Part shown: piece after piece, positions 1 through 62,207 of the stretch
How the letters are laid out: each line of letters starts with the position of its first letter
Numbering within the stretch: the first letter of the stretch is position 1
IMG/VR virus record: IMGVR_UViG_3300033149_002577
DNA length: 62,207 nt
Origin: a virus
Strand: one strand, 5' to 3'
The notes under the pieces: model-generated
The model's input: the letters and a program-made list of their open reading frames with translations, nothing else
What the model was told of the DNA's origin: nothing
The model's database searches: none
Position numbers and translations under genes: made by a program

Positions 1-114
1 GAGGCGGCTTGTGAGGGGACCGACGACCATCATTTGATTGGAAACGCTACGGCCGAGGTCGACATGACCGGCGCTTCGATCTCTACAATGATCTGCGGGA
101 GGGTTTATCGCGAC
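1..114. repeat. Terminal direct repeat, copy 1 (identical to 62094..62207)
   Basis: Bases 1-114 recur exactly at 62094-62207. This is the signature of a circular or terminally redundant genome linearised by assembly (unit 62093 bp). Confidence 0.97.
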
Positions 115-222
115 ACCGGAGACACATGGGCGGGAAGCGGAGTTACTGGGCCGATGCTTCACGAACTCGACTTCCACGTCCTCGAGGATGCGCGAGGCTC
201 TAGACAGGAATGGATAAAATAG
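1..222 (+). CDS. C-terminal part of the junction-spanning CDS that starts at 61554
   Basis: Frame 1 is open from base 1 to TAG 220-222. Track ORF 34..222 is its tail. Continuity follows from the 114-nt overlap. Confidence 0.55.
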   Translation, partial: EAACEGTDDHHLIGNATAEVDMTGASISTMICGRVYRDTGDTWAGSGVTGPMLHELDFHVLEDARGSRQEWIK

Positions 223-653
223 AACTGTGCTATTCTCGCCTCATGAGATTTGATTCATACATCACAGCCGTCAATGGAGCGACCACGGCCGACCCTCGAA
301 TGGGTGCATCACCGGCCACCGTTCCGAATACTCACATCGTCAACATCCGAGAGCATGACAAGGACACAGGGCGCCTAGCATCTCGGCTGATCATCGGGTT
401 GGAAGCGCCGGCGGGCGAGACTGTGGATCTTCAACTCTATCTCCTCGACAGCGCCGATGAAGACGCGGCTCCGGCTGCTCGTCATTGGTATCTGTGTGGC
501 ACGATCTCTGGTCTCGCAGGTGGAGCACTGAATCAAACCAGACTTTCGATAGCGGCGGAAGCAGTGGCAGGCGGTGGGCTGCTTTACGTTCGAGTGACAG
601 CCGAAACCATCTCAGCAGACCGACAAATTGCAATTAGAATAGCATCAGCTTAG
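210..653 (+). CDS. Hypothetical protein (147 aa)
   Basis: ORF whose ATG overlaps the upstream stop (ATGGATAAAATAG), suggesting coupling. No motif recognised. Confidence 0.5.
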   Translation: MDKIELCYSRLMRFDSYITAVNGATTADPRMGASPATVPNTHIVNIREHDKDTGRLASRLIIGLEAPAGETVDLQLYLLDSADEDAAPAARHWYLCGTISGLAGGALNQTRLSIAAEAVAGGGLLYVRVTAETISADRQIAIRIASA

Positions 654-664
654 GAGCGAGAATA

Positions 665-1588
665 ATGGCAACGCATCTGGTACTTGAGACATTTGAGGGC
701 GTTTACGATAACCAATCATGGCGAATCAGAGCCGGTGAGATCGTCGACGACACAAGGGTTCCAGTCGCGGCGCTGAAGCCTTATGGGCTTTCGTATGTGA
801 CCTATGCAGCCGGCCTGCAAACGGCTATCAATGCCTACAACGAGCAGCACGGACGGGACGACGTCCCGCCTTCGATGTGGCCGATGCTCGAGGCCTACGA
901 CGTGATCCCGACTGCCACGGCCTTGCAGGGCAGGACCACGGTAACAGAGGCTGATATCTCGGCGATCGAGGCGACTGAAATCTCGAACGAGGGCGTTGCA
1001 GCTTGCGTGATTGCCATTCAAGCCGGGCAACCAACCACGCTCGACACCTTTACGGTCGGCGCCGATATCTACGAGGTCGACGGAGCTGGTGTGAACATCA
1101 ACTTCGCGCTCGCTGGCTCGGCTGAACTCACTCTCGATGCCCTCCTCGCTGCTGCGGTAGCGAGTGGAACCGAAAACCTCTACTGGGACAAACTCACGGC
1201 AACCACGCTTAGAATCAGGACTGCCGATGCGCCCCAGGGGAACATTGTCGGAGCCGATCCAAGCATCGTGCTCGATTCTTCATCGATGGCCAACTGGAGC
1301 TTCGACACCGGAGACATCAATATGAACACCCTGGCCGGCGTCGCGTTGGCCGCGGTTCAATCTGCTACTGCTCAGATCACGATCACGACCGCGATGATCA
1401 CGGCCACGCTCCACCATCTCTCATTCACGTTCACCCCGACCAAGTTCGTTTACTCGGCAGTGACCTCGGCAGGCGTTCCCGTGGCATGGACTGCTGACGC
1501 CCTGGTTATCACCGGCGACGACATCGTTCTAACCCTCGGCACCGACCTGGCAAACACCGACGTGTTGACGGTCACCGCTTCCGAGTAG
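665..1588 (+). CDS. Hypothetical, probably structural protein (307 aa) sharing an N-terminal module with the 61554 CDS
   Basis: GGAG RBS. N-terminus MATHLVLETFEGVYDNQSWR...VPVAALKPYGL...PPSMWPMLE aligns with MASFLVLEGFKGIYNGTTWR...VPVTVLKSYGL...PPSIMPILE. The C-terminal part is Ala/Thr-rich. Confidence 0.6.
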   Translation: MATHLVLETFEGVYDNQSWRIRAGEIVDDTRVPVAALKPYGLSYVTYAAGLQTAINAYNEQHGRDDVPPSMWPMLEAYDVIPTATALQGRTTVTEADISAIEATEISNEGVAACVIAIQAGQPTTLDTFTVGADIYEVDGAGVNINFALAGSAELTLDALLAAAVASGTENLYWDKLTATTLRIRTADAPQGNIVGADPSIVLDSSSMANWSFDTGDINMNTLAGVALAAVQSATAQITITTAMITATLHHLSFTFTPTKFVYSAVTSAGVPVAWTADALVITGDDIVLTLGTDLANTDVLTVTASE

Positions 1589-1631
1589 GCCTGGAAAGCT
1601 CGTGGGTTGCTGACGTGGTAGACTCCGAGCT

Positions 1632-3278
1632 ATGGCGATCCTAGACTTTCTCAAACCGAAAAATAATGAACCGGCATCAGCTCCGATGCTCCCGCAGGTG
1701 CCGTTACGCCAGCTTATCGACGGCGAGAGGCGAGCTGAGCTCCTTGTGCTCCTATCCCATCTTCGAGGCTCTCAGCATACGCACAAACGCTACGACTGGG
1801 ACGCACGGCTGATATTCGGAAGCGATAGCCTCGTCGACGTTCCGATCGATCAATACGTCCCGATGAAACGCCGTCAGCCCTGCGTTTCCCTCCGGCTCGG
1901 AAAGGTAATCGTCAAGCGTTTGACGACGATGGTTTTCGGCCACGACCGCTTCCCGATGCTGACTATCAACGGTGACGCGGAGGCCGAAGACTTCGTCCAA
2001 GAGCTCGCCAAAATGTCCAAGCTCCGAACGAAGATGGTTGAGGCCAGGGACAAGGGCGGGGCCTGCGGATCGGTGATCCTTTCGTGGGGTTTTGTCGACG
2101 GCAAGCCGGTGATTGATGTTCATTCGGCGCCGCTGATTGACGTACTTGAATGGGCGGATTTCGAGAATCGAAAACCCGGGAAGGTCCTCAAAGCCTACGA
2201 CTTCAGAAAACAGGTTTACAGGCCCGACGGAAGGCCCGAGACAAAGACATTTTGGCAGGTTCGATACTGGGATGAAGAAGTCGATATCTCGTGGGAGCCG
2301 ATCCCTGACGACGTTGCAGCTACAACAGGCTGGCAATCATGGCCCTCGAAAACAATCAGGCACGGGCACGGATCATGCCCAATGATCTGGGTTCAGAATA
2401 TCGCCGATTCGGACGAGACCGATGGGATTTGTGATGCCGATGGACAGCACGCGGACTTCGACGAGATGGACCGGTTAGCGAGCGCCACCGAGCGAGGGAC
2501 GATCCTCAACGTCGATCCGACTCTCGTGATTCGAGACCACAAAGGCAAAGACGAAACCGTCATCAGGAAGGGCTCTGGGACGGTCATTTATTCACCTGGT
2601 GGAGCCGAGTATCTCGAGCTTAACGGGTCGGCTGTCGAGGCGTCGAAGTCTCTCCTGCAATCCATCAAACAAAGCGAACTCGACGAGGCCGAGGTTGTGC
2701 TTCTTGACCCTGAGAAGCTCAGCGGAGCCGGAGTGTCAGCGGCAGCCCTCAAAGTCCGCTACGCCCCGATGCTGGCCAAGTGCGACCTCCTTCGAGACCA
2801 ATATGGAGAGGCGATCATCGAGGTGCTCCGGGTCATGCTCGAGACAGCGAAGCGGCTTCAAGAGGTCTCCGTCGACGAAGAGGGCGTCAGGTATTGGTCG
2901 AAGGTTGAGATGGAGCCAAGGATCGAGCGAGTGGAGCCCGAGGAGGGCGAAGAAGCCGGCGTTCTGCTCGTTGAGCGCACTCCTGGGACGAGCGAGAATA
3001 TCAGCTTGAAATGGCCGCCATACTTCCCCGCGACGTGGCAGGATATGAAGGACGGCGTTGAGACCGCGAAGAACGCCACGGGCGGACAGCAACTTCTTTC
3101 GCAGAGGGCTGGCGTTGAGCTTATCGCACCTATGCTTGATATTGACGATGTAGACGACGAACTCGGACGCATCGAAGAGGACCAGAACGCTCAGAGCGAT
3201 CGGGCGAAGGCCATGCTCGAACTCGGTGCGCCGGAACCTCCAGGTAATCCGGTTGATGAGGACGATGAAGAGGAGTAA
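1632..3278 (+). CDS. Portal protein (candidate)
   Basis: 548-aa ORF between the terminase block and a Mu-F-like head gene, with an acidic C-terminal tail (VDEDDEEE). Assigned by size and synteny only. Confidence 0.55.
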   Translation: MAILDFLKPKNNEPASAPMLPQVPLRQLIDGERRAELLVLLSHLRGSQHTHKRYDWDARLIFGSDSLVDVPIDQYVPMKRRQPCVSLRLGKVIVKRLTTMVFGHDRFPMLTINGDAEAEDFVQELAKMSKLRTKMVEARDKGGACGSVILSWGFVDGKPVIDVHSAPLIDVLEWADFENRKPGKVLKAYDFRKQVYRPDGRPETKTFWQVRYWDEEVDISWEPIPDDVAATTGWQSWPSKTIRHGHGSCPMIWVQNIADSDETDGICDADGQHADFDEMDRLASATERGTILNVDPTLVIRDHKGKDETVIRKGSGTVIYSPGGAEYLELNGSAVEASKSLLQSIKQSELDEAEVVLLDPEKLSGAGVSAAALKVRYAPMLAKCDLLRDQYGEAIIEVLRVMLETAKRLQEVSVDEEGVRYWSKVEMEPRIERVEPEEGEEAGVLLVERTPGTSENISLKWPPYFPATWQDMKDGVETAKNATGGQQLLSQRAGVELIAPMLDIDDVDDELGRIEEDQNAQSDRAKAMLELGAPEPPGNPVDEDDEEE

Positions 3279-3366
3279 TTGCCCTTCGTTGCACGTCTAA
3301 TCTCATTATCGTATGATGTCCATGTCACGCGATGTCTTGAAAGGAGCAAATTGATCACAACTTTTC

Positions 3367-3431
3367 GGTTTCCACCTCGTCGATGAGCGTGACAACCCAT
3401 CAACCTTTCAAGGCTTGATGAGGTGGAAACC
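3367..3431 (+). promoter_or_regulatory. Long-range hairpin in the 5' region of the ParB-methyltransferase gene
   Basis: GGTTTCCACCTC (3367-3378) is perfectly complementary to GAGGTGGAAACC (3420-3431). The stem extends inward through G-T pairs that are wobbles only in the + sense. Confidence 0.5.
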
Positions 3432-3446
3432 GGCCTTTCGGGGATT

Positions 3447-4526
3447 ATGATGAAAATAGATTCTGAATTTCACGATCTCATCTCACCGCTTTCCGACGAA
3501 GAAAAGAATCAACTCGAGGCAAACATACTTGCCGACGGCATTCGCGATCCTCTCGTCATCTGGAATGACACCCTCGTCGATGGGCACCATAGATACGAAA
3601 TAGCCAAACGGCATAACCTCACATACCGCACCGTCGAACTCAACCGCGATACTCGAGATGACGTCATGCTTTGGATGATCGATAACCAGGGCGGACGCCG
3701 CAACCTCTCGACCTATGCCAGGGGAGAACTCGGCCTGAAGTACCTTGAGATCGAGTCTCGGCTCGCTAAGGATAGGATGCTCGCAGGCAAAGCTGACCCT
3801 AGGCAGAATTCTGCCCAGGGTAGTCCCGACACTAACAAAGCAGCCGAGCGAGCCGCCAAGACCGTTGACATGTCCCGAGACACCCTTAGCCGAGTGAAGT
3901 ATCTCAACGAGCACGCTGACGATGAGACGAAGACAAAACTACGCTCTAATGAAACATCGATTAATCAAGAATATACAAGATTACGGTTACGCGAAAACAG
4001 CCCACCGTTAGCGAGCAAGCCTCATATTGCTCATAACAGCGGCAATAACGAATGGTACACACCGGCTCGGTTCATCGAGTCTGCCCGAACAGTGATGGGT
4101 TCCATCGACACCGACCCGGCATCGAGTGAGGTAGCGAATGCCGTTGTCGAGGCCGAGACGTACTACACCGAAGAGACAGACGGTCGTGACAAGGTCTGGA
4201 ATGGGAACGTTTGGATGAATCCTCCGTATGCACAACCGCTCATCGGTGACTTCTGTCGAGGAATCGCTGAGCAATACAAGGCCGGCAGCATCAAGCAGGC
4301 ATGCGTTCTTGTGAACAATGCCACGGAAACAGCTTGGTTTTCTGACCTCTTTTCTGCATGCTCGGCAGTCTGCTTCGTTCGTTCAAGGATTCGATTTATT
4401 GATCAAGGAGGCGAAGAATCGGGCTCACCATTACAAGGCCAGGCGGTTGTTTATTGCGGGTATAATGCATCAGGTTTCGTGGATGAGTTCAAGGCTCACG
4501 GAACGTGTATGATTAAGCCGGAATGA
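3447..4526 (+). CDS. ParB-like nuclease domain fused to an N6-adenine DNA methyltransferase
   Basis: N-terminal ParB/sulfiredoxin motif (DPLVIWNDTLVDGHHRYEIA). C-terminal methyltransferase with catalytic NPPY (VWMNPPYAQP). ATG 3447 is preferred over the GTG 3423 of the ORF track. Confidence 0.85.
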   Translation: MMKIDSEFHDLISPLSDEEKNQLEANILADGIRDPLVIWNDTLVDGHHRYEIAKRHNLTYRTVELNRDTRDDVMLWMIDNQGGRRNLSTYARGELGLKYLEIESRLAKDRMLAGKADPRQNSAQGSPDTNKAAERAAKTVDMSRDTLSRVKYLNEHADDETKTKLRSNETSINQEYTRLRLRENSPPLASKPHIAHNSGNNEWYTPARFIESARTVMGSIDTDPASSEVANAVVEAETYYTEETDGRDKVWNGNVWMNPPYAQPLIGDFCRGIAEQYKAGSIKQACVLVNNATETAWFSDLFSACSAVCFVRSRIRFIDQGGEESGSPLQGQAVVYCGYNASGFVDEFKAHGTCMIKPE

Positions 4527-4945
4527 AGACACGCCACAGAAATACTAGTTCAAAAGCGAACAAGATGCGCTGGAACTGCGAGAAGGACGGTTGTTTCAAT
4601 GTGAAGCATCGTTTGAAGCTCGAGATATTCGCTGAGTGTTTCGGCGGCAATATCATGATGTCCGACGTCGATGGCGAGGTTGAAAGAAATGGCCAGTGGT
4701 TGCGTATCGAATGGAAGAACCCAGGCGTCGGGCTGCCTGTCGGTCAACGCATCAATTACGAGCGGCTCTCAAGGGATACACCGACAGCCATTTTCATTGT
4801 CAATGGAGACGCCGAGACGATGAAAGTTGATTCGTTCGGGATTTATCGAAAAGGGAAATACCATCCGGACGAAGGACATAGCTTGGATGAACTCAAAGCA
4901 CGATTCGTCAGATGGTATGACTGGGTCGATAAGGCGAGACGATAA
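4523..4945 (+). CDS. Hypothetical protein, possibly a PD-(D/E)xK-like nuclease
   Basis: 140-aa ORF with overlapping start and stop codons on both sides. SDVDGEVE...LRIEWK resembles a D...ExK nuclease core. Weak. Confidence 0.45.
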   Translation: MKTRHRNTSSKANKMRWNCEKDGCFNVKHRLKLEIFAECFGGNIMMSDVDGEVERNGQWLRIEWKNPGVGLPVGQRINYERLSRDTPTAIFIVNGDAETMKVDSFGIYRKGKYHPDEGHSLDELKARFVRWYDWVDKARR

Positions 4946-5988
4946 TGCCCGACCTCATAGCAGCCGACGAAGCGATCGGAAGGTTCCTCACCCGAACCGA
5001 CCGCCTCATCACACTGACCGATAGAAATGGCCGACGAGCAGCCCGTGAACTTCTCGCGGTCCTCGCCGAGGCCGATAGGTCCCTTGCCCATCGACTTGAA
5101 CTCTGGACGAGCCTGAACGGTGGCGGGGAGATGAGGTTCACAGAGGCCTCGATGCTCGTCTACCGGGAGCAGATGAGAGTTGTCACCGAGTTCGTCGAAC
5201 AACGCCTCCTCGGGCTCACCTCGGAGCAGGCTTTCGCGGCGTCGATGATAGCCCTGAAGCGAACCGTCGCGCTCACCAGACAGCTCGAATTCGCATTCAC
5301 GGGGATCACGGTTCCCCTCAGAGTCAACGAAGCTCTCATCATGCGGCTTCAGCCCTCGCTCCTCGCTCGGCATGCCACCTCGGTTGATCGGTACGGCCAG
5401 GCGATGATCGCCGAAATGCAGCGGCGGATGGCCGAGGGGCTCCTCGAAGGCGTCAGCCAGAGAGAGATGACCAACAGGCTCGTAGCGATGCGGGGACCTC
5501 AGGGGTTGGTATCCCTCAGAGCCTTCGAGATGCAGCCTGGGATGGTCGTCAGGACGCAAGAGGCGATGATCCCTGAAGGGCTGTTCGTCGCCAAGAGATT
5601 CTGGGCTTGGCGGATCGTCCGTACCGAGGTCGCTGAGGCTCAGAACGCCACCGCTCAAGAGGAATACTACGAAGCCCGCGAGGAACTCCCGGATATGCAG
5701 CGGAAGATCCTCGCCATCCTGGACAACCGAACCGCCCAAGACTCCCTCGGCGTTCACGGCCAAGTGAGAGCTCTCGATAAGCCGTTTCTGGACGGTGCCG
5801 GGCGTTCCTATATGCGCCCCCCGTCACGCCCAAACGACCGTGAAACTCTCGTCCCATGGCGTCCACATTGGTCTAGTACCCCACGATCTCGGCCTCTGTC
5901 GGCGTCCGAACGCGAACGAATCTGGACGAGAAATGAGCGCTGGCAGGCGGATCGGGCGAGGAGAAGAGCCCGGGCAAAACGCGGCTGA
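4945..5988 (+). CDS. Head morphogenesis protein (Mu gpF / SPP1 gp7 family)
   Basis: Family-like signature RIVRTEVAEAQN...DNRTAQDSLGVHGQV...PF. Located near the portal. Confidence 0.65.
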   Translation: MPDLIAADEAIGRFLTRTDRLITLTDRNGRRAARELLAVLAEADRSLAHRLELWTSLNGGGEMRFTEASMLVYREQMRVVTEFVEQRLLGLTSEQAFAASMIALKRTVALTRQLEFAFTGITVPLRVNEALIMRLQPSLLARHATSVDRYGQAMIAEMQRRMAEGLLEGVSQREMTNRLVAMRGPQGLVSLRAFEMQPGMVVRTQEAMIPEGLFVAKRFWAWRIVRTEVAEAQNATAQEEYYEAREELPDMQRKILAILDNRTAQDSLGVHGQVRALDKPFLDGAGRSYMRPPSRPNDRETLVPWRPHWSSTPRSRPLSASERERIWTRNERWQADRARRRARAKRG

Positions 5989-6090
5989 GATCTTTTTTTC
6001 GGATTATGATGATTTTTCTTTCCGCTGTACGTTTTGCCGCGTATACTTAATAGTGTTCCGAGGGGGACAGGGAAAGTGAAAGGAAAGAAA

Positions 6091-6420
6091 ATGTCATATC
6101 AGATCAGAGAGAACACCCAAGTAATTATCGTGAGCGACGCCGAAAAAACGGCGACTGATTATTTCGAGGAAGGCTTCTTGGAAGACTTCATGGCATGGCT
6201 CGAAGACTCGCCCGACTTCGAGCTCGAGTATGGAAACGACCTCCAGAGTTCATTGGCCGGTTGGATTTTCGGCGATGACAAGCTCGAGGCCACCGAGCCT
6301 TTCGACCTCGACGCCGACAGAGCCATCCACCAGTTTGGGAAGATCGATTCTTGGACCTATATCCTTCGCCAAAAACTCTTTGAGCTTTGCGCTTGCGAGC
6401 TCGAAATTAACGTCGAATAG
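6091..6420 (+). CDS. Hypothetical acidic protein (109 aa)
   Basis: ATG 6091 is preceded by GAAAGTGAAAGGAAAGA (6072-6088). It lies inside track ORF 6034..6420. Confidence 0.6.
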   Translation: MSYQIRENTQVIIVSDAEKTATDYFEEGFLEDFMAWLEDSPDFELEYGNDLQSSLAGWIFGDDKLEATEPFDLDADRAIHQFGKIDSWTYILRQKLFELCACELEINVE

Positions 6421-6494
6421 GTCGAAACGGGCTCCGGCCCGTCCGTGTCTGTAGGCACGCTGATGAGACCTGAAAGTGAAAGGAAAGAGAGAGA

Positions 6495-7739
6495 ATGGAC
6501 GACCAAAAAGACGAGACCTACAAGATTCCGAATGAGAACCTTCCGGCCCTCGACGCGGCCATCGCGAAGCTCAACAAAAAGGCCGACAAGCTGGGCTGTT
6601 TTCCGGTGTCATACGACGTCACCGGGACGGTCAAAGAAGAGATCAAAGACGACAAGGGCGAGGTCATTGGCTATCGCCTCTATAGCCTCGTCGCTATCGA
6701 TGGTGAAGCTCCTAAGATTCCAGGTTGGAGTTTTGAAGGCATCGTAGCCTTCTCCGATCCTGCCGTCGACGGTTTCATCCTCCGAATGGCACCAAGTGCC
6801 GAGGATCTTGACCGCAGTTTCCGAGCAGGGATCACCGCCGATCCTCGTCGTTGTGACCACTGTGGTACCCAGCGGAATAGGCGAGAGACCTTCGTCGTCC
6901 GCAGTGATGACGGGCTCTACCACCTCGTGGGCCGGACCTGTCTCAAGGACTTCACGGGCCATAGCAATCCCCAGGCGATCGCGAGCTATTTCACGATGCT
7001 CGATGACCTCCTCGTTGCCCTCGGCGATGATGAGACCGGCTTCGGTGCGTGCGGATATGTCGCTCCGCTCCTCGAAATCCTCGGCTTCATGGCCGTCGTG
7101 GTCGCGCTCGCTCGGCTCGATGGGTTCATGAGTAAACGTGAATCCCTTGCCCGCTACGACAACCCAGTCCCCACGGCTTCAACGGCCTGGGAGCTTTGCA
7201 GCCCATGGAGTAAAGAGGGCAAAAAAGAATCAAAACGATTTCACGAGGAGGAACTCACGGACGCCGACAGCGCAAAGGCCGAGAAGATCATCGCCTTTCT
7301 TCCGACCATGTGGGCGCAGGACGAAGACGAACTCTCCGATTTTATCCTCAATCTCAGAAATTCCGTATCAACCGATCTCGTCTCAGGACGGACAAGTGGC
7401 ATCGTGGCTGCCGGGTATGTCTGCTACGAACGCGAGATGAACGATAAGGCTCGCGAGAAGCTCGGCGATAAACTCCGTGGCTCTGAGCACCAAGGACAGC
7501 CGAAGCAGCGCCTCACGCTCGAGCTCACCGTTCACAGCGTGAGATTCATCGAAGGTCCCTACGGCTCCACGGCACTCACGAAGCTCCACGACGCCGACTT
7601 CAACTCCTACTGTTGGTTCAATTCCGGCTCCACGGAGCTCGAGGTCAACGAGACCTACCGACTCAAAGGGACGGTCAAGAAACACGACTCTTACAATGGG
7701 ATCAACGAGACGCACCTGAGCCGCTGCAAAGTACTTTAG
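6495..7739 (+). CDS. Hypothetical protein with a Cys/His zinc-binding motif (414 aa)
   Basis: Same 17-nt RBS motif at 6472-6488. Contains RRCDHCGTQRNRRETFVV...YHLVGRTC. Function unknown. Confidence 0.6.
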   Translation: MDDQKDETYKIPNENLPALDAAIAKLNKKADKLGCFPVSYDVTGTVKEEIKDDKGEVIGYRLYSLVAIDGEAPKIPGWSFEGIVAFSDPAVDGFILRMAPSAEDLDRSFRAGITADPRRCDHCGTQRNRRETFVVRSDDGLYHLVGRTCLKDFTGHSNPQAIASYFTMLDDLLVALGDDETGFGACGYVAPLLEILGFMAVVVALARLDGFMSKRESLARYDNPVPTASTAWELCSPWSKEGKKESKRFHEEELTDADSAKAEKIIAFLPTMWAQDEDELSDFILNLRNSVSTDLVSGRTSGIVAAGYVCYEREMNDKAREKLGDKLRGSEHQGQPKQRLTLELTVHSVRFIEGPYGSTALTKLHDADFNSYCWFNSGSTELEVNETYRLKGTVKKHDSYNGINETHLSRCKVL

Positions 7740-7755
7740 GGAAAGGAAAGAGATC

Positions 7756-7953
7756 ATGAACAACCGAGAACAGGAACTAGTCGACGAAATCATCCTCGTA
7801 GCCGTCAACCAGGGCGACTTCTACCCAAGCGACCCCGAGGGCTCCGTAGACGAGGCCTTCGAGCAATGGGTGACGCAGCTCCGCCGAGAATGGGACGGGC
7901 GAGACCTCCGGGGAGCAGCCATCAAAGAGGTAAAGGAGCAGTGGAAGTCATGA
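7756..7953 (+). CDS. Hypothetical protein (65 aa)
   Basis: RBS GGGAAAGGAAAGAG precedes the ATG. Confidence 0.5.
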   Translation: MNNREQELVDEIILVAVNQGDFYPSDPEGSVDEAFEQWVTQLRREWDGRDLRGAAIKEVKEQWKS

Positions 7954-8129
7954 GCAAATTGCTCGACGAGCACTTTGATAGAGTGGTTGAGAACGGCGTC
8001 ACATTCTACATTCCAAGGACCGAGGATGCTCATGGGCACGTCAAATCCACGGGTGTTTGCCCCGTATGCAGCACGCGGACGATAACCGGCGGTCGCTGCC
8101 TTAGTTGTGATTGGAGGATTCCATCATGA
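7950..8129 (+). CDS. Small zinc-ribbon protein (59 aa)
   Basis: ATG 7950 overlaps the upstream stop. Contains CPVCSTR...CLSC. Confidence 0.5.
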   Translation: MSKLLDEHFDRVVENGVTFYIPRTEDAHGHVKSTGVCPVCSTRTITGGRCLSCDWRIPS

Positions 8130-8296
8130 AGATCATGATCGCAGAAACGATTTTGAACCATTGGCTTGTCACCATCGACGGCGATGAGATAGGTGAATTC
8201 AAATCCTACGATATCGCCTGTCTTATGATGCGATCCGAGGCCTTCACGAAAGCCGTGGAGCAGAAGCTTTTGGACGCAGAAATCGAGGTCGAGTGA
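8126..8296 (+). CDS. Hypothetical protein (56 aa)
   Basis: ATG overlaps the upstream stop. Part of a coupled small-gene series. Confidence 0.45.
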   Translation: MKIMIAETILNHWLVTIDGDEIGEFKSYDIACLMMRSEAFTKAVEQKLLDAEIEVE

Positions 8297-8514
8297 TGAG
8301 TAACCCCGGCGAGACATTGGGCGAGGCATTGAAGGCCCGAGGACTTCGCCACCGCCCCGGAAAAGTCCACGGGAAAAGAGAAATCTACGAAGCTGAAACG
8401 GGCCGGGTGCTTGGCGACTTCAACGCCCGCGAAGGCTGGACGCTGATCGCCGATATGCGGATTGATGACAGCTTTGAGATCGTGCGAGAAATCGAAAGGA
8501 TCAACCATGGATAA
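8293..8514 (+). CDS. Hypothetical protein (73 aa)
   Basis: Start and stop overlap (GTGATGA). Coding-like composition. Confidence 0.5.
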   Translation: MMSNPGETLGEALKARGLRHRPGKVHGKREIYEAETGRVLGDFNAREGWTLIADMRIDDSFEIVREIERINHG

Positions 8515-8683
8515 CATCATCATTCACCGACCGAGCAAAGCGAAGACCACGACCACCGACGGATTGACGGTCGAGCACATTTTTCCGTGTGATATGTGTT
8601 CCGAAGTTGCGCGCCACACCTCGCCAGACGACGGAGCTCGACTATGCGATATTTGCTGGGAGATAGAACAGGACGTACTTTGA
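8507..8683 (+). CDS. Small Cys-rich protein (58 aa)
   Basis: ATG 8507. Contains CDMC...CDIC, a zinc-ribbon pattern. Confidence 0.45.
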   Translation: MDNIIIHRPSKAKTTTTDGLTVEHIFPCDMCSEVARHTSPDDGARLCDICWEIEQDVL

Positions 8684-8979
8684 TGGACAATCCCTTCGGC
8701 CTCGGAGTAGAAACCCTTTCCAGGAAGCTCTCGAAGCACCACGGCCAATGGAACGCCGCGAAGGCCATCCACAACCTCGACACGGGCGACGTCACCAACC
8801 ACCGGGCTCGAGACAGCTCATTTCGTCGGTGTATTTCATGGCTCTATCCGCATAAGTCAGCGGCCATAATTTCGGATTTTGAATATCCTGTTTTGCCGCG
8901 ATGGATCAACGGCGAGTCCTCATCAAATCCCTACGATCTGTCTTTTGGGCCAAGGAAAGGCGGCCATCATGCCGACTAA
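8683..8979 (+). CDS. Hypothetical protein (98 aa)
   Basis: ATG 8683 overlaps the upstream stop (TGATGG). No motif recognised. Confidence 0.35.
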   Translation: MDNPFGLGVETLSRKLSKHHGQWNAAKAIHNLDTGDVTNHRARDSSFRRCISWLYPHKSAAIISDFEYPVLPRWINGESSSNPYDLSFGPRKGGHHAD

Positions 8980-9709
8980 AATCGAATGGGCCACGGAGAC
9001 CTGGAACCCGGTCACCGGCTGCTCAAAGACGAGCCCGGGATGTGACAATTGCTACGCCGAGAGGATGCCAAAGCGCCTCGCGGGTCGCTGTGGGTACCCT
9101 GCAGTGCCGAATAGTTTCGATGTCACGTTGCATCCAAACCGCCTCGAGCAACCGTTGAAATGGAAGCCATCTCGCCGGGTGTTCGTCTGCTCGATGGGTG
9201 ATCTCTTTCATGAGGATGTTCCCTTCAAATACATCACTGAGATTTTTAGCGTGATGGCGCGATGTCCTCATCACGTTTTCCAGGTGCTGACCAAGCGGCC
9301 TGCCCGGGCTCTTGAGTGGTTTGGTTATCCGAGTGATTTCAACCTTGAGCCTCTCCCTAACATCTGGTTTGGCGTCACAACTGAGGACCAACAGCGAGCA
9401 GATGAGCGCGTTCCGCTGCTCCTTCAGATCCCGGCTGCCGTTCGATTTGTTTCGGCGGAGCCGATGCTTGGCCCGGTTGACATGCGTCCATTGCACGACC
9501 ATTGGAGCGAGGGCTCCGGACGACTCGTGGACTGGGTGATCTGTGGTGCCGAAACCGGTCCAGGAACTCGCCCCATGGATCTGGAATGGGCTCGGAACCT
9601 TCGTGATCAATGCGCCTCAGCGGGCGTCCCTTTCTTTTTCAAAAAGGACAGTAGCGGAGGCCGAACGATCGACGGCGATACCCACGAAGCTTGCCCCGTC
9701 TTGAAATAA
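8969..9709 (+). CDS. Phage Gp37/Gp68 family protein (DUF5131)
   Basis: IEWATETWNPVTGCSKTSPGCDNCYAE, VSAEPMLGP and WVICGAETGPG match the family signature. The start is ATG 8969, inside track ORF 8879. Confidence 0.8.
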   Translation: MPTKIEWATETWNPVTGCSKTSPGCDNCYAERMPKRLAGRCGYPAVPNSFDVTLHPNRLEQPLKWKPSRRVFVCSMGDLFHEDVPFKYITEIFSVMARCPHHVFQVLTKRPARALEWFGYPSDFNLEPLPNIWFGVTTEDQQRADERVPLLLQIPAAVRFVSAEPMLGPVDMRPLHDHWSEGSGRLVDWVICGAETGPGTRPMDLEWARNLRDQCASAGVPFFFKKDSSGGRTIDGDTHEACPVLK

Positions 9710-9729
9710 TCCGCGTCAAAACGTACACT
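9701..9729 (+). promoter_or_regulatory. Promoter TTGAAA-17-TACACT with an operator copy (9710-9725) in the spacer
   Basis: -35 TTGAAA at 9701-9706 and -10 TACACT at 9724-9729, then 6 nt to ATG 9736 with no SD. TCCGCGTCAAAACGTA matches the 16-bp palindrome consensus at 13 of 16 positions. Confidence 0.6.
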
Positions 9730-9735
9730 CAAGAC

Positions 9736-10032
9736 ATGCCTCGAAAATCAGACAGAACATCGAAGGAAGGCCACGAGCTTTACAGGACATTGAAAGACAA
9801 CATCACCTCTCGGCTGTCTTGCCTCGGCGTTTCAGCCTATATCGCAAGCCGTGAATCAGGCCACAATCGAACATGGATCAGCGATTCTTTTAGGCGTTCT
9901 TCTGGCGTTTCGTTGGTTTGGTTGGCCGATATATCGAAGGTGCTGAACGTTCCGCCGGGTGACCTTCTCAAGCCTCAAGAGTTGTTTGCTCCCGGCAAAT
10001 ACCCAATCCCGGAGTGGCTGGAGCAATCTTAA
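9736..10032 (+). CDS. XRE-type helix-turn-helix regulator (candidate operator-binding protein)
   Basis: HTH-like segment VSAYIASRESGHNRTWISDSF...VSLVWLADISKVLNVPPGDLL. An operator-containing promoter lies directly upstream. Confidence 0.6.
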   Translation: MPRKSDRTSKEGHELYRTLKDNITSRLSCLGVSAYIASRESGHNRTWISDSFRRSSGVSLVWLADISKVLNVPPGDLLKPQELFAPGKYPIPEWLEQS

Positions 10033-10054
10033 GAGTCTGTGCTATCCTCGCCCT

Positions 10055-10792
10055 ATGTCGAAGCTCGTAACCGTCTCAGGAATTCTCACCGTCGAAGCTG
10101 ACACCGTTGTCACGGGGCAAGGTGTCGATGCTCGGCAAATCGCTCTCGGGCCTGGTAACTCGGCTCTGGGCGCGAAATATTACCAGGCTGTAACGAGCAC
10201 TCAGATCGATCTTGCAACCGCTGGCCTCGTCGGTGCGGCCTTCGAGGACCTCGACGTTATCGACGAGCTCACGAGGGTTGATCTTCTCTACATCAGAACA
10301 ACCGCCGAGATCGCAGTCAGGCTCTATGCCGTTCCCGCTTCGGCTGTTGCGGTGGCAGGGGTATTCCCGACCACATTCGCAGGTGCCGAAACACTGATCA
10401 CGACCATCGACGGGACGGCTGTAACCACGACGTTCCTCATCGGTGACCAGTCAGCCGCTCAGTGCGTCGCGCGCATCAATGCAGCGATGGCGCTGACAGG
10501 GATTGCAACGCCTCGGGCGAACGTTGTAGGTGGCCAGGTTTGTCTCGATGGGGTCTCCACTGCGGTGGGTTCCTCTGGCGATGGGCAGTTCGCTGCCTTC
10601 ACAGGGACGGGCGCCGCTCAACTCGGTCTCGATGCCGGAAGTTCACCGACGATCACGAACGCGCAGGGCCAAGACATCCATGTGAGCGGGCTTGCGGTTT
10701 TGGAGTTCCCGTCGACTGGTGATAATGTGCTCACGAACGTATCTATTAGCGGTGTTGCTACTGTTGACGTGCTCGCCGCAGGTCGATCCTAA
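10055..10792 (+). CDS. Hypothetical structural protein (245 aa)
   Basis: ATG 10055. Ala/Thr/Gly-rich. Contains a ~80-aa module (ITTIDG..TTTF...VARINAAM...G..L.G) also present in the sheath candidate. Confidence 0.55.
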   Translation: MSKLVTVSGILTVEADTVVTGQGVDARQIALGPGNSALGAKYYQAVTSTQIDLATAGLVGAAFEDLDVIDELTRVDLLYIRTTAEIAVRLYAVPASAVAVAGVFPTTFAGAETLITTIDGTAVTTTFLIGDQSAAQCVARINAAMALTGIATPRANVVGGQVCLDGVSTAVGSSGDGQFAAFTGTGAAQLGLDAGSSPTITNAQGQDIHVSGLAVLEFPSTGDNVLTNVSISGVATVDVLAAGRS

Positions 10793-10815
10793 AAAGGATC
10801 AAGGAGAAAAACACA

Positions 10816-11475
10816 ATGGCATCCACCGTAAAAGCCGAACTGGACAAAGCAAATCCGAACAACGTGGCCGATCTTTTTCGCCTCGCGAAAATCGGTTCAG
10901 GCTTGGCCGTCACACCTCGAAGCGAGCTCGTAACCGTGGCATCCCATCTTGGCACTCTCAGCCAGCCAGCGGCGGCGATTCTTCACTGCTACGCGACCGT
11001 TGGAACTACGATGGGCGTCATGCATCCAGTGGCTTCCCTGACCACACCTTCGACGACCGAGTGCGCAGTCAACGAGGCCGGCCAAGTCGAGTTCGCCGCT
11101 GGTGATGCCGTTACGGCCGCCGAGGTAACCTATGTTCCGATCGAGGAAGATCTGATCACCGAGACCATCCCAGTCACGGCTGGCGGGCTCGGTACGTTCA
11201 ACGCGTCGAAATCCTGCGCGCAACTCGTGAGTGCAACCCTCAACTCGCCGGCGTCAGTTGCTGGCCTGAATACCGCTCTCGATAGAGGCACGCTCATCGG
11301 TGTGCTCGCCACCACGCAATGTGCGGTTCAGTTCGCTGGAACGACCGTTCAATTCTACGCCACGGACGCCGGCTCTGTCTGCACTGCTGACGTCGTTTAT
11401 CACGCGTTTCCGGGCGTTGGGACCGGAAGCAAGACAGCTCTCGGCGATCGCCTTGATGCAACCTACACCCCGTAA
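10816..11475 (+). CDS. Hypothetical structural protein (219 aa)
   Basis: AAGGAG RBS. Lies in the head-gene block. No motif recognised. Confidence 0.55.
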   Translation: MASTVKAELDKANPNNVADLFRLAKIGSGLAVTPRSELVTVASHLGTLSQPAAAILHCYATVGTTMGVMHPVASLTTPSTTECAVNEAGQVEFAAGDAVTAAEVTYVPIEEDLITETIPVTAGGLGTFNASKSCAQLVSATLNSPASVAGLNTALDRGTLIGVLATTQCAVQFAGTTVQFYATDAGSVCTADVVYHAFPGVGTGSKTALGDRLDATYTP

Positions 11476-11499
11476 ATCAATAACCAAAAAGGAGACACC

Positions 11500-12210
11500 A
11501 TGACAACGCCCGCAATCCCAGAAGGCGACGGCGTACAACCGCCTATTCCTGCGCCGCCAACGAATGCAGCCCCTGCACCGGCTCCTCCGGTCGATGAGGG
11601 CTTGAGGTTCACCCGTGAAGCCCTCGATCAAAGGCTTACCCGTGAGCGCAATAAAGCCCAGGCCGACGTGCTCAAATCCATGGGTTTCGACTCTCAAGAA
11701 AAATACGACGAATGGAAGGCGTCATACGATGAATCCGAGGCCGCAAAGGTGCAGGCTGAGCGAGAAAAGCTGAGCGAGATCGAGCGGTACAAGGCCGAGC
11801 TCGCCGACAGCGCCAAGGCCCTATCAGAGGCCAAAGCGGCCAATGAAGTTGCTCAAGCACAGGTCGAAGCCGCCAAAATCGAAGCTCATCTCAACGCTCT
11901 TTTCGCCCAAAACAAGATCAGTAATTCATCCTATGGAATGTTCAAGTTCGAGGAGAAGATCAAAGGGCTCGCCAGCGGCGAAGAACTCAATGAGCAGGAA
12001 TTTATCAACGAGTTGCTCGCCGATCCTCGAGAGGCAATAGCGCTCGGAGTAGCCGATCCCAATGCTCCACCTATGAAGATTCCTGCTACCACTGCACCGT
12101 CGAAAGATGGCCCGGCTCCGAAGGCTCCGGGGGCAGAAACGGCTAAGCATGCCTCCGAAATGACCGCTGATGAATGGACCGCATTTAAGCACAACAATCA
12201 CATCTCATAA
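11500..12210 (+). CDS. Scaffolding protein (candidate)
   Basis: AAAGGAG RBS. Ala/Glu/Lys-rich coiled coil (AKVQAEREKLSEIERYKAELADSAKALSEAKAANEVAQAQVEAAKIEAH) directly upstream of the capsid candidate. Confidence 0.55.
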   Translation: MTTPAIPEGDGVQPPIPAPPTNAAPAPAPPVDEGLRFTREALDQRLTRERNKAQADVLKSMGFDSQEKYDEWKASYDESEAAKVQAEREKLSEIERYKAELADSAKALSEAKAANEVAQAQVEAAKIEAHLNALFAQNKISNSSYGMFKFEEKIKGLASGEELNEQEFINELLADPREAIALGVADPNAPPMKIPATTAPSKDGPAPKAPGAETAKHASEMTADEWTAFKHNNHIS

Positions 12211-12345
12211 TCCGCATCAACTTGCATCTAGTGATATCGATGGTTTATTCTCGTCGTGAAGAGGAAGCCTGACGCGACGCCGGCGGTTAACGGGCGAGGG
12301 CGATAAATCCTCAGTGAAGTCGACTGCAACTGTAGGAGGAATATC

Positions 12346-13734
12346 GTGGCTGTATCACTCGTGGGTCTCAATCCACACCTGGCAAATTTGATTCAATCTG
12401 GAACGATCGAGCGTATCGTTCATGAAGCGCTCGTCGCTGAAACGCTCTATCGAACCGATGTGAAGCCCGAGATTTTCGGGGCTGGCATCGGAGAAACGAA
12501 ATTCATCACGCGACACGGCCTTCTGCCCGTGTCGATCGCGCCGTTGGACCCAAGCGTTGATCCGACTCCAAAGAACTACACGACAGAGGCGTTCACAACC
12601 GAGCTCCGAAAATATGGGGATACGGTCGATGCGTATCTACCTCACGACTACGTCGGCGTAGTCAAGGAATCAGCGGTCAAGGCGCGAGCTATCGCCATCA
12701 ACGCCGCCCAGACGATCGATCGCCTGGCACGTTCCGTTCAGTACCGAGCCTATTTCGCTGGCAATACCGTCGTGACGGCTATCGCGGCCATCGGTGCAAA
12801 CCAGATCCATCTCGCATCCTTGAACGGCTTCACGGTCGTGAATAGCGCCGCAAATGGCCGCCCCGTTGCGGTCAGCGCTGCCGATCCTCTCGCGGTCACT
12901 TTCGGGGGAACCGAGCCCACGAGAAACATCACTGCTTTCACGGCTGATGATCCGGCAGCTCCTCTTGGGTCTGGGTGGGTAACGCTCTCCGCTACCCTCA
13001 CCGTTGGGCTCACTGCTCGCGAAGCTGTGCTCGCCAACAACCGATCCACCATCATCTTCGCCGGTGGCGGAAACAACGTCGACGCAATCGGAGCTGGCGA
13101 CACACTGACGATGACTGACATCATCAACGCCGCGACTACTCTCAGGACCTCGCCGAAGGTACCGACGTTCGGCCGTGGCCTGTACCACGCTCACATTTCG
13201 CCGGCTGGTGAAGGTCAACTGCTCCTCGATCCACTCGTTCGCGGAATGGTTCAGACCGACGATATCCCAGAACTCTACAAGAACGCGGCCATCGGCGCGC
13301 TCGGTGGATCGTTGCTGCTCCGCAACTCTGAATCACCCGATTCGGTCAACGCTGGAACGCTCGTTTCGTCCGGTGCTGGCGATTCATTCGTGGCTCCCGA
13401 GGTCGGCGGTGAGGTCATCAACAACGCAGGCATCAGGCTCGGCTATACGCTCGTTTACGGTGAGGGCATGTGCTACGAGGAGTACCAACCTCCGGGCGCC
13501 ACCTCTCCCGGCGTGAGCATTTCAAGAGAAACCGTTGCAGAGCCTGCGATGTCGAGCGGGGTTTCGCTGAACACCGACAGAATCGACTTCATCATCCGAC
13601 CGCCCCTCGGTCGCCTGAATGATGAGCACGCGTTCTCCTGGAAATTCGTCGGCGATTTCGTTTGCCCGACTGATACCGTCACCCAGGCCGCGCGCTATCG
13701 CCGTGCCGTCATGATCTGCCACGCCATCGGATAA
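12346..13734 (+). CDS. Major capsid protein (candidate)
   Basis: 462-aa ORF with a GTG start and a TAGGAGG RBS, after the scaffold-like gene. Assigned by position and size. Confidence 0.5.
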   Translation: MAVSLVGLNPHLANLIQSGTIERIVHEALVAETLYRTDVKPEIFGAGIGETKFITRHGLLPVSIAPLDPSVDPTPKNYTTEAFTTELRKYGDTVDAYLPHDYVGVVKESAVKARAIAINAAQTIDRLARSVQYRAYFAGNTVVTAIAAIGANQIHLASLNGFTVVNSAANGRPVAVSAADPLAVTFGGTEPTRNITAFTADDPAAPLGSGWVTLSATLTVGLTAREAVLANNRSTIIFAGGGNNVDAIGAGDTLTMTDIINAATTLRTSPKVPTFGRGLYHAHISPAGEGQLLLDPLVRGMVQTDDIPELYKNAAIGALGGSLLLRNSESPDSVNAGTLVSSGAGDSFVAPEVGGEVINNAGIRLGYTLVYGEGMCYEEYQPPGATSPGVSISRETVAEPAMSSGVSLNTDRIDFIIRPPLGRLNDEHAFSWKFVGDFVCPTDTVTQAARYRRAVMICHAIG

Positions 13735-13761
13735 ACATTTCGCCTGTGCTATGCTCACGGC

Positions 13762-14325
13762 ATGGTGAAGAGAAAACTACCTAGGGCAAAACCTAAACAA
13801 CCCGTCAGCGTCAATGATCCATCTGATTTCGGAGACCTCGGCCCAATAGAGGCCGCTCCTGACGACGTTCGTCACGTAAAAACAGCCGAGGTTATCGCTG
13901 ATGACCACGGCGATTCAGAGCCGAAAGAGCAACCGAAACCGAAGAAGATCACTCTGAAACCGGACGATATCCTTGCGGCGATTCTCAACGGTGATGCCTC
14001 AGGACTCCCGATGAGAAAGGGCTTCTCGCCCGTGCTTCGAGGAAGTGAAATTGTCTTAGCCGGAGAGGGCTCTAAGATCACCGTTGCCCTGGCTGGCTAT
14101 GCCGTGAACTGTGAACTCGTCTCAGAGGTCCGGTTGGTAGGCTGGAGCGTTCAAGGGGCGGCCGTAGAACTCGTCGATAGATGGCGCTTGATGAATAACG
14201 TTAAGATGGCGGTCGGTGGTCGGGTCATCGAACTCAAGAAAAACAAGGAATTTTTCGGTCACCAGATCAACGTCGAAAGGCTGAAACAGGCCGGCGGGAT
14301 CGTGATCCCAATAGGTCAGAAGTAA
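13762..14325 (+). CDS. Hypothetical head-associated protein (187 aa)
   Basis: ORF in the head block with a basic, Pro-rich N-terminus. No motif recognised. Confidence 0.5.
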   Translation: MVKRKLPRAKPKQPVSVNDPSDFGDLGPIEAAPDDVRHVKTAEVIADDHGDSEPKEQPKPKKITLKPDDILAAILNGDASGLPMRKGFSPVLRGSEIVLAGEGSKITVALAGYAVNCELVSEVRLVGWSVQGAAVELVDRWRLMNNVKMAVGGRVIELKKNKEFFGHQINVERLKQAGGIVIPIGQK

Positions 14326-14331
14326 TCCACG

Positions 14332-14727
14332 ATGGCGCTCACTGAAACAGAGGGCTCTTTGGTCCGTCGCTACCTCGGTTACCCAAACTGGGAAAACCTC
14401 GCACTGGCATGGGGCTTGAGCTTCCCGACAGCGATTGAGCCGAGCTACTACATTAACAACGCGATGGACCGGATCACGGACGAGGGAGAAGCGCTTATCC
14501 GCCGTGACCTTCGAGAGCTCCAGACCATAGAAAACCAGATAAGCGAAGCAAGGTGCCGGCTCAAGGCCGTAAAGATCGGTGATATCACTTTGAACTCAGA
14601 AGAAATCCCAGCGCTCCGTGGTGAAATGAACCATTGGAAAAACCAACTTGCTGATGATTTCGGATCAATTCTCAACCCATTTAGAAAAAACGTCGGCGGG
14701 TCGCGTAACGGCTCAGTCGTCGGATAA
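14332..14727 (+). CDS. Hypothetical protein (131 aa)
   Basis: ORF in the structural block. No motif recognised. Confidence 0.5.
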   Translation: MALTETEGSLVRRYLGYPNWENLALAWGLSFPTAIEPSYYINNAMDRITDEGEALIRRDLRELQTIENQISEARCRLKAVKIGDITLNSEEIPALRGEMNHWKNQLADDFGSILNPFRKNVGGSRNGSVVG

Positions 14728-14736
14728 GGAACGAAA

Positions 14737-15174
14737 ATGACCAAGGCAAATTCCTGGGAAGAAGGACTCCTCGACCTCCTGTTCATGAACGACGACTTTC
14801 TCGAAGTCGGAAACGCAGGCGGGCTACTCCAGAGCTCGGCCGATGGCGATCTGTTCGTCTCGCTCCACACTGGAGACCCTGGCGAAGCCGGCGATCAAGA
14901 AACCAGCGAAATCACCTACACCTCTTACGCTCGCGTATCCGTCGCTCGTGATGGTGCTGCTTGGGTAAGGACCGGCTCATCCGTCAGTCCGAACGCGGCA
15001 ATAACTTTTCCCGCAGGAACGGGCGGGAGTGGCACGGCGACGCACTTCGGCATCGGAACGCTGACTTCCGGAACAGGGACACTGCTGTATTCCGGGACCG
15101 TTACGCCGAACATCGTCTGCGGTTCAGGAGTGACACCACAACTCACCACGGCCACCGCAGTCACTGAAGACTAG
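14737..15174 (+). CDS. Conserved phage structural protein of unknown role (145 aa)
   Basis: Pattern LLDLLF...YTSYARVSV...W...ITFPAGTGGSGTATHFGIG resembles a widespread phage virion-protein family whose name I cannot place. Confidence 0.5.
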   Translation: MTKANSWEEGLLDLLFMNDDFLEVGNAGGLLQSSADGDLFVSLHTGDPGEAGDQETSEITYTSYARVSVARDGAAWVRTGSSVSPNAAITFPAGTGGSGTATHFGIGTLTSGTGTLLYSGTVTPNIVCGSGVTPQLTTATAVTED

Positions 15175-15182
15175 GCCGAACA

Positions 15183-18100
15183 GTGGCGACTGAAAGACAG
15201 CCGCCAGATGCTGTTCTGGCATCAACCAATTATTCAACTCTCAACGTTGGTGACATCGACGAAGATCCCGATAGCCCTGACGGGTCATGGGGAGCATGGG
15301 ACGGTCGCGGCGATACTATTTGCGGCACCTCGTTTGGAACGCCCACTGGAACACCAAACGAGGGCGCCGAACTCCAAGAATTTCGGGTTCTAGCCAGGAA
15401 AACCGCGAGCGGAACAGTCGATCCGACATATTCGCTCGAACTCTGGGAGGATGGCGGACAGGTCAGTGTCCTTGCTACCGGAACCTTAACCGATTCAGAC
15501 CTAGATCCTGGAACAGTCATCGGAGGACTGTGGGATGCAACCTCGCTCGGGACTGCTGACGGCAGTTTGGTCGAGTGTTATTTCATCCAAACCAATGGCG
15601 GCGATGGCGGTTCAACTCGGCGAGGGATCGAAGTTGGTGCCGTCGAGTGGAATGTTGACTATTCCGCAGCGGCAACGCCGGGTGCCGGGGAATCTGATGG
15701 GACCTCTGAAGCTCTAGCCACCGGCGCTTCAACAGCGGTAGCCCCTGGCATATCAGCCGGCACCTCGACATCTGAAGCGACCGGAGAAGCGACGGCTGAA
15801 TCGGTTGGAGCAGATGCCGACGGAACCTCGGCATCGCTTGCGACCGGAGAGGCGATATTAAACGCCGTTGGCTCAAGCGATGGAACCTCAACCACGCTCG
15901 GAACCGGGCTATCGACTGCTGCTGCTGACGGCGATGCACCTGGCACGAGTGAAGCTCTGGCAACTGGCGAATCGACGGTTGAAAGCGATGGCTTGGCTGA
16001 AGGCACCTCAACCGCCACGGCGATCGGCGCTTCATCTGCTTTCACGGTTGGAGACAGCGACGGAACCTCAACAGCCACGTCCGTGGGTCTCGCCGTTACT
16101 ATGGGCGAAGGGCTCAGCGACGGCACCTCAACGGCTGATGCAGTCGGAGCAGCGACTGCTGACGCTGACGGCTCAAGCGTCGGAACTTCCACCGCAACTG
16201 CCACCGGAGAGGCTACCAGCGAGGCCGAGGGCTCAATCACGGGGCTATCGACTTCCGGCGCGACTGGAACGTCAGAGGCCGACGCCGTTGGGTCCAGTGA
16301 CGGCACTTCCACCGCGGACGCCACCGGATTAGCCGTTACCCTCGGAGCAGGCTCATCAGACGGGACCTCGACCGCCACGGCTCAAGGCGTATCGACTGCC
16401 GATGCTGCCGGCACGAGTTCTGGAACTTCGACATCCAATGCTGTTGGGGCGTCCACGAGCACCACGGTCGGGACAAGCACCGGAGCTTCCACGGCGCTAG
16501 CAGTCGCGAGTTTAGAGGGCTCAGTCGGAGTGTCCGACGGCACCTCTACAGCAACGGCAACAGGACTCTCAACGGCTGATAGCACCGGAGCTTCGACGGG
16601 CACGTCAACCGCCTCAGCAACCGGCCTCTCAGTATCAGATAGCGTCGGAACCTCCACGGGAACCTCAACGGCTACGGCTGCCGGACTCTCTGTCGTTATC
16701 GGAACCGGTTCATCGGCCGGAACATCGACATCGCTTGCAACTGGCCTCTCGCAGGCCGAGAGCGACGGAACCTCAACGGGTACTTCCACGTCACTGGCGA
16801 CTGGAGTAGCCCTGAACGAGGCCGTGGGGGCATCAGTCGGCACCTCAACGGCCGCTGCCATTGCAAGCGCTTTCGGATCTGTCGGTTTCTCGGCTGGAAC
16901 CTCGATAGCAGCGGCGTTCATCACGGCGATCGTTAGCTCCGTTGGATTCTCTGCCGGAGCATCAACAGTCGTTGCTGAAGGGGTTTCTGATGTCGCCTCT
17001 GAAGGGCTTTCTGATGGCGCTGCAATCGTTGCCGGGGTCGGTGATTCAACGGTAGCGCCCTATCGATTATGGCCTCCGGCTGATATCGAGATCGACGCAT
17101 CGTTGGCAGAGATTGAGATAGTCGCGGCCGTCGCTTCAACTGTCCCGAAAAACGCGGAGTTAGCTTCAATGCCTATTTCTATCGAGGCTTCCATCACTGA
17201 CATTGTCTCGATTGAAGCTTCCATTTCGTCGTTTACGCAAACGATTTTACTGTCTAATGGTGCCTCAATTGGTGATTCGATTTCGATCGCTATCGGCGAG
17301 TCATACGCCGAGACCGTCGGCGTCAGTGACGGCACCTCAACGGTCACGGCTGTTGTGGCCACGTCGGAAGGCGTCGGCGTATCTGACGGCACCTCAACGG
17401 TCGCCGCGACAGGTGCATCGTTGTTTGTTGCCACCGGAACTTCCGCAGGGACCTCGACGGCAACAGCATTCACCTCATCTGAAGGCGTCGGCGTATCTGA
17501 CGGCACTTCAACTGCTCTTGCCGTTGGAACTGGGATATTTGTTTCAGAGGGCTCTTCTGTTGGCACCTCAACGTCACTGGCTGTCGGAGCCTCGGCTGTT
17601 GTTTCAGTCGGCGTTTCGACTGGCACGTCAACATCAGTTGCAACGGGCGGATCGACGTTTGTTTCTGTTGGCACATCAGACGGAGTTTCAACATCGATAG
17701 CCGTCGGCGCATCTTCCGCGGCCTCATTGGGCTCCTCGATTGGCACCTCGACATCATTGGCAATCGGCGAGTCGTCTGCGGTTTCGGTGGGTGCATCAGC
17801 CGGAGCCTCGGCAGTCACCGCTGAAGCAGGATATTCAGGCATTTCGATTGGAACTTCGACGGCAACCGCGATCGGCTTGTCATCAGTTGCTTCCGTCGGC
17901 GTCAGTGACGGCACCTCAACCGCCACAGCGATCGCTACGGCATCAGAGGGCGTCGGCGTCAGTGATGGCACCTCAACAGCAACTGCAATCGGCGTATCCA
18001 CTGCGGTTTCAGAGGGGATATCTGATGGGGCTTCAACTGCGGTTTCCATCGGTGAATCAACTGCGGTATCGGCTGGCATATCAAATGGAACATCGACAGC

Positions 18101-20495
18101 AATCGGCGAAGCAGGTGCTTCGGTCGGCGTATCAGACGGGACCTCGACGGCCGACGCTATAGGTGAATCAACAGCCGTTTCAGTGGCAACGTCGGACGGA
18201 ACTTCAACCTCGGTCGCAATTGGCGAATCCACGGCCGCTTCAGTAGCAACTTCCGTCGGTACTTCTACGGCGTTAGCAATCGGCACTTCGGTCGGCGTTT
18301 CAGTCGGCACATCTGATGGAACTTCGACATCGATCGCCGTTGGAGAGTCTGAAAGCGACGCTGTCGGGACATCGGCCGGGACCTCAACATCCGTCGCAGT
18401 GGGCGAATCTACAGCGGTGTCCGATGGCGTATCAGACGGAACCTCGACAGTGACGGCTATATCGGCAACGACTGGCGTTGGCGTATCAGACGGTACGTCA
18501 ACAGCCGTTGCAATCGGTGAGGCAACAGCAACAACGGTCGGAACCTCTGACGGCGTATCAACCTCAATAGCTGTCGGTGAGGCATCAGCAACGGCCGTCG
18601 GCGTCAGCGATGGAACTTCAACAGCAACGGCAATCGGTGCAGCATCAGTCGGCGTATCCGATGGAACGTCTACAGCGACCGCTGTAGGCGAGTCATCCGT
18701 CGATTCGGTAGGGCTCTCAGATGGGACGTCAACGTCTACAGCGATCGGTGCGTCAACGGCTGTTTCGGTGGCAACGTCAACTGGAACATCGACATCGACA
18801 GCAATCGGAGAATCTTCGGCGCTTTCAGCGGGCTCTTCGGTTGGTACGTCAACATCGCTTGCAACCGGAGAATCGACCGCAGTTTCAGTCGGTGCATCTG
18901 ATGGCACCTCGACATCCACGGCAGTCGGCGAGTCAACAGCGGCATCAGCAGGCACATCAGTTGGCACCTCAACGTCGCTCGCAGTCGCTTCGTCAACCGG
19001 CTCTGTCGGAGTATCCAACGGTACTTCAACGGTGTTCGGAGCCAACTTCACGCCCTATGAGCCGGTCGGTAGTCCTCAGTTCTGGGGTACTCAGCGCGTC
19101 GATTTCAACAATGTTCTGAACTACGACTACGACGAGGCCTTCTCTTTCTCCACCTGGGTAAAGGGCTCCGTCGACTACGACCAAGAAGGTATGGTAATCG
19201 GGAAATACAACTATTCCGATCGCGGCTATCAACTCCGGTTCAACAATGACACCGGGCTGATCACCATCCTGATCTCTTCAAGTTCCGGGAATAGAATTGA
19301 TGTCGAATACACCGCGTCTGGCATCGCGAATGATAACGGCTGGCATCATATAGCGTTTGCTTATGACGGCTCAGAGGCGGCTTCAGGCGTTACCCTATGG
19401 GTCGATGGTAGTTCTGTGAGTCTCTCGACAAACACGGATACACTTAGCGCGACGATCGTTCATTCGGACGACTTGCTTATAGGGATGCACCCCGGTGATT
19501 CTTACGGGTTCGTGGGCCGTGTTTGCAACACCGCTTCGTGGAGTTCAGAGATCACCGACGACGATGTAACGCTCCTCTACACTCACTCCGCGTCTGCCGA
19601 TGACGTTGACGCGTCCAGTCTAGAGGCATGGTGGCACTTGGACGAATATGACGCCGCTTACCCGACGTTCACCGACGAGAGCAGCAATGGCTACGACGGC
19701 ACGCTCTCGTCGTCTCACGACGGGCTTATCACCACGGACGCCCCTGGATTGAGTTACGTAGCAGACCACGCGATGGCTTTTACTGCCGAGGAGCAATCAG
19801 TTAAAACTAGCGACCGATTTGATTTGGGCGAAACCGACGAGATCTCTGTGTCGATTTGGTTCCGAACGGCGCGCACTGTCTCCGGCGAACAAATGATTTT
19901 GTCAAAAGGTCAGTATGACTCCGACGCTGGATATTATTTTTATCTCGTGGTCGATGAAACCAACGATACGCTCTACGTTGAAGTCCAGGCCAATGGATCG
20001 ACCACGGTACGAAAAGCCTATGCTCAGGCTTCAGTCGGGACCTGGTCTGATGACGACTGGCATCATTTGGTCGCGACCTATGCGCCAGATAGCGACACAG
20101 AATTTACGGCAACCATCTACGTCGACGGAAGCTCAGAAAGCGTCACCGAAGAGGAGAACGACTCGTTCTCGGGTGCCAGTTACGGCAACGGCGATGGGTT
20201 CACCGTCGGTGCGAGTGACACTGGACCGTCGTATGAAAATACGTTTGGTGGAGAACTTTGTGAAATGCAATGGTGGCTTGAGGATTCAGGTGTATTGACC
20301 TCTGGAGACGCGACCGCCCTCTATAATAGCGGCGTCCCTCACGATAACCTTTACACAACCCTAGGTATTCCGACCATGTGGTACAGACTTGGCTCACAAG
20401 ATGTATTTTTCTACGTTTACAGCAGAGGATATGCCACCGATGACGCCTATATGGTGAGTATGTCATCTGGTAACATAGTGGAGGTGAGTTTTTAA
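15183..20495 (+). CDS. Giant fibre or decoration protein: N-terminal domain, then roughly 50 copies of a 20-aa G/S/T/A repeat, then 2 LamG-like lectin domains
   Basis: 1770-aa ORF with a GTG start. Repeat unit is like GTSTATAIGASSAFTVGDSD. The C-terminus carries two LamG-type signatures (AFSFSTWVK..GYQLRF..WHHIAFAYDG..LWVDG and ISVSIWFR..WHHLVATY..IYVDG). Confidence 0.8.
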   Translation: MATERQPPDAVLASTNYSTLNVGDIDEDPDSPDGSWGAWDGRGDTICGTSFGTPTGTPNEGAELQEFRVLARKTASGTVDPTYSLELWEDGGQVSVLATGTLTDSDLDPGTVIGGLWDATSLGTADGSLVECYFIQTNGGDGGSTRRGIEVGAVEWNVDYSAAATPGAGESDGTSEALATGASTAVAPGISAGTSTSEATGEATAESVGADADGTSASLATGEAILNAVGSSDGTSTTLGTGLSTAAADGDAPGTSEALATGESTVESDGLAEGTSTATAIGASSAFTVGDSDGTSTATSVGLAVTMGEGLSDGTSTADAVGAATADADGSSVGTSTATATGEATSEAEGSITGLSTSGATGTSEADAVGSSDGTSTADATGLAVTLGAGSSDGTSTATAQGVSTADAAGTSSGTSTSNAVGASTSTTVGTSTGASTALAVASLEGSVGVSDGTSTATATGLSTADSTGASTGTSTASATGLSVSDSVGTSTGTSTATAAGLSVVIGTGSSAGTSTSLATGLSQAESDGTSTGTSTSLATGVALNEAVGASVGTSTAAAIASAFGSVGFSAGTSIAAAFITAIVSSVGFSAGASTVVAEGVSDVASEGLSDGAAIVAGVGDSTVAPYRLWPPADIEIDASLAEIEIVAAVASTVPKNAELASMPISIEASITDIVSIEASISSFTQTILLSNGASIGDSISIAIGESYAETVGVSDGTSTVTAVVATSEGVGVSDGTSTVAATGASLFVATGTSAGTSTATAFTSSEGVGVSDGTSTALAVGTGIFVSEGSSVGTSTSLAVGASAVVSVGVSTGTSTSVATGGSTFVSVGTSDGVSTSIAVGASSAASLGSSIGTSTSLAIGESSAVSVGASAGASAVTAEAGYSGISIGTSTATAIGLSSVASVGVSDGTSTATAIATASEGVGVSDGTSTATAIGVSTAVSEGISDGASTAVSIGESTAVSAGISNGTSTAIGEAGASVGVSDGTSTADAIGESTAVSVATSDGTSTSVAIGESTAASVATSVGTSTALAIGTSVGVSVGTSDGTSTSIAVGESESDAVGTSAGTSTSVAVGESTAVSDGVSDGTSTVTAISATTGVGVSDGTSTAVAIGEATATTVGTSDGVSTSIAVGEASATAVGVSDGTSTATAIGAASVGVSDGTSTATAVGESSVDSVGLSDGTSTSTAIGASTAVSVATSTGTSTSTAIGESSALSAGSSVGTSTSLATGESTAVSVGASDGTSTSTAVGESTAASAGTSVGTSTSLAVASSTGSVGVSNGTSTVFGANFTPYEPVGSPQFWGTQRVDFNNVLNYDYDEAFSFSTWVKGSVDYDQEGMVIGKYNYSDRGYQLRFNNDTGLITILISSSSGNRIDVEYTASGIANDNGWHHIAFAYDGSEAASGVTLWVDGSSVSLSTNTDTLSATIVHSDDLLIGMHPGDSYGFVGRVCNTASWSSEITDDDVTLLYTHSASADDVDASSLEAWWHLDEYDAAYPTFTDESSNGYDGTLSSSHDGLITTDAPGLSYVADHAMAFTAEEQSVKTSDRFDLGETDEISVSIWFRTARTVSGEQMILSKGQYDSDAGYYFYLVVDETNDTLYVEVQANGSTTVRKAYAQASVGTWSDDDWHHLVATYAPDSDTEFTATIYVDGSSESVTEEENDSFSGASYGNGDGFTVGASDTGPSYENTFGGELCEMQWWLEDSGVLTSGDATALYNSGVPHDNLYTTLGIPTMWYRLGSQDVFFYVYSRGYATDDAYMVSMSSGNIVEVSF
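15680..19040 (+). repeat. Degenerate 60-nt (20-aa) tandem repeat region inside the giant CDS
   Basis: The GTST motif recurs every 20 aa. The region is interrupted at ~17050-17290 by a unique segment. The stop-poor repeats create long spurious antisense ORFs. Confidence 0.85.
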
Positions 20496-20789
20496 ATGGC
20501 GGATCTACGAGTAAATGATGTCGGCGTTTCCATCGAGGTCAAACTTAGCGAGGACGTGGGCGACGCAACCACGCTCGAGCTGCTTCTGTTGTCGCCATAC
20601 GATACGCCAAAATCGCTTACGGCATCGCTGGACGATAGCGATTCACCTCGGCTCGTAAAATACATTACCGAGGACGGCGATTTCGATATTTCTGGCCGAT
20701 GGCAATGCCAGATCAGGGTCGTTCAATTCGGTATGGATCGAAGAAGCTCGTCCTTCATCATCACCGTGGAAAGAGCTCTCGATGCCTAA
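20496..20789 (+). CDS. Small Ig-like (BppU_N-like) domain protein (97 aa)
   Basis: Pattern VSIEVKL..DATTLELLLLSP....YITEDGDFDISGRWQCQIRV...SSSFIITV resembles phage Ig-like baseplate or decoration domains. Confidence 0.45.
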   Translation: MADLRVNDVGVSIEVKLSEDVGDATTLELLLLSPYDTPKSLTASLDDSDSPRLVKYITEDGDFDISGRWQCQIRVVQFGMDRRSSSFIITVERALDA

Positions 20790-21354
20790 TCCACGAGGAC
20801 AATATCCGCCGCTCAACGATGCCGATATTCATGAGATCGATGAAACCTCATCATGCAACCTTGTCGAAAGCCTCGGTGGATGCGTCGACGATATCCGTCA
20901 GATAGCGACCGACCTTGGTGCTAGGCCTCACACCTATCATTCTATCAAGGTGCAGTGGAGCGGCGGTGAACTCGGCCGAGGCGAGCCGGAAGTAATCAGC
21001 GAAACGGCGATCCTCCCAACGCCGAGGACCGAGACCAGCGGGATCGATCGGAAGCTCGAGGCAGGTGGAATAGCAGAGCGCGGAGATGTCACTTTGACCG
21101 GCATCTCACCACGGTTCACCGAGGATGAGATTGACGAGCTCTTCGGCGCCACCGTCGAGGCCGGCTTTGAGGTGTTCATAGAGCAGCGGATCGATCTTCG
21201 TGATGGGGTGACCCGTCGACGTCGTTTCGTCCTTGCTCCTCGAGCACCGGAGCGACGCCCGACGCGGACTGATTGGAAGGTCTTCCTGCGGAAGGCTGAC
21301 GGCAATCGACTGCGTGATGGTCAGGTTCGTAAGGCTCGGGAGCAGGTCTGGTAA
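20782..21354 (+). CDS. Head-tail joining protein (putative)
   Basis: 190-aa ORF between the head genes and the gp10-like gene. Assigned by position only. Confidence 0.4.
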   Translation: MPNPRGQYPPLNDADIHEIDETSSCNLVESLGGCVDDIRQIATDLGARPHTYHSIKVQWSGGELGRGEPEVISETAILPTPRTETSGIDRKLEAGGIAERGDVTLTGISPRFTEDEIDELFGATVEAGFEVFIEQRIDLRDGVTRRRRFVLAPRAPERRPTRTDWKVFLRKADGNRLRDGQVRKAREQVW

Positions 21355-21845
21355 TGACCATCAAGATCAGCATCAGAGATTTTGCCGGCAAAGTCGAAGC
21401 GCTTGGGCCAGAGCTCGAAGCCGCTGCTCTCCGTGGTATCTACTCGGCAGCTTTGAGGCTCGAAGGTATGGTTGTTGATTCTATCGCTGCCACGACGCCC
21501 TACCCGCCTCAAGACACGGGCGAGCTTTCTCGGTCCGTAACGACCACGAAGAAGAAAAACGGCGCCACGGTCCAAGCTAACGCGCCTCATGCACCATTTA
21601 TGGAATACGGAACACGACCACACTTCCCGCCGCTGCAACCCCTTGCTGAATGGGCCTATAGAAAGGGCCTTGCAGACAGCGAAGAAGAAGCGATGGGCGT
21701 TGCGCTTGCAGTGGCCAGGAAGATCGCGAAAAAAGGGATTGCCCCTCGGTTTTTCATGAAGCGAGCCATTGAGGAACTCGAGCGACAACACATCGTTGAA
21801 AAAGAAATCATCCACGAACTCAAGACCTCGGGACTTCTGACATAA
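21354..21845 (+). CDS. HK97 gp10-family neck / tail-completion protein
   Basis: Signature TGELSRSV...ANAPHAPFMEYGTRPH is typical of the HK97 gp10 family. Confidence 0.65.
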   Translation: MTIKISIRDFAGKVEALGPELEAAALRGIYSAALRLEGMVVDSIAATTPYPPQDTGELSRSVTTTKKKNGATVQANAPHAPFMEYGTRPHFPPLQPLAEWAYRKGLADSEEEAMGVALAVARKIAKKGIAPRFFMKRAIEELERQHIVEKEIIHELKTSGLLT

Positions 21846-21855
21846 CGGAGGAATC

Positions 21856-22542
21856 ATGGCAGTCGGCGACATCATTTCAACAGGTGCCCCATCGATGCCC
21901 GAGGCGCTTCCCGGGCTTATGGGGCCGACGGTAGCGATGAGAGAAGCTCTTGCTGCCTATCTCCTCGGGATAACTTTTCGCGTTGCAGGCGGTGACGATA
22001 TGAGGGACTCGGTCTTCAAGCTCGAGGAAGCCCTCGACCACTTCCCGAGGCCGAGCGAAACCCTGAATTATCCGTGCACCTCAATCGAGGAAATGGCCGA
22101 GACATCTAACGATCAGCCGATCTCTCCAGCACCGCTCGAGGATACCTTGGGCACCTTCGATTCGATGATCGGGTGGACTGGTGCCGATCCTCAAACCTGT
22201 CTTTGGGTGGTCGGCGAAGCTGAGACGATGTTTCAGCTCGACTTCTGGTGTGATCGTGACCCGGATCGGCAGGCCATCGAGGGACAACTAGCCAACATTT
22301 TCAGCCCGGAAGAGGGCTGTTCAGGCGTGGTCCTCGAGGCTCCTGAACTCTATTTCGGACAGGATTGTGAGTTTTCTCTTCTCTCGCAGCGGTTTGATGA
22401 TTCAGGGCTATTCTCAGAGCGTAATGAGCTTCGGCTTCGGTGTGTTATCGAGGCATCCTGCGCCATCGTAGCGCTCAGGAAAGTGATCTTGATGAAGCCA
22501 ACGACGACCGTTGATGCTGTTGATCCACGCGACCCCTCTTAA
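21856..22542 (+). CDS. Neck / tail terminator-region protein (putative)
   Basis: GGAGG RBS. 228-aa ORF immediately before the sheath candidate. Assigned by position only. Confidence 0.4.
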   Translation: MAVGDIISTGAPSMPEALPGLMGPTVAMREALAAYLLGITFRVAGGDDMRDSVFKLEEALDHFPRPSETLNYPCTSIEEMAETSNDQPISPAPLEDTLGTFDSMIGWTGADPQTCLWVVGEAETMFQLDFWCDRDPDRQAIEGQLANIFSPEEGCSGVVLEAPELYFGQDCEFSLLSQRFDDSGLFSERNELRLRCVIEASCAIVALRKVILMKPTTTVDAVDPRDPS

Positions 22543-22605
22543 TAGCCGTTCAGCGAACATCCCATCGGTGTGCTAGTCTCCTCCGTATACGAGGAGGTTC
22601 CTATA

Positions 22606-24792
22606 GTGCCTTTTGTTCGACGCTCTACGACGACACCAACGACCGAACAACTAACGGCGATCGAGCAGACATGGATCATCGATCGCACCCCACAAACACC
22701 CTCTCAAGGCGCCGGATGGGGCGTGCTTTTGACGGTCGCTGAATTCGAGGACGGCGCATTCAATACGCCGACTGAGGTTTACGGAAACACGCACCTCGAA
22801 TCAGACTTCGGTGGGTTCGGTTACTCATACGGATCGCTCGAGCATCAAAACCCATGTGCTCGACAGCACCTCGCCGAATTCTGGAACGGCAATGGATGGA
22901 TGAAACTTGCAGGCCTCAAACCTTCGAGGCGCGTGATCAGCCGGGTTGACACTTCGGTCGGTGACGTTCGATTCTCCATCGCTGCGGCGCTTCGCTCTGA
23001 TGCCGCTCCGTTCGACCTGGCCAACGCTGCTCAACTCTCGGTTACGACCGACGTAGGTGGACCTGAGAACTCGACAGCCCTCGCCGCCGTGGTAGCCACG
23101 GTTGCCGGCTCTGGCTTGGCGGTTTCGTTCACAGGTGGCGAGCAGATTACTATCCAGGTCGATGCGATCCCGGCAATCACCATCACGTTCCAGGCTGCCG
23201 ACACCACGTCAACCCTCGTCGCGGCTCGAATCAACTCATTCATGGGGTATGCGTGCGCAGTCGAAAATACTGGAGAGGTCGACCTTTCCGGAATCCAACT
23301 CGGCACCGGCGGGAATCTCACTCTTGCCGACATCACCGCAGGAACCTTGGTCGATATTGGACACGCAGCCGGCGACACCTCGGGAACAGGTAACGTGGTC
23401 AACGCGGCCGCAGTTACAGGAGCCGAGGCTGTGACACTGATTGAGTCAGCCGGAATCCTCGGCGACGATGCTCTCGCCAGCGTCGACGCCGTGACCGGCC
23501 AGGTCGTTGTTTATCGCTCTGGTAGTTCAACCGGGACGATTCAGATTGATGACGTCGCCGGAACAATGGCGACGCTGATGGGCTTCACGACAGCCACCAC
23601 GATCACCGCAAACGTCGGCGCTGCTTTCAGCGTCAACGCCGGAACGAGGGTTCAGAACGCCGGTGGTGACGAATGGGTAGCAATGCGCACGCTGAGCTGG
23701 CCCGAGGGCACCGTTGCAGCTCCCAACGACGCTACGCAAGACGTAGAGATCAGGCCGGCTAACGACGTCGGTACCCTCGGCAGTGAGACCGCTGGAAACG
23801 TCAATGTCCTCGTCGATATGCCCACGGATCGAATGGTTGAGGTCACGAACCCGGCCAACGTATCTGCGGCGCTCACCGAGCCTCAAATCGATGCCGCCTA
23901 TGCTGACGCCTGGGATGCCACGCTCAATCAAGAGCTCAAGGCTGCTCGAGAGGTCAATGTTTCGCTCTGCGCTCGCCGAAGCGACGCGGTCGTAAGGCAG
24001 GGACGCCAGAACGCCATCGACGCATCAGATAACGGCTGCTATGGCAGGAAGTTCGTCACCGGGAGCACGCTCGGCACCACGTCGGCAGCGGCTATCACTG
24101 CCGTTGCAAACTTCCGCTCTGACCGAGTCTTCTATTCTCACCGAGGCTTCCTCCAGACCTTCCCGGAGATCGCGAAACTGGGCACGGCTGGCGGCGTTGG
24201 CTTCACGGCATCCGGACAGCTTACGATCCGAGCCGATGGGCCTCTCGCCTATCTCCGATGCGCCATGAATCCAGAGGAAAACATCGGGCAAGACACCGGA
24301 AAGCTGACCTTCCTCGACGGCCTCGAGGTCGTATCGGAAACGTACAACTACGCACTCTACGTCGCGTTCAAAGCTGCCGGGCTCTGTGTTCCGAAGGTCG
24401 AAAAAGGCGGCGCTCTCACGTTCCAATCCGACGTAACTTCGAGCCTGAACGCTGGACGCACCACGCAGAAACGCCGGTCTTTCGCGGACTACTCGCAAGA
24501 CTCTCTTGCACTCGTGCTCGAGCCCTACTCAAAGAAGCTCGGCACCGATGCTCGACGAGCCGGAGCCCTGGCCGCTCAGGTCTCATTGCTCGAAGATTGG
24601 ATGAGCCGGAAGGACCCGAACGGCCAACGAATCAAGGACTATTCGATTAACGAAAGCACCTCGAACAATCCCAACTGGGAAGCTCTCGGTATTTTCGCCT
24701 GGCAAACTAGAATCGATATGCTTTCGAGCATGGACACGATGATCGTAGACACCGAGGTCGGCGAAGGCGTCATCATCGCCACAGTTCAATAA
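22606..24792 (+). CDS. Tail sheath protein (candidate)
   Basis: Large ORF directly upstream of a tube-sized gene, the chaperone frameshift pair and the tape measure. GTG 22606 has a GAGGAGG RBS and is preferred to track start 22570. Confidence 0.6.
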   Translation: MPFVRRSTTTPTTEQLTAIEQTWIIDRTPQTPSQGAGWGVLLTVAEFEDGAFNTPTEVYGNTHLESDFGGFGYSYGSLEHQNPCARQHLAEFWNGNGWMKLAGLKPSRRVISRVDTSVGDVRFSIAAALRSDAAPFDLANAAQLSVTTDVGGPENSTALAAVVATVAGSGLAVSFTGGEQITIQVDAIPAITITFQAADTTSTLVAARINSFMGYACAVENTGEVDLSGIQLGTGGNLTLADITAGTLVDIGHAAGDTSGTGNVVNAAAVTGAEAVTLIESAGILGDDALASVDAVTGQVVVYRSGSSTGTIQIDDVAGTMATLMGFTTATTITANVGAAFSVNAGTRVQNAGGDEWVAMRTLSWPEGTVAAPNDATQDVEIRPANDVGTLGSETAGNVNVLVDMPTDRMVEVTNPANVSAALTEPQIDAAYADAWDATLNQELKAAREVNVSLCARRSDAVVRQGRQNAIDASDNGCYGRKFVTGSTLGTTSAAAITAVANFRSDRVFYSHRGFLQTFPEIAKLGTAGGVGFTASGQLTIRADGPLAYLRCAMNPEENIGQDTGKLTFLDGLEVVSETYNYALYVAFKAAGLCVPKVEKGGALTFQSDVTSSLNAGRTTQKRRSFADYSQDSLALVLEPYSKKLGTDARRAGALAAQVSLLEDWMSRKDPNGQRIKDYSINESTSNNPNWEALGIFAWQTRIDMLSSMDTMIVDTEVGEGVIIATVQ

Positions 24793-24811
24793 TCACTGAG
24801 GAGGCTAGAAA

Positions 24812-25246
24812 ATGGCTAACCGGAAACTCAAAGGATCGAACACCTCGGTGAACGTAGTATCAGCGTTGACGGGGCTTCGAGTCGAATTCACGGATATCAA
24901 GGACTGCACCATCACGTTCGATCGCGATGTGACGTCTGAGGGCTACCTCGGGCAAAACACCGAGCAAAAGAGTTCTGACTTCAAGGGCGTTTCGTTCAAA
25001 TTCACCGCTCATGCTCGGCAAAAAGCAATTCTCAATCTCATCCATCTGATCAATCAAATCACCCGCGGTCTCTCGGTCGATTCAGTCCAGATCGTCACGA
25101 CCCTTCGGTTCCCTGACGGCATCAAACGAGTCGTCATCCCAAGCGCCGAGTTCGGCAACCTCGAGGTCGGCATCGGTGGAAAGGCGGAATTCGTTTCGTT
25201 CCCGTTCGAGGGCTCTGCCGACGATTATCAGATCTTGGAGGCGTAA
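24812..25246 (+). CDS. Tail tube protein (candidate)
   Basis: 144-aa ORF with a GAGGAGG RBS between the sheath and the chaperones. Confidence 0.55.
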   Translation: MANRKLKGSNTSVNVVSALTGLRVEFTDIKDCTITFDRDVTSEGYLGQNTEQKSSDFKGVSFKFTAHARQKAILNLIHLINQITRGLSVDSVQIVTTLRFPDGIKRVVIPSAEFGNLEVGIGGKAEFVSFPFEGSADDYQILEA

Positions 25247-25350
25247 GCCGTATCATCATATCCAGGGCCAGCAAGGCGGGGTGGTGTCTCCTCCCGTTGT
25301 GGCCTTGTGAAGCCCTGGACCTAACACAACCTCTCACAACGGAGGATAGA

Positions 25351-25866
25351 ATGGAGAACACGATGGATAAAGAAAAAGCACCTGCAACGCCAGAATTCGC
25401 GCCATCAGTCATCGATCAAATCATGGCCAGGGCGAGCACCTCGAGTCAGGAAGGGCCGGGCGAGCTCAGAGGGCGTGGTTGCACGGTAATGATCGTTCCG
25501 GAGCAATGCCGACCCGGCTACCTCACCGAGCCCATTAAGGTCGGTATCTCAGAGCTCACCAGTAATGAAGAACTCGACGCCTATCGAGAATTTGGCGGTA
25601 TCAAGGTCGACGTCAACGCAGACGGCGAGGCCGAGGTTGAGAGCAAAGAGGCCTCCGTCCCTCAGCAAGCTCTCGCCGTATCATTGGCGAAGGGAGCGAT
25701 CCGGACGGTCAACGATCGGAAGCTCACCCGGGATGAACGCCGCGTCATGTGGGAGATCCTCGGCATGACTGGAAGGCTCGCTCTCGGGATGGCCTATATG
25801 GCTCATTGTTCGGGCGCTGCCGGGGGTTTTCTCGAGCGCTCGATGGCCTCAATCGAGGTTTGGTAG
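25351..25866 (+). CDS. Tail assembly chaperone (short, gpG-like product)
   Basis: ATG 25351 with a GGAGG RBS. Lies between the tube and tape-measure genes. Contains the slippery heptamer near its 3' end. Confidence 0.6.
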   Translation: MENTMDKEKAPATPEFAPSVIDQIMARASTSSQEGPGELRGRGCTVMIVPEQCRPGYLTEPIKVGISELTSNEELDAYREFGGIKVDVNADGEAEVESKEASVPQQALAVSLAKGAIRTVNDRKLTRDERRVMWEILGMTGRLALGMAYMAHCSGAAGGFLERSMASIEVW

Positions 25867-26135
25867 CGCGAAATGACTCAGATATGGCTGCCGGGTTTCA
25901 ACTCTATATCCTCTGGTTTTCAATTATTCGAGACTGGGAACAGTGGCGCCCAAGGATGGTCAGTGACATCTTCAAACGAACTGCGTGGATCTGTCGATAC
26001 AGTCGAAGCGTTGGGTTTAGGGAGGCGATGGGAATGAAAGCTTGGGAACGCAATCGGTTCATGGACGCCCTTCAAGAACTCATCGAAGAAGAGACGAGCA
26101 AGGGCGGGATTTCGTCGGAGATGCTCGATGATTAA
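25351..26135 (+). CDS. Tail assembly chaperone, -1 frameshift fusion product (gpGT-like)
   Basis: G_GGT_TTT at 25824-25830 is in the X_XXY_YYZ register of the 0 frame. The -1 frame is open from there to TAA 26133-26135. Confidence 0.5.
25824..25830 (+). promoter_or_regulatory. Candidate -1 programmed ribosomal frameshift heptamer GGGTTTT
   Basis: Correct register relative to CDS 25351..25866. This is the canonical location for a tail chaperone frameshift. Confidence 0.5.
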
Positions 26136-26454
26136 CCCATGGACAGTCCTCGGTGTAAAACCCGGCGACACAGAGGCCGACCTAGCCCGAGCCTATCGCC
26201 GAAAGATGTTCGATGCTCATCCGGATCGTGGCGGTGACCCTGCGAAAGCAAAGTTGCTGGCCAAGATCTACGAGGGCTTCAAAGGGCTCCTCCGGGACGA
26301 TGGGCACGGTACGAAAAGGATCGTGCTGCCGACTCCGAGGCCAATATTTAGAAGCGGTCCGCAGTTCGTTATTCACGTCACTCAAGGCCATGGCGTCTCA
26401 GCCACATTCACCTCCTCGACTACGTCATCAGGGTTTTATCCGCCATCGTGGTAA
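26128..26454 (+). CDS. J-domain (DnaJ-like) protein
   Basis: N-terminus WTVLGVKPGDTEADLARAYRRKMFDAHPDRGGDPAKAKLLAKIYEGFKGL carries the HPD tripeptide and the J-domain helix pattern. Confidence 0.75.
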   Translation: MINPWTVLGVKPGDTEADLARAYRRKMFDAHPDRGGDPAKAKLLAKIYEGFKGLLRDDGHGTKRIVLPTPRPIFRSGPQFVIHVTQGHGVSATFTSSTTSSGFYPPSW

Positions 26455-26463
26455 GCTGGCCTC

Positions 26464-28539
26464 ATGGCCGATTATGATGTCAAAGCAAAACTAGAACTCG
26501 ACGCAAAGAAGCTCAAGAAGGAAGCCGCCAAGGCCGCCAAGGCCATCAAAAAGATCGAGTCTGAACTCGAACGAACGCGGAACAAGGGGCAAGCTGCATT
26601 GAACTCACTCGGCTCGGCCTTCAGCGGGCTCGGCCGAAGCATGCGAGGATCTCGGCTCGGTCTCGGTCGTATGGTCACCGGGCTCGTTGGTATCGGAGTC
26701 ACCTATTTCGGCATCCGAGCGGTTGGCGGTGCGATCCGGGACATCGCCGGGTACGCTGGAGAAGCCAACGCATCAGTCGAAAACCTCACGCTCTCTCTTG
26801 GTACGATCATGGCCGAGATCGAGGGGATTTCATTCGGCGAAGCTCAGACACAAGCTCACGGTCTTTACCGACAGATTCAGGACATCGCCATCGTGAGCCC
26901 AGGAACGGCCAAGGAGGTCGCCGACGTCTTCACTATGGCCTATGGACCCATGAGGCGAGCCGGTCAGTCGATGGACGACATCTTGAGACTCTCGCAGAAT
27001 GCTCTCAGTGTCGCCGCTGCTATGCGGATCGACCTACCGCAGGTCTCTCGAGACATTTCGATGATGGCGTCAGGTGTCGCGGGAACCGACGTCAAAACGT
27101 TCCGACTCCTGAAGTCGATGGGGATGATCACGAAGACCACCAAAGAATGGAACGAGATGGCGCTCGCTAATCCGACGGCCGCCGCTGCGGAGCTCACCAG
27201 GATCTTCGAGCAACTCGGTGGTCCGGCTGCTGAGGCTTTCGGGAATACGTGGGCCGGTGTCTCCTCGGCCTTCGGCGACCTCGTCCAAAATTTCGCGCGG
27301 ATCTTTGGAGGCGCTGCCTTCGAGCGCACCAAGGGAGCGCTCAAGTCGGTCAACGATTTCCTCCTGAAATACCGACGCAACCTTGAGAATGTGATGGAAT
27401 TCCTCGGCGAGAAGGTTGGCAACGTTTTCGGCCGAGTCTTCACGAAAATGGGCGAGGTATTTATCGGAATCACCAGCAACCTCGACGAGTTCGCCATCAA
27501 GATCGATACCGCGATCGCCAAGATCAAAGAGTTCCTCCCGGCCTTCAAAAAGATCGCGATTGGGATGGCTGCCGGGACGATAGGGATGAAAATTCTTGGG
27601 ACGGGCCTTTCTGTTATGGGTGCTGCTCTCATGGGGCTTTCCAGCCTTAGCGGACTTGGCGCACTTGGAATAGGAGCAGCCGGAGCCGGTGGAGCCGCTG
27701 CAACGGCCGTGGGTGGCGCTGGAGCCGTTGCTGGAGGCACGGGCATTGGTGCCGCTCTTGCCGCTGCCGGGGCGGCCCTCATGACCATAGTACCTATCGT
27801 GCTCGGCGTGGCCGGTGTGTTTACCGTTGTCGGGGCTTCTATTTATGCAATCTTCGACGACGCCAGCGAGGCAGTAATAGCGCTTTTCGAGCCGATATGG
27901 GGTGATCTCCAAGAGATCGGTTTGAATCTAATGGCTTTCTTCGGGTCAGTCTGGGAGCTTCTAGGCCCGATCTTCGGCATACTTGGCGCGGGCATCGTCA
28001 CACTTTCAGGAATAATTTTGCGTTTGTTGGTATCAGCCATTCGTGGTGCGAGCGAAACTTTGATGTGGTTTGGGGATGCGATCGAAATGGCCGCTGACGC
28101 CATCGGACCACCGCTTCAAATTGCCGCTGAACATATCGTTTTGTTTGGTAATGAGATTGCGAACTTCCTCGACGGGCCGTTCAGAACGTTCGCTCGTGTT
28201 TTTTCTTCGGTTGGTTTTACAGTGACACTCCCGAACTATGGAGCAGTAGAGAGGGCTCCAGACGGACCGGTTACAGGGTTGATTTCTGGTGTCCTTGATG
28301 AAGCACGCGCGGCCTTCGATGAGGTTCCTGAATCCCTTCGACCATCCGAAGAAGGAACCGGAGTAGCACCCCCCGGTCGCCCCGGAACCAACGTCGACAT
28401 GAGGGGCTCGAGAATCACCGTAAAACAGGAATTCAGAGAAGCCGATCCCGATCGAATTTGGATGCAATTTGTCGACGGGCTTTCGAGGGAGGCGGTGATT
28501 CGGACTCAGAGCGGTCTATTAAATCCACTCACCAGATGA
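26464..28539 (+). CDS. Tail tape measure protein
   Basis: 691-aa ORF after the chaperone pair. N-terminal coiled coil (KKLKKEAAKAAKAIKKIESELERTRNK) and Gly/Ala-rich hydrophobic segments. Confidence 0.7.
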   Translation: MADYDVKAKLELDAKKLKKEAAKAAKAIKKIESELERTRNKGQAALNSLGSAFSGLGRSMRGSRLGLGRMVTGLVGIGVTYFGIRAVGGAIRDIAGYAGEANASVENLTLSLGTIMAEIEGISFGEAQTQAHGLYRQIQDIAIVSPGTAKEVADVFTMAYGPMRRAGQSMDDILRLSQNALSVAAAMRIDLPQVSRDISMMASGVAGTDVKTFRLLKSMGMITKTTKEWNEMALANPTAAAAELTRIFEQLGGPAAEAFGNTWAGVSSAFGDLVQNFARIFGGAAFERTKGALKSVNDFLLKYRRNLENVMEFLGEKVGNVFGRVFTKMGEVFIGITSNLDEFAIKIDTAIAKIKEFLPAFKKIAIGMAAGTIGMKILGTGLSVMGAALMGLSSLSGLGALGIGAAGAGGAAATAVGGAGAVAGGTGIGAALAAAGAALMTIVPIVLGVAGVFTVVGASIYAIFDDASEAVIALFEPIWGDLQEIGLNLMAFFGSVWELLGPIFGILGAGIVTLSGIILRLLVSAIRGASETLMWFGDAIEMAADAIGPPLQIAAEHIVLFGNEIANFLDGPFRTFARVFSSVGFTVTLPNYGAVERAPDGPVTGLISGVLDEARAAFDEVPESLRPSEEGTGVAPPGRPGTNVDMRGSRITVKQEFREADPDRIWMQFVDGLSREAVIRTQSGLLNPLTR

Positions 28540-28545
28540 TAGCAA

Positions 28546-28574
28546 TTGTCCTCTTACGCGATAAATGATATATA
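28546..28574 (+). promoter_or_regulatory. Promoter TTGTCC-17-TATATA, 6 nt upstream of ATG 28581
   Basis: -35 at 28546-28551, a 17-nt spacer, -10 at 28569-28574, then CCAGTA and the ATG. No SD. Confidence 0.5.
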
Positions 28575-28580
28575 CCAGTA

Positions 28581-29249
28581 ATGACTATAAAACTAGAGAC
28601 TGGATTGGTTCTCGGGAAACTCACGATCACAGAAGACCTTCAGCGCAGAAGTCGCCATGGCGATAGGGTCTGGAGTGCAATCTGTGAATGCGGAATCATC
28701 ATAGAGGATACGGCATGCCACTTAAGAAAAAGAACATCATGTGGCTCACATATATGCAGAAAAATCAGAAGTGACACAAATGGCGGCTATGCACCAAACG
28801 ATGCAAGCAAGAGGATTCCTGAATATGGAATTTGGAGACTAATAAAACAGCGCTGTTGCAACAAAAACAATCCCGCGTTCGCTGATTATGGTGGTCGTGG
28901 GATATTCGTTTGTGATGAATGGATTCACAATTTCAAAGCTTTCATCGATGACATGGGAAGAAGACCAACGAAAGACCACCAAATAGAAAGAATCGATAAT
29001 TATGGACCGTATTCAAAACAAAACTGCAAATGGGCTACTCGTTTCGAGCAAGGATGTAACAAGCGAAATAATATATGGATGGAATGCAATGGAAAACGAC
29101 TGATTTTGGCCGAATGGTCAAGACAAACAGGGTTGCCTGAGAAAATGCTTCAGAATAGAAAGAGGGCTGGATGGTCTGATAATCGAGCATTGACTACGAT
29201 ACCAAAATCTGATCATCGTCGAAAAAAAATCATTTTGAATTTGCCGTAA
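28581..29249 (+). CDS. Free-standing homing-endonuclease-like / AP2-type DNA-binding protein
   Basis: Motif YGIWRLIKQRCCNKNNPAFADYGGRGIFVCDEW..F..FIDDMGRRP...IERIDNYGPYSKQNCKWATRFEQ.CNKRNN recurs in phage HNH/AP2-associated genes. The gene is visibly AT-richer than its neighbours. Confidence 0.5.
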   Translation: MTIKLETGLVLGKLTITEDLQRRSRHGDRVWSAICECGIIIEDTACHLRKRTSCGSHICRKIRSDTNGGYAPNDASKRIPEYGIWRLIKQRCCNKNNPAFADYGGRGIFVCDEWIHNFKAFIDDMGRRPTKDHQIERIDNYGPYSKQNCKWATRFEQGCNKRNNIWMECNGKRLILAEWSRQTGLPEKMLQNRKRAGWSDNRALTTIPKSDHRRKKIILNLP

Positions 29250-29306
29250 TTCTTGTCTTTTCTAGTCTTGTCGAATCGGTCCCTGTAAGTTCATGTCTAG
29301 TCCTGC

Positions 29307-29344
29307 TTGGTGCCCTACGATCACGAAAGCAACCGCAGGGCTTC
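29307..29344 (-). ncRNA. Hairpin element A1 (13-bp stem, tetraloop)
   Basis: 29312-29324 pairs with 29329-29341 around GAAA (29325-29328). Four A-C/C-A positions become G-U wobbles in the minus sense. Confidence 0.65.
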
Positions 29345-29453
29345 TTTTCTCATCCCGTCGTGTCGAATCCTGTCGAGTCGCATCTTGTCCAGTCCCGTCT
29401 CGTCCCGTTAAATCGTGTCTGGTCCGGCCCCATCGCATCTCGTCTAATCATGC

Positions 29454-29488
29454 TTGGCACCCCACCGCAACGAAAGCCACGGGGCATC
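29454..29488 (-). ncRNA. Hairpin element A2 (degenerate copy)
   Basis: Same TTGGCAC...CGAAAG...GGGGC layout, but the lower stem is weaker. Confidence 0.45.
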
Positions 29489-29558
29489 GGGTCTTGTCTC
29501 GTCCAGTCACGTCGCGTCACGCCTGGTCTCGTCCGGTCTTGTCAGGTCCCGTCAAGCC

Positions 29559-29598
29559 TGGCACCCCTGAACCCCGAAAGAGGTCTAAGGGTATCGAG
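29559..29598 (-). ncRNA. Hairpin element A3
   Basis: 29563-29575 pairs with 29580-29592 around GAAA. Three C-A/A-C positions and one G-T position. Confidence 0.55.
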
Positions 29599-29670
29599 TC
29601 TTTTCTTGTCCCGTCTCATCACGTCGTGTCTCGTCCGGTCCCGTCACGTCCCGTCACGTCTCGTCAGGTA

Positions 29671-29708
29671 TTGGAGCCCAACCAAAGTTTCACGTTTGGC
29701 CGGGCCTC
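29671..29708 (-). ncRNA. Hairpin element A4 (type II loop)
   Basis: GCCC-aa-CCAAA ... TTTGG-cc-GGGC with loop GTTTCACG. The flanks TTGGAGCCC / GGGCCTCTTGTC are shared with type I. Confidence 0.55.
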
Positions 29709-29785
29709 TTGTCGCGTCTTGTCCGGTCTTGTCAGATCCTGTCACGTCTAATCAAGTCCGATCTCGGCTCGTCCGTTCATGTAAA

Positions 29786-30325
29786 TCATGAAAGTAGCAG
29801 CCACTCAGCGAGCAACCCTTTATCAGCGGACTCCCCCTTGTCCGCAAGTTTTTGAATCGTTTTCGGCTTCGACGCCGCTTGAATTAGATGTGCATGAACC
29901 GCCAGAGAATTCGCCCGTGATCGTTCACCGGTGGAGAGCTCGCTCATGTCAGCGCTTGCAACCACGACGCTCGCAGTCTTCGCCCTTCGGCCGGCCCTGC
30001 ATATCTCGGCCTCTGTCCTCTCAAGTCGCTCTCTGGCGTCGAGGCACTTGATACGGCCTTCTTTCCTAACCCGTTGCCAGAGCACTAGATGCTTCCTCAA
30101 AACGTGCTTGATGGCCGAGTTGAGCATTCCGTACCCCTGGCCGCTCGGGTCGACCTTTTGAAGATCCCCTGGCCAGTCCTCATCGACAATGAAGTCGCCA
30201 GGTGTCCCGACCTCGAGGACGCGGATAAACCGCGAAGTCTTCGGCCCGGAATTCCCGTAGACCGGGCCTTCGTAACCATCCTCTGAAATCTCATTTAGTC
30301 TTTCGACTACTTCCTCTTGGCTCAT
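29786..30325 (-). CDS. Orphan protein P179 (179 aa), embedded between arrays A and B
   Basis: ATG preceded by AGAAAGGAAAGAAA. Acidic N-terminal half and an Arg/Lys-rich helical C-terminal half (RKHLVLWQRVRKEGRIKCLDARERLERTEAEICRAGRRAK). No family recognised. Confidence 0.7.
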   Translation of the reverse strand: MSQEEVVERLNEISEDGYEGPVYGNSGPKTSRFIRVLEVGTPGDFIVDEDWPGDLQKVDPSGQGYGMLNSAIKHVLRKHLVLWQRVRKEGRIKCLDARERLERTEAEICRAGRRAKTASVVVASADMSELSTGERSRANSLAVHAHLIQAASKPKTIQKLADKGESADKGLLAEWLLLS

Positions 30326-30413
30326 TTTCTTTCCTTTCTAGGCAAATGATTTTCGTGTCGGGTCAGTTCTAATCGTGTCCTGTCAAGTCAGGTCTTGTCA
30401 TGTCGTGTCGCGT

Positions 30414-30451
30414 TTGGTGCTCCCTGCGACCGAAAGATCACGGGGAGCTTC
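30414..30451 (-). ncRNA. Hairpin element B1
   Basis: 30419-30431 pairs with 30436-30448 around GAAA. The stem sequence differs from B3 and C1 but pairing is retained (covariation). Confidence 0.65.
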
Positions 30452-30519
30452 TTGTCTCGCCGGGTCCGGTTTCGTCGTGTCGAATCATGTCGCATCGTGT
30501 CTCGTCGGGTCATGTCGAT

Positions 30520-30558
30520 TTCGGAGCCCGACCAAGTTTTCAAGCTTGACCGGGCCTC
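30520..30558 (-). ncRNA. Hairpin element B2 (type II loop)
   Basis: GCCCG-ac-CAAG ... CTTG-ac-CGGGC. There is a compensatory change relative to A4 (CCAAA/TTTGG versus CCAAG/CTTGa). Confidence 0.55.
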
Positions 30559-30632
30559 TTGTCTCGTCTTGTCGGGTCCGGTCTTGTCGCGTCTCGTCTC
30601 GTCCGGTCGCGTCTTGTCATGTCGCATCGTGC

Positions 30633-30670
30633 TTGGAGCCCACGGCCACCGAAAGGCAACCGTGGGCCTC
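30633..30670 (-). ncRNA. Hairpin element B3
   Basis: GCCCACGG (30638-30645) pairs with CCGTGGGC (30660-30667). The three inner C-A/C-A/A-C positions all become G-U in the minus sense, giving an uninterrupted 13-bp helix. Confidence 0.75.
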
Positions 30671-30749
30671 TTGTCTTGTCGTGTCTCGTCCTGTCGAGTC
30701 ACGTCTTGTCAAGTCCTGTCGCGCCGGGTCGTGCCGTGTCGCGTCCATG

Positions 30750-31376
30750 TTATTCAATGATCTCAAATTTAAAGTTCTCAACCCGGAAGATCCCATGATC
30801 GCCGCCATTGGTCCCGGGCCTATTACAGCCGATTCCGACTTGGTAGCCGGCAGTTTCCAGGGTTTCGCTGATCATCTCAGGGTGCTCGATGATATCGGCA
30901 TCGACGACCATGAACCCGATCGCGATATTCCACGGCGGATCGATCTCAGGGAAACATCGAGGCACCCTCTTTGAGCCGCCTCTTGTCCCGTCGCTTGGTA
31001 CGGAAATCGTTCGACCGATCACGTCATCGATATGAACCGGCTCAAGCTTCTTACTTTCATCGTTGATGGCGTAGACCAACGTTTCCGGCGCTGTCGGGTC
31101 GGTCATGATCCCGCTCTTGAATCGTGCGGTGAAAGTCGACCTGTTCTTACCGGGGACCTTGTCGTTTCGGAGCTTCGAGGCCTGCTCCATGCCGAGCTTG
31201 AAGGCGATCGGCGGAACCAAAACCAGGTCGTCTTTGTTGATGTGACACCGTTCTCGCCAGCACCTCTTATCCTGCGCCTCTGCCGATTCCTTTCCCTTTC
31301 GCGGGCTCTGAAACATGCGCCCGAATGTCAGTGTGGTTAGTCCGATAATGTCCGCGCTAAAGATTCCTCTTCTCAT
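30750..31376 (-). CDS. Orphan protein P208 (208 aa), embedded between arrays B and C
   Basis: ATG preceded by CGAAAGGAAAGAGCAAG. Coding-like composition. The C-terminal region contains VVDADIIEHPE and NGGDHGIFRV. No family recognised. Confidence 0.7.
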   Translation of the reverse strand: MRRGIFSADIIGLTTLTFGRMFQSPRKGKESAEAQDKRCWRERCHINKDDLVLVPPIAFKLGMEQASKLRNDKVPGKNRSTFTARFKSGIMTDPTAPETLVYAINDESKKLEPVHIDDVIGRTISVPSDGTRGGSKRVPRCFPEIDPPWNIAIGFMVVDADIIEHPEMISETLETAGYQVGIGCNRPGTNGGDHGIFRVENFKFEIIE

Positions 31377-31461
31377 CTTGCTCTTTCCTTTCGTTAGTTA
31401 AAAAACTTCAATTCGCGTCCTGTCAGATCCGGTGCCGTCCTGTCACGTCTAGTCGGGTCAG

Positions 31462-31500
31462 TTTGGAGCCCACAACCACCGAAAGATAGCTGTGGGCCTC
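31462..31500 (-). ncRNA. Hairpin element C1
   Basis: 31468-31480 pairs with 31485-31497 around GAAA. Three A-C/C-A positions become G-U in the minus sense. Confidence 0.75.
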
Positions 31501-31587
31501 GTGTCGTGTCGCGTCACGTCCGGTCGGTCCGAATCTGATCTTGTCAAGTCACGTCGGGTCCTGTCAGGTCCCGTCTGGTCCCGTCTG

Positions 31588-31627
31588 GTTTGGAGCCCTC
31601 GCCGACCGAAAGATCAGCGGAGGCCTC
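31588..31627 (-). ncRNA. Hairpin element C2
   Basis: 31595-31607 pairs with 31612-31624 around GAAA. Three C-A positions and one T-G position. Confidence 0.65.
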
Positions 31628-31723
31628 TTGTCTTGTCGTGTCTCGTCCTGTCTCGTCGTGTCTCGTCACGTCGATTCTTTCCAAAAATGGTGGCCCTCAG
31701 CGGTCAACTTCGAGGTTGTTGGC

Positions 31724-31788
31724 TGCGACACCGTCCCGCTTCGGACCATAAAAATGTTGTTTTGTCTCCTCTTAGTTTCCGGTGTCGC
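31724..31788 (-). promoter_or_regulatory. 9-bp inverted repeat at the predicted 5' end of the cassette transcript
   Basis: GCGACACCG (31724-31732) and CGGTGTCGC (31780-31788), separated by 47 nt, lie immediately downstream of the leftward -10. Confidence 0.4.
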
Positions 31789-31795
31789 AATTCTG

Positions 31796-31824
31796 ACTAT
31801 ACGCGTTGACGCGTACCGTAGCAA
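31796..31824 (-). promoter_or_regulatory. Leftward promoter of the cassette: TTGCTA-17-TATAGT with the perfect operator palindrome (31800-31815) in the spacer
   Basis: Minus-strand -35 is the reverse complement of 31819-31824. The -10 is the reverse complement of 31796-31801. The 16-bp TACGCGTTGACGCGTA occupies the spacer. Confidence 0.6.
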
Positions 31825-31836
31825 GCTTTTTTTTCG

Positions 31837-31848
31837 CTGTGATATCCT
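31837..31848 (+). promoter_or_regulatory. Extended -10 box CTGTGATATCCT, 6 nt upstream of ATG 31855
   Basis: The identical 12-mer with identical spacing occurs before terS (59424-59435). TGaTATCCT fits the TGnTATAAT class. No SD. Confidence 0.5.
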
Positions 31849-31854
31849 CCAACC

Positions 31855-32919
31855 ATGAGCGAACCTCTTTCCATCGTCGAAACCACAGGGTCCGAACGCG
31901 GCGTTGAGCTAAACAATAGAGCCCTTCCTTTTAAGGGCGTTTCCTTCGCGGGCGAACAGCGATCCGAGAAGACAAACTACCCCGGAAATCCAGTCTCAAC
32001 GCTTCAGGTCCTCGGACCAAATGAACTCCCGACTGAAATGCAGGGCCGATGGAAAGATCAATTTCTTTACGGGATGGTTACGCTCACAGGCTGGGATGCA
32101 ATCGTCTCCGATGGTGAGCACCCGTCGGCCGAGCAGCTCGTAAAAATCTTCCATATCCTTCGCCGATCCGGGAACCTGCTCGAGGTGCGGTGGGGGCCGG
32201 AGATTCGCCGTGGCATCCTGAAACGGTTCGATCCTATCTATGACCGTGTCGACGCTGTTCGCTGGAATATGACCTTCGAGTGGACCCAATTCGGGACCGC
32301 TCAAGCGAGCCAATTCACCGGCGTTCAGCCGACGGAATCGATGTCGGCCGAACTCGCTGCAACCCTCGCCGCGCTCAACGACCTCACCTCGGGCATGCCT
32401 CAGATTATGTACCCGACCTTCGCCGATGACCTGCTCGAGCTTCAAGGCCTGATCATGGTCGCCGCCATCGCCCTCATGGAAGCCAACGCGGAAGTTCAGG
32501 GCACCCCGGAGGTTACTCAAGATGAATTCCAAGGCGTCGCTTCAAGAGCGGCCGACGTCGTTGCAAGCTGCGAGGTCATGCGGCAAGCGTTGGACGTCCC
32601 TGGAACCGAACTCGTGCCTACTGACGACGTCTCAAGCGTGCTCGCTGGCAGCACCTGGTCGAAGGACACGATGAAAGCCCTCGTCGAACTCGCTGTGGCC
32701 GCTGTGAGGACTCGCGAAATGATCAGGAACAGAACGGTTTCAGAATACCTTGCCGACATTAGGCTAAGAGAGAGTCAAACACTCCGAGACGTCTCCAGAG
32801 AATACTACGGCGCCGCTGACGACTGGACGATCATTGCCAACGCTAACGGGCTCATCGGCAGCATCCACGACGCCGGAACCCGTATCCTTGTTCCTCGGCA
32901 ATCATGGAGCACCTCTTGA
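31855..32919 (+). CDS. Tail/baseplate protein with a C-terminal LysM domain (gpX / DNA-circulation-like position)
   Basis: C-terminus YYGAADDWTIIANANGLIGSIHDAGTRILVP fits LysM. First gene of the baseplate block. Confidence 0.55.
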   Translation: MSEPLSIVETTGSERGVELNNRALPFKGVSFAGEQRSEKTNYPGNPVSTLQVLGPNELPTEMQGRWKDQFLYGMVTLTGWDAIVSDGEHPSAEQLVKIFHILRRSGNLLEVRWGPEIRRGILKRFDPIYDRVDAVRWNMTFEWTQFGTAQASQFTGVQPTESMSAELAATLAALNDLTSGMPQIMYPTFADDLLELQGLIMVAAIALMEANAEVQGTPEVTQDEFQGVASRAADVVASCEVMRQALDVPGTELVPTDDVSSVLAGSTWSKDTMKALVELAVAAVRTREMIRNRTVSEYLADIRLRESQTLRDVSREYYGAADDWTIIANANGLIGSIHDAGTRILVPRQSWSTS

Positions 32920-34688
32920 GCACATATCGCCCATCGGCCTCTGTTCGTCTTCAAATCCGGTGCGAGGAATTCGATGACACGAGCACCCTAGAGGGGTTGC
33001 TGCCATCGGGAGATCCTGAAGCGTCCCTACCTGATCAAACATTCGAGGCTCCACCACAAGCGACCTCGGCCAGCGGAGACGACAGCACGGCCACGAGGCT
33101 TGAACGGAACCTAGAGCGCCGGCGAACTCTGGAAGGTCGACGTTCAAACATCTCACCGGAGGAATACCGATCGCAGAATGCCGAGCTCATCAGTGAAGAA
33201 CAGGACATCCTTGAGGACATCCGCCAAGCTGACGAAGAGTCTCTCGGTAGCGGTCCTGAGAGTATCGAGGGCTCGCCTCCGGACGACCTAACAGTGATAG
33301 GTTCAATCAACCCTCTGAACGTCATGATCGAGCGCAACGGGCTGTCCCAGGCCGACACTGCAACCATTGAATTACGGTGGAAGGACGCCCCTCTTGACCC
33401 GAGAATAATCCGTTCCGCTCATGTTCAGATCACTCTCGGAGTCGTCAGGCCTGAAGAATTTGAGGCCGGGATGTCAGCGAGCGATTCGACACGCGCTGAC
33501 GGCTTACTCCGCTCTGTTGTCCATGCTGGCGGTGAACGAGGAACGACTGAATTCCTCGGGTTTGTGGACTCTTGGCAGGTCAAATATTCTTCATTCGGCG
33601 ACATTATCACGCTCGAATGCCGGGATATGTCTGCCAATTTGAGAGATCTAAACCTCGGCACCGATGAAATTATCGATCTGACGCTTCCCATCGACCTCGG
33701 GATTGAACATTTTCTCACCCGACTCGGCCCGACGGTGCGAGGGATCGAGGTTGAATATCTGATCGATGGCGACGTGCCTACTCCTGGCGATACGTTCCCA
33801 CAACGACGACGCCCACGACGAGGAGCTCGCGCTCGACGAGGCCGAACTACAGGCGACAAGATGAGCGCCTGGGACCACATCACCGACGTCGTGAGAGCTC
33901 TTGGTTTCATCCCGATCATGCGAGGGTTCAGGTTGGTCATCATCGAGCCCAGAACGCTCTATGAAACTGTCGGCGTTACCAGGATGGTCTACGGTCGCAA
34001 CCTCGAAGAACTCTCATTCAGCCGGGCTCTCATGGGCGTGAAGGTCCCGACGATCGAGGTGCGTTGCTACGATTCGGAGACAGGGCGAACGCGGTGGGCT
34101 CGCTATCCCGTAGCCGACGGGCAGCGCTCTAATGGCGTTATGGGTATCGACCCTCAACCGAGGCCGTCTCGAGCCAACGAGGTGCCACCGAGCGGATCGA
34201 CGCCCACCGAGACGATCCGGATCATGTCGGTCACCAGCGTCAACGATCCCGCGACCCTAGAGCGCATCGCCCGCAACGCCTTTGAACAGCTTGGTCGCCA
34301 AGAGATCGAGGGCAACTTCTCGACAGCCGATGCATGGAGTTATGACCGGCCCGAGGCAACCGCTGACCTCCTCGCGCTCGACGCTGGCGACCCTGTTGAG
34401 CTCCTCATGACCGCAGCCGACTCCGGAGACGAGCCCGTGGTTGATGCCGGCGAAGCTCCTACCACCGCTCAAATTCAGGCAATGACCCGAGCTCGACGCC
34501 GAGACTATTTGATCGATATTGGATGGACCGAGGACGTTGCCGAGAGGTTCGCAGCGCTTCAGGATGCTACCGGGTTTCAACTCGTTTTTCGGGTGCAGAA
34601 GGCCATGATCAAATACGCTGCAACGACTGGAATGAAGATCGACGTGGACTTCATCAACTACATTACAGTGCGAGAGGATGCGTCATGA
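32904..34688 (+). CDS. Baseplate hub / gpD-like tail protein (putative)
   Basis: 594-aa ORF between the LysM protein and the gpV-like spike. Assigned by synteny only. Contains an Arg-rich patch (QRRRPRRGARARRGR). Confidence 0.4.
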   Translation: MEHLLSTYRPSASVRLQIRCEEFDDTSTLEGLLPSGDPEASLPDQTFEAPPQATSASGDDSTATRLERNLERRRTLEGRRSNISPEEYRSQNAELISEEQDILEDIRQADEESLGSGPESIEGSPPDDLTVIGSINPLNVMIERNGLSQADTATIELRWKDAPLDPRIIRSAHVQITLGVVRPEEFEAGMSASDSTRADGLLRSVVHAGGERGTTEFLGFVDSWQVKYSSFGDIITLECRDMSANLRDLNLGTDEIIDLTLPIDLGIEHFLTRLGPTVRGIEVEYLIDGDVPTPGDTFPQRRRPRRGARARRGRTTGDKMSAWDHITDVVRALGFIPIMRGFRLVIIEPRTLYETVGVTRMVYGRNLEELSFSRALMGVKVPTIEVRCYDSETGRTRWARYPVADGQRSNGVMGIDPQPRPSRANEVPPSGSTPTETIRIMSVTSVNDPATLERIARNAFEQLGRQEIEGNFSTADAWSYDRPEATADLLALDAGDPVELLMTAADSGDEPVVDAGEAPTTAQIQAMTRARRRDYLIDIGWTEDVAERFAALQDATGFQLVFRVQKAMIKYAATTGMKIDVDFINYITVREDAS

Positions 34689-35398
34689 GGCGAGGCATCG
34701 ACATCGCCCGCATCCGTGAATCGATGGCCGCTCCCGGCATGGATCAACGATGTTGGGTTTGTATGGGCAGAATCGACGACGATCCCGACGCTGCGGTGTG
34801 GGACGACGTTCTTGGGTGGCTCTGCGACGTCACAGCCGTTTCAGGACCTCTCGCGGGCTCATTGCTGCCATTGGCCTGCCGGGTTGTTTCGATCGCTCAA
34901 GGCGACGATAGCGGCATTCATAGCCCGCCTCGAAAGGGTGGGCTCGTCGTCGTCATGTTTCCTTCTGGCGATCCGAATGAGGACTCGATCATCGTCGGTT
35001 CCCTTCACAACACTGATGACGCCGGAGCGCCTGCCACGGTGAACGGCGAGGAGATCGATGAAGACTTCGCCGCTGAAACCTTCATCTACGCGCTACCCGA
35101 CTTCGACCTCGAGCAGGAATGGCGGAACGCTCGAATCACGGCCGGAGAGATGATCCTCGGCAAAGAAGACGCCGATCAGCCATACATGCGAGGCGATGAC
35201 TTCGCTGATGCTATCGAGGATATCGTTGACGCGATCGGCTCCTTTGCTCAGTCCATTGCCACAGCAACAGCGGCTCCTCCGAATGCTGCCCTGACAGTCG
35301 CCGATGTTCTCCTCGCCTATGCACCTCTCGAAATCGCCATCGTTCAATTCAAGGGTGCTCGAGAAGGCTATCTCTCGACAAGAATCAAAGGAGACTAA
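34685..35398 (+). CDS. Baseplate spike protein (gpV / gp5-OB-fold-like)
   Basis: PRKGGLVVVMFPSGDPNEDSIIVGSLHN matches the gpV/VgrG OB-fold motif. ATG 34685 overlaps the upstream stop. Confidence 0.65.
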   Translation: MRRGIDIARIRESMAAPGMDQRCWVCMGRIDDDPDAAVWDDVLGWLCDVTAVSGPLAGSLLPLACRVVSIAQGDDSGIHSPPRKGGLVVVMFPSGDPNEDSIIVGSLHNTDDAGAPATVNGEEIDEDFAAETFIYALPDFDLEQEWRNARITAGEMILGKEDADQPYMRGDDFADAIEDIVDAIGSFAQSIATATAAPPNAALTVADVLLAYAPLEIAIVQFKGAREGYLSTRIKGD

Positions 35399-35401
35399 AC
35401 C

Positions 35402-36154
35402 ATGGCAACCCTCGTTTCATGGGCTCAGACGACGCTCAACACGGTCGATCTCGTCCTCGGGAAAGAACCAGAGCACCTCGACCCGGCTGGTATTAGCGAC
35501 GGCCTCAACCTGGACAACTACGCCGTCATGGGGCCAACGACCCCCTACCCGGTGAGGCTCCTTCAATACGTGGAATACATCGCAGACAATACGCTCCGGC
35601 TCTGGTTTGATGGCGAGCTCGTGCCCGGCGAAACCTACGAGGTTCAAGCCTCGGGCCTCCTGGCCTATGACGGAACACCGTTCACACCCAACCCGATGCT
35701 CGCCGAGTTCACGGCCTATGGCGCTGACGTTCCGGTCGTGCCTATTCGATTCGACAAAACGGATTCATTTGATCTCGCAAATCCTCAGCTTGAGCGCGAT
35801 TCTCAGGGACATTCCATGGGAACGCTATCGGTTGACGAACAGGGCGATCTGACCGTCGAGGGACGTCGAGCGAGCTTACGAAAACGGGTTCTTCGTCGAT
35901 GCACCTCGAGGCCGGGTGGTTTTGCTCACCTCGAAAACTACGGGCTCCGCATCGACTCAAAGACGCTCATCAGGCCGGCTGACCTCCGACGTCTTCAGCA
36001 GGATGCCGAGGCGCAGGTGTCGATGGAACCCGACGTTGTTTCCGTACGTGCTATCGTGAGACAACTGGCCACGGGTGGTGCGTGGTTGACCCTCAAGGTC
36101 CGAGCTCAGTACGGAGAGATCGACGTTGAGACCACCATTGGAGGCGATGAATAA
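35402..36154 (+). CDS. Baseplate protein with a gp25/gpW-like C-terminal half
   Basis: ASLRKRVLRRCTSRPGGFAHLENYGLRI resembles the GPW_gp25 core (L..T..GeR...P.fG). Lies between the gpV-like and gpJ-like genes. Confidence 0.5.
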   Translation: MATLVSWAQTTLNTVDLVLGKEPEHLDPAGISDGLNLDNYAVMGPTTPYPVRLLQYVEYIADNTLRLWFDGELVPGETYEVQASGLLAYDGTPFTPNPMLAEFTAYGADVPVVPIRFDKTDSFDLANPQLERDSQGHSMGTLSVDEQGDLTVEGRRASLRKRVLRRCTSRPGGFAHLENYGLRIDSKTLIRPADLRRLQQDAEAQVSMEPDVVSVRAIVRQLATGGAWLTLKVRAQYGEIDVETTIGGDE

Positions 36155-37281
36155 TGGCGGATCTTCCTAGCAGAGCTCAGCTTTTCGAGGTTGGAGCAAA
36201 CGACCTCTTAGTCCGAGCTGAAACCAGGCCAGTCGGCCAACGAATCACCCCGGAGCAGGTCAGCATTCCCGGCAGCGATGTGAATCTTATCTTCGGTGGC
36301 GCGAGCGCTATGGCCGAAGAAATCATTCGGCAGCATGCTCGAGATGTTTCCGATCTGACCCTCGACGGAGCCGAAGGGAAAGCACTTGATCGCCTCGTCG
36401 CAGATCGATACTCGCCTTCCATCGTCCGAAAAGATGCCTCTCCGGCTTACATATCGCTCTCGTTCACGCGGACAAGCGCCGCAGCAGGGGCCGTGAATTA
36501 CGATGCCGGTAGCGTCGTGGAGACCACGGGCGGGGCAAGGTTCGCGACTCAAGCCGTGGCCGCTTTTGGCGCTTCGTCATTGGGGCCGGTGGTCGTCTCA
36601 GGCCGAGCCGTCAACGCAGGTCCGAGCGGGAACGTAGCCATCGGAACCGTGACTAAATTCGTCACCGCGAAGACCGACTCAACGATGTTGGTGACCAATA
36701 CCGCAGTTGGCGCCGGCGGTGACTACACCGAGAGTGATTCGTCGCTGAAGTCTAGAGCTCGTGCCTTCTTCCCGAACGCTCGACGAGGAACCGTCGAAGC
36801 AATCATGAACGGGGCTCTCTCGGTTCCAGGCGTCCAACAGGCTGCCGTTTACGAGCTCCTTCAAGCGCCGCTAATGGTCCCGTCTGGGTTCATGACGTGC
36901 TTCGTTGCCGACTCGAACGGCCAGTCAAATTCGTTGCTCAATGCTGCCGTGGAGCTCGCTCTTTTCGAGTATCGGGGCGGTGGTGTTTGGGTGACTGTCT
37001 ACGGCGGAACCCCAGTTTACCAGTCCATTCAACTTGACCTCTCATACAACGCAGGGATCGACACCGTGGCAGCCTGGTCGAACGTAAGAGCAGCCGTCAT
37101 CGCCGTTGTGAACGCTCTGGCACCTGGAAAGATGCTTGAGGTATCCATGATCACCGCAGCGGCTCGCCTGGTGACTGGTGTGATCGTCGAAGATGACGCC
37201 GTTGTGGTCCCGGCAGGCGACGTGGTGCCGACAGGAGGCCAAGTTATCAGGACTAGAGCCGATCTCGTCACCCCCGCGTGA
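36154..37281 (+). CDS. Baseplate J-like protein
   Basis: 375-aa ORF with the DSSLKSRARAFFPNARRGTVEAI pattern. Its position after the gp25-like gene fits gpJ / Mu gp47. Confidence 0.6.
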   Translation: MADLPSRAQLFEVGANDLLVRAETRPVGQRITPEQVSIPGSDVNLIFGGASAMAEEIIRQHARDVSDLTLDGAEGKALDRLVADRYSPSIVRKDASPAYISLSFTRTSAAAGAVNYDAGSVVETTGGARFATQAVAAFGASSLGPVVVSGRAVNAGPSGNVAIGTVTKFVTAKTDSTMLVTNTAVGAGGDYTESDSSLKSRARAFFPNARRGTVEAIMNGALSVPGVQQAAVYELLQAPLMVPSGFMTCFVADSNGQSNSLLNAAVELALFEYRGGGVWVTVYGGTPVYQSIQLDLSYNAGIDTVAAWSNVRAAVIAVVNALAPGKMLEVSMITAAARLVTGVIVEDDAVVVPAGDVVPTGGQVIRTRADLVTPA

Positions 37282-37301
37282 GCCGTGCTATCCTCTGAGC
37301 C

Positions 37302-40300
37302 GTGGCCAAACTATCACAAGATGATCTCCTAGATGTTCTCCGGGCTTCCGCCGACGACGCCTATATCGAGCCTCTTGAAACCGTCGACGATGGAGCCGGA
37401 TTTGACCTCCATCGCGCCATCGCGGCGATATTTGCTCGAGCATCAGAGGCCGTCGATACCAACACGCAGGCGATGTATCTCTACCCTCACTCGGAGCAGA
37501 CGTCGGCGCCGGCAGGTGGCGGTGTTCAAGCTTCAGGAAACCTGCTGATCGTCAGAACAGCACCCACCGATGGCGAGATCATTCTGACTGAAGGCGAGCT
37601 CCTCGTCGTGCTTCTCACGACTCTTGATGCCGAGATAATCGTCGAGGCCGAACTCGAGGTCGCTACCAGCACCACGTTTTCTGCGGGCGTCGGTGGGCCT
37701 CTAAGCGTTCCAGTCCGTGCGGTTCGAGTCGGATACCACGGAAATCTACCGACCTCAGAGAGCCGATACGCCATCGCTAAACAGCTCACGACGATGACGT
37801 TGACCGGCATGACCTCGACGATCGCGAACTACGTCACCGACACCGGGCTCAACGACACTTTTGAAGAGGCCTCGGTAGGTGCTTGGCTGCGGTTCACTTC
37901 CGGCCCCAACGTCGGGACAGGCCCGAGGCTCATCCTCTCTTTCGATGCCTCAACCTCGACGGTGATCGTTGACGGCTCGGCCCTCGTGGCCAGCGTTGTC
38001 AACGACGGCGAGATCGTGGATTTGAGCACCATCGGTTTTGCTCCGGTGATCGACAGCGAGCTCTCAAGCGGCGTTTCCCCCATGCTCGACATGCTCGGCG
38101 CCGGCCGTGACATGGGCCGAGAGCCAACCGAAACTGACGACGAGTATCGTGAGCGCCTTCGATACCTCCCTGACATTGTCTCCCCCAACGCGCTCTATCG
38201 GGCCGCCTCCCGTATCCTGACGCCGTTGAGCATCAGGTTCCGCCTGCTTGAAGCTCGAAGCACTGACGATTTTACCGGCGGCGCCTGGGACGTCATGGCC
38301 TACGATGACCCAGCATTTTACAACTGGGTTCTCGGTCGTCAAAACTTCTTCCAAGGCGACGCCTTTGAATATCGCGGTTTCTACCTCGTGATCGAACGTC
38401 AATGGTACGGCGACTTCGGAGCCCCGTTCGACTCATGGCCAGCGGCATCGCCTAATCATCCGTCGAATGCCTGGGATTGGATGGCCTATGACGGCTATCC
38501 CCTTGGTTTCGCGAACGACCTGGACAGAACCATCGTCGAAGTTGAAAAAGCCCGCATGGGCGGCGTCCCTTGGCTCTTGGTCCTCGCTGCGTCATTTGGC
38601 AGTTACGGTGCCTCAGCCGGCTCATCGACAGTATTGGCGTTATCGCCCGTTTCTTCGTTCGGCGCCTCAGCCGGCACCTCAACCGTCATCGCTGTGGGAG
38701 AATCAACATCTGAGGCCGATGGCATATCAGATGGAACCTCCACATCCACCGCCGTCGGGGAGTCGACATTCGAAGCTGCCGGATTATCTGATGGTATTTC
38801 GACGGTTACTGGCATTGCCACTTCGGTGGCCGTGGGTGCGTCAGACGGCACCTCGACAGCAATCGCCGAATCTGCATTCATAATGTCGAAATCTATCGAC
38901 GTATGGGAAAGCTCAAGAATCGATTTCGACAACAATCTCGGCTTTGATTATGACGAAGCCTTCTCGTTTTCTTTCTGGTTTCGTCCAAAAACTGAACGAG
39001 GAAGCGGTCTTCGTGAATTGCTTGAGAAATGGGACAGCGGATCAACTCGCGGATACCAACTGAACTGGGACCAGGGAACAGGAAACGTTCAATTCCTCTT
39101 GAGCAACGGGCCAAGCAACCAGATCGATGTTGACTTCACCGACGCCGCGCTTGGAAATTCAGATTCTTGGCACCATATCGCGGTCTCTTATGATGGCTCA
39201 GAGGCGGCCTCCGGCATCAGTATTTACATTGACAACTCATCAAGATCACTCGCGACAAACGCAGATACCTTGAGCGCAACGACTTTGAACACCGAAGATC
39301 TCGCGTTTTCAAATGTCTTGTCAGGATGCGTCGGTCGATTCTGCAACGGTGCTTTTTGGTCAAAGGAAATTAGCTCGGTCGAGGTGACATCGCTTTACAA
39401 CAGTGCCCTGCCAACATCAATCTCCGACAATGAGTCATGGTGGAAACTCGGCGAGGGCGACGCACCCGGTTCCATCCTCGACTCAAGCGGAAATGGGATA
39501 ACAGGGACAGGCGGCGGCCATGATGGCCTCTTCGTCGACGATTGCCCAGGTTACGATTATTCAAATTCTCACGGTCTCAGATTCGATGGAAACGCCTATG
39601 TCGACATAGGCGATCATTTCGACCTGGCAAGTTCATCGGCCGATTTCTCTGGCTCTATTTGGTTCAAGACAACGACGAAAACCTCAACACGTATGACGTT
39701 CTTCTCAAAAGCAGAAGACGCTGATCCGGAGCAAGTATCTTACACGGCACACATGTACACATTCGGTGGGTATGATTATTTCAGGGTTGCTTTACATGCT
39801 GATATATATGACAGAGTTGGGCGATATCGAGCGCCAGAGGGAACATACACAGATGGGCAATGGCATCATTTCGCATGCTCGTATGAGAACGAATCATATA
39901 CTGAGTTTACTGTTCGCATGTTCCTCGATGGCCAAGAGGTAACGGTCGCAGAAGACCAAAATGACAGCTTTGAATTTGTGTATTATGGGAACACTAGCCC
40001 ATTGCTTATTGGCGCAATTGATGAAGAATCTTCGATAAGCGAATATTTCTACGGCGAACTCAAAGAATTCTATTTTATTATGAGCAACGTAGCCGCCAAT
40101 AACTTGACCCTTGCCAACGCACGAAAATATTACGGTCACGGAATACCACCTGAAAATGTCTATCCTGGAATGAGCCCCCATCTCTACTTCCGCCTCGGGA
40201 CGGGAGACACCTACGACGAGGCAACCACGCGCGGTCGGGCATACGACTACGACGGCACCATGAACGGAATGTCCGACACCGACCTCCTCGACGACGCCAT

Positions 40301-41726
40301 TACGAAGCAGACGATCGGGTGGTCCTCAGTCTTCGACGGGACGGATGATTGCATCACAATGGGGGATGTTCTCGATAAAGAACTCGCTGATCCCATCTCG
40401 ATTTTAGCGTGGATGAAATTAAGCGGTGGCGGGACAGCAAAGGTAATTCTAGGCAAAACCATTGCAGGAGAACAGGGTTATCAATTTGGTTATCATTCTG
40501 GCAATCAATTTATAGGAAAACTAAAGGGAGCGACTGGACAGATATACGTGCGGTGGCTGATTACTCTTGATTCAAACTGGCATCATGCCTGTTTTGCGTA
40601 TGATGGATCTGGAAATGCCAGTGGATGTGCTTGTTATTGCGACGGTGTGCTTCTTTCAATGGATACGATTGTTGATACATTAGCAGGCACAATGGCGACA
40701 TCCGGACCATTTATGATTGGTGGTCTTCAAAGCTCTTCGACCCCAAATAGTCCGTTCAACGGGAATCTTGCGTATGTTGGTCTGTTTGAAAGAGAACTTA
40801 CACAGGCCGAGGTTTTCGAGGCAATCTTTACGCCGAATCTAAACGCCCATTCGCAGGAATCAGACCTCGAGGGCTTCTGGAAATGCGGACAAGAAGACGA
40901 CCACCCGACGGTTATTGACTATGGTTCAGGCGGTAATAACGGCACCATGACCAACATGGTCGCCGGGGATATCGTCAACGAATTCCCGAAAGCTCCCTGG
41001 CTTGACACCTCATCGGCCCTTGACGGAACGAACGACACCATCACGATGGGCGATGTGCTCGACAGGCTTCACACTGAAGCTTTCTCGATTTCCGCATGGT
41101 TCAAAACCGATTCAGCATCAGTGCTTCAAGGGATCGTGGCGAAGAGATCGACGGCCGGGGACACCCCAGGATATGCGATGAACTGGGACGGGGCGAACAG
41201 TCGATTCGACGTCTACCTTGTGAGCACGGCCTCAAACCTCATACATGCAACGTTCGCCGATACAATAGATACCGCCTGGCACCACGTCGTGATGACCTAT
41301 AACGGAGGCTATGACATTACCGATGTTCTCCTTTATGTCGACGGGGTTTCGTTGACGCGAGCCACCCAATCGAACGCGCTCTCGGCAACGATGGCCAACT
41401 CGGCACCGTTGCTGATCAGCGGGGAAAACAGTTCGTCCTCACCGACGAATCCCTTCGACGGCAATGTCTGCGGAATTGATATCTTCGATGACGATCTCTC
41501 GCAGGATCAAGTTGACGAACTCTTCGGTGTTGGGATGCCTCGAGACACCAGAATCCACACCGAGACTTTGGCCGGCAACCAGGACGGTAAATGGAACTGC
41601 GGCACAGATGATACCTACGATGAGACCACGGACCGCTCAACAGGCGGAAGCGATGGAACGTTGACGAATATGGCGGAAGAAGACTTCGAGCTTTACGATG
41701 CGCCTCTAGCGTTTGGAGATTTATAA
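37302..41726 (+). CDS. Tail fibre / receptor-binding protein: N-terminal baseplate-attachment region, ~5 G/S/T/A 20-aa repeats, 4 LamG-like domains
   Basis: 1474-aa ORF with a GTG start. Four LamG-type signatures (FSFSFWFR..WHHIAVSYDG, FSGSIWFK..WHHFACSY, ISILAWMK..WHHACFAYDG, FSISAWFK..WHHVVMTYNG). Confidence 0.75.
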   Translation: MAKLSQDDLLDVLRASADDAYIEPLETVDDGAGFDLHRAIAAIFARASEAVDTNTQAMYLYPHSEQTSAPAGGGVQASGNLLIVRTAPTDGEIILTEGELLVVLLTTLDAEIIVEAELEVATSTTFSAGVGGPLSVPVRAVRVGYHGNLPTSESRYAIAKQLTTMTLTGMTSTIANYVTDTGLNDTFEEASVGAWLRFTSGPNVGTGPRLILSFDASTSTVIVDGSALVASVVNDGEIVDLSTIGFAPVIDSELSSGVSPMLDMLGAGRDMGREPTETDDEYRERLRYLPDIVSPNALYRAASRILTPLSIRFRLLEARSTDDFTGGAWDVMAYDDPAFYNWVLGRQNFFQGDAFEYRGFYLVIERQWYGDFGAPFDSWPAASPNHPSNAWDWMAYDGYPLGFANDLDRTIVEVEKARMGGVPWLLVLAASFGSYGASAGSSTVLALSPVSSFGASAGTSTVIAVGESTSEADGISDGTSTSTAVGESTFEAAGLSDGISTVTGIATSVAVGASDGTSTAIAESAFIMSKSIDVWESSRIDFDNNLGFDYDEAFSFSFWFRPKTERGSGLRELLEKWDSGSTRGYQLNWDQGTGNVQFLLSNGPSNQIDVDFTDAALGNSDSWHHIAVSYDGSEAASGISIYIDNSSRSLATNADTLSATTLNTEDLAFSNVLSGCVGRFCNGAFWSKEISSVEVTSLYNSALPTSISDNESWWKLGEGDAPGSILDSSGNGITGTGGGHDGLFVDDCPGYDYSNSHGLRFDGNAYVDIGDHFDLASSSADFSGSIWFKTTTKTSTRMTFFSKAEDADPEQVSYTAHMYTFGGYDYFRVALHADIYDRVGRYRAPEGTYTDGQWHHFACSYENESYTEFTVRMFLDGQEVTVAEDQNDSFEFVYYGNTSPLLIGAIDEESSISEYFYGELKEFYFIMSNVAANNLTLANARKYYGHGIPPENVYPGMSPHLYFRLGTGDTYDEATTRGRAYDYDGTMNGMSDTDLLDDAITKQTIGWSSVFDGTDDCITMGDVLDKELADPISILAWMKLSGGGTAKVILGKTIAGEQGYQFGYHSGNQFIGKLKGATGQIYVRWLITLDSNWHHACFAYDGSGNASGCACYCDGVLLSMDTIVDTLAGTMATSGPFMIGGLQSSSTPNSPFNGNLAYVGLFERELTQAEVFEAIFTPNLNAHSQESDLEGFWKCGQEDDHPTVIDYGSGGNNGTMTNMVAGDIVNEFPKAPWLDTSSALDGTNDTITMGDVLDRLHTEAFSISAWFKTDSASVLQGIVAKRSTAGDTPGYAMNWDGANSRFDVYLVSTASNLIHATFADTIDTAWHHVVMTYNGGYDITDVLLYVDGVSLTRATQSNALSATMANSAPLLISGENSSSSPTNPFDGNVCGIDIFDDDLSQDQVDELFGVGMPRDTRIHTETLAGNQDGKWNCGTDDTYDETTDRSTGGSDGTLTNMAEEDFELYDAPLAFGDL
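38598..38880 (+). repeat. Short copy of the 20-aa GTST repeat array, inside the tail-fibre gene
   Basis: ASAGTSTVIAVGESTSEADGISDGTSTSTAVGESTFEAAGLSDGISTV... is homologous to the 15680-19040 repeats and is followed by the same LamG junction (DFDNNLGFDYDEAFSFSFW versus DFNNVLNYDYDEAFSFSTW). Confidence 0.8.
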
Positions 41727-43250
41727 ATGGCACTTCAAGGATCAGTACCAATCACCACGCTCGAGAGAGCCGTATCAACCGACGTTGTCACGAGCGACGA
41801 CCTTATCAATCGGTCGTTGGCCGAGTTCGTGAAGTGCTTCGCGAGGACATCAGAGGCCGGCGGGAGCGCCTCGGTGAGAGACCATATGGTCTCAGCTCTT
41901 CGCGTGACTCAAAGCGGTAGTGTTTTACAGATTCAGCCTGGGATTCTTGCGCAAGATGTTGCAGCGAACCCTCCGGATGTTCCGGCGGCTGGGACCTTCG
42001 ATAGCCACTATCGATTCGGCATCCAGTTCGCTCAAGCAGCGCTTTCAGACCCCTGGGACGCAGCGGATCGTTGGTGGCTACTCCAGGCCCGCGTGGTGCG
42101 CGTAACGACGCTCTCAGAGCAGCGAGACATCTTCAATCCGACGCTCACGACCTTCGCCCTCTCCGGGGCATCCCTCGATAAGCGCTATGAATCGCGAGTT
42201 GAAACCGATTGGAAGGCCGGCACCTCGACGACGGCCGCCTCTGCTGACCTCGGCTATGCTCCGATCGCTGCGGTCTGGAGGCCATCAGGAGGCGGTGCAA
42301 TCACTGACGCCGATATCATTCAACTGGCCATTCAGTTCGACGATCTGACGAGCGTTCATACAGACAATGAGATCGCGAGCAGGTCATTGATGAAGCTTCA
42401 ATGCGGCGACGGAATGAACGTTCCATCGTCAGATTGTTTTTTTGCTTTTGCTGCCGAAATCAGAGGACTGCAACTTTTCGCAGAGGCAAACACGGCAGTA
42501 TCGCTTCGCTCAGCCACATTTGTCGACCCTGGTGATATTGCATCGATCGGAACTGACGATCTTTGGTGGTATGTTTATCTGGCAGCTCAAAGCGGTATTC
42601 TCCCGTCGAACATGTACACAAATATCGATCACCGTGGCGCGATCATCGTTTCAAGAACGCCACCAAACGATTTCGGATCAAACAGTTCAACAATTACGAT
42701 TCCGGACCCAATAAACATAGCTGTTCCTGGTAACGGAGCTGCGTTTGTTGGGTGTTTCCGGGCGTCAGGAACAGGATCAAATATTCATTACATAAACATT
42801 AGCAAGGATGGCGAAGGAATCATCGATAGAGTTTCAGGCATGGTTTCCCAATTGAACCAGACTCAACAATACGGCCAGGTCTCATCACCGTACAACTGGG
42901 CAACGTCTGGGCCTGGCTCCACAGAGTTCCTGCCGTTTGGTTGTCATTATAAAATGCGACTCAGAACGGACGGGCTTGATGTCGCTTCTACGGCCCTAGC
43001 CATTGGTTGGAGGTTTGACTTTCCAGGCGACAGCCAAGACGTATCTGATGAGGTAATGATGGGATGCCGCGATATAGGCATGCTGTATTTCGATCTACAC
43101 CCTGTCGATGGATACTCAGGTGCAAATTTGACCGTGACGATAACGGCGAGAACATTAAATATTTACATTGGTTCAACGGGGGCATTGCCCAACGCTGACG
43201 GCGGAACCAATTCATACCAACTCGATTGCGTCGGCATCCGCCTAATTTGA
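41727..43250 (+). CDS. Tail fibre-associated / distal tail protein (putative)
   Basis: 507-aa ORF starting one base after the fibre gene stop. No motif recognised. Confidence 0.45.
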   Translation: MALQGSVPITTLERAVSTDVVTSDDLINRSLAEFVKCFARTSEAGGSASVRDHMVSALRVTQSGSVLQIQPGILAQDVAANPPDVPAAGTFDSHYRFGIQFAQAALSDPWDAADRWWLLQARVVRVTTLSEQRDIFNPTLTTFALSGASLDKRYESRVETDWKAGTSTTAASADLGYAPIAAVWRPSGGGAITDADIIQLAIQFDDLTSVHTDNEIASRSLMKLQCGDGMNVPSSDCFFAFAAEIRGLQLFAEANTAVSLRSATFVDPGDIASIGTDDLWWYVYLAAQSGILPSNMYTNIDHRGAIIVSRTPPNDFGSNSSTITIPDPINIAVPGNGAAFVGCFRASGTGSNIHYINISKDGEGIIDRVSGMVSQLNQTQQYGQVSSPYNWATSGPGSTEFLPFGCHYKMRLRTDGLDVASTALAIGWRFDFPGDSQDVSDEVMMGCRDIGMLYFDLHPVDGYSGANLTVTITARTLNIYIGSTGALPNADGGTNSYQLDCVGIRLI

Positions 43251-43289
43251 CCCCTATGTTACCCTGGACGGAGCATAGAAAGGGCTCCC

Positions 43290-43964
43290 ATGGCTGACAT
43301 CGACGACACCTCACCGGCAATCCCAAGCCCGCACCCGACACCAATACCATCAACCCCCAACGAACTCGCCATAGTTGTGGCGAAGATCGATGACCGTACC
43401 CGACTGATGATCGAGCGCTACCTCCCGAGAGTGGAAGAGACAGCCCTCGAGGCCCGTGACGGCGTCATGGAGCTCAAGGGCCGGGTTAGTCACCTGGAAG
43501 CCACGCCCGAGCACGAGTGCGATGAGAAGGAGCGTCAGCGTCGACAGGACGAGGGCATTCAAAAATCGAAGGTTTCATCGATCACGGCCGAGGGCGATAT
43601 CAAAGGGCTCCACACCTTCAGAAATTGGCTCATCGGAATCATCGTTCTCGTCGTGGGAAGCGCCGGAGGATTCGCCGTCCATTCGAGCACAGCGGACACC
43701 TCGCATGATGAGCGCCTCGATGCCACCCGCTCCGATGTCGACCGCCACGAAAACATCATCGCCGACCTCCCAAGAAAGGCTGACTTCGAGCGCATCAACG
43801 AGGCCGTCAAAGCCATCCCGACAGAGGTTCAAAAGCTCAAGGCCGCACCTGCGACGGCCCTCGAGGTCGAAGAAGCCGCCTCCGAATTACCGCTCAAGCC
43901 CCATGAACTCGAAGCCCTCCGGACGATCCTAAAGCGAGCTCACGGGCGCGAAAACGGTGAATAG
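43290..43964 (+). CDS. Single-pass membrane protein with coiled coils (224 aa)
   Basis: Pro-rich N-terminus and a hydrophobic helix WLIGIIVLVVGSAGGFAV. Role unknown, possibly lysis or exclusion. Confidence 0.45.
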   Translation: MADIDDTSPAIPSPHPTPIPSTPNELAIVVAKIDDRTRLMIERYLPRVEETALEARDGVMELKGRVSHLEATPEHECDEKERQRRQDEGIQKSKVSSITAEGDIKGLHTFRNWLIGIIVLVVGSAGGFAVHSSTADTSHDERLDATRSDVDRHENIIADLPRKADFERINEAVKAIPTEVQKLKAAPATALEVEEAASELPLKPHELEALRTILKRAHGRENGE

Positions 43965-44062
43965 AACTATCCCCCCGGATGCCTCGGCTACCGGGTGCGA
44001 GGTCGCCTTCGGGCGGCCTCAGCGTTATCTGGTATCCTGAGCGCCGATTAAAGGAGGAACGA

Positions 44063-44860
44063 ATGGAAGGCATCATTACCGCGATAGAAAACAATCAGTG
44101 GCAGGTCCTCACCGGGCTCGTGCTCCTGCTCGTCACGGCTCTCGTTCGAGACGTCAGCACGCGGGCGAAGGTCACCGGATTGGCTGCAAAGCTCATCTCA
44201 GCAATCAGCTCATACCTCAGCGGCATCGCCGTGCTGCTCCCTGTGGTCCCTGTTTGGTGGCACGCTGCTCTGATAGCTCTTGGCACCCCGCTCGCTTCGC
44301 AGGGTCTAAGGGACCTTCTCGTTGATTTGGTTGGAAGATTGATCAAGCGGAAGAAAGCTCTCCCTGTAGTCGTCGTGGTTCTGCTCACCCCGAGCTGCAC
44401 GATCCACAAAGCCCAAATCGCCACCCAAACAGCGCTCACGTCAGTTGCTGAGGGCGTTGACGCTGGTGATCGGCTTGTGGCCCGCATGATTCCCGGAGCC
44501 GCTGACGAGGCAATAGCAACAGCTCGGGTACGAATGGGGAATTGCATAGAGGGATGCGATGCGCTCGCCTATTACCACGAGGAGATGGAGCCCTGGCGAA
44601 ATGCCGTCGATGGGTTTGAAATCGTCGTAGCCTCACTGCTCGTCGTTCAAGAGCTCGTCGAGGTGTGGATCGCCACCGGGACGCTCAGTGAATCGGCTGG
44701 TGACTTCTGCGAAGAGCTCGGCGACACGACCGGGGCAGCCATGGACCTACTCGGCGTTATCGGAGTCGATCTCCCGCCATTGCTCGAGGCTGTACCACGG
44801 ACCGTCGACATTCTTTGCAATCTGATCGCAGTCAATATCGATCCAGAGGGAGGCGAATAA
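44063..44860 (+). CDS. Multi-pass membrane protein (possibly holin- or spanin-like)
   Basis: ATG 44063 with an AAAGGAGG RBS. Several hydrophobic helices (VLTGLVLLLVTALV, GIAVLLPVVPVWWHAALIAL, LPVVVVVLL). Confidence 0.45.
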   Translation: MEGIITAIENNQWQVLTGLVLLLVTALVRDVSTRAKVTGLAAKLISAISSYLSGIAVLLPVVPVWWHAALIALGTPLASQGLRDLLVDLVGRLIKRKKALPVVVVVLLTPSCTIHKAQIATQTALTSVAEGVDAGDRLVARMIPGAADEAIATARVRMGNCIEGCDALAYYHEEMEPWRNAVDGFEIVVASLLVVQELVEVWIATGTLSESAGDFCEELGDTTGAAMDLLGVIGVDLPPLLEAVPRTVDILCNLIAVNIDPEGGE

Positions 44861-44861
44861 A

Positions 44862-45071
44862 ATGGCGAAAAGCATCGGTCTAGAAGCAACAATGGTCGCT
44901 CTCCAGCTCGGAGCCGCTGTTGGTCAGTTGGTCATCGAGGCCATCGCGAATGATGACGTTGAGACGCTCAAAAAAGTAAATGAACTCTTCCCTAGGGGCC
45001 ACGACCTTCGGGCTATGGTGGCATTGGCGGCCGCTGATGAGAGAGCTCGACAGCAACTCGCAAACCTCTAG
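44862..45071 (+). CDS. Hypothetical protein (69 aa)
   Basis: ORF directly following the membrane protein. No motif recognised. Confidence 0.4.
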   Translation: MAKSIGLEATMVALQLGAAVGQLVIEAIANDDVETLKKVNELFPRGHDLRAMVALAAADERARQQLANL

Positions 45072-45278
45072 ATGGAGTCATCAATGCTCATCGTGGACAA
45101 GCTCGATATGATAATCGCGGAACTTCAAATTATGAATGAGCGTCTGACTGTGCTCGAGGGGAACTCGACGATGATCTGCAATGCCTACAGCGGCATCAAT
45201 CAGCGCCTCGCCGCGCTCGAGCAACGGACTATCAAATCGCTGACGCCGACTCCTGCGCCCATCGATTCGCCGTTTTAA
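45072..45278 (+). CDS. Hypothetical protein (68 aa)
   Basis: Last + strand ORF before the strand switch. Its stop overlaps the convergent gene's stop. Confidence 0.4.
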   Translation: MESSMLIVDKLDMIIAELQIMNERLTVLEGNSTMICNAYSGINQRLAALEQRTIKSLTPTPAPIDSPF

Positions 45279-46030
45279 TCGATCCAGTCGAAGGGATCGA
45301 CGCCGGTCTTGTAGTTGTAATTCATAACAGATTCACGGATGTCATCGATTGACCAGAATGGGAATTTGAATTGATTATCGCGGTCTTTTCGGTCGGCGTT
45401 CTTCTCTCGAAGCCATGCGATCCACTTGCTCCAGAGCGCTCCTTTTGGCGTGATAACCCAATGCCCGCCCGTGTCACGGGGGCCGTCAAAGAACCGAACC
45501 CAGGGATTGAACGTGGAATGCCCGGCAGTGACATGGCCAACGACTCGGCAAGATACGAGCCCCCAAGTGCCCAGATATTCGCGAAGCTCGTTGGCAAAAC
45601 CACCGTCACCTCCGACGGTGTTTTCCGGGTCTTGGTCATCGGATATTATCATGTCATCGTCTCGGGCGGTGCTACATGCATAGAGCGGCACCACGACGTT
45701 TTCCGTGCAAGTATGCTCGCAGGCATCGGCGAGTTCGGTCAAATCATGGCCGCCGAGGCTAAACCCGAGCTGAATGCCGGTTTTCCAGCCGTGGCAGAAA
45801 AATGCAACGGTTTCTAAAAGCCCACCTCGATAAAATTCTTCTTCAATCGCCGTAGTGACGTCAATCCTCATGTCTTCCCTGCTTTGGGTGATATCGATGG
45901 GATGAATCGCGCTAGGTGGGATGCCATGCTCTCGCGCGAACCCTTCGGCCTCCGGTTTGAAAGCGCCGGTGTAGTCGGCTCGTTTCACATTGCGGTCAGG
46001 GGTGAAGACGACGCCTCTCATGCGTTTCAT
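45275..46030 (-). CDS. Hypothetical protein with a caspase/CHAT-like His-Cys dyad pattern
   Basis: VAFFCHGWKTG and VVVPLYACSTARDD resemble the strand-HG and strand-aCxT motifs of caspase-fold (CHAT / peptidase C14) enzymes. Weak. Confidence 0.4.
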   Translation of the reverse strand: MKRMRGVVFTPDRNVKRADYTGAFKPEAEGFAREHGIPPSAIHPIDITQSREDMRIDVTTAIEEEFYRGGLLETVAFFCHGWKTGIQLGFSLGGHDLTELADACEHTCTENVVVPLYACSTARDDDMIISDDQDPENTVGGDGGFANELREYLGTWGLVSCRVVGHVTAGHSTFNPWVRFFDGPRDTGGHWVITPKGALWSKWIAWLREKNADRKDRDNQFKFPFWSIDDIRESVMNYNYKTGVDPFDWID

Positions 46031-46791
46031 CGACTTGGGAACCTCCCATTAAGAGCGCCCAGCACGATATCCAACGTTTCATTCGAGAAGCTTTGCCGGA
46101 GCATCCATCGCAAGTATCCGTGCTCGTTATCTGACAGGTAATACAGTGTGGAGCCCTTGTGTTTTCCGAAGCCGATGGCGACCTCGTCGTCAACCCAAAT
46201 GAGCTTACCGTCAAGCGTTACCCGGTCGCCGAGGCACCACTTTGAGAGTTCGTCGACATCACGCGGGAGAACATCCTCATAGTGCGCCAGTTGCGCCTCT
46301 AGAACGTCGATCGTTGCCTCCACGTCTCCCATTGCGTCGTGGGCCTCGGTGTGCTCACGGCCACAATAGAGCTTCAGCGCGCCCGCTAGATTCCTCGGCT
46401 CCATGCGGTGAAAGATCTCCATAGCATCGATGACCCTCCGGCCGGTCATGTCGAAAGTCGTTCCGGCGCGCTGATACTCGGCCTGCAACATCGGGATATC
46501 AAAGCCCATCACGTTGAAACCACCGAGGTCAGAATCACCGATGAAGTTATCGATCTCCCCATGGGTCGCACCATGGAATTTCGGGCTGTCCTTCACGTCC
46601 TCATCGGTAATACCGTGTACGTCCGTTGCGCCCTGAGGGATAGGAACGCCGGGGTTGATGAGAATCTCAACCCCGATCTCGAGCCCATCGGCTGTGAGTT
46701 TCCTGGCGGCAAACTGAACGATCCGATCCTTCTCGGTGTCTATGCCCGTCGTTTCAAGATCGAAAATTACGAGTGGTTTTTCAAGCTTCAT
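46027..46791 (-). CDS. DEDD-family 3'-5' exonuclease (DnaQ/epsilon-like)
   Basis: ExoI VIFDLETTG, ExoII GFNVMGFDIPML and ExoIII HDAMGDVEAT motifs. Confidence 0.85.
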   Translation of the reverse strand: MKLEKPLVIFDLETTGIDTEKDRIVQFAARKLTADGLEIGVEILINPGVPIPQGATDVHGITDEDVKDSPKFHGATHGEIDNFIGDSDLGGFNVMGFDIPMLQAEYQRAGTTFDMTGRRVIDAMEIFHRMEPRNLAGALKLYCGREHTEAHDAMGDVEATIDVLEAQLAHYEDVLPRDVDELSKWCLGDRVTLDGKLIWVDDEVAIGFGKHKGSTLYYLSDNEHGYLRWMLRQSFSNETLDIVLGALNGRFPSR

Positions 46792-46916
46792 TAGTCTTTC
46801 CTTTCATTCTCCGTGCATTGGTCGCTGCCCGTCGGCACTTGCCGGAGCAGTAAATCTGATGAGATAGGTCCGTTTTGAATTCCGTACCGCACCGGCAACG
46901 GCGCTTATATTTCATC
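46788..46916 (-). CDS. Small zinc-ribbon protein (42 aa, below the ORF-track cutoff)
   Basis: Hand translation gives MKYKRRCRCGTEFKTDLSHQIYCSGKCRRAATNARRMKGKTNEA. RBS GAGGAAAG. Its stop overlaps the exonuclease start. Confidence 0.35.
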
Positions 46917-47110
46917 TTTCCTCAGCACCCTAGCGGTTCGTGTGACCAACTCGAGCGCGCACATGATGTCAACGAAATCAGCCTTTGGCAGCTTGAATTC
47001 GTGCCATTCTGTCGTGCCGATGCGAGCAAAGGTGAACCTGAAGAATTCTTCGTCTTCAATGCAGTGCATCAGGATATTCCCGACGGTGGATGTTGTTTCA
47101 TTTTTCATCG
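46905..47110 (-). CDS. Hypothetical protein (67 aa)
   Basis: Internal ATG (MKNETTST...) of track ORF 46905..47303, overlapping the ASCH gene stop. Confidence 0.4.
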
Positions 47111-47565
47111 AGCCGCTCCTTGAAAAGCTCAGTGACCGCATCAGCGGCCTCGGCCAGGGTCTTATTGATGGCCTCCGGAACCCTCCAAAGCCCTTGGGTG
47201 CCTCGGCAGGGTATCGGATCGTCGAAGGCGATTGGGTCGGCGAGCTTCCATCCAACGGGGCCAAACCACCAAGGATCATCGTCTGGAATAACGGTTGTGT
47301 CATCGTAGAATCCAGTCACCCGGACCAACCCGACGATTCCGATTGGGCAAGACTTTGAATAGGGTGCGTCGTAGAGCCCTTCCTCTCGCATCCAATTCGC
47401 CGCCTCGTCGTCGTATTTCACCCCGGCATGAATGGCGATGTACTGCCCGATCACGCTTTCCCACGGCTTCCACGAGCGATTCTCGATACGTTTTGAGCCG
47501 TAAAGGATCGCGCTCGGCCATGGCCTATGAAGGGTAAGAACTCGGAATTCGGTTTGCATCGTCAT
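47098..47565 (-). CDS. ASCH domain protein
   Basis: LHRPWPSAILYGSKRIENRSW...YIAIHAG fits the ASCH signature. RBS GGAAAGGAAAG. Confidence 0.65.
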   Translation of the reverse strand: MTMQTEFRVLTLHRPWPSAILYGSKRIENRSWKPWESVIGQYIAIHAGVKYDDEAANWMREEGLYDAPYSKSCPIGIVGLVRVTGFYDDTTVIPDDDPWWFGPVGWKLADPIAFDDPIPCRGTQGLWRVPEAINKTLAEAADAVTELFKERLDEK

Positions 47566-47755
47566 CTTTCCTTTCCACGATCACCGCTCCAGACTGAAGC
47601 GGGCAGCACTTAGGGATGCTATTAAGCGCTCCGAGGTGATAATTGCGACCGATATCGACAAAAGGATCACCAGCCGCATTCCCGCGGAGCAGAATGCAGT
47701 CGACCCAGTCATACATAAATGGACATTCCAGGCACGAGTTGACTTTGATTTTCAT
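47525..47755 (-). CDS. Small Cys-rich protein (76 aa)
   Basis: ATG 47755 is preceded by AGGAAAGGAAAGA. Begins MKIKVNSCLECPF... Confidence 0.5.
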   Translation of the reverse strand: MKIKVNSCLECPFMYDWVDCILLRGNAAGDPFVDIGRNYHLGALNSIPKCCPLQSGAVIVERKDDDANRIPSSYPS

Positions 47756-47766
47756 TCTTTCCTTTC

Positions 47767-48003
47767 CTATTCGTCCTCGTCCTCGTAATCCTCTGGGATG
47801 CAGTGATCCTCCCCAAACAACGACACAAGGACCTCCTGTTGACGCTCTGTGAGCTCGCGCGGGCAGTTGCCGTCCTTGTCCTTCTCGCGTTGGATGCACG
47901 AGTCACAGAGCCTCCGATACTGATTGATCTTGGTCAGCGGTGGGTGGCTACCGTGGGGCAACCAACCGCACTCGGAGCAGCTCCCTATGATCTTCTGAGG
48001 CAT
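47767..48003 (-). CDS. Small zinc-finger protein with an acidic tail (78 aa)
   Basis: CSEC...CDSC pattern. C-terminus EDYEDEDE. Confidence 0.5.
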   Translation of the reverse strand: MPQKIIGSCSECGWLPHGSHPPLTKINQYRRLCDSCIQREKDKDGNCPRELTERQQEVLVSLFGEDHCIPEDYEDEDE

Positions 48004-48503
48004 TACAGTATTTCGAGTACTTCACGGCGCGAGCAGACAAGCTTGTCCTGGTCGAAAATTATCCGTCCCGAGCATGCTACTCGCGTTACAACGCCATCCT
48101 GCCCGCCGTATTTTTTAGCGTCGTCGAGTTCTAGGGACGCATGAAATCCAGAATTGCAGATGGATATTTTGCCGTCATACTCGAGGACATCCCCTGGTTT
48201 AATAAATTTTCCGTTCATGTCATGCCGCAACGTCCCATTCGTTGTCAGTACATGCCACGCCTTTATGGGTGAGTTGTGAGCAAGCTCTATTTCGCCGTAG
48301 CCGTTGCCGTTGCCGTAGCCATTGCCGTTGCCGTTGCCGTAGCCGGAGCCGTCGCCGTAGCCGTAGCCGTAGCCGTTGCCGTTGCCGTAGCCATTGCCGT
48401 AGCCGTAGCCGTTGCCGTAGCCGGAGCCGTTGCCGTAGCCGTTGCCGTTGCCGTAGCCGGAGCCGTTGCCGTAGCCGGAGCCGTTGCCGTTATTCAACCC
48501 CAT
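48003..48503 (-). CDS. Protein with an N-terminal (G-Y-G-N-G)n low-complexity region and a conserved C-terminal globular domain
   Basis: MGLNNGNGSGYGNGSGYGNGNGYGNG... (~65 aa) followed by W.VLTTNGTLRHD..GKFIKPGDVLEYDG.ISICNSGFHAS, a domain type seen in other phage proteins (DUF7666-like in my recollection). Confidence 0.6.
   Translation of the reverse strand: MGLNNGNGSGYGNGSGYGNGNGYGNGSGYGNGYGYGNGYGNGNGYGYGYGDGSGYGNGNGNGYGNGNGYGEIELAHNSPIKAWHVLTTNGTLRHDMNGKFIKPGDVLEYDGKISICNSGFHASLELDDAKKYGGQDGVVTRVACSGRIIFDQDKLVCSRREVLEIL
48295..48490 (-). repeat. Hexanucleotide-based GCCGTA/GCCGTT repeat encoding the GYGNG tract
   Basis: Near-perfect short tandem repeats. They also open spurious + strand ORFs (48242..48553 and 48276..48509). 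Confidence 0.85.
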
Positions 48504-48790
48504 GGCTGATCTCGCCAAGCACGCACGGCGTCGTCGGTACATTCGGCGAATGAATGCACGTCAATGGCCGTAAGGGATTTCACAACAGGAGAGACCCTAC
48601 ATGATTTCGATGGACCCCTGGCCGCCAGACCCAAGACCCCACCTATATCGCTTGACCAATAGACGCACATCTGGGCATCATCCAGCGTTACACGTGAGAG
48701 ATCATCGAGATCTTTCAGTGCAACGAGACCCATGAAAACGCCTTTTTTATCGGTAAAAATCACAACTGCTTTTTTCTTTGCCTTAGCCAT
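48494..48790 (-). CDS. Hypothetical protein (98 aa)
   Basis: ATG 48790 (MAKAKKKAVV...) with an AAGGAG RBS. Lies inside track ORF 48494..48829. Confidence 0.55.
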   Translation of the reverse strand: MAKAKKKAVVIFTDKKGVFMGLVALKDLDDLSRVTLDDAQMCVYWSSDIGGVLGLAARGPSKSCRVSPVVKSLTAIDVHSFAECTDDAVRAWRDQPWG

Positions 48791-48800
48791 ATTTTGCTCC

Positions 48801-49124
48801 TTATTCTTTCGTGATCTCCCATTCGTCATCGATCTTCGCGATAATCATTTCAGGGTACCCCCACGTCTTCGCCTTCCTCGGTCCCCATCGATTCCTTCGG
48901 TCCATGATGGCACCACATTCGCAATAACGGTTGAGCGTGAGAGCATCGCATGCCGGGCAATACCAGGGCCTTCTATCCCCGTGTTTTTCACATACCCCAT
49001 AGTGCGTTTTGACCGGCCAAGTCCCGTGGTCGCCGACCTGGAGCGATTTCTCGACCTTGCAGGTTCCGCGCTTCTGCTCCCGGCTAAACTCGTGGTAGAA
49101 CTTGCATGATATGCAGCTTTTCAC
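48801..49124 (-). CDS. Cys-rich putative zinc-binding protein (107 aa)
   Basis: Multiple CxxC pairs (CISC, CPAC, CEC). Confidence 0.55.
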   Translation of the reverse strand: MKSCISCKFYHEFSREQKRGTCKVEKSLQVGDHGTWPVKTHYGVCEKHGDRRPWYCPACDALTLNRYCECGAIMDRRNRWGPRKAKTWGYPEMIIAKIDDEWEITKE

Positions 49125-49522
49125 GGCGATTCCTTTTCAAGCTTATGCATCGCCGCGGTCAGTACGTGCCTCGCTTCACCGACTTCTTTCGCCATTCCTT
49201 CGAGGCTGAATCTGAGCTTGTCGTCTTCAGCCCTTTTTGATTTCGTGATCAATGCCTTGAATTTATTTTGATACCGCTGAACCCATCCGCGTAACTTGCT
49301 TTTCAGAAAGCTCATGGACTCCTCGCGGAGCACAGCCCTCATCTCGTTGCTGATGCCGTCGAATGAGCATCGATGGCCGTCGTGAATTGCCGTTACGATG
49401 AGGCTGAGGTTGTCACCTCGCATCAGCGTCAATAGCCGTGCCCTAAGCTCATCCTCGAACCCTACGATTGATCTCGGTGTGAGTTCGCTGGTGTTAACGC
49501 AAAATGTCATACATGCGGTCAT
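49121..49522 (-). CDS. Hypothetical protein, first gene of the leftward early operon (133 aa)
   Basis: RBS GAAAGGAG. Lies downstream of the leftward operator/promoter. Confidence 0.6.
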   Translation of the reverse strand: MTACMTFCVNTSELTPRSIVGFEDELRARLLTLMRGDNLSLIVTAIHDGHRCSFDGISNEMRAVLREESMSFLKSKLRGWVQRYQNKFKALITKSKRAEDDKLRFSLEGMAKEVGEARHVLTAAMHKLEKESP

Positions 49523-49544
49523 TGCTCATCTCCTTTCAATCCCA

Positions 49545-49574
49545 ACCATACGCGTCAACGCGTACAGAAATCAA
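49545..49574 (-). promoter_or_regulatory. Leftward early promoter TTGATT-18-TATGGT with the perfect operator palindrome (49549-49564)
   Basis: -35 is the reverse complement of 49569-49574. -10 is the reverse complement of 49545-49550. TACGCGTCAACGCGTA lies in the spacer. Confidence 0.55.
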
Positions 49575-49619
49575 CAAAAAAAGATGTATAGGTCTTGACA
49601 CGGAGGCCGGTTTCGATCA

Positions 49620-49701
49620 TGCATAAGGAAGTGGGTAACCCTTCCAGCTATCCACCAAAATCACAAACGCCACGAGCCTGTAGCCCTCGTGGCGTTTTTT
49701 T
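49620..49701 (+). ncRNA. Candidate small RNA ending at an orphan intrinsic terminator
   Basis: A TTGACA box lies upstream at 49595-49600, outside this interval. 5' hairpin GGAAG-GG-GTAA-CC-CTTCC at 49627-49645. Terminator at 49667-49701. No + strand CDS lies upstream. The -10 is unclear. Confidence 0.3.
49667..49701 (+). terminator. Rho-independent terminator
   Basis: ACGCCACGAG (49667-49676) pairs with CTCGTGGCGT (49686-49695), followed by a T7 run. Confidence 0.75.
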
Positions 49702-50352
49702 GTGCCCCAAATAAATATCTTGCTGAAAATAGAATCCTGAAGCATGATCGATCTACTCGACGGCTACACTCGCCGAGCTGGAAGAAATTTGAAACACCGA
49801 GATGAAATATCCCCGATATGGCCAATACGCTTGGCTGGCGGCGGACCATCGTCTTTTTACGGACGAGGTGCCATGGCCTAATCCATAGAGCGGTGGCCGA
49901 CGCCCTCCCAACACCTGAGGAAGCGTGACACCCCAAAGTACAAGGCTGCCGGAGGAGATGATCCCTGCCAGCCTGGAAATGGTGGCCCACCCGCTATTTC
50001 GTCCCGAGCCTGAGGGATAGGAAATAAAGGCGGCTGTGATTCGGCGGTATGGCATGTCAGAGCCCGGAATTTGAGGGGAGGGGAGGGCTTAGCTCTCTAA
50101 TTCTCAGTGCATTAAAACCATATTCTCTTGCCCTCTATGCTTTAAAAAATCCCTATCCACATCACGACGCTTGAGCTTTAGCTCAAGACGAGGAGCACGC
50201 CTCGGGCTCCGAAGCTTGTAGCGCGTAGCGCGGCTAAATCAGGGGTAGAGATTCTCTCTTCTATATAAGAATTTAACTATTCGTTTACCCTCAATGCTTT
50301 TAAAAAGCCCGCAAAAGACTCTCTTCTATATGGAAAAAATGAAGAAAAAAGC

Positions 50353-50380
50353 TTGCCCTGTACGCGTCAAAGCGTATACC
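50353..50380 (+). promoter_or_regulatory. Rightward early promoter TTGCCC-16-TATACC with an operator copy (50361-50376)
   Basis: TACGCGTCAAAGCGTA matches the consensus at 15 of 16 positions. The -10 begins at the terminal TA of the palindrome, as at the other sites. Confidence 0.5.
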
Positions 50381-50403
50381 TTGGGAGAAGAAAGGAAAGG
50401 TGC

Positions 50404-50766
50404 ATGACGACGGAGAAATCAACCAATTCGACAATCTTAAGCAGAATCCAGTCCCTAGCGGTCGATCGGGCGAAGGCCAAAGGTGAACTCAAGGAGGCGT
50501 CCAGTGAGCGCCTCAAGGCTGCCAAGGAGGCTCAAGCTGAGCTTGATGATGCCATCGAGGGTTCAAACGGCTGTGAGCCTGGCGATGTTCCGAAGTTCCT
50601 GGCGGTTATTCAGGACAAGTTCGCTTCGAAGCGTCACGTCGTAAATGAAACTCAAGAGGCCTATCGAGCAGCCAAGAGCCGTTTCGATGAGGCCGACGAG
50701 GATTTCTTTTCGGCCATCGAAGACTCGAAACAGGGTTCTTTATTCGATGAGGAGGGGTCATCATGA
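50404..50766 (+). CDS. Hypothetical coiled-coil protein, first gene of the rightward early operon
   Basis: ATG 50404 is preceded by GAAAGGAAAGG. It lies inside track ORF 50353. Confidence 0.55.
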   Translation: MTTEKSTNSTILSRIQSLAVDRAKAKGELKEASSERLKAAKEAQAELDDAIEGSNGCEPGDVPKFLAVIQDKFASKRHVVNETQEAYRAAKSRFDEADEDFFSAIEDSKQGSLFDEEGSS

Positions 50767-51041
50767 GTCAGCTAAGTAAGGACATTGAAACCAAATTTGA
50801 TGACGCCAGGTCGGAGACTGAAACGGCTCAGAACTCCGAAGAACCTCGGGTTGTCGCAGACTCGATCACCAAAGCGACCGTGCACCTCCACGACGTTGAG
50901 AGGCTCGTGGGACGCATGAAACCCGGGTTGTTGGCTGACGGCATCAATGCGCTTCTACGGGAGCAGAGCGGGCGCGTTCGTGAGCTCTTTTTGCGATCCA
51001 TGGGTGAAGGGCCGGCGACGAAGGGGAACGACAATCACTGA
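50763..51041 (+). CDS. Hypothetical protein (92 aa)
   Basis: Start and stop overlap (ATGA). Confidence 0.5.
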   Translation: MSQLSKDIETKFDDARSETETAQNSEEPRVVADSITKATVHLHDVERLVGRMKPGLLADGINALLREQSGRVRELFLRSMGEGPATKGNDNH

Positions 51042-51052
51042 TCTCGGTCGCT

Positions 51053-51083
51053 GAAAGGAAAGGGAAAGGAAAGGAAAGGAAAG
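51053..51083 (+). repeat. (GAAAG)2-G-(GAAAG)4 pentanucleotide run forming the RBS region of CDS 51084
   Basis: GAAAGGAAAGGGAAAGGAAAGGAAAGGAAAG lies immediately before the ATG. Confidence 0.9.
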
Positions 51084-51677
51084 ATGAACGAAGAGCAGCG
51101 GGTCGCATTTTCACGATCAATCCTCAAAATCGCAGACGGGGTGCTTGGCGGTGAGCTCGAAGCTGGGGCCGTCATAGAGCGATTCAAGGCCGGCATCACC
51201 TGGCTGAAGAGAGTCGAGAAACCAACAGCAACCGGCTCCTCTCCACCTGAATCGGAGAGGCTCGGCCCGACGCCGGCTGAGGTTCGAGACATTTTTGATC
51301 ATTGGCAGAAAGCGACGAATCGGCCGACGGCTGTCCTCGACACAAAACGAAAAGGGATCATCCGGCGAGGCCTGGCGAACTTCTCGGCAGTCAAAATCAA
51401 GCACCTCGTAGCATGGTGCGCCCAAGATTCATTTTATTCCGGTGCGAACGATCGCAACAAACGATATGACTGGCTCGAGACGATGTTGAGATCTAATTCT
51501 CGGATCGAAGAGCTGCTCGAGCGCTCGGCCTGGGGGAACACGGTGTCGCTCGGCGACGATGATGGGTTGGAGCAGGCTAGGAAACGAAAACACCTCGAGA
51601 GGGAGTCACTTCAGGCACTAAAGGAGCATCGGACCGATGACTATAATCGACTTGAAGAAGAGCTTAAAAAGCTCTGA
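51084..51677 (+). CDS. Replisome-organiser / DnaD-like protein (Phg_2220_C-like C-terminal domain)
   Basis: IFDHWQKATNRPTAVLDTKRKGIIRRGLANFSAVKIKHLVAWCAQDSFYSG...YDWLETMLRS fits the conserved phage C-terminus pattern (..yLN...g..f....t...I.aRl..g.s.ed....I......W.......yl.P.TLF). Confidence 0.5.
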   Translation: MNEEQRVAFSRSILKIADGVLGGELEAGAVIERFKAGITWLKRVEKPTATGSSPPESERLGPTPAEVRDIFDHWQKATNRPTAVLDTKRKGIIRRGLANFSAVKIKHLVAWCAQDSFYSGANDRNKRYDWLETMLRSNSRIEELLERSAWGNTVSLGDDDGLEQARKRKHLERESLQALKEHRTDDYNRLEEELKKL

Positions 51678-52191
51678 TGAATGGATCTGCCGGGTGCATC
51701 GCGAACACCTACTCACGGACCTCGGGCACTATCAAAGGCCGTCGCTTCCGGTGATGCCAGGTGCATTCGATGGGATGAGCGAAGAACACATCATCGGGCT
51801 CCTCAATTCGGCAGCGAGAAACGCGGAACAGAGGCAACGTGATAAGGACCTGCTCACATGGTTCGGAGCTTGGCGAAATGACGTGATGAAGCATGAAGCG
51901 CTCTGTGAAGGGAATATCCTTTTTTTGCTCCGGGCCGCTGGGCGATTTGTATCGATCGGCGACGATGAAACCGCCTGTAAACTGATGGCCTACGCCGGTG
52001 AGCAGTATGGATTTCACATCACCGAGGCCGACATGACAGAGGACGATCGTTCCGAGATCGCCCGAAGGTATTCCCGGTGTCGAGGAGCGATGTCGGACAA
52101 GCTTCTCGGTGGCAAGAAACCGACAAAAGCTGAAACCGAAAAGCCACCGGCACCGATTGGTTTGAGCGATATATTTAAGATGCACGAGTAG
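51637..52191 (+). CDS. Hypothetical protein (184 aa)
   Basis: ORF overlapping the upstream gene by 41 nt. The start is uncertain. Confidence 0.45.
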   Translation: MTIIDLKKSLKSSDEWICRVHREHLLTDLGHYQRPSLPVMPGAFDGMSEEHIIGLLNSAARNAEQRQRDKDLLTWFGAWRNDVMKHEALCEGNILFLLRAAGRFVSIGDDETACKLMAYAGEQYGFHITEADMTEDDRSEIARRYSRCRGAMSDKLLGGKKPTKAETEKPPAPIGLSDIFKMHE

Positions 52192-52197
52192 AGAGGT

Positions 52198-52530
52198 ATG
52201 ATGAAAAACGATAGATTCACAATTCGAGACGTCCGAAGGAAGATCGCGGCCGGAGAGCGACGAGCCCGATACGTCGAAAGCCAATTCGGGCAAGGTGCGC
52301 CGTCATCTGAAACCTATGCACGCGAGGAGCTTCTCTTCATCGAGGCGGCGATCCTCACGCTGAAATACTACGAGCTCTCGCTTAGCCCGGAGACGTCGAT
52401 CCCTCTCGCCCTCCGAGAACTCTTGGAGGAGATGGACAGGGTTGACATGCCAGGGCAGAATCCGGCGCATGACAAGCTTCAGAGGGCGTATATCAAGGCC
52501 CGGAGAATCCTCCGGGAATGGAGCGAATAA
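52198..52530 (+). CDS. Hypothetical protein (110 aa)
   Basis: ORF with coding-like composition. No motif recognised. Confidence 0.5.
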   Translation: MMKNDRFTIRDVRRKIAAGERRARYVESQFGQGAPSSETYAREELLFIEAAILTLKYYELSLSPETSIPLALRELLEEMDRVDMPGQNPAHDKLQRAYIKARRILREWSE

Positions 52531-52787
52531 TGGGCAGCAAAAGCAGAATGAACAGTCGGCGACGAAGCTATCGAAATCAGCAGATGGAGCGCCTAAGAGA
52601 TAACCTTGCCGAGTCATGGTGGATCATCGGTGCCATGCTTCAGCAGGCCGGAGGAAAGGCGGTGCTTGATCCGAAAGCGTTCGATTTGAAGGACGGGGAG
52701 CCCGAGATTAAAAGCCGAATCGAGGCCGACGGAATCATTCATTTAAGCTTGATAGGGTCCGCGTCAACGCGTACAATTGAGGAGTAA
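52530..52787 (+). CDS. Hypothetical protein (85 aa)
   Basis: ATG 52530 overlaps the upstream stop (TAATGG). Confidence 0.45.
   Translation: MGSKSRMNSRRRSYRNQQMERLRDNLAESWWIIGAMLQQAGGKAVLDPKAFDLKDGEPEIKSRIEADGIIHLSLIGSASTRTIEE
52749..52777 (+). promoter_or_regulatory. Promoter TTGATA-17-TACAAT with an operator copy (52758-52773) in the spacer
   Basis: Near-consensus sigma70 hexamers with an exact 17-nt spacer. TCCGCGTCAACGCGTA matches the consensus at 15 of 16 positions. Confidence 0.65.
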
Positions 52788-52814
52788 GGGAAAGGCAAGG
52801 AAAGGAAAGAGTCG

Positions 52815-53591
52815 ATGAATTTCGAGGAATATCGAAAGATTAATGCGATGAACTGGAGTTCGCTGAAAGATATGAATGTTTCAGCGCGACTCTATAAATG
52901 GCGGATCGATCACCCGAGACCTGAAACGCCGGCTCTGTCGATGGGCTCGGCGCTTCACACCGCGATTCTCGAGCCCGAAGAGTTTCTTCAGCGATACGTC
53001 ACCAGGCCGGCCGGCTTGGACTTCCGGACGAAGGCCGGCAAGGAATGGAAGGCCAGCGTTAGGGCCGACCAGGCCATTCTTACGGCCGATCAGGTTGATA
53101 CGATCTGGCAGTATGTCAAGGCGGTTTCGGAGCACGAGGAGGCATCCAGGCTGCTCGAGGGAACGCGGCGAGAGGAGACGGTCGCATGGACCATCGACAG
53201 CTTGGCTTGTAAAGGGCGAGTCGATGCAATCGGGCCGGACAAGATCATTGATCTCAAGTCGACGAGATCGCTCGAATGGTTCATGCGGGACGCCGTAAAG
53301 ATGCTTTATCATGGTCAATTGGCCTGGTATCGAGACGGGTGCTTTTTTTCAAAGCTGATACCAGAAGACTCTGAGGTTTATATCATCGCGACGGAGACGG
53401 CTGAGCCCTACGACGTCGGTGTTTTTCGGCTCGGACCGAGCGTGCTTAGGACGGGGCGAGAACTCTACACATCGCTCCTCGGCTATTGGCGCGAGTGCGA
53501 GCGATCAAATATTTGGCTCGGGCAGTACGCAGGGATTCAACCTTACGAGCTTCCACCATGGGCCGAGACCGGCGACGAGGAGGGATTCTAA
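52815..53591 (+). CDS. PD-(D/E)XK recombination exonuclease (RecB/YqaJ/Cas4-like)
   Basis: GRVDAIGPDKIIDLKST (D...DxK) and YHGQLAWY (QxxxY) motifs. Paired with a downstream annealase. Confidence 0.75.
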   Translation: MNFEEYRKINAMNWSSLKDMNVSARLYKWRIDHPRPETPALSMGSALHTAILEPEEFLQRYVTRPAGLDFRTKAGKEWKASVRADQAILTADQVDTIWQYVKAVSEHEEASRLLEGTRREETVAWTIDSLACKGRVDAIGPDKIIDLKSTRSLEWFMRDAVKMLYHGQLAWYRDGCFFSKLIPEDSEVYIIATETAEPYDVGVFRLGPSVLRTGRELYTSLLGYWRECERSNIWLGQYAGIQPYELPPWAETGDEEGF

Positions 53592-54382
53592 TGAGCGACG
53601 ATCACAAAACGATTACTGTTATCGAGACCGAGAACCACGAGATCATGCATCCCATGGTCGCTGCGGCGATGGCGCAAGCGCCGACCCCTGAGACGCTCCG
53701 AGAGCTCTTGAGAGTGCAGAGAGAATGGGAAGAGGGCGAGGCAAAAAAGGCCTACACAAGGGCTCTTGTTGGCCTTCATCGAGACCTGCCGGCGAGCATC
53801 GGGCGAGACAAATCAGTTGATTTCAAAAATACTCACTACAAATATTCTTCCCTGGCGAACGTCACGAATCAGGTCACCAGCATTCTGTCAGCTCATGGAT
53901 TTTCAAAATCTTGGGACCCGAGCACCTCGCAACATTCGGTTACGGTGACTTGTCGCCTCACCCATCAAGAGGGCCATAGCGAGTCGTGCACAATCTCATC
54001 GCCACCTGACAACAGCGGATCAAAGGGACCTTCGCAGGCAGTCGCGAGCACCATCACGCTGCTTCAGCGATACACGTTGCTCTCTATATTAGGCATCGCA
54101 ACCGCTGACATGGAGGAACCTCACGGACCGCGACCGACCAATAACCCAGGAGGGATCGACTCGGTTTTGAACTTGAAGGCAGCGGCTCACATTAGGGCGA
54201 AGCTCGGCGGGATTCACGACGCCGAGGAGCACGTAGGAAGCCCGGTGGAGAAGTGGACAGCGAACGACCTGGACTCCCTGAGAGAGTGGCTGAGGGCGAA
54301 GCTCTCCCCGAAGCCAGTGATCAGCGACCAAGAAGAACTTGAGCAGGAGATGGCGGAAGATGAGAAGGAGTTGTCCGAATGA
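53591..54382 (+). CDS. erf: ERF-family single-strand annealing protein
   Basis: KAYTRALVGLHRDLPASIGRDKSVDF..THYKYSSLANVTNQVTSILSAHGFS fits the ERF core. ATG 53591 overlaps the exonuclease stop. Confidence 0.65.
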   Translation: MSDDHKTITVIETENHEIMHPMVAAAMAQAPTPETLRELLRVQREWEEGEAKKAYTRALVGLHRDLPASIGRDKSVDFKNTHYKYSSLANVTNQVTSILSAHGFSKSWDPSTSQHSVTVTCRLTHQEGHSESCTISSPPDNSGSKGPSQAVASTITLLQRYTLLSILGIATADMEEPHGPRPTNNPGGIDSVLNLKAAAHIRAKLGGIHDAEEHVGSPVEKWTANDLDSLREWLRAKLSPKPVISDQEELEQEMAEDEKELSE

Positions 54383-54630
54383 AAACATACACAATCTACG
54401 GGAAAGTAACCGGTTTGAGATATCTTGGAGAGGTGCAGGCTTCTTCTCTTCGAGACGCAGAGGATAAAGCCATTTCGGCCTTTGCTGAAAATATGGTCAT
54501 TCAACTCTGTCATCAATGCGCGAGAGAATTTGATCCTGATGAGGTCTCAGGGTTCATGATTGAGGCTAACGAAGGCTCGGATCGTCTCGATTTCGATGGG
54601 GTTTATCACGAGAAGGCGGCCGAAGAATAG
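54379..54630 (+). CDS. Hypothetical protein with a CHQC motif (83 aa)
   Basis: Start and stop overlap (ATGA). Coding-like composition. Confidence 0.5.
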   Translation: MKTYTIYGKVTGLRYLGEVQASSLRDAEDKAISAFAENMVIQLCHQCAREFDPDEVSGFMIEANEGSDRLDFDGVYHEKAAEE

Positions 54631-54835
54631 GCCAAGGAGGCGACGATGCGGGATGTATTACTTGCGGATATATAACCGACAGCCTATGCGGGCCGATGTG
54701 TCCAGACTGCGACGATCCGCTGACACAAGGGTTCGATACAAAGGTGTTCGGCATGGATGGCGGCTTGGAATGTCAGCCCGATTGACTACGTTTCAAGGTG
54801 GCTGGCGAAGCGGTTTAAAGCGGAGGAAAAAACGA

Positions 54836-55819
54836 ATGAATGACGGATCAAAGGCGATCAGCTTGATAGATAACGCCAGCCAAGCCCTGGCCGAGGCGAC
54901 CACGTTTCAAGAGGTCACTCACCTGATCGGGATGGCTGCGGCGGCGAAGGTCTATGCAAAACAGGTGAAATCATCTCAGGGCGTGATCGATCAGGCGACT
55001 GAGCTCAAAATACGTGGTGAACGTCGACTTGGCGAAATGTTGGGGGCGACCGAGCTTTCAAAAGGTGCCCTGAAAAAGGGCCAAAATCCCGCGATTCAAG
55101 CTGAGAACCCCGGGGTTAGGCTCGTTGACATTGGGATATCAAAAAAGGAAAGCTCGCAGGCTCAACGGCTTGCCTCGATTCCTTCCGAGGCATTCGAGGA
55201 GATCATTGCTACGGCCAAGGCTGGAGCGTTGAGCACGGCCAGGGTTCTAAAGGCCCACGAGGGCGTCGGTGATCGTCGCAAGGATGGGATCGACTTCTAT
55301 CCTACCCCGGAATGGTGCGTGCAACGCATGCTCGAGGCCTGCGGCGTAACAGGCGGTCTATGGCTGGAACCGGCTGTAGGGGACGGCTCGATAGTACGAG
55401 CGGTCAGCAAAGTCAGAGACGATGTCAGTTGGACTACGGTCGACATCAGGCCGGAATGCAAGGCCGACAAAACCGGTGATTTTCTTCATATGGGCTTCGG
55501 TGAGCGGTTCAACGCGATCATAACGAATCCCCCATATTCGCAGGCGTTGGAATTCGTCAAAATGGCTGTGACGAGGGCTGATGTCGTGGTCATGCTGTTG
55601 CGCCTTAATTGGCTCGCAAGCGCCGAGAGGTGCTCGTGGTTGCGCGCAAATATGCCCTCTGAGGTTTACGTGCTTCCGGACCGACCGAGCTTCGACGGTG
55701 AGAACACTGACGCCACCGATTACGCGTGGTTTGCGTGGCGCCGTGGGAGCCGAGAGCAGCATGCTAGGCTGATGATTCTCGAGACGACGCCGCTGAAAGA
55801 TCGAAGAGGCGGCCAATGA
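54836..55819 (+). CDS. N6-adenine DNA methyltransferase
   Basis: ATG 54836 with a GCGGAGG RBS. Motif I LEPAVGDGSIV and motif IV IITNPPYS. Confidence 0.85.
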   Translation: MNDGSKAISLIDNASQALAEATTFQEVTHLIGMAAAAKVYAKQVKSSQGVIDQATELKIRGERRLGEMLGATELSKGALKKGQNPAIQAENPGVRLVDIGISKKESSQAQRLASIPSEAFEEIIATAKAGALSTARVLKAHEGVGDRRKDGIDFYPTPEWCVQRMLEACGVTGGLWLEPAVGDGSIVRAVSKVRDDVSWTTVDIRPECKADKTGDFLHMGFGERFNAIITNPPYSQALEFVKMAVTRADVVVMLLRLNWLASAERCSWLRANMPSEVYVLPDRPSFDGENTDATDYAWFAWRRGSREQHARLMILETTPLKDRRGGQ

Positions 55820-55848
55820 GACCCGCAAGATTAAAGGGAGAGTGGGTG

Positions 55849-56067
55849 ATGCCTGTTGCTCCGGTGTGCAAACAATGCGGAACATCGATTGAGGCAGTAG
55901 CCTACATTGATGTATCCGAAGTATATTTTTTTTGGGATGAATGGTGTTCAAATTGCAATGAAACTTTTGATTCGGATTCCCGTTCTGATGACTGGGGTGA
56001 TTGGCCATTTGATGTTGATCTTGTTTCCACTGAAGATATTGAAGCTGCTGGGTTTAGGGTTGAGTGA
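55849..56067 (+). CDS. Small zinc-ribbon protein (72 aa)
   Basis: CKQC...CSNC. AT-richer than its neighbours. Confidence 0.5.
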   Translation: MPVAPVCKQCGTSIEAVAYIDVSEVYFFWDEWCSNCNETFDSDSRSDDWGDWPFDVDLVSTEDIEAAGFRVE

Positions 56068-56627
56068 TGTTTCATCCAGATAAAATCATAATTTTCTGCG
56101 TCTTCCTTTTGGCTATTTTCGTCACCTGGACTCTGTCGGTGCGAGCGTGCGAGAGCATAGCCTACGGCGATACACCGCTGATTTCGAGGGTGATGACGGC
56201 GATCTCAGCCCTTCGTCCGACGCTATCAGATGGCCGAGTCGGTGATCTCGCCACGGTCTTCGTCGATGCCGGTCAAGAGACCGAGATCGATCCACTGCTT
56301 CTCGTGGCACTCGCTCGGCGCGAAAGCGGTCTGAGGCCATCGGCCCGTGGCAACCTCGGAGAGATCGGGCTTCTGCAAGTCCATGGCGTCGGCCTGAAGC
56401 ATCGTCCAGAGGTCTGCGCGAGGTCTCTCACGACGGCTGATTGTCAGGTTAGAACCGGCGCGGCGTTCCTTCAATGGGTGCGTGCGAGTTGTCCGGGCTC
56501 AACATGGCGATGGGTCTGTTCCTATGCACGAAGCCATTGCTGCTCTGAAGAGGTGGCGCGGAACGACATCGGGACGAGGCGAGCTCACCGGTACCATCAG
56601 GAGATCGGAGGAAGAGAATGGGACTGA
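56064..56627 (+). CDS. Lytic transglycosylase (SLT domain) with an N-terminal membrane anchor: endolysin candidate
   Basis: IDPLLLVALARRESGLRPSARGNLGEIGLLQV contains the SLT catalytic ES motif. N-terminal hydrophobic helix IIIFCVFLLAIFVTW. Confidence 0.8.
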   Translation: MMFHPDKIIIFCVFLLAIFVTWTLSVRACESIAYGDTPLISRVMTAISALRPTLSDGRVGDLATVFVDAGQETEIDPLLLVALARRESGLRPSARGNLGEIGLLQVHGVGLKHRPEVCARSLTTADCQVRTGAAFLQWVRASCPGSTWRWVCSYARSHCCSEEVARNDIGTRRAHRYHQEIGGREWD

Positions 56628-57160
56628 TATATCTGGCATCGCCGTATACACATGACAACGACAGAGTCGTTGAGGCTCGAGTCAAACTAGCGACGAAAGT
56701 GGCGGGAGAGTTGCTCAAGAGAGGGCACGTTGTTTTCTCGCCTATCACCCACTTTCATCCGATTGCAAAGGTTTGCGGTCTGCCGACTGACTGGGCGTTC
56801 TGGAAGAATATCGATGAGGTTTACATCAAGCTCTCTGACTATCTCTATGTGCTCATGCAAGACGGGTGGGAAGAGTCAGTTGGGGTTCAGGCTGAGATTG
56901 AAATCGCAAGAGAGCTTGGCAAGACAATCCGATACATCAACAAGGAGCGAGGCAACGAATATCGCCCGATAGGGCAGCTTGCAACCGTCGATGAAATCAT
57001 AATGTTGGAGAAGATCAAGGACCTCGTCGGCACGCAGCACACCGGCGAAGACCCCGTCAAAGCCGTTGGTCGTCTGATTGCCGAAGTTGCAAAGCTTCGT
57101 CTCGCACTGATCGATCTTGGTAAAGCCGTCGATTATTCGGACAAGGACATCCCATGGTGA
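56618..57160 (+). CDS. DUF1937 / nucleoside 2-deoxyribosyltransferase-like protein
   Basis: IYLASPYTH...FSPITH...GWEESVGVQAEIEIARELGK matches the DUF1937 pattern. Confidence 0.7.
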   Translation: MGLIYLASPYTHDNDRVVEARVKLATKVAGELLKRGHVVFSPITHFHPIAKVCGLPTDWAFWKNIDEVYIKLSDYLYVLMQDGWEESVGVQAEIEIARELGKTIRYINKERGNEYRPIGQLATVDEIIMLEKIKDLVGTQHTGEDPVKAVGRLIAEVAKLRLALIDLGKAVDYSDKDIPW

Positions 57161-57342
57161 TATCCGAGGCGATGATGACGGAGAAATGCGGGATCTGCGG
57201 CGAAGTACATGAGCGCGGACTGAGACATTGTTTGGTGTGCGAAGACCTCGTAAGGGAAGAAGACATCGTGAGGCTTTATTGCAAGCGATGCGACGCTAAG
57301 CGAGTCAGAAGGCACTCATTTGATCGATGGTGGAGTTCATGA
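57154..57342 (+). CDS. Small zinc-finger protein (62 aa)
   Basis: CGICGE...CLVC...CKRC. Confidence 0.45.
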   Translation: MVISEAMMTEKCGICGEVHERGLRHCLVCEDLVREEDIVRLYCKRCDAKRVRRHSFDRWWSS

Positions 57343-57530
57343 TGGTAGTGCTGACTGTCGACGAGCGAGAGGCCTTTGAGGAGCGCGCGGCCATTATGGA
57401 GCATCATGGGGATTTGGACCGCAAGGAAGCTGAAAGGAAAGCCCTCGAGGACATCTTAAGGATTCGGGAAAGGAAAGAAAATGAACGTAAAAATCATCAT
57501 CAGCGGTTTTCTCAGCGGCTGGTTTTTTAA
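57327..57530 (+). CDS. Hypothetical protein (67 aa)
   Basis: ORF in a coupled series. Confidence 0.45.
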   Translation: MVEFMMVVLTVDEREAFEERAAIMEHHGDLDRKEAERKALEDILRIRERKENERKNHHQRFSQRLVF

Positions 57531-57672
57531 AATTGATCATGAAGAGTTCCAATCGATCATAGGCGATGGATATGAGTGGGCAGGGCCGTATGAGAGTCGT
57601 TGGGAGGCCGAGATTGTAGCCAAATCAGAGGCCTTAGAGATGATCGCCTCTGTGGAGGTAATAGATGAGTGA
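57481..57672 (+). CDS. Hypothetical protein (63 aa)
   Basis: ATG preceded by GGGAAAGGAAAGAAA. Confidence 0.5.
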   Translation: MNVKIIISGFLSGWFFKIDHEEFQSIIGDGYEWAGPYESRWEAEIVAKSEALEMIASVEVIDE

Positions 57673-58120
57673 TTCAACAGTGATCACATTTGAGGTTCCA
57701 GGGCCGGCCGTTGGAAAAAAGCTCAAGGCGTTTATCATCGGAAAGTACGCCAAGATCATCAACGAGCCGAAGAAAACCAAGCCCTACATGGACCTCGTTC
57801 GGACTATTGCCAAGCTCAACGCACCTCTGGAGCCGTGGCTTGGAGCGGTGGCGATAAGTATTGAATATATCATCGAGCCAACCAAGGGATGGAAGGCCGA
57901 GAAGAAGGCTCTCGCCCTATCCGGAAAGCTCTATGCGACGGTCAAGCCCGATGGGGACAACGTCTCTAAATCCGTCTGCGATGCCCTGTCTCAGGTGATT
58001 TACAAGGACGACTGTCAGATCGTGCAATACGTCATCACGAAGCGCTACGGAGCGGTGGCGAAGACCGTGGTCACCATCGAAGCGCTCGAGCATATCCCGA
58101 CGCAGCAGAAATTGATTTGA
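57665..58120 (+). CDS. rusA: RusA-family Holliday junction resolvase
   Basis: KPDGDNVSKSVCDALSQVIYKDDCQIV is the RusA catalytic signature. Confidence 0.85.
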   Translation: MSDSTVITFEVPGPAVGKKLKAFIIGKYAKIINEPKKTKPYMDLVRTIAKLNAPLEPWLGAVAISIEYIIEPTKGWKAEKKALALSGKLYATVKPDGDNVSKSVCDALSQVIYKDDCQIVQYVITKRYGAVAKTVVTIEALEHIPTQQKLI

Positions 58121-58136
58121 AAGGAAAGAAAGAGCC

Positions 58137-58328
58137 ATGATGAAAGAAAAGCAGATCGATATTTGCATCGAAGAGGCCGAGCGATTCATCAAGCGTGCGA
58201 ACGATTTGAAGCGACGTTTGAAAAATGATGACTATGCGTTTCTTGGGTCGGCAGAAGGCGGAGCCCTCAAACGGGCATCGATGGACCTCACCCGTGAGCT
58301 CGCGACGATGAGGAGCACGAAGAGATGA
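58137..58328 (+). CDS. Hypothetical protein (63 aa)
   Basis: ATG preceded by GAAAGGAAAGAAAGAG. Confidence 0.5.
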   Translation: MMKEKQIDICIEEAERFIKRANDLKRRLKNDDYAFLGSAEGGALKRASMDLTRELATMRSTKR

Positions 58329-58522
58329 AAGTCAAAGGAAAGTGGGGCGCTCAATGCAGCGTCGAAGGGTGTCAGAAGAAGGTTGGATACCGCTGTGACT
58401 ACAAGGCGGAGGACAGCGAGATCATCGAGGTGTGCGACCAGATGATGTGCTCGAAACACGCGAAGCTCGTCCGGTTCAACGTGCACTATTGCCCGGAGCA
58501 TGCCGAGGGAGAAACACGATGA
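58325..58522 (+). CDS. Small Cys/His-rich protein (65 aa)
   Basis: Multiple Cys and His residues (CSVEGC, CDQMMCSKH, HYCPEH). Confidence 0.5.
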   Translation: MKVKGKWGAQCSVEGCQKKVGYRCDYKAEDSEIIEVCDQMMCSKHAKLVRFNVHYCPEHAEGETR

Positions 58523-58701
58523 CAAAGGGCGTAAAACGGATTCCGAGTTCATACAGGAAAGACGATGAGTCGATGGGCGATCGGGCCTTCCTGAGGCTCC
58601 TCACGGAGCGGATGAAAGAGCACGGCATACCGACCGGGAGCTGGAAGAACGAGATCAACTGTGATGCTCGGCGTTACGAGATCGAGAAGGGGGAGTTGTG
58701 A
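58519..58701 (+). CDS. Hypothetical protein (60 aa)
   Basis: ATG 58519 overlaps the upstream stop (ATGA). Confidence 0.4.
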   Translation: MTKGVKRIPSSYRKDDESMGDRAFLRLLTERMKEHGIPTGSWKNEINCDARRYEIEKGEL

Positions 58702-58979
58702 CCGGTTCGATTCGGAAAGCGTTGCTCATGCTGGCCGCTCGATGGTTCTTCGACCCCAAGGACCTTCGAGCACTATCAGACGATGATCTTGAGGCCGGAC
58801 TGAACCTATACCCGTCGATGCAAAAGGCGATCAATGAGACGTCAGAGGCCTTGGGGCTGATATTCGAGACAGAGCTTGAAGAACGGGTGGGCCGGGCGAT
58901 CTCGAAAATCCGGAGCGCGGAAGGGATCGACCCGGACCAGATTGACCAGATTTTGGGAGTGGAAAGGGTGGATTTATGA
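58698..58979 (+). CDS. Hypothetical protein (93 aa)
   Basis: ORF in a coupled series with a non-ATG start as in the track. Confidence 0.4.
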   Translation: MTGSIRKALLMLAARWFFDPKDLRALSDDDLEAGLNLYPSMQKAINETSEALGLIFETELEERVGRAISKIRSAEGIDPDQIDQILGVERVDL

Positions 58980-59395
58980 CTATTGACCCGAGAATGATCG
59001 TTTTCCATTATGCCGATGGGGAGGTTCTGTTTAGCTGCAAGCATTGTAGCCACGACATTATTTTTGCCAAGGCGGATGCAATGCATGTCAGTTATTCGGA
59101 AAAAGGCCCGCCACCTTGCCCGAAGTGCGACCCGGTAGACTTTGGGGAGTGGAGTGGGAGAAGGAGCAATATGACATGGATGACAGAGATAAGCGACGAA
59201 GGAGAGCGTGCTCTCCGGACGATTGAAGAAGCCTTGAGGCCATATATCAGAAAAATGAATGGCAAGGTTCGATCGATAACATTAGACGAACCAATCAGTT
59301 TTATCATTGTCGATCTTGAGCTTGAAATTCCACTACCGGATTGCTTGACTGGGCCTGACACAACACGCGCGAAGTCACGCGCGCCCGTCGAATAA
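58976..59395 (+). CDS. Hypothetical protein with a zinc ribbon (139 aa)
   Basis: CKHC...CPKC. Last gene before the packaging operon. Confidence 0.5.
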   Translation: MTIDPRMIVFHYADGEVLFSCKHCSHDIIFAKADAMHVSYSEKGPPPCPKCDPVDFGEWSGRRSNMTWMTEISDEGERALRTIEEALRPYIRKMNGKVRSITLDEPISFIIVDLELEIPLPDCLTGPDTTRAKSRAPVE

Positions 59396-59401
59396 ACTTT
59401 A

Positions 59402-59435
59402 TCCGTTTTGACGCGTAGTCCTCCTGTGATATCCT
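59402..59435 (+). promoter_or_regulatory. Packaging-operon promoter: operator half-site, TTGACG-16-(TGa)TATCCT, then 6 nt to ATG 59442
   Basis: TTGACGCGTA (59408-59417) is the right half of the palindrome. CTGTGATATCCT (59424-59435) is identical to 31837-31848. No SD. Confidence 0.55.
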
Positions 59436-59441
59436 TGGCTT

Positions 59442-60002
59442 ATGGCCACGACAAAACAGGGCAAACCACACAAGCGACGCGGCAAATTACCGGTTGGAGC
59501 TGGTGGGAGTCGGACGACTGATGCGGAGAGGAATGAGCGGATTCGGATCGTTGAGTCGCTGATCGTCGCAGGCCGTGGTGGGTCGATTGAAGAGCTTCAG
59601 TTTGGGTTGGAGAAGAGCGGGCGGGAGAAGCTCCCATCGACGACGGTTCGCGGATATATGAAGATCGCCAAGGAGCGGCTGACCAGGGAAGACGACAGTA
59701 CACGGACAGCTCGGCGAGAGATCATGGTTAGGGCTCTGCTCAGCGATGCGGCCATCATATCCAGGAAGCTCGAGGAGGCAGGCGTTGAACCGCGGTGGTC
59801 GGACCGGATAGCCTGTTTGAAGCTCCTCGATGACGTGCTCGAGAAAGCTACTCCGATCGTTGGGCCAGTGATGCCTGATGATGACACCGAAGACCTCACC
59901 GATAAAACACCAGAGCAACTCGATAAGATGATCGCCGAGCTCGCCGAGAAGGCCGGTGGGTTCTCGAGTCTACTGCCGAAGCCTGATAAACCTGAGGCAT
60001 GA
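59442..60002 (+). CDS. terS: Terminase small subunit (candidate)
   Basis: 186-aa basic, helical ORF immediately upstream of and overlapping terL. Assigned by position. Confidence 0.55.
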   Translation: MATTKQGKPHKRRGKLPVGAGGSRTTDAERNERIRIVESLIVAGRGGSIEELQFGLEKSGREKLPSTTVRGYMKIAKERLTREDDSTRTARREIMVRALLSDAAIISRKLEEAGVEPRWSDRIACLKLLDDVLEKATPIVGPVMPDDDTEDLTDKTPEQLDKMIAELAEKAGGFSSLLPKPDKPEA

Positions 60003-61525
60003 ACGCGCCCTCTATCTCGCATGAAGCCGCCACAAAGCTGAAGCTGTACCAGGCGATGAAAGCCCGGCTCATCGCTGAGGCGAGGCGAGACCCGTCTGCA
60101 TTCATTGAGTACGTCCTTGCCAACGAAAAGACCGGGAAGGCCATCAAGAACGCTGATTTTCATAGGGAGTGGCAGGCCTTCCTCTCAGAGTGTCGGTGGG
60201 GCGTCATTATCGCGGCCGTAGAGCATGGGAAATCTATCCAAGTGAGTGTAGGGCGTATTTTATGGGAGATCGGGACAAATCCTGACCTGAGAATCCTGCT
60301 CATCGGGAGAAATGCAGCGGCGGCTGAGAAGTCACTTCGGCTCATCAAACAGCAAATTCTCTACAACAAACGGCTTCACGAGGTTTTTCCGAACCTTCGG
60401 AAGTCTGGCAGGAAGGGCGACCTCTGGACGAGCAGCGACATCGTTGTTGAGCGTGAGGGCTATTCAAGAGATCCGTCGATTCAAGCTCGTGGAATGGGTT
60501 CGCTCAGTATCCTCGGTTCAAGGCTCGATTTCGTGGTCTTCGATGACGGGCTCGATCTCGATAACACCCGGACCCAGTTGGCCCGCGATAAGGCCGAAGA
60601 CTGGTGGGACACAGTCGTTTTCAGTCGGCTCGTTGACGACTACGAAACCCAGACATTCGGGCGAGTGTTCGCCATCGGAACACCATTCGATAATGACGAT
60701 CTTCTTCACCGGCTCGCAGGGCGGAAGGGGTGGCGCCTTGCGCACTACTCAGCCGTTGAGAACCCGGACGATCCACCTGGACAGTGGCGACCAATATGGC
60801 CTCGTGTATGGCCGCTTCAGCGGCTTCTCGATAAGCGCGACGGGATGACGATCACCGCCTTCGCCCGAACGCTCCTTTGCAAGGTCCTCGACGACGCTAC
60901 CAGGCGTTTCAAGCTTGCATGGCTGAAGCACATGAAGTGGCTCGGGCGAGGTCGAACCTTCATGAGATCGGCGCCGACAGAGCACGGCAGGCCGATGAAG
61001 TGTTTCACCGGGCTCGACATCGGGATCGGGAAAAAGAAAACCGACGCCGAATCTGTTCTCACCACGCTAGCGGTCATGAAAAACGGTCGGCGGATCATCG
61101 TCGACATCGATTCAGGGCACTGGACGGGGCCGGAGATTCTCGACAAGTGCGAGCAAAAAGCCACCTGGTTTGATTGCGAGATCATGGTCGAGGGGAACGC
61201 AGCTCAGCGGTTCATTGCGGAATTTGCTGTCGCATATAAGGGGCTCTTCGCCACCGCAGTGAACACCGGAAAAGAGAAATGGTCCGATGTCTTCGGGGTC
61301 GAGTCGCTGGCCGTCCTGATGAAGCACGGGTTCTTCGTTGCGCCATCCGGTCCCGAGGGGAACGAGCCGCCTGCTGAGGTCGAAGAGCTCTGTCGTGAGT
61401 GCTACGACTTCAACCCTGAGCAGCACACCGGAGACCGCGTGATGAGCCTCTGGGTGGCGGACAAGGCTGTTAGGGAGCACCTGGCGCCAAGGACGGAGAG
61501 CGCGAGCGATCATGCCTATCGTTGA
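59999..61525 (+). CDS. terL: Terminase large subunit
   Basis: 508 aa. Walker-A-like VEHGKS, Walker-B-like LDFVVFDDG, and a C-terminal nuclease-sized domain. Canonical size and position. Confidence 0.8.
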   Translation: MNAPSISHEAATKLKLYQAMKARLIAEARRDPSAFIEYVLANEKTGKAIKNADFHREWQAFLSECRWGVIIAAVEHGKSIQVSVGRILWEIGTNPDLRILLIGRNAAAAEKSLRLIKQQILYNKRLHEVFPNLRKSGRKGDLWTSSDIVVEREGYSRDPSIQARGMGSLSILGSRLDFVVFDDGLDLDNTRTQLARDKAEDWWDTVVFSRLVDDYETQTFGRVFAIGTPFDNDDLLHRLAGRKGWRLAHYSAVENPDDPPGQWRPIWPRVWPLQRLLDKRDGMTITAFARTLLCKVLDDATRRFKLAWLKHMKWLGRGRTFMRSAPTEHGRPMKCFTGLDIGIGKKKTDAESVLTTLAVMKNGRRIIVDIDSGHWTGPEILDKCEQKATWFDCEIMVEGNAAQRFIAEFAVAYKGLFATAVNTGKEKWSDVFGVESLAVLMKHGFFVAPSGPEGNEPPAEVEELCRECYDFNPEQHTGDRVMSLWVADKAVREHLAPRTESASDHAYR

Positions 61526-61553
61526 TCTGTTATCCTCGTGACGGAGGAAAACG

Positions 61554-62207
61554 ATGGCTTCTTTCTTGGTTCTTGAAGGTTTCAAAGGCATCTACAACGG
61601 GACAACTTGGCGATTCAAGCCGGGGCAGTTGATCAGCGATTCAATCGTTCCGGTGACAGTGTTGAAGTCTTATGGACTCGCGGTTCTGGCCTTCGTCGAG
61701 TACCAGGAAACAGCGATCGCGGCGTTCAATGAAAAATACGGAAGTCATGCCGAGCCTCCATCGATCATGCCGATTCTCGAGAGTCATAGATATCAGGAAT
61801 TCTGGGAAGACCTTAGGGTCTCAGCGACGTTTCAGCGCGGTGGGGGGAACGATCCGAACCTCGTCCAATATCTCAACACCGGGTTCTTTTATACGTTTTC
61901 GCAGAATGACGAGCTCGGTTTTCAAACGCAGGTTCCCCATGCATGGAAGATCGGGACTAACCTCAGAATGCATCTACATTGGTGCACGCACACGAGGGGC
62001 GTCGCGGAAGGAACTCACACCGTTGCGTGGAAGGCCATCATCACGTTAGCCGGTGTCCATGGCGTGTTCCCGGCAGCAACCATCTACGATCTAGAGGCGG
62101 CTTGTGAGGGGACCGACGACCATCATTTGATTGGAAACGCTACGGCCGAGGTCGACATGACCGGCGCTTCGATCTCTACAATGATCTGCGGGAGGGTTTA
62201 TCGCGAC
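61554..62207 (+). CDS. Hypothetical protein, N-terminal part. The CDS runs off the window end and continues at 1..222 (253 aa in total).
   Basis: ATG 61554 lies 28 nt after the terL stop and the frame stays open to the window end. It is in frame with the 1..222 ORF through the terminal repeat. The N-terminal ~78 aa are paralogous to the N-terminus of CDS 665..1588. Confidence 0.6.
   Translation, partial: MASFLVLEGFKGIYNGTTWRFKPGQLISDSIVPVTVLKSYGLAVLAFVEYQETAIAAFNEKYGSHAEPPSIMPILESHRYQEFWEDLRVSATFQRGGGNDPNLVQYLNTGFFYTFSQNDELGFQTQVPHAWKIGTNLRMHLHWCTHTRGVAEGTHTVAWKAIITLAGVHGVFPAATIYDLEAACEGTDDHHLIGNATAEVDMTGASISTMICGRVYRD
62094..62207. repeat. Terminal direct repeat, copy 2 (identical to 1..114)
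   Basis: Exact 114-nt match to the window start. Confidence 0.97.

Follow-up and report, generated by a model that had tools for sequence, protein, structure and literature searches.

A palindrome in the promoter spacers of an uncultivated phage genome and a candidate phage-encoded HTH repressor

The controller (C) proteins of restriction-modification systems are dimeric XRE-type HTH proteins of about 80-100 aa that regulate their own expression from palindromic boxes at the promoter of their gene and serve as timing devices. In phage P1 and plasmid RK2, one small repressor (C1 and KorA, respectively) acts on many scattered, promoter-overlapping operators of high- and low-affinity classes; the operators in P1 are 17-mers without symmetry, C1 does not belong to the XRE proteins, and KorA acts on a plasmid. 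The operator of the P22 repressors Arc and Mnt at Pant lies between or over the promoter hexamers, in an island among late genes. The cI mRNA transcribed from PRM of phage lambda is leaderless. Thermus phage P23-45 transcribes its structural genes from extended -10 promoters that do not need a -35 box, whereas earlier genes use other promoters, and the switch is brought about by gp39, which remodels region 4 of the sigma factor (PMC4124052).

The window analysed here, a stretch of 62,207 nucleotides (IMG/VR record IMGVR_UViG_3300033149_002577), is a complete circular phage genome (62,093 bp of unique sequence) without cultured relatives. A near-identity DNA search with its early region against GenBank phages returned no match, and its terL is only about 25% identical to terL of isolates. 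The genome contains two perfect copies of the 16-bp palindrome TACGCGT-CA/TG-ACGCGTA and two copies with one mismatch; from base composition, 0.011 copies with up to one mismatch are expected, as compared to the four observed. Copies with three mismatches are expected about 2.5 times genome-wide and 0.21 times in the 8.3% of non-coding DNA; three were observed, all of them non-coding. In a shuffle test allowing up to three mismatches, the seven copies compared with an expectation of 2.1. The six copies listed in the original prediction were recovered with their coordinates and sequences, and a seventh, TACGTTTTGCCGCGTA at 6028-6043, which had not been listed, shows the same promoter architecture. 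The sites, their promoters and the units discussed below are as follows.

6019-6047, plus strand: promoter G, TTTCCG-17-TATACT, upstream of gene 6091-6420
6028-6043: operator G, TACGTTTTGCCGCGTA, three mismatches
9701-9729, plus strand: promoter D, TTGAAA-17-TACACT, with the -10 box ending 6 nt before ATG 9736
9710-9725: operator D, TCCGCGTCAAAACGTA, three mismatches
9736-10032, plus strand: gene of a 98-aa Cro/C1-type HTH protein (gp9736), the candidate operator-binding autoregulator
29248-31795, minus strand: transcription unit under operator E, with 13 arrays (about 140 GACNN pentamers), nine covarying hairpins and two genes, 30750-31376 (208 aa) and 29786-30325 (179 aa)
31796-31824, minus strand: promoter E, TTGCTA-17-TATAGT, leftward into the GACNN/hairpin cassette
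31800-31815: operator E, perfect palindrome TACGCGTTGACGCGTA
49545-49574, minus strand: promoter A, TTGATT-18-TATGGT, leftward
49549-49564: operator A, perfect palindrome TACGCGTCAACGCGTA
50353-50380, plus strand: promoter B, TTGCCC-16-TATACC or TTGCCC-18-TACCTT; first gene starts at 50404
50361-50376: operator B, TACGCGTCAAAGCGTA, one mismatch
52749-52777, plus strand: promoter C, TTGATA-17-TACAAT, upstream of a PDDEXK exonuclease gene (52815-53591) and ERF
52758-52773: operator C, TCCGCGTCAACGCGTA, one mismatch
59402-59417: site F, TCCGTTTTGACGCGTA, three mismatches, overlapping the -35 box of the terS promoter
59408-59435, plus strand: terS promoter, TTGACG-16-(TG)TATCCT, extended -10, with the -10 box ending 6 nt before ATG 59442

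Six copies (A-E and G) share one register, from about -27 to -12 of a sigma70-like promoter whose spacer measures 16-18 nt; this register is constant with respect to the -10 box but not to the -35 box. The promoters have TTGACA- and TATAAT-like hexamers with A2 and T6 of the -10 box. Promoter C gave 10 of 12 matches in a consensus scan, and promoters A, D, E and G, read directly, have a TAnnnT -10 and a TTGnnn -35 box (TTTCCG at G) 17-18 nt apart; at promoter B the final T of the -10 box is absent from the TATACC reading and present in TACCTT at 18 nt. At the five spacer sites already proposed, the terminal TA of the palindrome is indeed the start of the -10 hexamer, as read from the sequence. 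The palindrome had been placed in six promoter spacers, and six such sites exist, namely those five and 6028-6043. The copy before terS (59408-59417), previously counted as a half-site, does not belong to them: TTGACG is here the -35 element of a promoter of a different, late-type class, hence the true sixth spacer site is 6028. Site F is conserved in the closest relative, L011, and may be a weak operator over the -35 box, or simply the -35 box. The late promoters read TGTG-n-TATCCT and are of the extended -10 type, leaderless, and without a conserved -35 box.

The operon of promoter A spans 49522 to about 45275 and comprises a 133-aa first gene and genes coding for DUF6948, DUF7666 and a DnaQ-like exonuclease. 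Promoter C lies within the 3' end of ORF 52518-52787. Behind promoter G, the accessory genes 6091-9709 code for an acidic 109-aa protein, a 414-aa protein, products of small ORFs, and DUF5131; the first product behind promoter B is likewise acidic. The position of the -10 box of promoter D, ending 6 nt before the ATG, predicts a leaderless mRNA for the HTH gene. All seven copies have CA or TG as central dinucleotide; its orientation with respect to transcription differs, and at A and G the centre is inverted relative to B-E. Occurrence of the centre in both orientations with the dyad kept argues for a symmetric dimeric binder rather than for an element recognized by RNA polymerase or sigma. 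The shared register, the dyad symmetry and the two orientations are thus consistent with the earlier suggestion that an occupied operator would occlude RNA polymerase.

Among the scanned ORFs, a DNA-binding fold was detected for gp9736 alone. A single-sequence AF2 prediction was unusable (pLDDT 46), but an alignment of 15 sequences rescued the model (pLDDT 92.5), with helices at residues 10-30, 34-40, 47-53, 60-70 and 74-77. The modelled bundle of five helices, in which helix 2-turn-helix 3 forms the DNA-reading unit, corresponds to a predicted Cro/C1-type (XRE) HTH protein. Foldseek matched it with probabilities of 0.98-1.00 and an rmsd of about 2 Å over 60-70 residues to 3vk0, 2b5a, 1y7y, 2cro and 3zkc; the structural neighbours in the PDB include C.BclI, C.AhdI, C.Esp1396I, the N-terminal domain of lambda cI, 434 Cro, P22 c2, SinR and NHTF. 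At the sequence level, gp9736 matched Pfam HTH_26 with 17.5 bits (E 0.005), below the 22-bit cutoff, and PHROG matches were below threshold; one of 15 family members matched HTH_31 (2e-5), and the family profile retrieved XRE proteins from the PDB at E 9e-4 to 0.5. HMMER found 16 relatives among 1.84 billion representative proteins, and a word-indexed homologue search returned only gp9736 itself. The protein of 98 aa consists of one domain, in which neither a CI-type C-terminal oligomerisation domain nor an S24 self-cleavage domain was found; integrase, ParA and ParB were not detected by profile searches of the scanned ORFs of this very divergent genome. Both the C-terminal domain and the lysogeny module expected of a CI-like temperate immunity repressor are thus missing from the results. 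A role as restriction-modification controller does not fit the neighbourhood of the gene either, which has DUF5131 upstream, head genes downstream, and no adjacent restriction endonuclease gene.

Four further uncultivated phages have an orthologue of gp9736, in each case in the equivalent place in the genome, directly upstream of a late 245-aa gene. In all four (L139, L140, L142, L143), the orthologue's gene is preceded by a -35/-10 promoter and begins without a leader, and a 16-mer resembling the operator has the TA of the -10 box at its end. Together with the HTH model, these 16-mers support the original prediction that the product of 9736-10032 may be an autoregulated binder of the palindrome. 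The closest orthologue, L139 (59% identity), has a near-identical recognition helix, and its own-promoter 16-mer, GACGCTTTGACGCGTA, keeps the ACGCGTA half-site. The L142 orthologue (40% identity), from the L007/L142 phage, has a diverged palindrome at the HTH promoter; the variants ACGAC-N4-GTCGT and CGTTGA-N3-TCAACG are seen again at another promoter (L007:5803-5829). The TACGCGT type is absent from this phage, indicating that the operator tracks the HTH lineage. The motif is accordingly found at the regulator's own promoter and at others and changes with the regulator, as in a shared-motif regulon, a pattern followed beyond a single promoter in one relative only. Several of the orthologues' own-promoter 16-mers are poor palindromes with 3-4 of 7 arm pairs, hence part of the conservation could be that of a promoter sequence (ACG...GCG-TAnnnT) and not of an operator. 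Operator D, that of gp9736 itself, is the poorest palindrome in the window (4/7 arm pairs). The closest HTH orthologues are known from short contigs only. In L018 (69% terL identity), a spacer palindrome was not found in the early divergent promoter (L018:3098-3241), so regulon membership is not conserved at that distance. The terL scans of IMG/VR and metagenome contigs retrieved only relatives at ≤47% identity, none of which contains the palindrome. An exact scan of IMG/VR for the palindrome gave three single, unrelated matches, which are taken as chance. A scan of a genome collection yielded one 49% relative, a phage-sized contig of 66 kb binned in a Deltaproteobacteria MAG, and a word-indexed search with a 197-aa early protein only one 999-bp contig.

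We consider it somewhat probable that a dimeric HTH repressor encoded by the phage, most probably gp9736, uses the palindrome as its operator. Judged from the sequence, the system would be an autoregulated repressor-operator regulon over early and accessory units, and binding, repression, order of shut-off and early timing are what we infer from it. Since the operator spans about -27 to -12 and takes in T-12 and A-11 of the hexamer at its end, a dimer attached to it would occupy the space separating the two promoter boxes, sequestering the bases at which melting nucleates and blocking open complex formation. The operators are graded in quality: perfect at A (leftward early operon) and E (GACNN RNA cassette), with one mismatch at B and C (rightward early operon of recombination and DNA metabolism), and with three at D (leaderless repressor gene) and G (accessory operon 6091-9709). 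Rising repressor levels would silence A and E first, then B and C, and would last throttle the repressor's own synthesis by negative autoregulation; the structural operons, with their operator-free, extended -10, leaderless promoters, would escape. Since no integrase, partition genes or CI-type C-terminal domain were found, a Cro-like early shut-off in a virulent phage is favoured over lysogenic immunity.

The binder may instead be another phage protein of undetected fold, for example the 133-aa product of 49121-49522, with gp9736 regulating something else; we regard this as unlikely. Perfect operator A is situated immediately 5' of the 133-aa gene, a cro-like position, and for most of the small early ORFs searches of Pfam, PHROG, NCBIfam and the PDB revealed no fold, hence DNA-binding folds could hide among them, and the real binder could be one of their products. 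A DNA-binding signature was nevertheless found in none of the small early proteins, the first products of B and G are acidic, and gp9736 and its orthologues carry the motif in their own promoters.

That a recruited host transcription factor binds the palindrome and couples the early promoters to host physiology seems distinctly improbable. Phages do borrow host repressors such as LexA, and the sole genome match is the contig in the Deltaproteobacteria MAG. However, the motif varies with the phage HTH lineage, the window and L139 being unlike the L007-type phage, the palindrome matches no operator sequence in a literature search, and less needs to be assumed if the binder is a phage-encoded HTH protein whose promoter contains the motif.

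Equally little probability is assigned to a model without dedicated regulator, in which the 16-mer is left over from the duplication of promoters or belongs intrinsically to the spacer of one promoter family, and early shut-off comes from a gp39-like factor that globally disables the -35/-10 promoters. Common descent is suggested by the flanks that promoters B, C and E share (an A-tract plus AAGCTTG) and by a B-like AAGCTTGCCC remnant at D; the early promoters are of the -35/-10 class while the late ones are extended -10, a difference of which gp39 makes use (PMC4124052). However, a directional promoter that was simply duplicated would not acquire the inverted centre seen at A and G; four sites retain perfect or near-perfect dyad symmetry, and the register is tied to the -10 box at varying distance from -35. 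Among other roles, a hairpin or terminator (loop of 2-4 nt, no adjacent T-run, sites upstream of predicted starts), a MerR-type activator (spacers of 16-18 nt, not 19-20), ECF-sigma promoters with a CGTA-type -10 (no AAC-type -35 box, symmetric element) and a pac or TerS-binding site (six copies in promoter spacers, distant from terS) were rejected.

The repressor reading also bears on the GACNN/hairpin cassette among the tail genes. Promoter E, with its perfect operator, is directed leftward into the cassette and so sustains the proposal that the latter is tied to the early regulon. The GACNN-repeat/hairpin cassette is undescribed but widespread in viral metagenomes, and the 208-aa protein is conserved beside it. 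Pfam searches with the tail-region ORFs gave no match; PHROGs indicated a tape-measure-like protein and an HNH endonuclease just upstream of the cassette. We tentatively put forward, as a speculative extension, that the regulon is the early arm of a gene programme written in two "languages" across an uncultivated phage family. Early and accessory genes would use -35/-10 promoters, long leaders with GGAAAG-type Shine-Dalgarno sequences and a spacer operator, and the mRNA of every structural operon would be leaderless, an extended -10 box preceding the start codon by exactly 6-7 nt. The cassette, as one of the two most tightly controlled targets of the regulon, might then be a repressor-timed, RNA-based device for host takeover or anti-defence.

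For a phage lineage without cultured relatives and with almost no annotatable genes, these data provide a testable regulatory map, which predicts joint regulation of six transcription units, a candidate regulator whose structural model is confident, graded operators, and a separate late promoter class. A first function may be proposed for a small orphan HTH family, and placing the cassette under an early-type regulatory logic, unlike the surrounding tail genes, would narrow the hypotheses on its role.

A repressor occluding a promoter is a textbook mechanism, and what is new is the phage lineage. The predicted system resembles the lambdoid Cro/CI switches (lambda, 434, P22) in its small Cro/C1-type HTH protein, whose structural neighbours include proteins of all three phages, in palindromic operators (14-18 bp) overlapping promoters, in graded affinities and autoregulation, both predicted here, and, as for lambda cI, in a presumably leaderless repressor mRNA. 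Unlike the OL/OR triplets, the operators are dispersed at six or seven promoters, one per spacer; the candidate lacks the C-terminal oligomerisation or cleavage domain of CI, an integrase or lysogeny module was not found, and its gene is located at the boundary of accessory and structural genes instead of in an immunity region. The restriction-modification controllers C.BclI, C.AhdI and C.Esp1396I are among the best structural and sequence neighbours of gp9736, but there is no endonuclease gene beside it, and the regulon comprises several promoters. C-boxes are arranged in tandem and lie upstream of the -35 box or over it, whereas here each spacer holds one 16-bp palindrome; the architecture favours repression only. 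One small candidate repressor with scattered promoter-overlapping operators in presumed high- and low-affinity classes recalls the P1 C1 and RK2 KorA regulons, to which it shows no homology. The operator inside the core promoter, the predicted direct competition with RNA polymerase and a regulatory island among late genes are reminiscent of Arc and Mnt, which are ribbon-helix-helix proteins, whereas the candidate is an HTH protein. As in P23-45, the late promoters are extended -10 promoters without a conserved -35 box; unlike in that phage, each -35/-10 promoter of the window carries a sequence-specific operator.

Every copy of the 16-bp palindrome TACGCGTCAACGCGTA listed in the original prediction was present, and the palindrome was found to be enriched well over chance: copies with at most one mismatch numbered four, against 0.011 expected from base composition. 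The copies with three mismatches were all non-coding (3/3, against 0.21 expected from base composition in the non-coding 8.3% of the genome). Six copies had been assigned to promoter spacers; five of them (A-E) are indeed located between a -35 and a -10 box, while the copy at terS (F) is not, and an overlooked site (G) brings the spacer total to six.

Palindrome copies (proposed operators) and associated promoters
A: minus strand, in the spacer of TTGATT-18-TATGGT
B: in the spacer of TTGCCC-16-TATACC
C: in the spacer of TTGATA-17-TACAAT
D: in the spacer of TTGAAA-17-TACACT
E: minus strand, in the spacer of TTGCTA-17-TATAGT
G: 6028-6043, TACGTTTTGCCGCGTA, within TTTCCG-17-TATACT, upstream of 6091-6420
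F: 59402-59417, TCCGTTTTGACGCGTA, three mismatches, at terS

The leader behind promoter G is GGAAAG-rich, as is typical of the other units. In all spacer copies the terminal TA of the palindrome is also the opening TA of the -10 box, so that its register is locked to the -10 box, with the distance to the -35 box varying by 2-4 nt. All copies (7/7) have CA or TG at the centre, and relative to transcription the orientation of this dinucleotide at A and G is opposite to that at B-E. This inversion argues for a symmetric binding protein and against a directional element that is recognised by the polymerase or was simply duplicated.

An MluI-type ACGCGT is present in each operator half; seven of the twelve genomic ACGCGT sites lie within operator copies and 5/12 elsewhere (11201, 11402, 13628, 19609, 55722). 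Among the genes of the phage is at least one for a DNA methyltransferase (3423-4526, Dam-like).

When nearly all ORFs were searched with profiles, a sole candidate DNA-binding protein emerged, gp9736, the 98-aa product of 9736-10032; scans of the remaining ORFs found no DNA-binding domain. Direct matches of gp9736 were weak (HTH_26, E 0.005; PHROG "transcriptional repressor", E 0.007; C.BclI, E 1). An exhaustive HMMER search identified 16 small relatives, and their profile matched XRE-type structures exclusively. With the alignment of these relatives, AlphaFold2 predicted a five-helix bundle (pLDDT 92.5), whose PDB neighbours are Neisseria NHTF, the restriction-modification controller proteins C.BclI, C.AhdI and C.Esp1396I, the N-terminal domain of lambda cI, 434 Cro, P22 c2 and SinR, all of them dimeric operator binders. 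The half-site centres of the palindrome are 9 bp apart, a spacing which suits Cro/C1-type dimers.

Orthologues of gp9736 were found on contigs of four other phages, each immediately preceding the orthologue of the late 245-aa gene. All four promoters comprise a TTGAnn -35 box, a spacer of 16-18 nt and a TAnnnT -10 box whose end lies 6-7 nt before the conserved MPRK-type start, suggesting leaderless mRNAs, and all four contain an operator-like 16-mer whose final two bases are the TA of this -10 box.

Orthologues of gp9736 (amino acid identity) and the 16-mers of their promoters
L139 (from SRR28298050): 59%, GACGCTTTGACGCGTA, two mismatches, flipped relative to D
L140 (from SRR24204717): 43%, AACGCGGCAAAGCATA
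L142: 40%, AACGACTTTCAGCGTA, preceded by CGTTGACCATCAACG over the -35 box
L143: 38%, AACGCTTCATGGCGTA

The recognition helix of the L139 protein reads HNGTWISD, against HNRTWISD in gp9736. The phage that contains L142 (69% terL identity; about 33 kb covered by L018, L007 and L142 together) carries its composite element once more, as CGTTGACGCTCAACGACTTTTGTCGTA with a perfect ACGAC-N4-GTCGT, in a promoter (TTGACG-17-TAGGGT) ahead of a 356-aa gene. A TACGCGT-type palindrome was not found in these 33 kb, nor was a spacer palindrome in the main early divergent promoter of this phage. The motif thus appears to move and change together with the HTH gene, a pattern by which autoregulated repressors are commonly recognised in genome comparisons. 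Several of the orthologues' own-promoter 16-mers are poorly palindromic (3-4/7 arm pairs), so part of their conservation may reflect promoter sequence. Fold and comparative evidence together support the proposal that the HTH gene is autoregulated and that its product probably binds the palindrome. Four direct repeats of approximately TTTCGGGACACTT upstream of the HTH orthologue in L140 (2095-2225), identical in L141 (300-430), may be sites for some other regulator.

At site F, TTGACG serves as the -35 box of TTGACG-16-TATCCT, which has a TG upstream of the -10 box and falls in a second, late-type promoter class. The closest terL relative (L011, 73%) has TACGCTTTGACGCGGA upstream of terS at an equal distance from GGTGCTATTGT. 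The element is thus conserved, and it may be an operator or simply a -35 region.

A dimer bound from -27 to -12 would mask the spacer face together with T-12 and A-11 and thereby block open-complex formation. The operators are graded, from perfect copies at A and E through one mismatch at B and C to three at D, G and F; such a series would make shut-off proceed in order, ending with negative autoregulation. Promoters A, B and C are followed by genes of DNA-metabolism types, which code for a DnaQ-like exonuclease, a replication-initiator-like protein, a PDDEXK exonuclease, ERF, a methyltransferase-like protein, RusA and SLT. Behind G are accessory genes (acidic protein, DUF5131), and behind E a cassette of GACNN pentamers and hairpins. 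Lysogenic immunity would be the alternative to a Cro-like early shut-off; the latter is favoured because an integrase, partition genes and a CI-type C-terminal domain were not found in the window, an absence that is weakly telling in so divergent a genome.

One protein of the leftward early operon (48003-48542, minus strand) has a long GYGNGN-type repeat, encoded at 48294-48490 by about 11 copies of an 18-bp unit and fused to a DUF7666-like C-terminus. The region of about 800 bp between the divergent promoters A and B (49600-50350) comprises a bidirectional terminator with a 12-bp stem (49665-49697), direct repeats of 33 bp (50121, 50278; 157 bp apart) resembling a promoter B that lacks the operator, and an exact repeat of 13 bp (50254, 50319). 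Its sole ORF is implausible (S/G/R-rich), and the region may serve as an origin or encode a non-coding RNA. The 56% terL relative L010 has a 19-bp inverted repeat, GGTATCACAGGGTGTGTAT, at 7340-7360 and 7668-7690, enclosing 300 bp of non-coding, AT-rich DNA in an origin-like layout.

An exact 114-bp direct repeat at the ends (1-114 = 62094-62207) indicates that the genome is complete, circular or permuted, and 62,093 bp long. With genes for a portal, a Mu-F-like protein, major-head-like and tape-measure-like proteins and terS/terL (59442-61525), it is that of a tailed phage without close cultured relative. Megablast of the early region against GenBank phages gave no match, and its terL is about 25% identical to those of isolates. 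Metagenomic contigs, several of them about 60 kb long, were the only source of terL homologues at 45-73% identity; a relative of 49% lies on a 66-kb contig that was binned with a Deltaproteobacteria MAG. Segments 61554-61844 and 665-964 are paralogous and each match one single gene in relatives (L007 11948-12607, L011 6126-6611), which follows a terL-proximal 128-aa gene, implying that a head-module gene was apparently duplicated or split across the contig junction.

Features at the proposed operator E
28581-29249: HNH endonuclease gene (PHROG, E 4e-46)
29248-31795, minus strand: GACNN/hairpin cassette under operator E

Between 31672 and 29248, the minus strand carries about 140 GACNN pentamers in 13 arrays, which are absent from the rest of the genome. 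Interleaved with them are nine hairpins (compensatory changes in 12/15 pairs) and genes of 208 and 179 aa. The cassette had no match in Rfam, Pfam, NCBIfam, PDB or GenBank phages. In IMG/VR, the pattern (GACNN)x6-GAC was detected in at least 120 stretches, and homologues of the 208-aa protein are encoded in at least 25 of these, on the array strand in the loci compared; L024 shares the order of gene, arrays and terminator. The 5-nt triplet spacing is reminiscent of TRAP-type RNA-binding sites. The HNH endonuclease gene lies directly upstream of the cassette, after the tape-measure-like gene, which suggests that the region is a mobile insertion hotspot.

The late-type promoters share the motif cTGTG(A/C)TAT(C/T/G)CT, which precedes each structural operon's first gene and lacks a shared -35 box.

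Late motif copies and distance to the start codon
225-236: 6 nt before 243, by tblastn the true start of the gene after terL
10037-10048: 6 nt before 10055
13744-13755: 6 nt before 13762
31837-31848: 6 nt before 31855
37283-37294: 7 nt before GTG 37302
59424-59435: 6 nt before 59442
Relatives: L007 ~9455; L010 ~9460 and 15385; L011 5707; L139 848; L140 3094

In these five relatives, motif and spacing are kept before terS or other structural genes. The motif looks like an extended -10 promoter that would yield leaderless mRNA, and it is conserved throughout the phage family; early genes, by contrast, have long leaders with a GGAAAG-rich Shine-Dalgarno sequence. Thermus phage P23-45 has a comparable class of late promoters (PMC4124052), and the Deinococcus-Thermus mode with the "-10 box adjacent to the ORF" is comparable too (PMC12340547). 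As a type of system, the palindrome regulon is a familiar one; more unusual are the GACNN cassette and the leaderless late promoters.

What the first reader, a model, noticed from the sequence alone, without database searches (positions are those of the whole stretch)
29250..31830. Antisense, early-promoter-driven cassette: two orphan genes interleaved with nine [hairpin + phased pentamer tract] units
The + strand tail operon is interrupted between the tape measure / homing-endonuclease-like gene and the LysM/baseplate genes by ~2.6 kb organised on the opposite strand. Read in the minus sense, the order is:
- Promoter TTGCTA-17-TATAGT (31824-31796) with the phage operator palindrome in its spacer.
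- A ~100-nt leader with a 9-bp inverted repeat.
- Array C (2 units), then RBS GAAAGGAAAG and the 208-aa gene.
- Array B (3 units), then an RBS and the 179-aa gene.
- Array A (4 units).

About half of the cassette is non-coding repeat. Each unit is 105-146 nt and consists of a covarying hairpin (13-bp stem with a tetraloop in most copies) and conserved flanks (+ sense: TTGGAGCCC ... GGGCCTCTTGTC), followed by 45-75 nt of GTCNN pentamers in strict register.

I cannot place this in any class I know. It is not CRISPR, because the spacers are low-complexity and the repeats diverge. It does not look like REP/RAYT, retron, nut/put or terminator elements. The closest logic is a type III toxin-antitoxin locus (a repeat-RNA array beside a protein gene) or an RNA decoy or sponge, but neither protein resembles ToxN/AbiQ as far as I can tell.
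Basis: partly seen in the sequence, partly recalled or inferred. Interest (0 to 1): 0.95.

Follow-up and report, generated by a model that had tools for sequence, protein, structure and literature searches.

The report
A phage VIPR guide-RNA locus
This 2.6-kb stretch is a VIPR system, a phage weapon first described in 2026 in which a small CRISPR-like protein coats guide RNAs made of five-base repeats to find and silence rival DNA; this copy keeps GAC in each repeat where the studied systems keep GGY.

Summary
Window 29250-31830 holds two minus-strand genes interleaved with nine units of a phased pentamer tract plus a covarying hairpin. These tracts occur nowhere else in the 62-kb phage contig.

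It is not an unknown class. [quoted passage not shown]
- **P208:** a single-domain RAMP. Its model matches Csm3/Cas7, and its family profile matches the SUSP1-type Vipr (hhalign 95.9%, E 5.6e-9).
- **P179:** the conserved accessory neighbour (vap-like), found next to vipr in 70 of 103 related loci.
- **The units:** each is a vrRNA read on the minus strand, with 10-22 NNGAC pentamers followed by a 3' hairpin tail. G is 98% and A is 96% conserved, the third base is C or T in 91%, and NN uses all 16 dinucleotides.

By homology, P208 should polymerise one protomer per pentamer. The NN pairs would then read double-stranded DNA, skipping every third base, and silence a competing mobile element.

What differs from the studied systems is the fixed triplet (GAY, not GGY), a plain hairpin-NCCA tail, and one promoter for the whole cassette. 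I found no targets.

The type III toxin-antitoxin, sponge and "orphan gene" readings were not.

The parts
31796..31824 (-). Promoter-like site TTGCTA-17-TATAGT that would drive the whole cassette
   Evidence: Consensus scan, 9 of 12 matches. The module AAGCTTG..ACGCGTCAACGCGT..-10 recurs at three sites in the 49.5-52.8 kb early region. Transcription has not been tested.
31801..31814 (.). 14-bp palindrome ACGCGT-NN-ACGCGT in the promoter spacer (putative operator)
   Evidence: There is a second exact copy at 49550-49563, and one-mismatch copies at 50362-50375 and 52759-52772. Each sits in the same promoter-like context.
31675..31795 (-). Leader of about 120 nt with a 9-bp inverted repeat (31780-31788 / 31725-31733)
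   Evidence: String search and RNAfold. Function unknown.
31590..31674 (-). vrRNA 1: 10 NNGAC pentamers (31625-31674) plus hairpin-NCCA tail (31590-31625)
   Evidence: Register parse; covariance-model hit at 60.6 bits.
31463..31587 (-). vrRNA 2: 18 pentamers plus hairpin tail (31463-31498)
   Evidence: 61.5 bits.
31407..31461 (-). Pentamer tract with no tail (11 units), just upstream of the vipr RBS
   Evidence: Its role is unexplained.
30750..31376 (-). vipr homologue (P208): a single-RRM RAMP with a glycine-rich loop
   Evidence: AlphaFold2 pLDDT 90.6. Foldseek matches Csm3/Cas7 at probability 1.0, E about 1e-6. The family profile matches the PDB chain 36pp_D 'SUSP1 Vipr protein' at E 2.9e-5. 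hhalign against the Felixounavirus Vipr gives 95.9%, E 5.6e-9.
30633..30747 (-). vrRNA 3: 16 pentamers plus hairpin tail (30633-30668)
   Evidence: 66.7 bits.
30521..30630 (-). vrRNA 4: 15 pentamers plus hairpin tail with a larger loop (30521-30556)
   Evidence: 53.2 bits.
30414..30518 (-). vrRNA 5: 14 pentamers plus hairpin tail (30414-30449)
   Evidence: 58.6 bits.
30352..30411 (-). Pentamer tract with no tail (12 units), just upstream of the P179 RBS
   Evidence: Its role is unexplained.
29786..30325 (-). vap-like accessory gene (P179)
   Evidence: 48% identical to the gene downstream of the vipr homologue in L001, and 29% identical to the one in L003. An HMM of the family finds a relative adjacent to vipr in 70 of 103 loci. 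The AlphaFold2 model has pLDDT 77 and only weak winged-helix-like matches, best E 0.028.
29671..29780 (-). vrRNA 6: 15 pentamers plus hairpin tail with a larger loop (29671-29706)
   Evidence: 50.7 bits.
29558..29667 (-). vrRNA 7: 15 pentamers plus hairpin tail (29558-29593)
   Evidence: 53.9 bits.
29454..29555 (-). vrRNA 8: 14 pentamers plus hairpin tail (29454-29486)
   Evidence: 52.9 bits.
29307..29451 (-). vrRNA 9: 22 pentamers plus hairpin tail (29307-29342)
   Evidence: 55.7 bits.
29250..29304 (-). Degenerate trailing pentamer tract that abuts the stop codon of the convergent HNH endonuclease gene (28581-29249, + strand)

Best explanation
The cassette is a VIPR (Viral Interference Programmable Repeat) system carried by a tailed phage.

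**Proposed mechanism, inferred from the published systems**
1. One early-type promoter (31824-31796, minus strand) gives a single transcript. It carries vrRNAs 1-2, vipr (P208), vrRNAs 3-5, the accessory gene (P179) and vrRNAs 6-9.
2. The transcript is cut after each hairpin-NCCA tail. This yields nine guides of 85-145 nt.
3. P208, a roughly 23-kDa single-domain RAMP, polymerises along each guide, one protomer per pentamer. It holds the constant GAY triplet and presents the two variable bases.
4. The 10-22 NN pairs read a double-stranded DNA target in which every third base is skipped (NNxNNx...). This forms an R-loop that blocks transcription of a competing phage, satellite or prophage.
5. 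P179 assists, probably as a DNA-binding protein.

**Shown here:** the homology and fold of P208, the repeat grammar, the covarying 3' hairpin, the strand, and the conserved vipr-vap-array association.

**Inferred from the SUSP1 and P. fulva work:** filament formation, the 1-nt-skip reading, silencing, and the anti-rival role.
For: **P208 is a Vipr-type RAMP**
- The family profile matches PDB 36pp_D 'SUSP1 Vipr protein' at E 2.9e-5.
- hhalign against the identical-type Vipr of Felixounavirus Alf5 gives 95.9%, E 5.6e-9, over 154 columns.
- The AlphaFold2 model (pLDDT 90.6) matches Csm3/Cas7 backbone subunits of type III-A and type VII effectors at probability 1.0, E about 1e-6. It also matches viral RAMP-like proteins.

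**Repeat grammar**
- Of 162 pentamers, position 3 is G in 98%, position 4 is A in 96%, and position 5 is C in 78% and T in 12%. Positions 1-2 use all 16 dinucleotides.
- This is the fixed-triplet/NN grammar of vrRNAs, with tracts of 10-22 units against the published 9-16.

**3' tail**
- Every tract runs in register into a conserved junction and a 13-bp hairpin.
- Twelve of 13 pairs covary across three loci.

**Strand**
- Read in the gene sense, the stems hold 36 G.U cells against 7 A.C cells. Pairing is 90% in that sense and 76% in the antisense.
- In L005 the last tail is followed by TTTT.

**Conserved module**
- Homologues at 49-64% identity in L001, L003 and L005 carry the same vipr-vap pair, flanked by GAC-phased tracts in the gene sense. 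This holds despite GC contents of 56-69%.
- Nearly all of about 100 more distant Vipr loci also have 5-nt-phased tracts on the gene strand.

**Locus type and setting**
- It is a minimal two-gene locus with long flanking non-coding regions inside a phage that has portal, tape-measure and baseplate genes. This matches the published description.

**Reference check**
- The Felixounavirus locus L120 shows the same layout with NNGGY tracts.
Against: - There are no expression, processing or binding data for this locus.
- No target was found. [quoted passage not shown] All eight seeds, from guides 2-9, run against IMG/VR or JGI metagenomes gave only chance-level extensions.
- The fixed triplet is GAY. 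In SUSP1 a GGY>GAY change was among the substitutions that abolished silencing. The published alternative repeats (NNNGG, YNNNG, NNNNG) do not describe GAC.
- The residues that hold G2 and G1 in SUSP1 (R138, W178, D177) are F142, N185 and C184 in P208.
- P179 shows no significant similarity to the SUSP1-type vap1 (hhalign probability 2.8%). Its fold assignment is weak.
- The tail is a plain hairpin, not the pseudoknot of the SUSP1 clade.
- Three tracts have no tail.
Confidence: 0.88

Rival explanations
1. It is VIPR-related by descent but works by a different rule. For example, it might target RNA rather than DNA, use a different skip length, or act as a cis-regulator. In the last case P208 would coat the tail-less tracts just upstream of the two ribosome-binding sites and control its own operon.
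For: - The fixed triplet and the residues at the G1/G2 contact positions differ from SUSP1.
- No 1-nt-skip target was found.
- Two tail-less tracts end 15-25 nt before the vipr and vap RBS.
- The published complex can also pair with ssRNA.
Against: - In L003 the tail hairpin, not a tract, directly precedes the vipr RBS. The tail-less leader tract is therefore not conserved.
- NN hypervariability across nine guides is what a programmable targeting code predicts.
- The failed target search is weak evidence. It needed exact seeds of 9-10 units, and no relative of this phage is in the collections.
Confidence: 0.08
2. The arrays would be a type III toxin-antitoxin-like antitoxin RNA, or an RNA decoy or sponge that titrates a host or rival RNA-binding protein. 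That could include a decoy for another element's Vipr.
For: - A repeat-RNA array lies beside small protein genes.
- The arrays make up about half of the cassette.
- The preprint notes that some VIPR systems target other VIPR systems, so conflict between such elements exists.
Against: - P208 has a RAMP fold homologous to Vipr, not a ToxN/AbiQ endoribonuclease fold.
- Neither protein has a PADLOC hit.
- The units vary in length and in their NN content. A processed antitoxin or a sponge would be expected to have a fixed repeat.
- The same grammar accompanies vipr genes across about 100 loci.
Confidence: 0.02
3. The repeats act as DNA rather than RNA. They could be iterons, a partition or packaging site, or a single-strand initiation zone. 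From my own knowledge, 5'-GTC-3' is the phage T7 primase recognition triplet, and d(GCGAAAGC) forms very stable DNA hairpins on the + strand.
For: - On the + strand the tracts read NNGTC, and 7 of 9 hairpin loops read CGAAAG.
- A 5-nt repeat of fixed triplets could in principle seat a DNA-binding oligomer.
Against: - The stems hold 36 G.U pairs against 7 A.C when read as minus-strand RNA. Double-stranded or + strand DNA function would not select for this.
- Tract orientation always follows the vipr gene in relatives.
- The adjacent protein is a homologue of an RNA-binding RAMP with solved vrRNA complexes.
- There is no GC-skew or composition break typical of an origin.
Confidence: 0.01

Closest known systems
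VIPR systems, especially type II of Escherichia phage SUSP1 / Felixounavirus and the Pseudomonas fulva prophage (bioRxiv 10.64898/2026.04.26.720920 and 10.64898/2026.04.26.720927)
   Same: - A small single-RRM RAMP (Vipr) plus one accessory gene in a phage.
- Flanking non-coding RNAs built of tandem pentamers, each with a fixed triplet and two hypervariable bases, followed by a conserved structured 3' tail.
- vrRNAs both upstream and downstream of the genes.
- P208 is detectably homologous to the SUSP1-type Vipr.
   Different: - The fixed triplet is GAY, not GGY.
- Tracts reach 22 units, against the published 9-16.
- The tail is a 13-bp hairpin followed by NCCA, not a pseudoknot.
- Guides abut one another under one promoter and also lie between vipr and vap. 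In the Felixounavirus locus each guide has its own conserved leader.
- The SUSP1 G1 and G2 contact residues are replaced.
- The accessory protein is not recognisably vap1.
- P208 is only about 23% identical to the Felixounavirus Vipr over the aligned part.
Class 1 CRISPR backbone subunits (Csm3/Cas7 of type III-A and type VII effectors)
   Same: P208's predicted fold matches them best among solved structures in the Foldseek library, which runs to April 2026. Both are built on an RRM core, a thumb and a glycine-rich loop, and both polymerise along a guide RNA.
   Different: - There is no CRISPR repeat-spacer array, and none of the cassette or neighbouring window proteins I scanned matched a Cas family.
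- The guide is a periodic 5-nt code rather than a contiguous spacer.
- P208 is a single small protein rather than one subunit of a multi-subunit effector.
Type III toxin-antitoxin loci (ToxIN, CptIN, TenpIN)
   Same: A tandem non-coding RNA repeat array lies next to a small protein gene, often on phages or plasmids.
   Different: - ToxI-type repeats are identical units of about 34-45 nt, cut by the toxin itself.
- Here the units are 85-145 nt with variable content.
- The protein is a RAMP, not a ToxN/AbiQ fold.
TRAP (trp RNA-binding attenuation protein) and its 11 (G/U)AG-NN repeats
   Same: In both, a protein oligomer reads a fixed triplet every five nucleotides of RNA and ignores the two spacer bases. 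This resemblance comes from my own knowledge and was my first lead.
   Different: - TRAP is a closed 11-mer beta-wheel that regulates its own operon, and its spacers carry no information.
- P208 has a different fold.
- In VIPR, the spacer bases are the information.

Membership tests
VIPR | A Vipr protein: a small (about 20 kDa) single-RRM RAMP with a G-loop and thumb, homologous to published Viprs | tested here: met
   - P208 is 208 aa.
- The AlphaFold2 model has pLDDT 90.6.
- Foldseek gives probability 1.0 to Csm3/Cas7.
- The profile hits the 'SUSP1 Vipr protein' at E 2.9e-5.
- hhalign gives 95.9%, E 5.6e-9, to the Felixounavirus Vipr.
- The glycine-rich loop GIGCNRPGTNGGDHG aligns with the SUSP1 G-loop GVGDWRP.
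VIPR | vrRNAs: tandem pentamers with a conserved triplet alternating with hypervariable NN (published as GGY/NN 'or a related consensus', 9-16 repeats) | tested here: met
   - The grammar is met: G 98%, A 96%, C or T 91%, and NN uses all 16 dinucleotides over 162 pentamers. There are nine tracts of 10-22 units in strict register.
- The triplet itself is GAY, not GGY. The text of the preprint does not list GAC among its alternatives. I could not see its figure S17.
VIPR | A conserved structured 3' tail capping each repeat tract | tested here: met
   A 13-bp hairpin follows every one of the nine tracts. It is 90% paired, and 12 of 13 pairs covary. It is a hairpin, not the SUSP1-clade pseudoknot. 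Three further tracts have no tail.
VIPR | A minimal locus of vipr plus one accessory gene (vap), with no CRISPR array or cas operon, typically in a virus or provirus | tested here: met
   - It is a two-gene cassette inside a phage contig with portal, tape-measure, HNH and baseplate genes.
- A P179 relative is adjacent to vipr in 70 of 103 loci.
- Rfam has no hit in the window.
- Whether P179 equals one of the published vap1-6 is inconclusive.
VIPR | vrRNAs are expressed, processed to about 100 nt and co-purify with Vipr | not testable with these tools
   Only indirect support is available. G.U outnumbers A.C by 36 to 7 in the stems when read in the gene sense. There is a promoter-like site upstream.
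VIPR | NN dinucleotides specify a dsDNA target with a 1-nt skip, and natural targets lie in rival mobile elements | tested here: inconclusive
   - There is no match above background in the window or in the fetched loci. Skip lengths of 0, 1 and 2 nt score alike.
- Eight exact-seed scans of IMG/VR or JGI metagenomes gave only chance extensions.
CRISPR-Cas | An array of near-identical direct repeats (about 23-50 nt) separated by unique contiguous spacers, with cas1/cas2 or an effector operon | tested here: not met
   The repeats are 5-nt units plus diverging hairpins. The only Cas-like element is the RAMP fold of P208. No Cas family matched among the window proteins I scanned.
Type III toxin-antitoxin | A ToxN/AbiQ-family endoribonuclease toxin next to identical repeats of about 34-45 nt that it processes | tested here: not met
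   Neither protein has a PADLOC or Pfam hit. P208 folds as a RAMP. Unit length varies from 85 to 145 nt.

The most novel reading that the evidence does not exclude
This clade is a natural re-coded VIPR. Its scaffold triplet has changed from GGY to GAY together with a remodelled G-loop pocket.

**Pocket evidence**
- Arg is lost at the P208-C184 position in 12 of 15 GAC-type loci. It is present in 31 of 31 GGY-type loci.
- N185 stands in place of the stacking Trp/Phe.
- Such a change would make the system orthogonal to GGY systems. It would also reveal the residues that set scaffold specificity.

**Processing idea**
- The nine guides are released from one early transcript at tRNA-acceptor-like hairpin-NCCA tails, possibly by host tRNA-end-processing enzymes.
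- The text of the VIPR preprints mentions neither feature.
Probability: 0.35. Interest if true: 0.6.

Novelty: new member of a known kind. Interest (0 to 1): 0.4.

Why it matters
VIPR was described only in 2026, and experimentally only for GGY-type guides from enterobacterial and Pseudomonas phages. This locus is an environmental phage member with an unusually large guide set: nine guides under one promoter.

Its constant triplet carries an A where the studied protein requires a G. That makes it a natural experiment on how Vipr proteins recognise their scaffold, and a possible source of an orthogonal scaffold for multiplexed VIPR tools.

The comparison across about 60 loci suggests which G-loop and thumb residues co-vary with the triplet.

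For annotation, the finding shows that a 5-nt-phased tract next to a roughly 200-aa RAMP gene is a reliable signature. Such a locus should be labelled VIPR rather than 'hypothetical protein plus repeats'.

Tried and rejected
**No hit**
- Rfam at gathering thresholds found nothing in the window.
- Pfam, PADLOC and NCBIfam found nothing for P208 or P179. PHROGs gave only weak hits to families of unknown function.
- blastn and tblastn against cultured phages found no relatives of the region, of P208 or of P179.
- A word-indexed search with P179 alone found only itself. Its family emerged only from synteny.
- A search for relatives of the phage through its baseplate-region protein found none in IMG/VR. 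I therefore could not ask whether sister phages lack the cassette.
- The protein collection gave no accession numbers that would tie this family to the preprint's seed proteins.

**Ideas considered and dropped**
- A TRAP-like ring protein reading phased triplets.
- T7-primase GTC sites or ssDNA hairpins.
- A type III toxin-antitoxin.
- RNase-P-type processing at a tRNA-like minihelix. I kept this only as a side note.

**Covariance model**
- The model of the tail finds this tail only in the close clade (window, L003, L005). It does not find it in about 80 more distant Vipr loci. The tail is therefore clade-specific.

**Target search**
- Self-targeting under the 1-nt-skip rule was negative. Skips of 0, 1 and 2 nt score the same.
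- All eight seeds, from guides 2-9, were negative when run against IMG/VR or JGI metagenomes.
- The 15 hits for guide 5 are one conserved gene in a family of related contigs. They match only the nine 5' units and not the tail-proximal ones, so I judged them chance.

**P179 fold**
- No Foldseek hit was better than E 0.028.

Full report
**1.

Reading 29000-32100 shows three non-coding blocks made of GTCNN pentamers on the + strand. They are interrupted by GC-rich hairpins and separated by two minus-strand ORFs: 30750-31376 (208 aa) and 29786-30325 (179 aa).

- Windows with at least 6 of 8 GTC triplets in 5-nt phase number 70. All lie inside these blocks, none lies elsewhere in the 62,207-nt window, and none appears in 200 shuffles of the same bases.
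- Tandem Repeats Finder and the repeat finder report the same period-5/10/15 structure.
- Read on the minus strand and anchored at each hairpin, the nine tracts are in unbroken register. They have 10, 18, 16, 15, 14, 15, 15, 14 and 22 pentamers.
- Over 162 pentamers, position 3 is G in 98%, position 4 is A in 96%, and position 5 is C in 78% and T in 12%. Positions 1-2 use all 16 dinucleotides.
- The hairpin is a 13-bp stem, usually with a CUUUCG loop. In an alignment of the nine window copies with seven copies from two related loci, 90% of cells pair and 12 of 13 pairs change on both sides. No shuffle reaches the observed values, and sliding the partner by 1-3 columns drops pairing to 34-49%.
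- A covariance model built from that alignment finds exactly nine copies in the window, all on the minus strand.

**2. Strand and unit polarity**

In the stems there are 36 G.U cells against 7 A.C cells when read as minus-strand RNA. Pairing is 90% in that sense and 76% in the other. In relatives the tracts always read GAC in the sense of the adjacent genes. In L005 the last hairpin is followed by TTTT.

The functional molecule is therefore most likely minus-strand RNA. The tract-to-hairpin junction (..GACAAGAG|GCCC..) is conserved. The hairpin is followed by N-CC-A/G in 15 of 16 copies, and the next tract starts 1-3 nt later.

Three further tracts have no hairpin: 31407-31461, 30352-30411 and 29250-29304.

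**3. The genes are not orphans**

- P208 has 19 metagenomic homologues in the word-indexed search. In the exhaustive representative search it has 1,834 clusters at E<=1e-3.
- P179 found only itself in the word-indexed search. However, the gene just downstream of the P208 homologues is its relative: 48% identity in L001 and 29% in L003.
- An HMM of that family finds a member adjacent to the P208-family gene in 70 of 103 loci.
- The close relatives L001, L003 and L005 (49-64% identical P208, GC 56-69%) carry GAC-phased tracts and the same hairpin next to the pair. In L003 these lie upstream, between and downstream of the genes, exactly as here.

**4. Identification**

A profile of the P208 family hits one solved structure, 36pp chain D, named 'SUSP1 Vipr protein' (E 2.9e-5). 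That led to two 2026 bioRxiv preprints: 10.64898/2026.04.26.720920 and 10.64898/2026.04.26.720927.

- They are mostly phage-borne two-gene loci: vipr, a roughly 20-kDa ancestral RAMP, plus an accessory vap.
- The loci are flanked by vrRNAs of 9-16 pentamers, in which a fixed GGY alternates with hypervariable NN, followed by a structured 3' tail.
- Vipr polymerises one protomer per pentamer and flips out GGY.
- The NN pairs read dsDNA with one base skipped per unit, forming an R-loop triplex that silences transcription.
- Natural targets are satellites and prophages.
- Seven types exist, with 'GGY/NN or a related consensus'.

Independent tests agree with this identification.
- The AlphaFold2 model of P208 (pLDDT 90.6) matches Csm3/Cas7 subunits at Foldseek probability 1.0. 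It also matches viral RAMP-like proteins.
- hhalign of the family against the Vipr of Felixounavirus Alf5 (the SUSP1 type, located) gives 95.9%, E 5.6e-9, over 154 columns.
- The Alf5 locus itself shows NNGGY tracts plus tails on both sides of vipr-vap1. This is the same plan as here.

**5. How it most likely works**

This part is inferred by homology. A promoter-like site at 31824-31796 would give one transcript through the whole cassette, since no other promoter-like site lies inside it. Cutting at the hairpin-NCCA boundaries would release nine guides of 85-145 nt. P208 would coat each tract, hold GAY and expose NN. The 10-22 NN pairs would specify 29-65 bp of target DNA as NNxNNx. P179 has a weak winged-helix-like model followed by long helices and would assist at the DNA.

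The promoter carries the palindrome ACGCGTCAACGCGT in its spacer. The same promoter-palindrome module occurs at 49550, 50362 and 52759, the last of these upstream of PDDEXK and ERF recombination genes.

**6. What differs from the studied systems**

- **Fixed triplet.** It is GAY. In SUSP1, GGY>GAY was one of the substitutions that abolished silencing. The alternative repeats named in the preprint's methods (NNNGG, YNNNG, NNNNG) all keep the second G. I could not see the logos in its figure S17.
- **Contact residues.** In the alignments, the SUSP1 residues that hold G2 (R138, W178) and G1 (D177) correspond to F142, N185 and C184 in P208. R179, which holds the pyrimidine, is conserved as R186.
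- **Triplet diversity.** Across about 60 non-redundant Vipr loci from IMG/VR and GTDB genomes, the fixed triplet on the gene strand varies: GGC in 29, GAC in 15, CGC in 6, GTT in 4, AGC or AGT in 4, GTC in 2, GGT in 2, CTC in 1.
- **Residue-triplet covariation.** GAC loci lack Arg at the C184-equivalent position in 12 of 15 cases. GGY loci have it in 31 of 31 (Fisher 1e-8, without phylogenetic correction). CGC goes with Tyr at the F142 position in 5 of 6.
- **Implication.** GAC is therefore one of several natural codes, and it occurs in several Vipr clades. This is why I file the locus as a new member rather than a new kind.
- **Tail.** It is a plain hairpin, specific to the close clade, not a pseudoknot.
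- **Accessory protein.** P179 is not recognisably vap1.

**7. Targets**

With the 1-nt-skip rule, no guide matches the window or any fetched locus above the level seen with 0- and 2-nt skips. All eight exact seeds of 9-10 units, from guides 2-9, returned only chance-level extensions when run against IMG/VR or JGI metagenomes. The 15 hits for guide 5 are one conserved gene in related contigs, and they do not match the tail-proximal units. The target therefore remains unknown. The phage has no close relative in the collections searched.

**8. Rivals**

- Type III toxin-antitoxin or sponge readings fail on the fold of P208, the lack of PADLOC hits and the variable units.
- A DNA-level role (iterons, primase sites) fails on the G.U excess, the gene-linked orientation and the homology to an RNA-binding RAMP.
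- A VIPR relative that uses a different rule, or that regulates its own operon through the tail-less tracts, cannot be excluded. I give it about 8%.

**9. Verdict**

This is a real, well-formed VIPR locus: a new member of a kind described in 2026. It has a GAY scaffold, a hairpin-NCCA tail and nine guides. Confidence that it is a VIPR system is about 0.88. The mechanistic steps beyond RNA binding rest on the published SUSP1 and P. fulva work.

Noticed in passing
window 31796-31824(-), 49550-49563, 50362-50375, 52749-52777: Four copies of one promoter-operator module: AAGCTTG at the -35, then the palindrome ACGCGT-CA-ACGCGT running into the -10. One copy drives the VIPR cassette. Another precedes the PDDEXK nuclease and ERF recombinase genes. 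This suggests a single regulator controls early genes and VIPR together.
   Followed up: partly
about 60 Vipr loci among L001-L102, and window 30750-31376: The fixed triplet of the phased tracts differs between Vipr clades (GGC, GAC, CGC, GTT, AGC/AGT, GTC, GGT). It co-varies with residues at the P208 F142, C184 and N185 positions. Arg184 is absent in 12 of 15 GAC loci and present in 31 of 31 GGY loci. Tyr142 goes with CGC. Trp185 goes with AGY. There is no phylogenetic correction.
   Followed up: partly
window hairpin 3' flanks (e.g. 30633-30637, 31590-31594); L003 and L005 tails: Each tail hairpin is followed by N-CC-A/G in 15 of 16 copies. This looks like a tRNA acceptor stem with a discriminator base and CCA. 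It might recruit host tRNA-end enzymes for processing or protection. This is speculation.
   Followed up: no
window 31407-31461, 30352-30411, 29250-29304: Three pentamer tracts have no tail hairpin. Two of them end 15-25 nt before the RBS of vipr and of the accessory gene. They could be decayed guides or cis-binding sites for P208. This arrangement is not conserved in L003.
   Followed up: partly
window 28581-29249 (+): An HNH homing-endonuclease-like gene (phrog_374, E 3.8e-46) sits between the tape-measure gene and the VIPR cassette. It is convergent with the cassette. Together they interrupt the tail operon, which suggests a mobile insertion.
   Followed up: no
L005 2844-4424 and 6144-6200: In a relative, an IS200/IS605 tnpA-tnpB pair lies immediately upstream of vipr-vap. 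The last vrRNA tail there is followed by TTTT, like an intrinsic terminator.
   Followed up: no
window 29293-29791, 30375-30974, 31492-31858 (+ strand): Long + strand 'ORFs' of 105-199 aa run through the arrays only because GTCNN repeats contain no stop codons. Gene callers may annotate them as proteins.
   Followed up: yes
window 15183-20495 and 37302-41726 (+): Two very large structural-region proteins (1,770 and 1,474 aa) carry Laminin_G_3 / concanavalin-like lectin domains. They are probably fibre or receptor-binding proteins.
   Followed up: no
L122-L136 (IMG/VR contigs): The first nine units of guide 5, coded as NNx, match one conserved gene shared by 15 related viral contigs. The five tail-proximal units do not match. 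I judged this chance but did not examine it further.
   Followed up: partly
L001 7163-7354: The array downstream of the vipr-vap pair in L001 has long GAC tracts. It has no hairpin recognised by the covariance model, so tails may differ even within the close clade. The contig ends there.
   Followed up: no

Follow-up and report, generated by a model that had tools for sequence, protein, structure and literature searches.

Nine similar hairpins lie on one strand of a viral DNA, raising the question of what they are for. The window analyzed here is the whole 62,207-nucleotide stretch of record IMGVR_UViG_3300033149_002577, from a tailed phage, and its genes include portal, tape-measure, HNH, and tail genes. 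The hairpins belong to a leftward (minus-strand) island at 29248 to 31824, inserted with the tape-measure and HNH genes on one side and the distal tail genes on the other, that consists of two genes and three blocks of candidate guide arrays. The first-pass annotation was silent on the purpose of the hairpins; the tracts of pentamers between them are the informative part. Repeats of this kind are known from VIPR (Viral Interference Programmable Repeat), a CRISPR-like system of RNA-guided DNA silencing described in 2026 (bioRxiv 10.64898/2026.04.26.720920 and 10.64898/2026.04.26.720927). The published VIPR guide, or vrRNA, is about 100 nt in total and carries 9 to 16 repeats of a conserved triplet plus a hypervariable NN, with an invariant structured 3' tail (bioRxiv 10.64898/2026.04.26.720920). 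The features of the island are listed below in leftward order; vrRNA numbers denote predicted guides, and bits are scores of the covariance model described below.

31796-31824, minus: candidate sigma-70-like promoter of the leftward unit, TTGCTA-17-TATAGT, 9/12 consensus match, weak
31623-31677, minus: array C_a, 11 GAC/NN pentamers in a strict 5-nt period, guide part of vrRNA 1
31595-31624, minus: hairpin C2, 3' tail of vrRNA 1, 13-bp stem, UUUC loop (match at 31587-31629, 52.1 bits)
31496-31590, minus: array C_b, 12 + 6 pentamers, guide part of vrRNA 2, with a GGACC phase break at 31526-31530
31468-31497, minus: hairpin C1, 3' tail of vrRNA 2 (53.8 bits)
31405-31459, minus: array C_c, 11 pentamers without a hairpin; its GAATT GAAGT UUUUU end lies immediately upstream of the ribosome-binding site of vipr
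30750-31376, minus: vipr, 208 aa, predicted Cas7-like RAMP with G-loop GIGCNRPGTNGGDHG (profile, hhalign, AlphaFold, Foldseek)
30666-30745, minus: array B_a, 16 pentamers, guide part of vrRNA 3
30638-30667, minus: hairpin B3, 3' tail of vrRNA 3 (54.7 bits)
30554-30628, minus: array B_b, 15 pentamers, guide part of vrRNA 4
30526-30555, minus: hairpin B2, type II, 8-nt loop, 3' tail of vrRNA 4 (41.8 bits)
30447-30516, minus: array B_c, 14 pentamers, guide part of vrRNA 5
30419-30448, minus: hairpin B1, 3' tail of vrRNA 5 (49.1 bits)
30350-30419, minus: array B_d, 14 pentamers without a hairpin; its GAAAA end lies upstream of the 179-aa gene and its ribosome-binding site
29786-30325, minus: putative vap-like accessory gene, 179 aa, with homologues directly after vipr in relatives
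29704-29783, minus: array A_a, 16 pentamers, guide part of vrRNA 6
29676-29705, minus: hairpin A4, type II, 3' tail of vrRNA 6 (43.2 bits)
29591-29670, minus: array A_b, 16 pentamers, guide part of vrRNA 7
29563-29592, minus: hairpin A3, 3' tail of vrRNA 7 (42.4 bits)
29484-29558, minus: array A_c, 15 pentamers, guide part of vrRNA 8
about 29459-29485, minus: hairpin A2, degenerate, 3' tail of vrRNA 8 (40.1 bits)
29340-29449, minus: array A_d, guide part of vrRNA 9, 22 pentamers with a more degenerate repeat than in the other arrays
29312-29341, minus: hairpin A1, 3' tail of vrRNA 9 (50.7 bits)
29248-29302, minus: array A_e, 4 + 6 degenerate pentamers without a hairpin, at the island end, directly adjoining the convergent HNH gene at its stop codon

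The hairpins are RNA structures of the minus strand

All nine paralogous hairpins of the first-pass annotation are present at the sites it gave, within 29304 to 31629. The seven type I copies, of which A2 is degenerate, share a 13-bp stem closed by GAAA, which reads UUUC on the minus strand; the type II hairpins A4 and B2 keep the same outer 11 pairs and carry a different loop of 8 nt. The mismatches cited for B3 (30646/59, 30647/58, and 30648/57) were read directly on the plus strand as C-A, C-A, and A-C, and those for C1 (31475/90, 31477/88, and 31479/86) as A-C, C-A, and C-A. When the nine copies were aligned on the minus strand, double changes were found in 11 of the 13 pairs, which bears out the compensatory covariation claimed earlier. 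Standard pairs filled 94.7% of the 114 stem cells on this strand versus 64.9% in shuffles, none of 500 of which reached the observed value, and the covariation score was 0.818 versus 0.256 in shuffles. As a control, the 3' partner was slid by 1 to 3 columns, and pairing dropped to 30 to 50%. Read on the plus strand, the same stem columns paired in 75.4% of cells, with a covariation score of 0.421. RNAalifold, which the first-pass annotation had proposed for both strands, gave -24.58 kcal/mol for the minus strand versus -8.3 kcal/mol for the plus strand, with covariation terms of -3.75 (15 pairs) and -0.37, respectively. Individual hairpins also folded more stably on the minus strand than on the plus strand: C2 at -22.2 versus -13.3 kcal/mol, C1 at -23.7 versus -12.2 kcal/mol, B3 at -26.7 versus -20.8 kcal/mol, and A1 at -21.7 versus -9.5 kcal/mol. 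The fold of A2 was weaker, at -13.7 kcal/mol.

The distribution of wobble pairs indicates the same strand. The 13-bp core contains 26 G-U cells on the minus strand versus 4 on the plus strand, close to the first estimate of about 20 versus 4, and a hairpin finder that scored G-T and A-C alike favored the minus strand by 32 to 11 (binomial P = 0.002). This asymmetry can be understood only if the structure forms in single-stranded RNA with the sense of one DNA strand; selection on RNA pairing, and not on sequence, explains both the covariation of the stems and the restriction of G-U pairs to the minus strand. A covariance model trained on the nine copies matched exactly those nine in the 62-kb window, all on the minus strand. 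In relatives, the same model matched 14 more hairpins, each of them in the sense orientation of the homologue of the 208-aa open reading frame (G-U 20 versus A-C 6; P = 0.009), so that 23 of 23 hairpins in the whole clade lie on the vipr sense strand. The earlier caveat that the plus-sense loop is a classic GNRA tetraloop has lost weight, since the relatives keep CUUUCG on the sense strand or have loops that are non-GNRA on the antisense strand. These data establish the nine hairpins as real minus-strand RNA structures. Pairing, RNAalifold, the G-U tests, and the strand used in relatives all agree with the proposal that they form on the transcript that carries the two genes. The leftward promoter proposed for that transcript at 31824 to 31796 fared less well: the site is there, with its 9/12 consensus match, but it is weak, as a consensus scan found 3 such sites versus 1.6 expected in shuffles. 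No U-tract follows the stems, and therefore the hairpins are not intrinsic terminators.

The repeats and hairpins might instead act at the DNA level, as centromere-, stoperator-, or origin-like iterons for a DNA-binding protein with the hairpins as cruciforms. Short intergenic repeats in the same orientation are typical of stoperators and partition sites, and the accessory protein faintly resembles winged-helix regulators. A cruciform is strand symmetric, however, and G-U versus A-C counts are 26 to 4 in the core, 32 to 11 with the hairpin finder, and 20 to 6 in relatives. The stems also covary as their sequence drifts, and the repeats are always on the vipr strand. We consider DNA-level iterons highly improbable.

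The 208-aa gene encodes a predicted homologue of SUSP1 Vipr

The two genes of the island that the first-pass annotation called orphans are read here as vipr and its putative accessory gene. A profile of the 208-aa family searched against the PDB had a single match, 36pp, "SUSP1 Vipr protein" (E = 2.9e-5), with the G-loop inside the aligned stretch. When compared by hhalign with Vipr of phage Andreotti (Felixounavirus), of which a 63-aa fragment is identical to SUSP1 Vipr, the probability was 95.9% (E = 5.6e-9, 154 columns). The AlphaFold model of the 208-aa protein has a pLDDT of 90.6, and its best Foldseek matches are type VII Cas7 and Csm3 (E of about 1e-6, probability 1.0). By profile and by modeled fold, then, the 208-aa gene is a homologue of SUSP1 Vipr and a Cas7-like RAMP, in a family of 1,834 cluster representatives. 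A characterized Vipr is a small RAMP that combines an RRM core with a glycine-rich loop and a thumb. SUSP1 Vipr holds the second G of the triplet specifically through R138 and W178 (bioRxiv 10.64898/2026.04.26.720920 and 10.64898/2026.04.26.720927). The residues aligned with these here are F142 and N185 and the triplet is GAY, not GGY, so RNA recognition must differ in detail.

The 179-aa gene is a putative vap-like accessory gene, assigned by synteny: homologues of 178 to 190 aa (24 to 47% identity) directly follow vipr in seven related contigs. The protein had no Pfam, PDB, or PADLOC match and matched no named vap or DNA-binding family. Its AlphaFold model has a pLDDT of 74, and the fold matches are weak and nonsignificant, several being winged-helix regulators.

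Relatives fix the order of array and hairpin

In one relative (L125) the order is vipr, an array of 15, a hairpin, and vap, and in another (L211) an array of 26 is followed by a hairpin and vipr. In L123, L207, L210, and L211, an array begins 3 to 13 nt past the vap stop codon and is followed by a hairpin. The gene-flanked arrangements in L125 and L211 fix the order as array and then hairpin, which makes the hairpin the counterpart of the SUSP1 3' pseudoknot cap. In the Andreotti locus, which encodes the identical Vipr fragment, 13 to 17 GGYNN units plus a tail of some 50 nt occur in the sense orientation of vipr, both upstream of vipr and downstream of vap. Among the fetched loci, 104 distinct Vipr homologues adjoin GTCNN/GACNN arrays (117 loci with a match).

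Two further arrangements were seen: in L035, pentamer arrays of this kind stand between a number of small genes, and in L123, an IS605-family TnpA/TnpB pair adjoins the system. Both, like the position of the island as a leftward insert between the tape-measure/HNH and distal tail genes, would suit selfish or recombinogenic repeats (MITE- or REP-like, or PeSL cassettes of T4-type phages) flanking mobile gene cassettes. Such repeats would not account for co-occurrence with one specific protein family at more than 100 loci or for a unit structure that matches experimentally characterized vrRNAs, and terminal inverted repeats and target duplications are absent. We give this explanation very little weight.

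The pentamer arrays have the form of guides

The three intergenic blocks, and only these, contain 178 pentamers, GAC/NN on the minus strand, in a strict 5-nt period. They form 12 arrays of about 11 to 22 units each, all on the vipr strand; nine are hairpin tailed, and three (C_c, B_d, and A_e) lack a hairpin. Information content is 1.63 bits at G1, 1.74 at A2, 0.94 at Y3, 0.10 at N4, and 0.04 at N5. The triplet is GAC in 123 of the 178 units, GAU in 21, GAA in 13, and GGC in 6, with a pyrimidine preferred at position 3 (C 78%, U 12%). The NN strings are unrelated between arrays. Arrays of seven or more perfect GTCNN/GACNN repeats were found in at least 120 viral contigs; reading them as VIPR explains these striking (GTCNN)n tracts and is useful for genome annotation.

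Long plus-strand open reading frames (29293 to 29751 and 30375 to 30974) cross the blocks, as they would if the repeats encoded five-residue periodic protein repeats. Such frames are expected by chance, however, because GTC periodicity seldom makes stop codons. The period is 5 nt and not 3, with two positions free, the interspersed hairpins covary as RNA, no family matches were found, and related arrays are noncoding in the published systems. A coding role is hardly credible.

Alternatively, the hairpins and repeats could be cis-regulatory RNA of the two-gene operon (attenuators, stabilizers, processing sites, or TRAP-like leaders) and not trans-acting guides. TRAP-type proteins bind triplets spaced by 2 to 3 nt, and the elements sit in the 5' untranslated region and intergenic spaces of the operon, with hairpinless arrays directly upstream of both ribosome-binding sites. 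Against this, the neighboring protein is predicted to be homologous to Vipr, whose guides consist of just this kind of repeat, and most arrays in relatives are found past the last gene. Every array differs from the others at its hypervariable NN positions, which fits guides and not one shared regulatory site, and the missing U-tract speaks against intrinsic terminators. We therefore regard a purely cis-regulatory role as unlikely.

The locus as a probable VIPR system

The island combines a Vipr homologue, sense-strand pentamer arrays, a structured 3' tail, and a viral context without CRISPR or cas. An Rfam search of the window gave no CRISPR repeats and no match of any kind, and PADLOC gave no match. 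No direct repeats split by unique spacers, as in class 1 CRISPR-Cas, were found, nor were cas-like genes other than the single RAMP. In the published description, the triplet is GGY or one of the alternatives listed in the Methods, NNNGG, YNNNG, and NNNNG (YNNGG register), "or a related consensus" (bioRxiv 10.64898/2026.04.26.720920). In that register the triplet here is CNNGA, which is absent from the alternatives listed in the Methods; given the wording "or a related consensus," GAY is treated as a variant and not as an exclusion. Taken together, 29248 to 31824 is very probably a leftward VIPR system with a Cas7-like Vipr, a vap-like protein, three guide blocks, and hairpin-tailed vrRNAs; the most likely role of each hairpin is to close a guide RNA of pentamer repeats at its 3' end.

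By analogy with the published systems, we propose that the island is transcribed, that its guides are processed and assembled into protein filaments, and that these target DNA with a 1-nt skip; the kind of biological target is proposed on the same basis. In SUSP1, a 3' pseudoknot caps the RNA, and the protomers and R-loop grow from it 3' to 5' (bioRxiv 10.64898/2026.04.26.720927). A complete vrRNA here would be about 107 to 127 nt, with a 5' tract of 11 to 22 GA(C/U)-NN pentamers and a 3' hairpin, the triplet constant and the NN varying from unit to unit within each guide. By homology with SUSP1, one Vipr protomer would bind each pentamer, flip out the constant triplet, and present the NN bases, which would jointly read a double-stranded DNA target with every third base skipped. 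Target binding would silence transcription, probably in competing phages or other mobile elements. The hairpin would act as a structured cap that marks and protects the guide 3' end and sets the end of the protein filament, and hairpins may also mark cut boundaries in a multiguide precursor.

A search for natural targets in the window and across 1.4 Mb of fetched loci found none, and exact blocks of 9 to 10 NNx dinucleotides gave only chance-level matches in seven IMG/VR scans and one genome scan. The published VIPR systems likewise report no self-target, and under their rule NN dinucleotides read DNA with a 1-nt skip, the skipped base usually being the codon wobble (bioRxiv 10.64898/2026.04.26.720920). 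The NN composition here leans slightly, though not decisively, toward sense codon positions 1 and 2.

Diversity of the constant triplet

Close Vipr homologues adjoin sense-strand arrays built on GGC, GAC, GUU, GUC, CGC, and CUC. The residue at G-loop position 184, aligned with SUSP1 D177, follows the second base of the triplet: 24 of 24 GGC systems have Arg there and 32 of 34 GAC systems have another residue, and the two states are interleaved on a neighbor-joining tree. One contig (L148) has a single vipr, of the Arg-184 type, flanked by both GAC arrays and GGC arrays, an arrangement suggestive of two tandem systems. We tentatively propose that the locus may represent a VIPR lineage whose handle code switched from GGY to GAY and that the constant triplet may in general be an evolvable, protein-matched code, a reading to which we give somewhat less than even chances. 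If it is true, VIPR systems would be mutually orthogonal, each protein loading only its own guides, and the GAY type with hairpin tails would form a subtype not reported before, distinct in its recognition chemistry.

VIPR has been described as a system from which CRISPR effectors may descend and as a very small platform for programmable DNA binding (bioRxiv 10.64898/2026.04.26.720920 and 10.64898/2026.04.26.720927). Such a system is recognizable from sequence alone when a Cas7-like gene is accompanied by pentamer arrays and by covarying 3' hairpins whose G-U pairs point to one strand. New here is a well-defined variant in which the triplet is GAY and the tail a stem-loop, and in which one phage carries nine predicted guides. 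Natural triplet diversity (GGC, GAC, GUY, CGC, and CUC) and a candidate specificity residue are also indicated and, if confirmed, would offer orthogonal guide/protein pairs for engineering and a clue to the evolution of RNA specificity in RAMPs.

Comparison with known systems

Like VIPR type II of Escherichia phage SUSP1 (structures in bioRxiv 10.64898/2026.04.26.720927, PDB 36pp) and of a Pseudomonas fulva prophage, the system is phage encoded, with a single RAMP of about 200 aa that is homologous by profile and fold, a small adjoining gene that is putatively accessory, and no cas genes or CRISPR array. Its predicted guide genes likewise lie in tandem in flanking intergenic DNA on the sense strand, as pentamers of a constant triplet plus hypervariable NN with the position 3 pyrimidine kept and a structured 3' tail. 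Unlike SUSP1, it has a G-A-Y triplet in place of G-G-Y (GGC in 6 of 178 units), and its tail is a simple hairpin (13-bp stem, UUUC loop) where SUSP1 has a 3' pseudoknot. It further differs from VIPR type II in that an array can reach 22 repeats, that three untailed arrays accompany the nine tailed guides, that an extra guide block lies between vipr and vap, and that the putative accessory protein is unrelated in sequence to anything named.

With class 1 CRISPR-Cas, in which a Cas7/Csm3 filament forms on the crRNA, the locus shares the RAMP fold (Foldseek E of about 1e-6 to Csm3 and type VII Cas7) and, by homology with SUSP1, a backbone of one protomer per short RNA segment with periodic base flipping. 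Both have a conserved structured element that caps the variable part of the guide, and in both tandem units are probably cut from a precursor. Unlike class 1, the locus has no spacers, cas1/cas2, Cas6, or Cas10. Its period is 5 nt with 2 informative bases, not 6 nt with 5, and its conserved part is interleaved with the guide, whereas in class 1 it flanks the guide. Published VIPR also binds double-stranded DNA without a PAM-like requirement, unlike class 1 (bioRxiv 10.64898/2026.04.26.720920 and 10.64898/2026.04.26.720927).

The (G/U)AG-NN leader repeats bound by TRAP in Bacillus trp operons are similar in that RNA triplets 2 nt apart are each taken by one oligomer subunit. The TRAP fold is unrelated, as judged from the RAMP assignment alone; TRAP spacers carry no information, and TRAP is a cis-regulatory attenuator of one operon.

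Pentamer arrays in a leftward island

The window is a contig of a tailed phage. The hairpins lie in a leftward island, composed of two ORFs and three non-coding blocks, between an HNH endonuclease gene and the next tail gene.

Features of the island and its surroundings
1632-3278, rightward structural genes: portal gene
26464-28539, rightward: tape-measure gene
28581-29249, plus strand: HNH endonuclease gene (PHROG 374/3377, E about 1e-46)
29248-29783, minus-strand island: block A, non-coding
29786-30325, minus strand: 179-aa ORF
30350-30745, minus-strand island: block B, non-coding
30750-31376, minus strand: 208-aa ORF
31405-31677, minus-strand island: block C, non-coding
31855 (start): next tail gene, the island's other neighbor

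The whole island is inserted in a moron-like manner, with the tape-measure and HNH genes on one side and the distal tail genes on the other. The HNH gene is convergent on it, and its stop codon touches the last pentamers. Both small genes have the leader motif GAAAGGAAAG(A) (30326-30349 and 31377-31404, minus strand) 6 to 8 nt before the ATG, and this motif is probably a shared ribosome-binding site. Rfam searches gave no match to the whole window at the gathering threshold or to 29200-31900 at E<=1, no tRNAs were found in the window, and the region had no blastn match among GenBank phages.

The blocks are built of pentamers, written NNGTC on the plus strand and GACNN on the minus strand. In total, 178 units form 12 arrays of 11 to 22 units each. 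The period of 5 nt is strict, the spacings from GTC to GTC being nearly all multiples of 5, and a comparable density of GTC tracts is found nowhere else in the 62 kb. The NN strings are unrelated between arrays (median best identity, 0.44). An off-register pentamer, ggtcc on the plus strand and GGACC on the minus strand, breaks two arrays at 31526-31530 and 29278-29282, dividing C_b into 12 and 6 units and A_e into 4 and 6. In L035, a locus of another phage, arrays show comparable breaks of 5 nt (tcacc, ctacc, taacc, and ggacc). Two plus-strand ORFs, 29293-29751 (152 codons) and 30375-30974 (199 codons), traverse the repeat blocks and could be mis-annotated by gene callers; such ORFs are expected as artifacts because GTC-periodic sequence seldom makes stop codons.

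Hairpin stems covary on the minus strand

Nine hairpins (A1 to A4, B1 to B3, C1, and C2) are located between the arrays. The first-pass annotation had proposed that their stems show compensatory covariation and that their mismatches point to a minus-strand RNA, and the mismatch positions that it named were confirmed by direct reading of the sequence. In single-sequence folds, the minus strand was more stable in eight of the nine copies, with B2 equal; A1 folded at -21.7 kcal/mol on the minus strand versus -9.5 kcal/mol on the plus strand, and C1 folded at -23.7 versus -12.2 kcal/mol. Pairs were counted in an ungapped alignment of the nine copies, with the plus strand scored on the same columns.

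Pairing in the nine-copy alignment (minus strand; plus strand)
Standard-pair cells: 94.7% of 114; 75.4%
Pairs changed on both sides: 11/13; 10/13
Covariation score: 0.818; 0.421
Score after shuffling: 0.256 (observed value reached in 0/500); 0.136

When the 3' partner was slid by 1 to 3 columns on the minus strand, pairing fell to 30 to 50%. With 11 of 13 pairs changed on both sides and a score well beyond that of the shuffles, the proposed covariation is real. RNAalifold, run on both strands, gave -24.58 kcal/mol for the minus strand (covariation, -3.75) and -8.3 kcal/mol for the plus strand (covariation, -0.37). In the 13-bp core, G-U cells numbered 26 on the minus strand versus 4 on the plus strand, and a strand-symmetric hairpin finder gave 32 versus 11 (p=0.002). 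Searched against the window, a covariance model of the nine copies matched exactly these nine sites, each of them on the minus strand. Pair counts, RNAalifold, the G-U tally, and the covariance-model matches thus bear out the minus-strand assignment.

Intrinsic terminators were dropped as an explanation because the hairpins have no U-tract. TRAP-like attenuation, integron attC-like sites, stoperators, and coding pentapeptide repeats were also considered and dropped.

The 208-aa ORF encodes a Vipr homologue

Neither small gene gave a usable result with Pfam, PHROGs, PADLOC, or NCBIfam, and tblastn of the 208-aa ORF against GenBank phages returned only matches at E>=0.09. A profile built from 20 homologues of the 208-aa ORF matched one sequence in the PDB, 36pp, "SUSP1 Vipr protein" (E=2.9e-5), with the match covering the region of the thumb and G-loop. 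The Felixounavirus phage Andreotti encodes a Vipr with a 63-aa fragment identical to SUSP1 Vipr, and profile comparison of the 208-aa family with the full-length Andreotti Vipr gave 95.9% probability over 154 columns. The AlphaFold model of the 208-aa protein (pLDDT 90.6) had its best structural matches among Cas7-type RAMPs (type VII Cas7 and Csm3; E about 1e-6, probability 1.0). The Vipr family comprises 1,834 representatives at 50% identity.

Vipr is a phage-encoded RAMP protein of ~20 kDa with an accessory gene, vap, alongside (bioRxiv 10.64898/2026.04.26.720920). In seven related contigs, the gene that immediately follows vipr is a homologue of the 179-aa ORF (24 to 47% identity), and the 179-aa ORF is therefore in the vap position. 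A fold search with the 179-aa protein gave no significant match.

The published guide, or vrRNA, is ~100 nt long and has 9 to 16 pentamers with a conserved GGY and hypervariable NN, followed by an invariant structured 3' tail (bioRxiv 10.64898/2026.04.26.720920). In the window, the information per repeat position is 1.63 bits at G1, 1.74 at A2, 0.94 at Y3, 0.10 at N4, and 0.04 at N5, a profile that fits the guide model. Pyrimidines dominate at position 3 (C, 78%; U, 12%), a preference shared with the Y3 pocket of SUSP1.

Relatives fix the order of array and hairpin

When tails were sought generically, as inter-array hairpins across all (GTCNN)n loci, they proved to differ from clade to clade and carried no strand signal (26 versus 22). 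The strand test was therefore restricted to the clade that shares the hairpin (L123, L125, L207, L209, L210, and L211). Here the search for further homologues yielded 14 hairpins, all 14 model matches being on the vipr sense strand, with 20 G-U versus 6 A-C (p=0.009), again in agreement with the first-pass annotation. The stems of these relatives differ much in sequence from those of the window, with the flanks (A-A/C-G-A-N-G-C-C ... C-C-A-A-G-C) kept and the CUUUCG loop mostly kept.

The order in the relatives is unambiguous, array and then hairpin. L125 runs from vipr to an array of 15, the hairpin, and vap; L211 runs from an array of 26 to the hairpin and vipr; and in four contigs the hairpin comes after an array that begins 3 to 13 nt past the stop codon of vap. 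The Andreotti locus is organized likewise, its sense strand carrying 13 to 17 GGYNN units and then a tail of ~50 nt both ahead of vipr and past vap. From this order and the Andreotti plan, it follows that the window encodes nine complete vrRNAs (array plus hairpin, 107 to 127 nt) and three untailed arrays. The hairpins are most likely explained as the 3' tails of VIPR guide RNAs, and we consider it very probable that the locus as a whole is a VIPR system with hairpin-tailed guides.

Untailed arrays (no 3' hairpin)
31405-31459, minus strand
30350-30419, minus strand
29248-29302, minus strand

Two of the untailed arrays immediately precede ribosome-binding sites, one that of vipr and the other that of the vap-like gene; the third lies at the island end. 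All three finish in degenerate GAAxx units (GAATT GAAGT; GAAAA; GAAAA GACAA GAATT) and may represent guides that lack a tail, guides in decay, or 5' leader elements. In other clades, there are arrays that end GACAA GACTT GATTT without any hairpin.

In L123 (2150-3730) and L124 (52-1632), an IS605-family pair lies ~270 nt upstream of the vipr homologue. The pair consists of a Y1 transposase (TnpA) and an OrfB/TnpB with a Cas12f1-like TNB domain, so that another RNA-guided element adjoins the VIPR homologue in these loci.

Target searches

All 12 guides were compared, with 0-, 1-, and 2-nt skips, with the window and 1.4 Mb of loci, and the best scores equaled those of shuffled controls. The VIPR system paper likewise reports no self-targeting (bioRxiv 10.64898/2026.04.26.720920). 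Larger collections were scanned with exact blocks of 9 to 10 dinucleotides from eight guides, seven against IMG/VR and one against genomes. In IMG/VR, blocks from B_a, A_a, and A_d had no matches, and those from A_c, C_b, B_b, and B_c had 1 to 5 matches, none extending past the searched block; the best block match, to sub-array C_b1, was 20/24 and not above chance.

Against genomes, guide A_b (29591-29670), read as NNx (two bases read and the next skipped), gave matches of 81 to 84% in three phyla; across L228, L232, L236, and L238 (Chloroflexota, Clostridiaceae, and Planctomycetota), the matched share of the site is 75 to 84%. The site lies antisense to the conserved VNRFPTDTD motif of formate-tetrahydrofolate ligase. 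We judged this match a coincidence because the wobble base is not the one skipped; the motif is a conserved housekeeping one. The NN composition of the window leans weakly toward sense codon positions 1 and 2, and that of other loci is flat. NNx targeting by the window's guides is still predicted and is not refuted by the exact-block scans.

Constant triplets vary among Vipr homologues

At least 120 IMG/VR contigs carry (GTCNN)n tracts of >=7 units. Many of the tracts adjoin Vipr homologues, and structured tails are often different or absent. A single-protein scan for related metagenome loci gave no matches, and an alignment-based scan recovered 80 loci encoding Vipr homologues of 31 to 55% identity, in which arrays are always on the vipr sense strand. 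Among close homologues (L127 to L206), the constant triplets are GGC, GAC, GUU, GUC, CGC, and CUC. In arrays of every triplet type, the last one to three units typically have the form "xxxAA" (e.g., CGCAA CGCAA, GTTAA GTTAA, and GACAA GACAA).

In an alignment of 71 homologues, residue 184 (Cys in the window), which aligns with G-loop residue D177 of SUSP1, is Arg in 24/24 GGC, 4/4 GUC, 4/4 CGC, and 2/3 GUU systems and is another residue (F, V, S, Y, or C) in 32/34 GAC systems, in counts that ignore kinship. The two states are interleaved on a neighbor-joining tree, which suggests repeated switches. Residue 184 is a candidate for the position that specifies the triplet's second base.

One 1643-nt locus, L148, has GAC/NN arrays (96-277 and 772-851) upstream of a single Arg-184 vipr (880-1425) and GGC/NN arrays (1438-1492 and 1539-1642) downstream of it. 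This arrangement suggests a tandem of two VIPR systems that differ in their triplets.

Proposed working and comparison with the published system

In the published system, the NN bases pair with double-stranded DNA, every third base being skipped, and transcription of competing phages is repressed (bioRxiv 10.64898/2026.04.26.720920). One protomer binds each repeat, with the triplet flipped out and held by the G-loop, thumb, and helix 1, and a 3' pseudoknot caps the RNA, from which protomers and R-loop extend 3' to 5' (bioRxiv 10.64898/2026.04.26.720927). Given the parts of the window locus, their homology, and their strand, its working can be proposed by homology. The leftward transcript or transcripts would be cut into single guides, and every GAY-NN tract would be covered by Vipr protomers, with one protomer on each pentamer. 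The hairpin would cap and protect the guide 3' end and set the filament end where target engagement starts; its stems would covary because only pairing matters. The NN string would read a double-stranded DNA target in the NNx register, and binding would lead to silencing.

The window differs from the published system in its triplet, tail, and layout. Its triplet is GAY rather than GGY, GGC accounting for only 6/178 units. Seven VIPR types are published, and the alternatives listed in the Methods of the preprint (NNNGG, YNNNG, and NNNNG) all retain the second G, whereas GAY does not. In SUSP1, the second G is held by R138 and W178 (bioRxiv 10.64898/2026.04.26.720927), which align with F142 and N185 in the window Vipr. 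Unlike in the published system, vipr and vap are separated by a guide block, as they also are in L125 and L209 but not in L121, L123, L207, L210, or L211. The tail is a stem-loop, whereas that of SUSP1 is a pseudoknot. VIPR was described in 2026; relative to the listed triplets and the SUSP1 tail, the GAY triplet and the stem-loop tail of the window locus are variant features.
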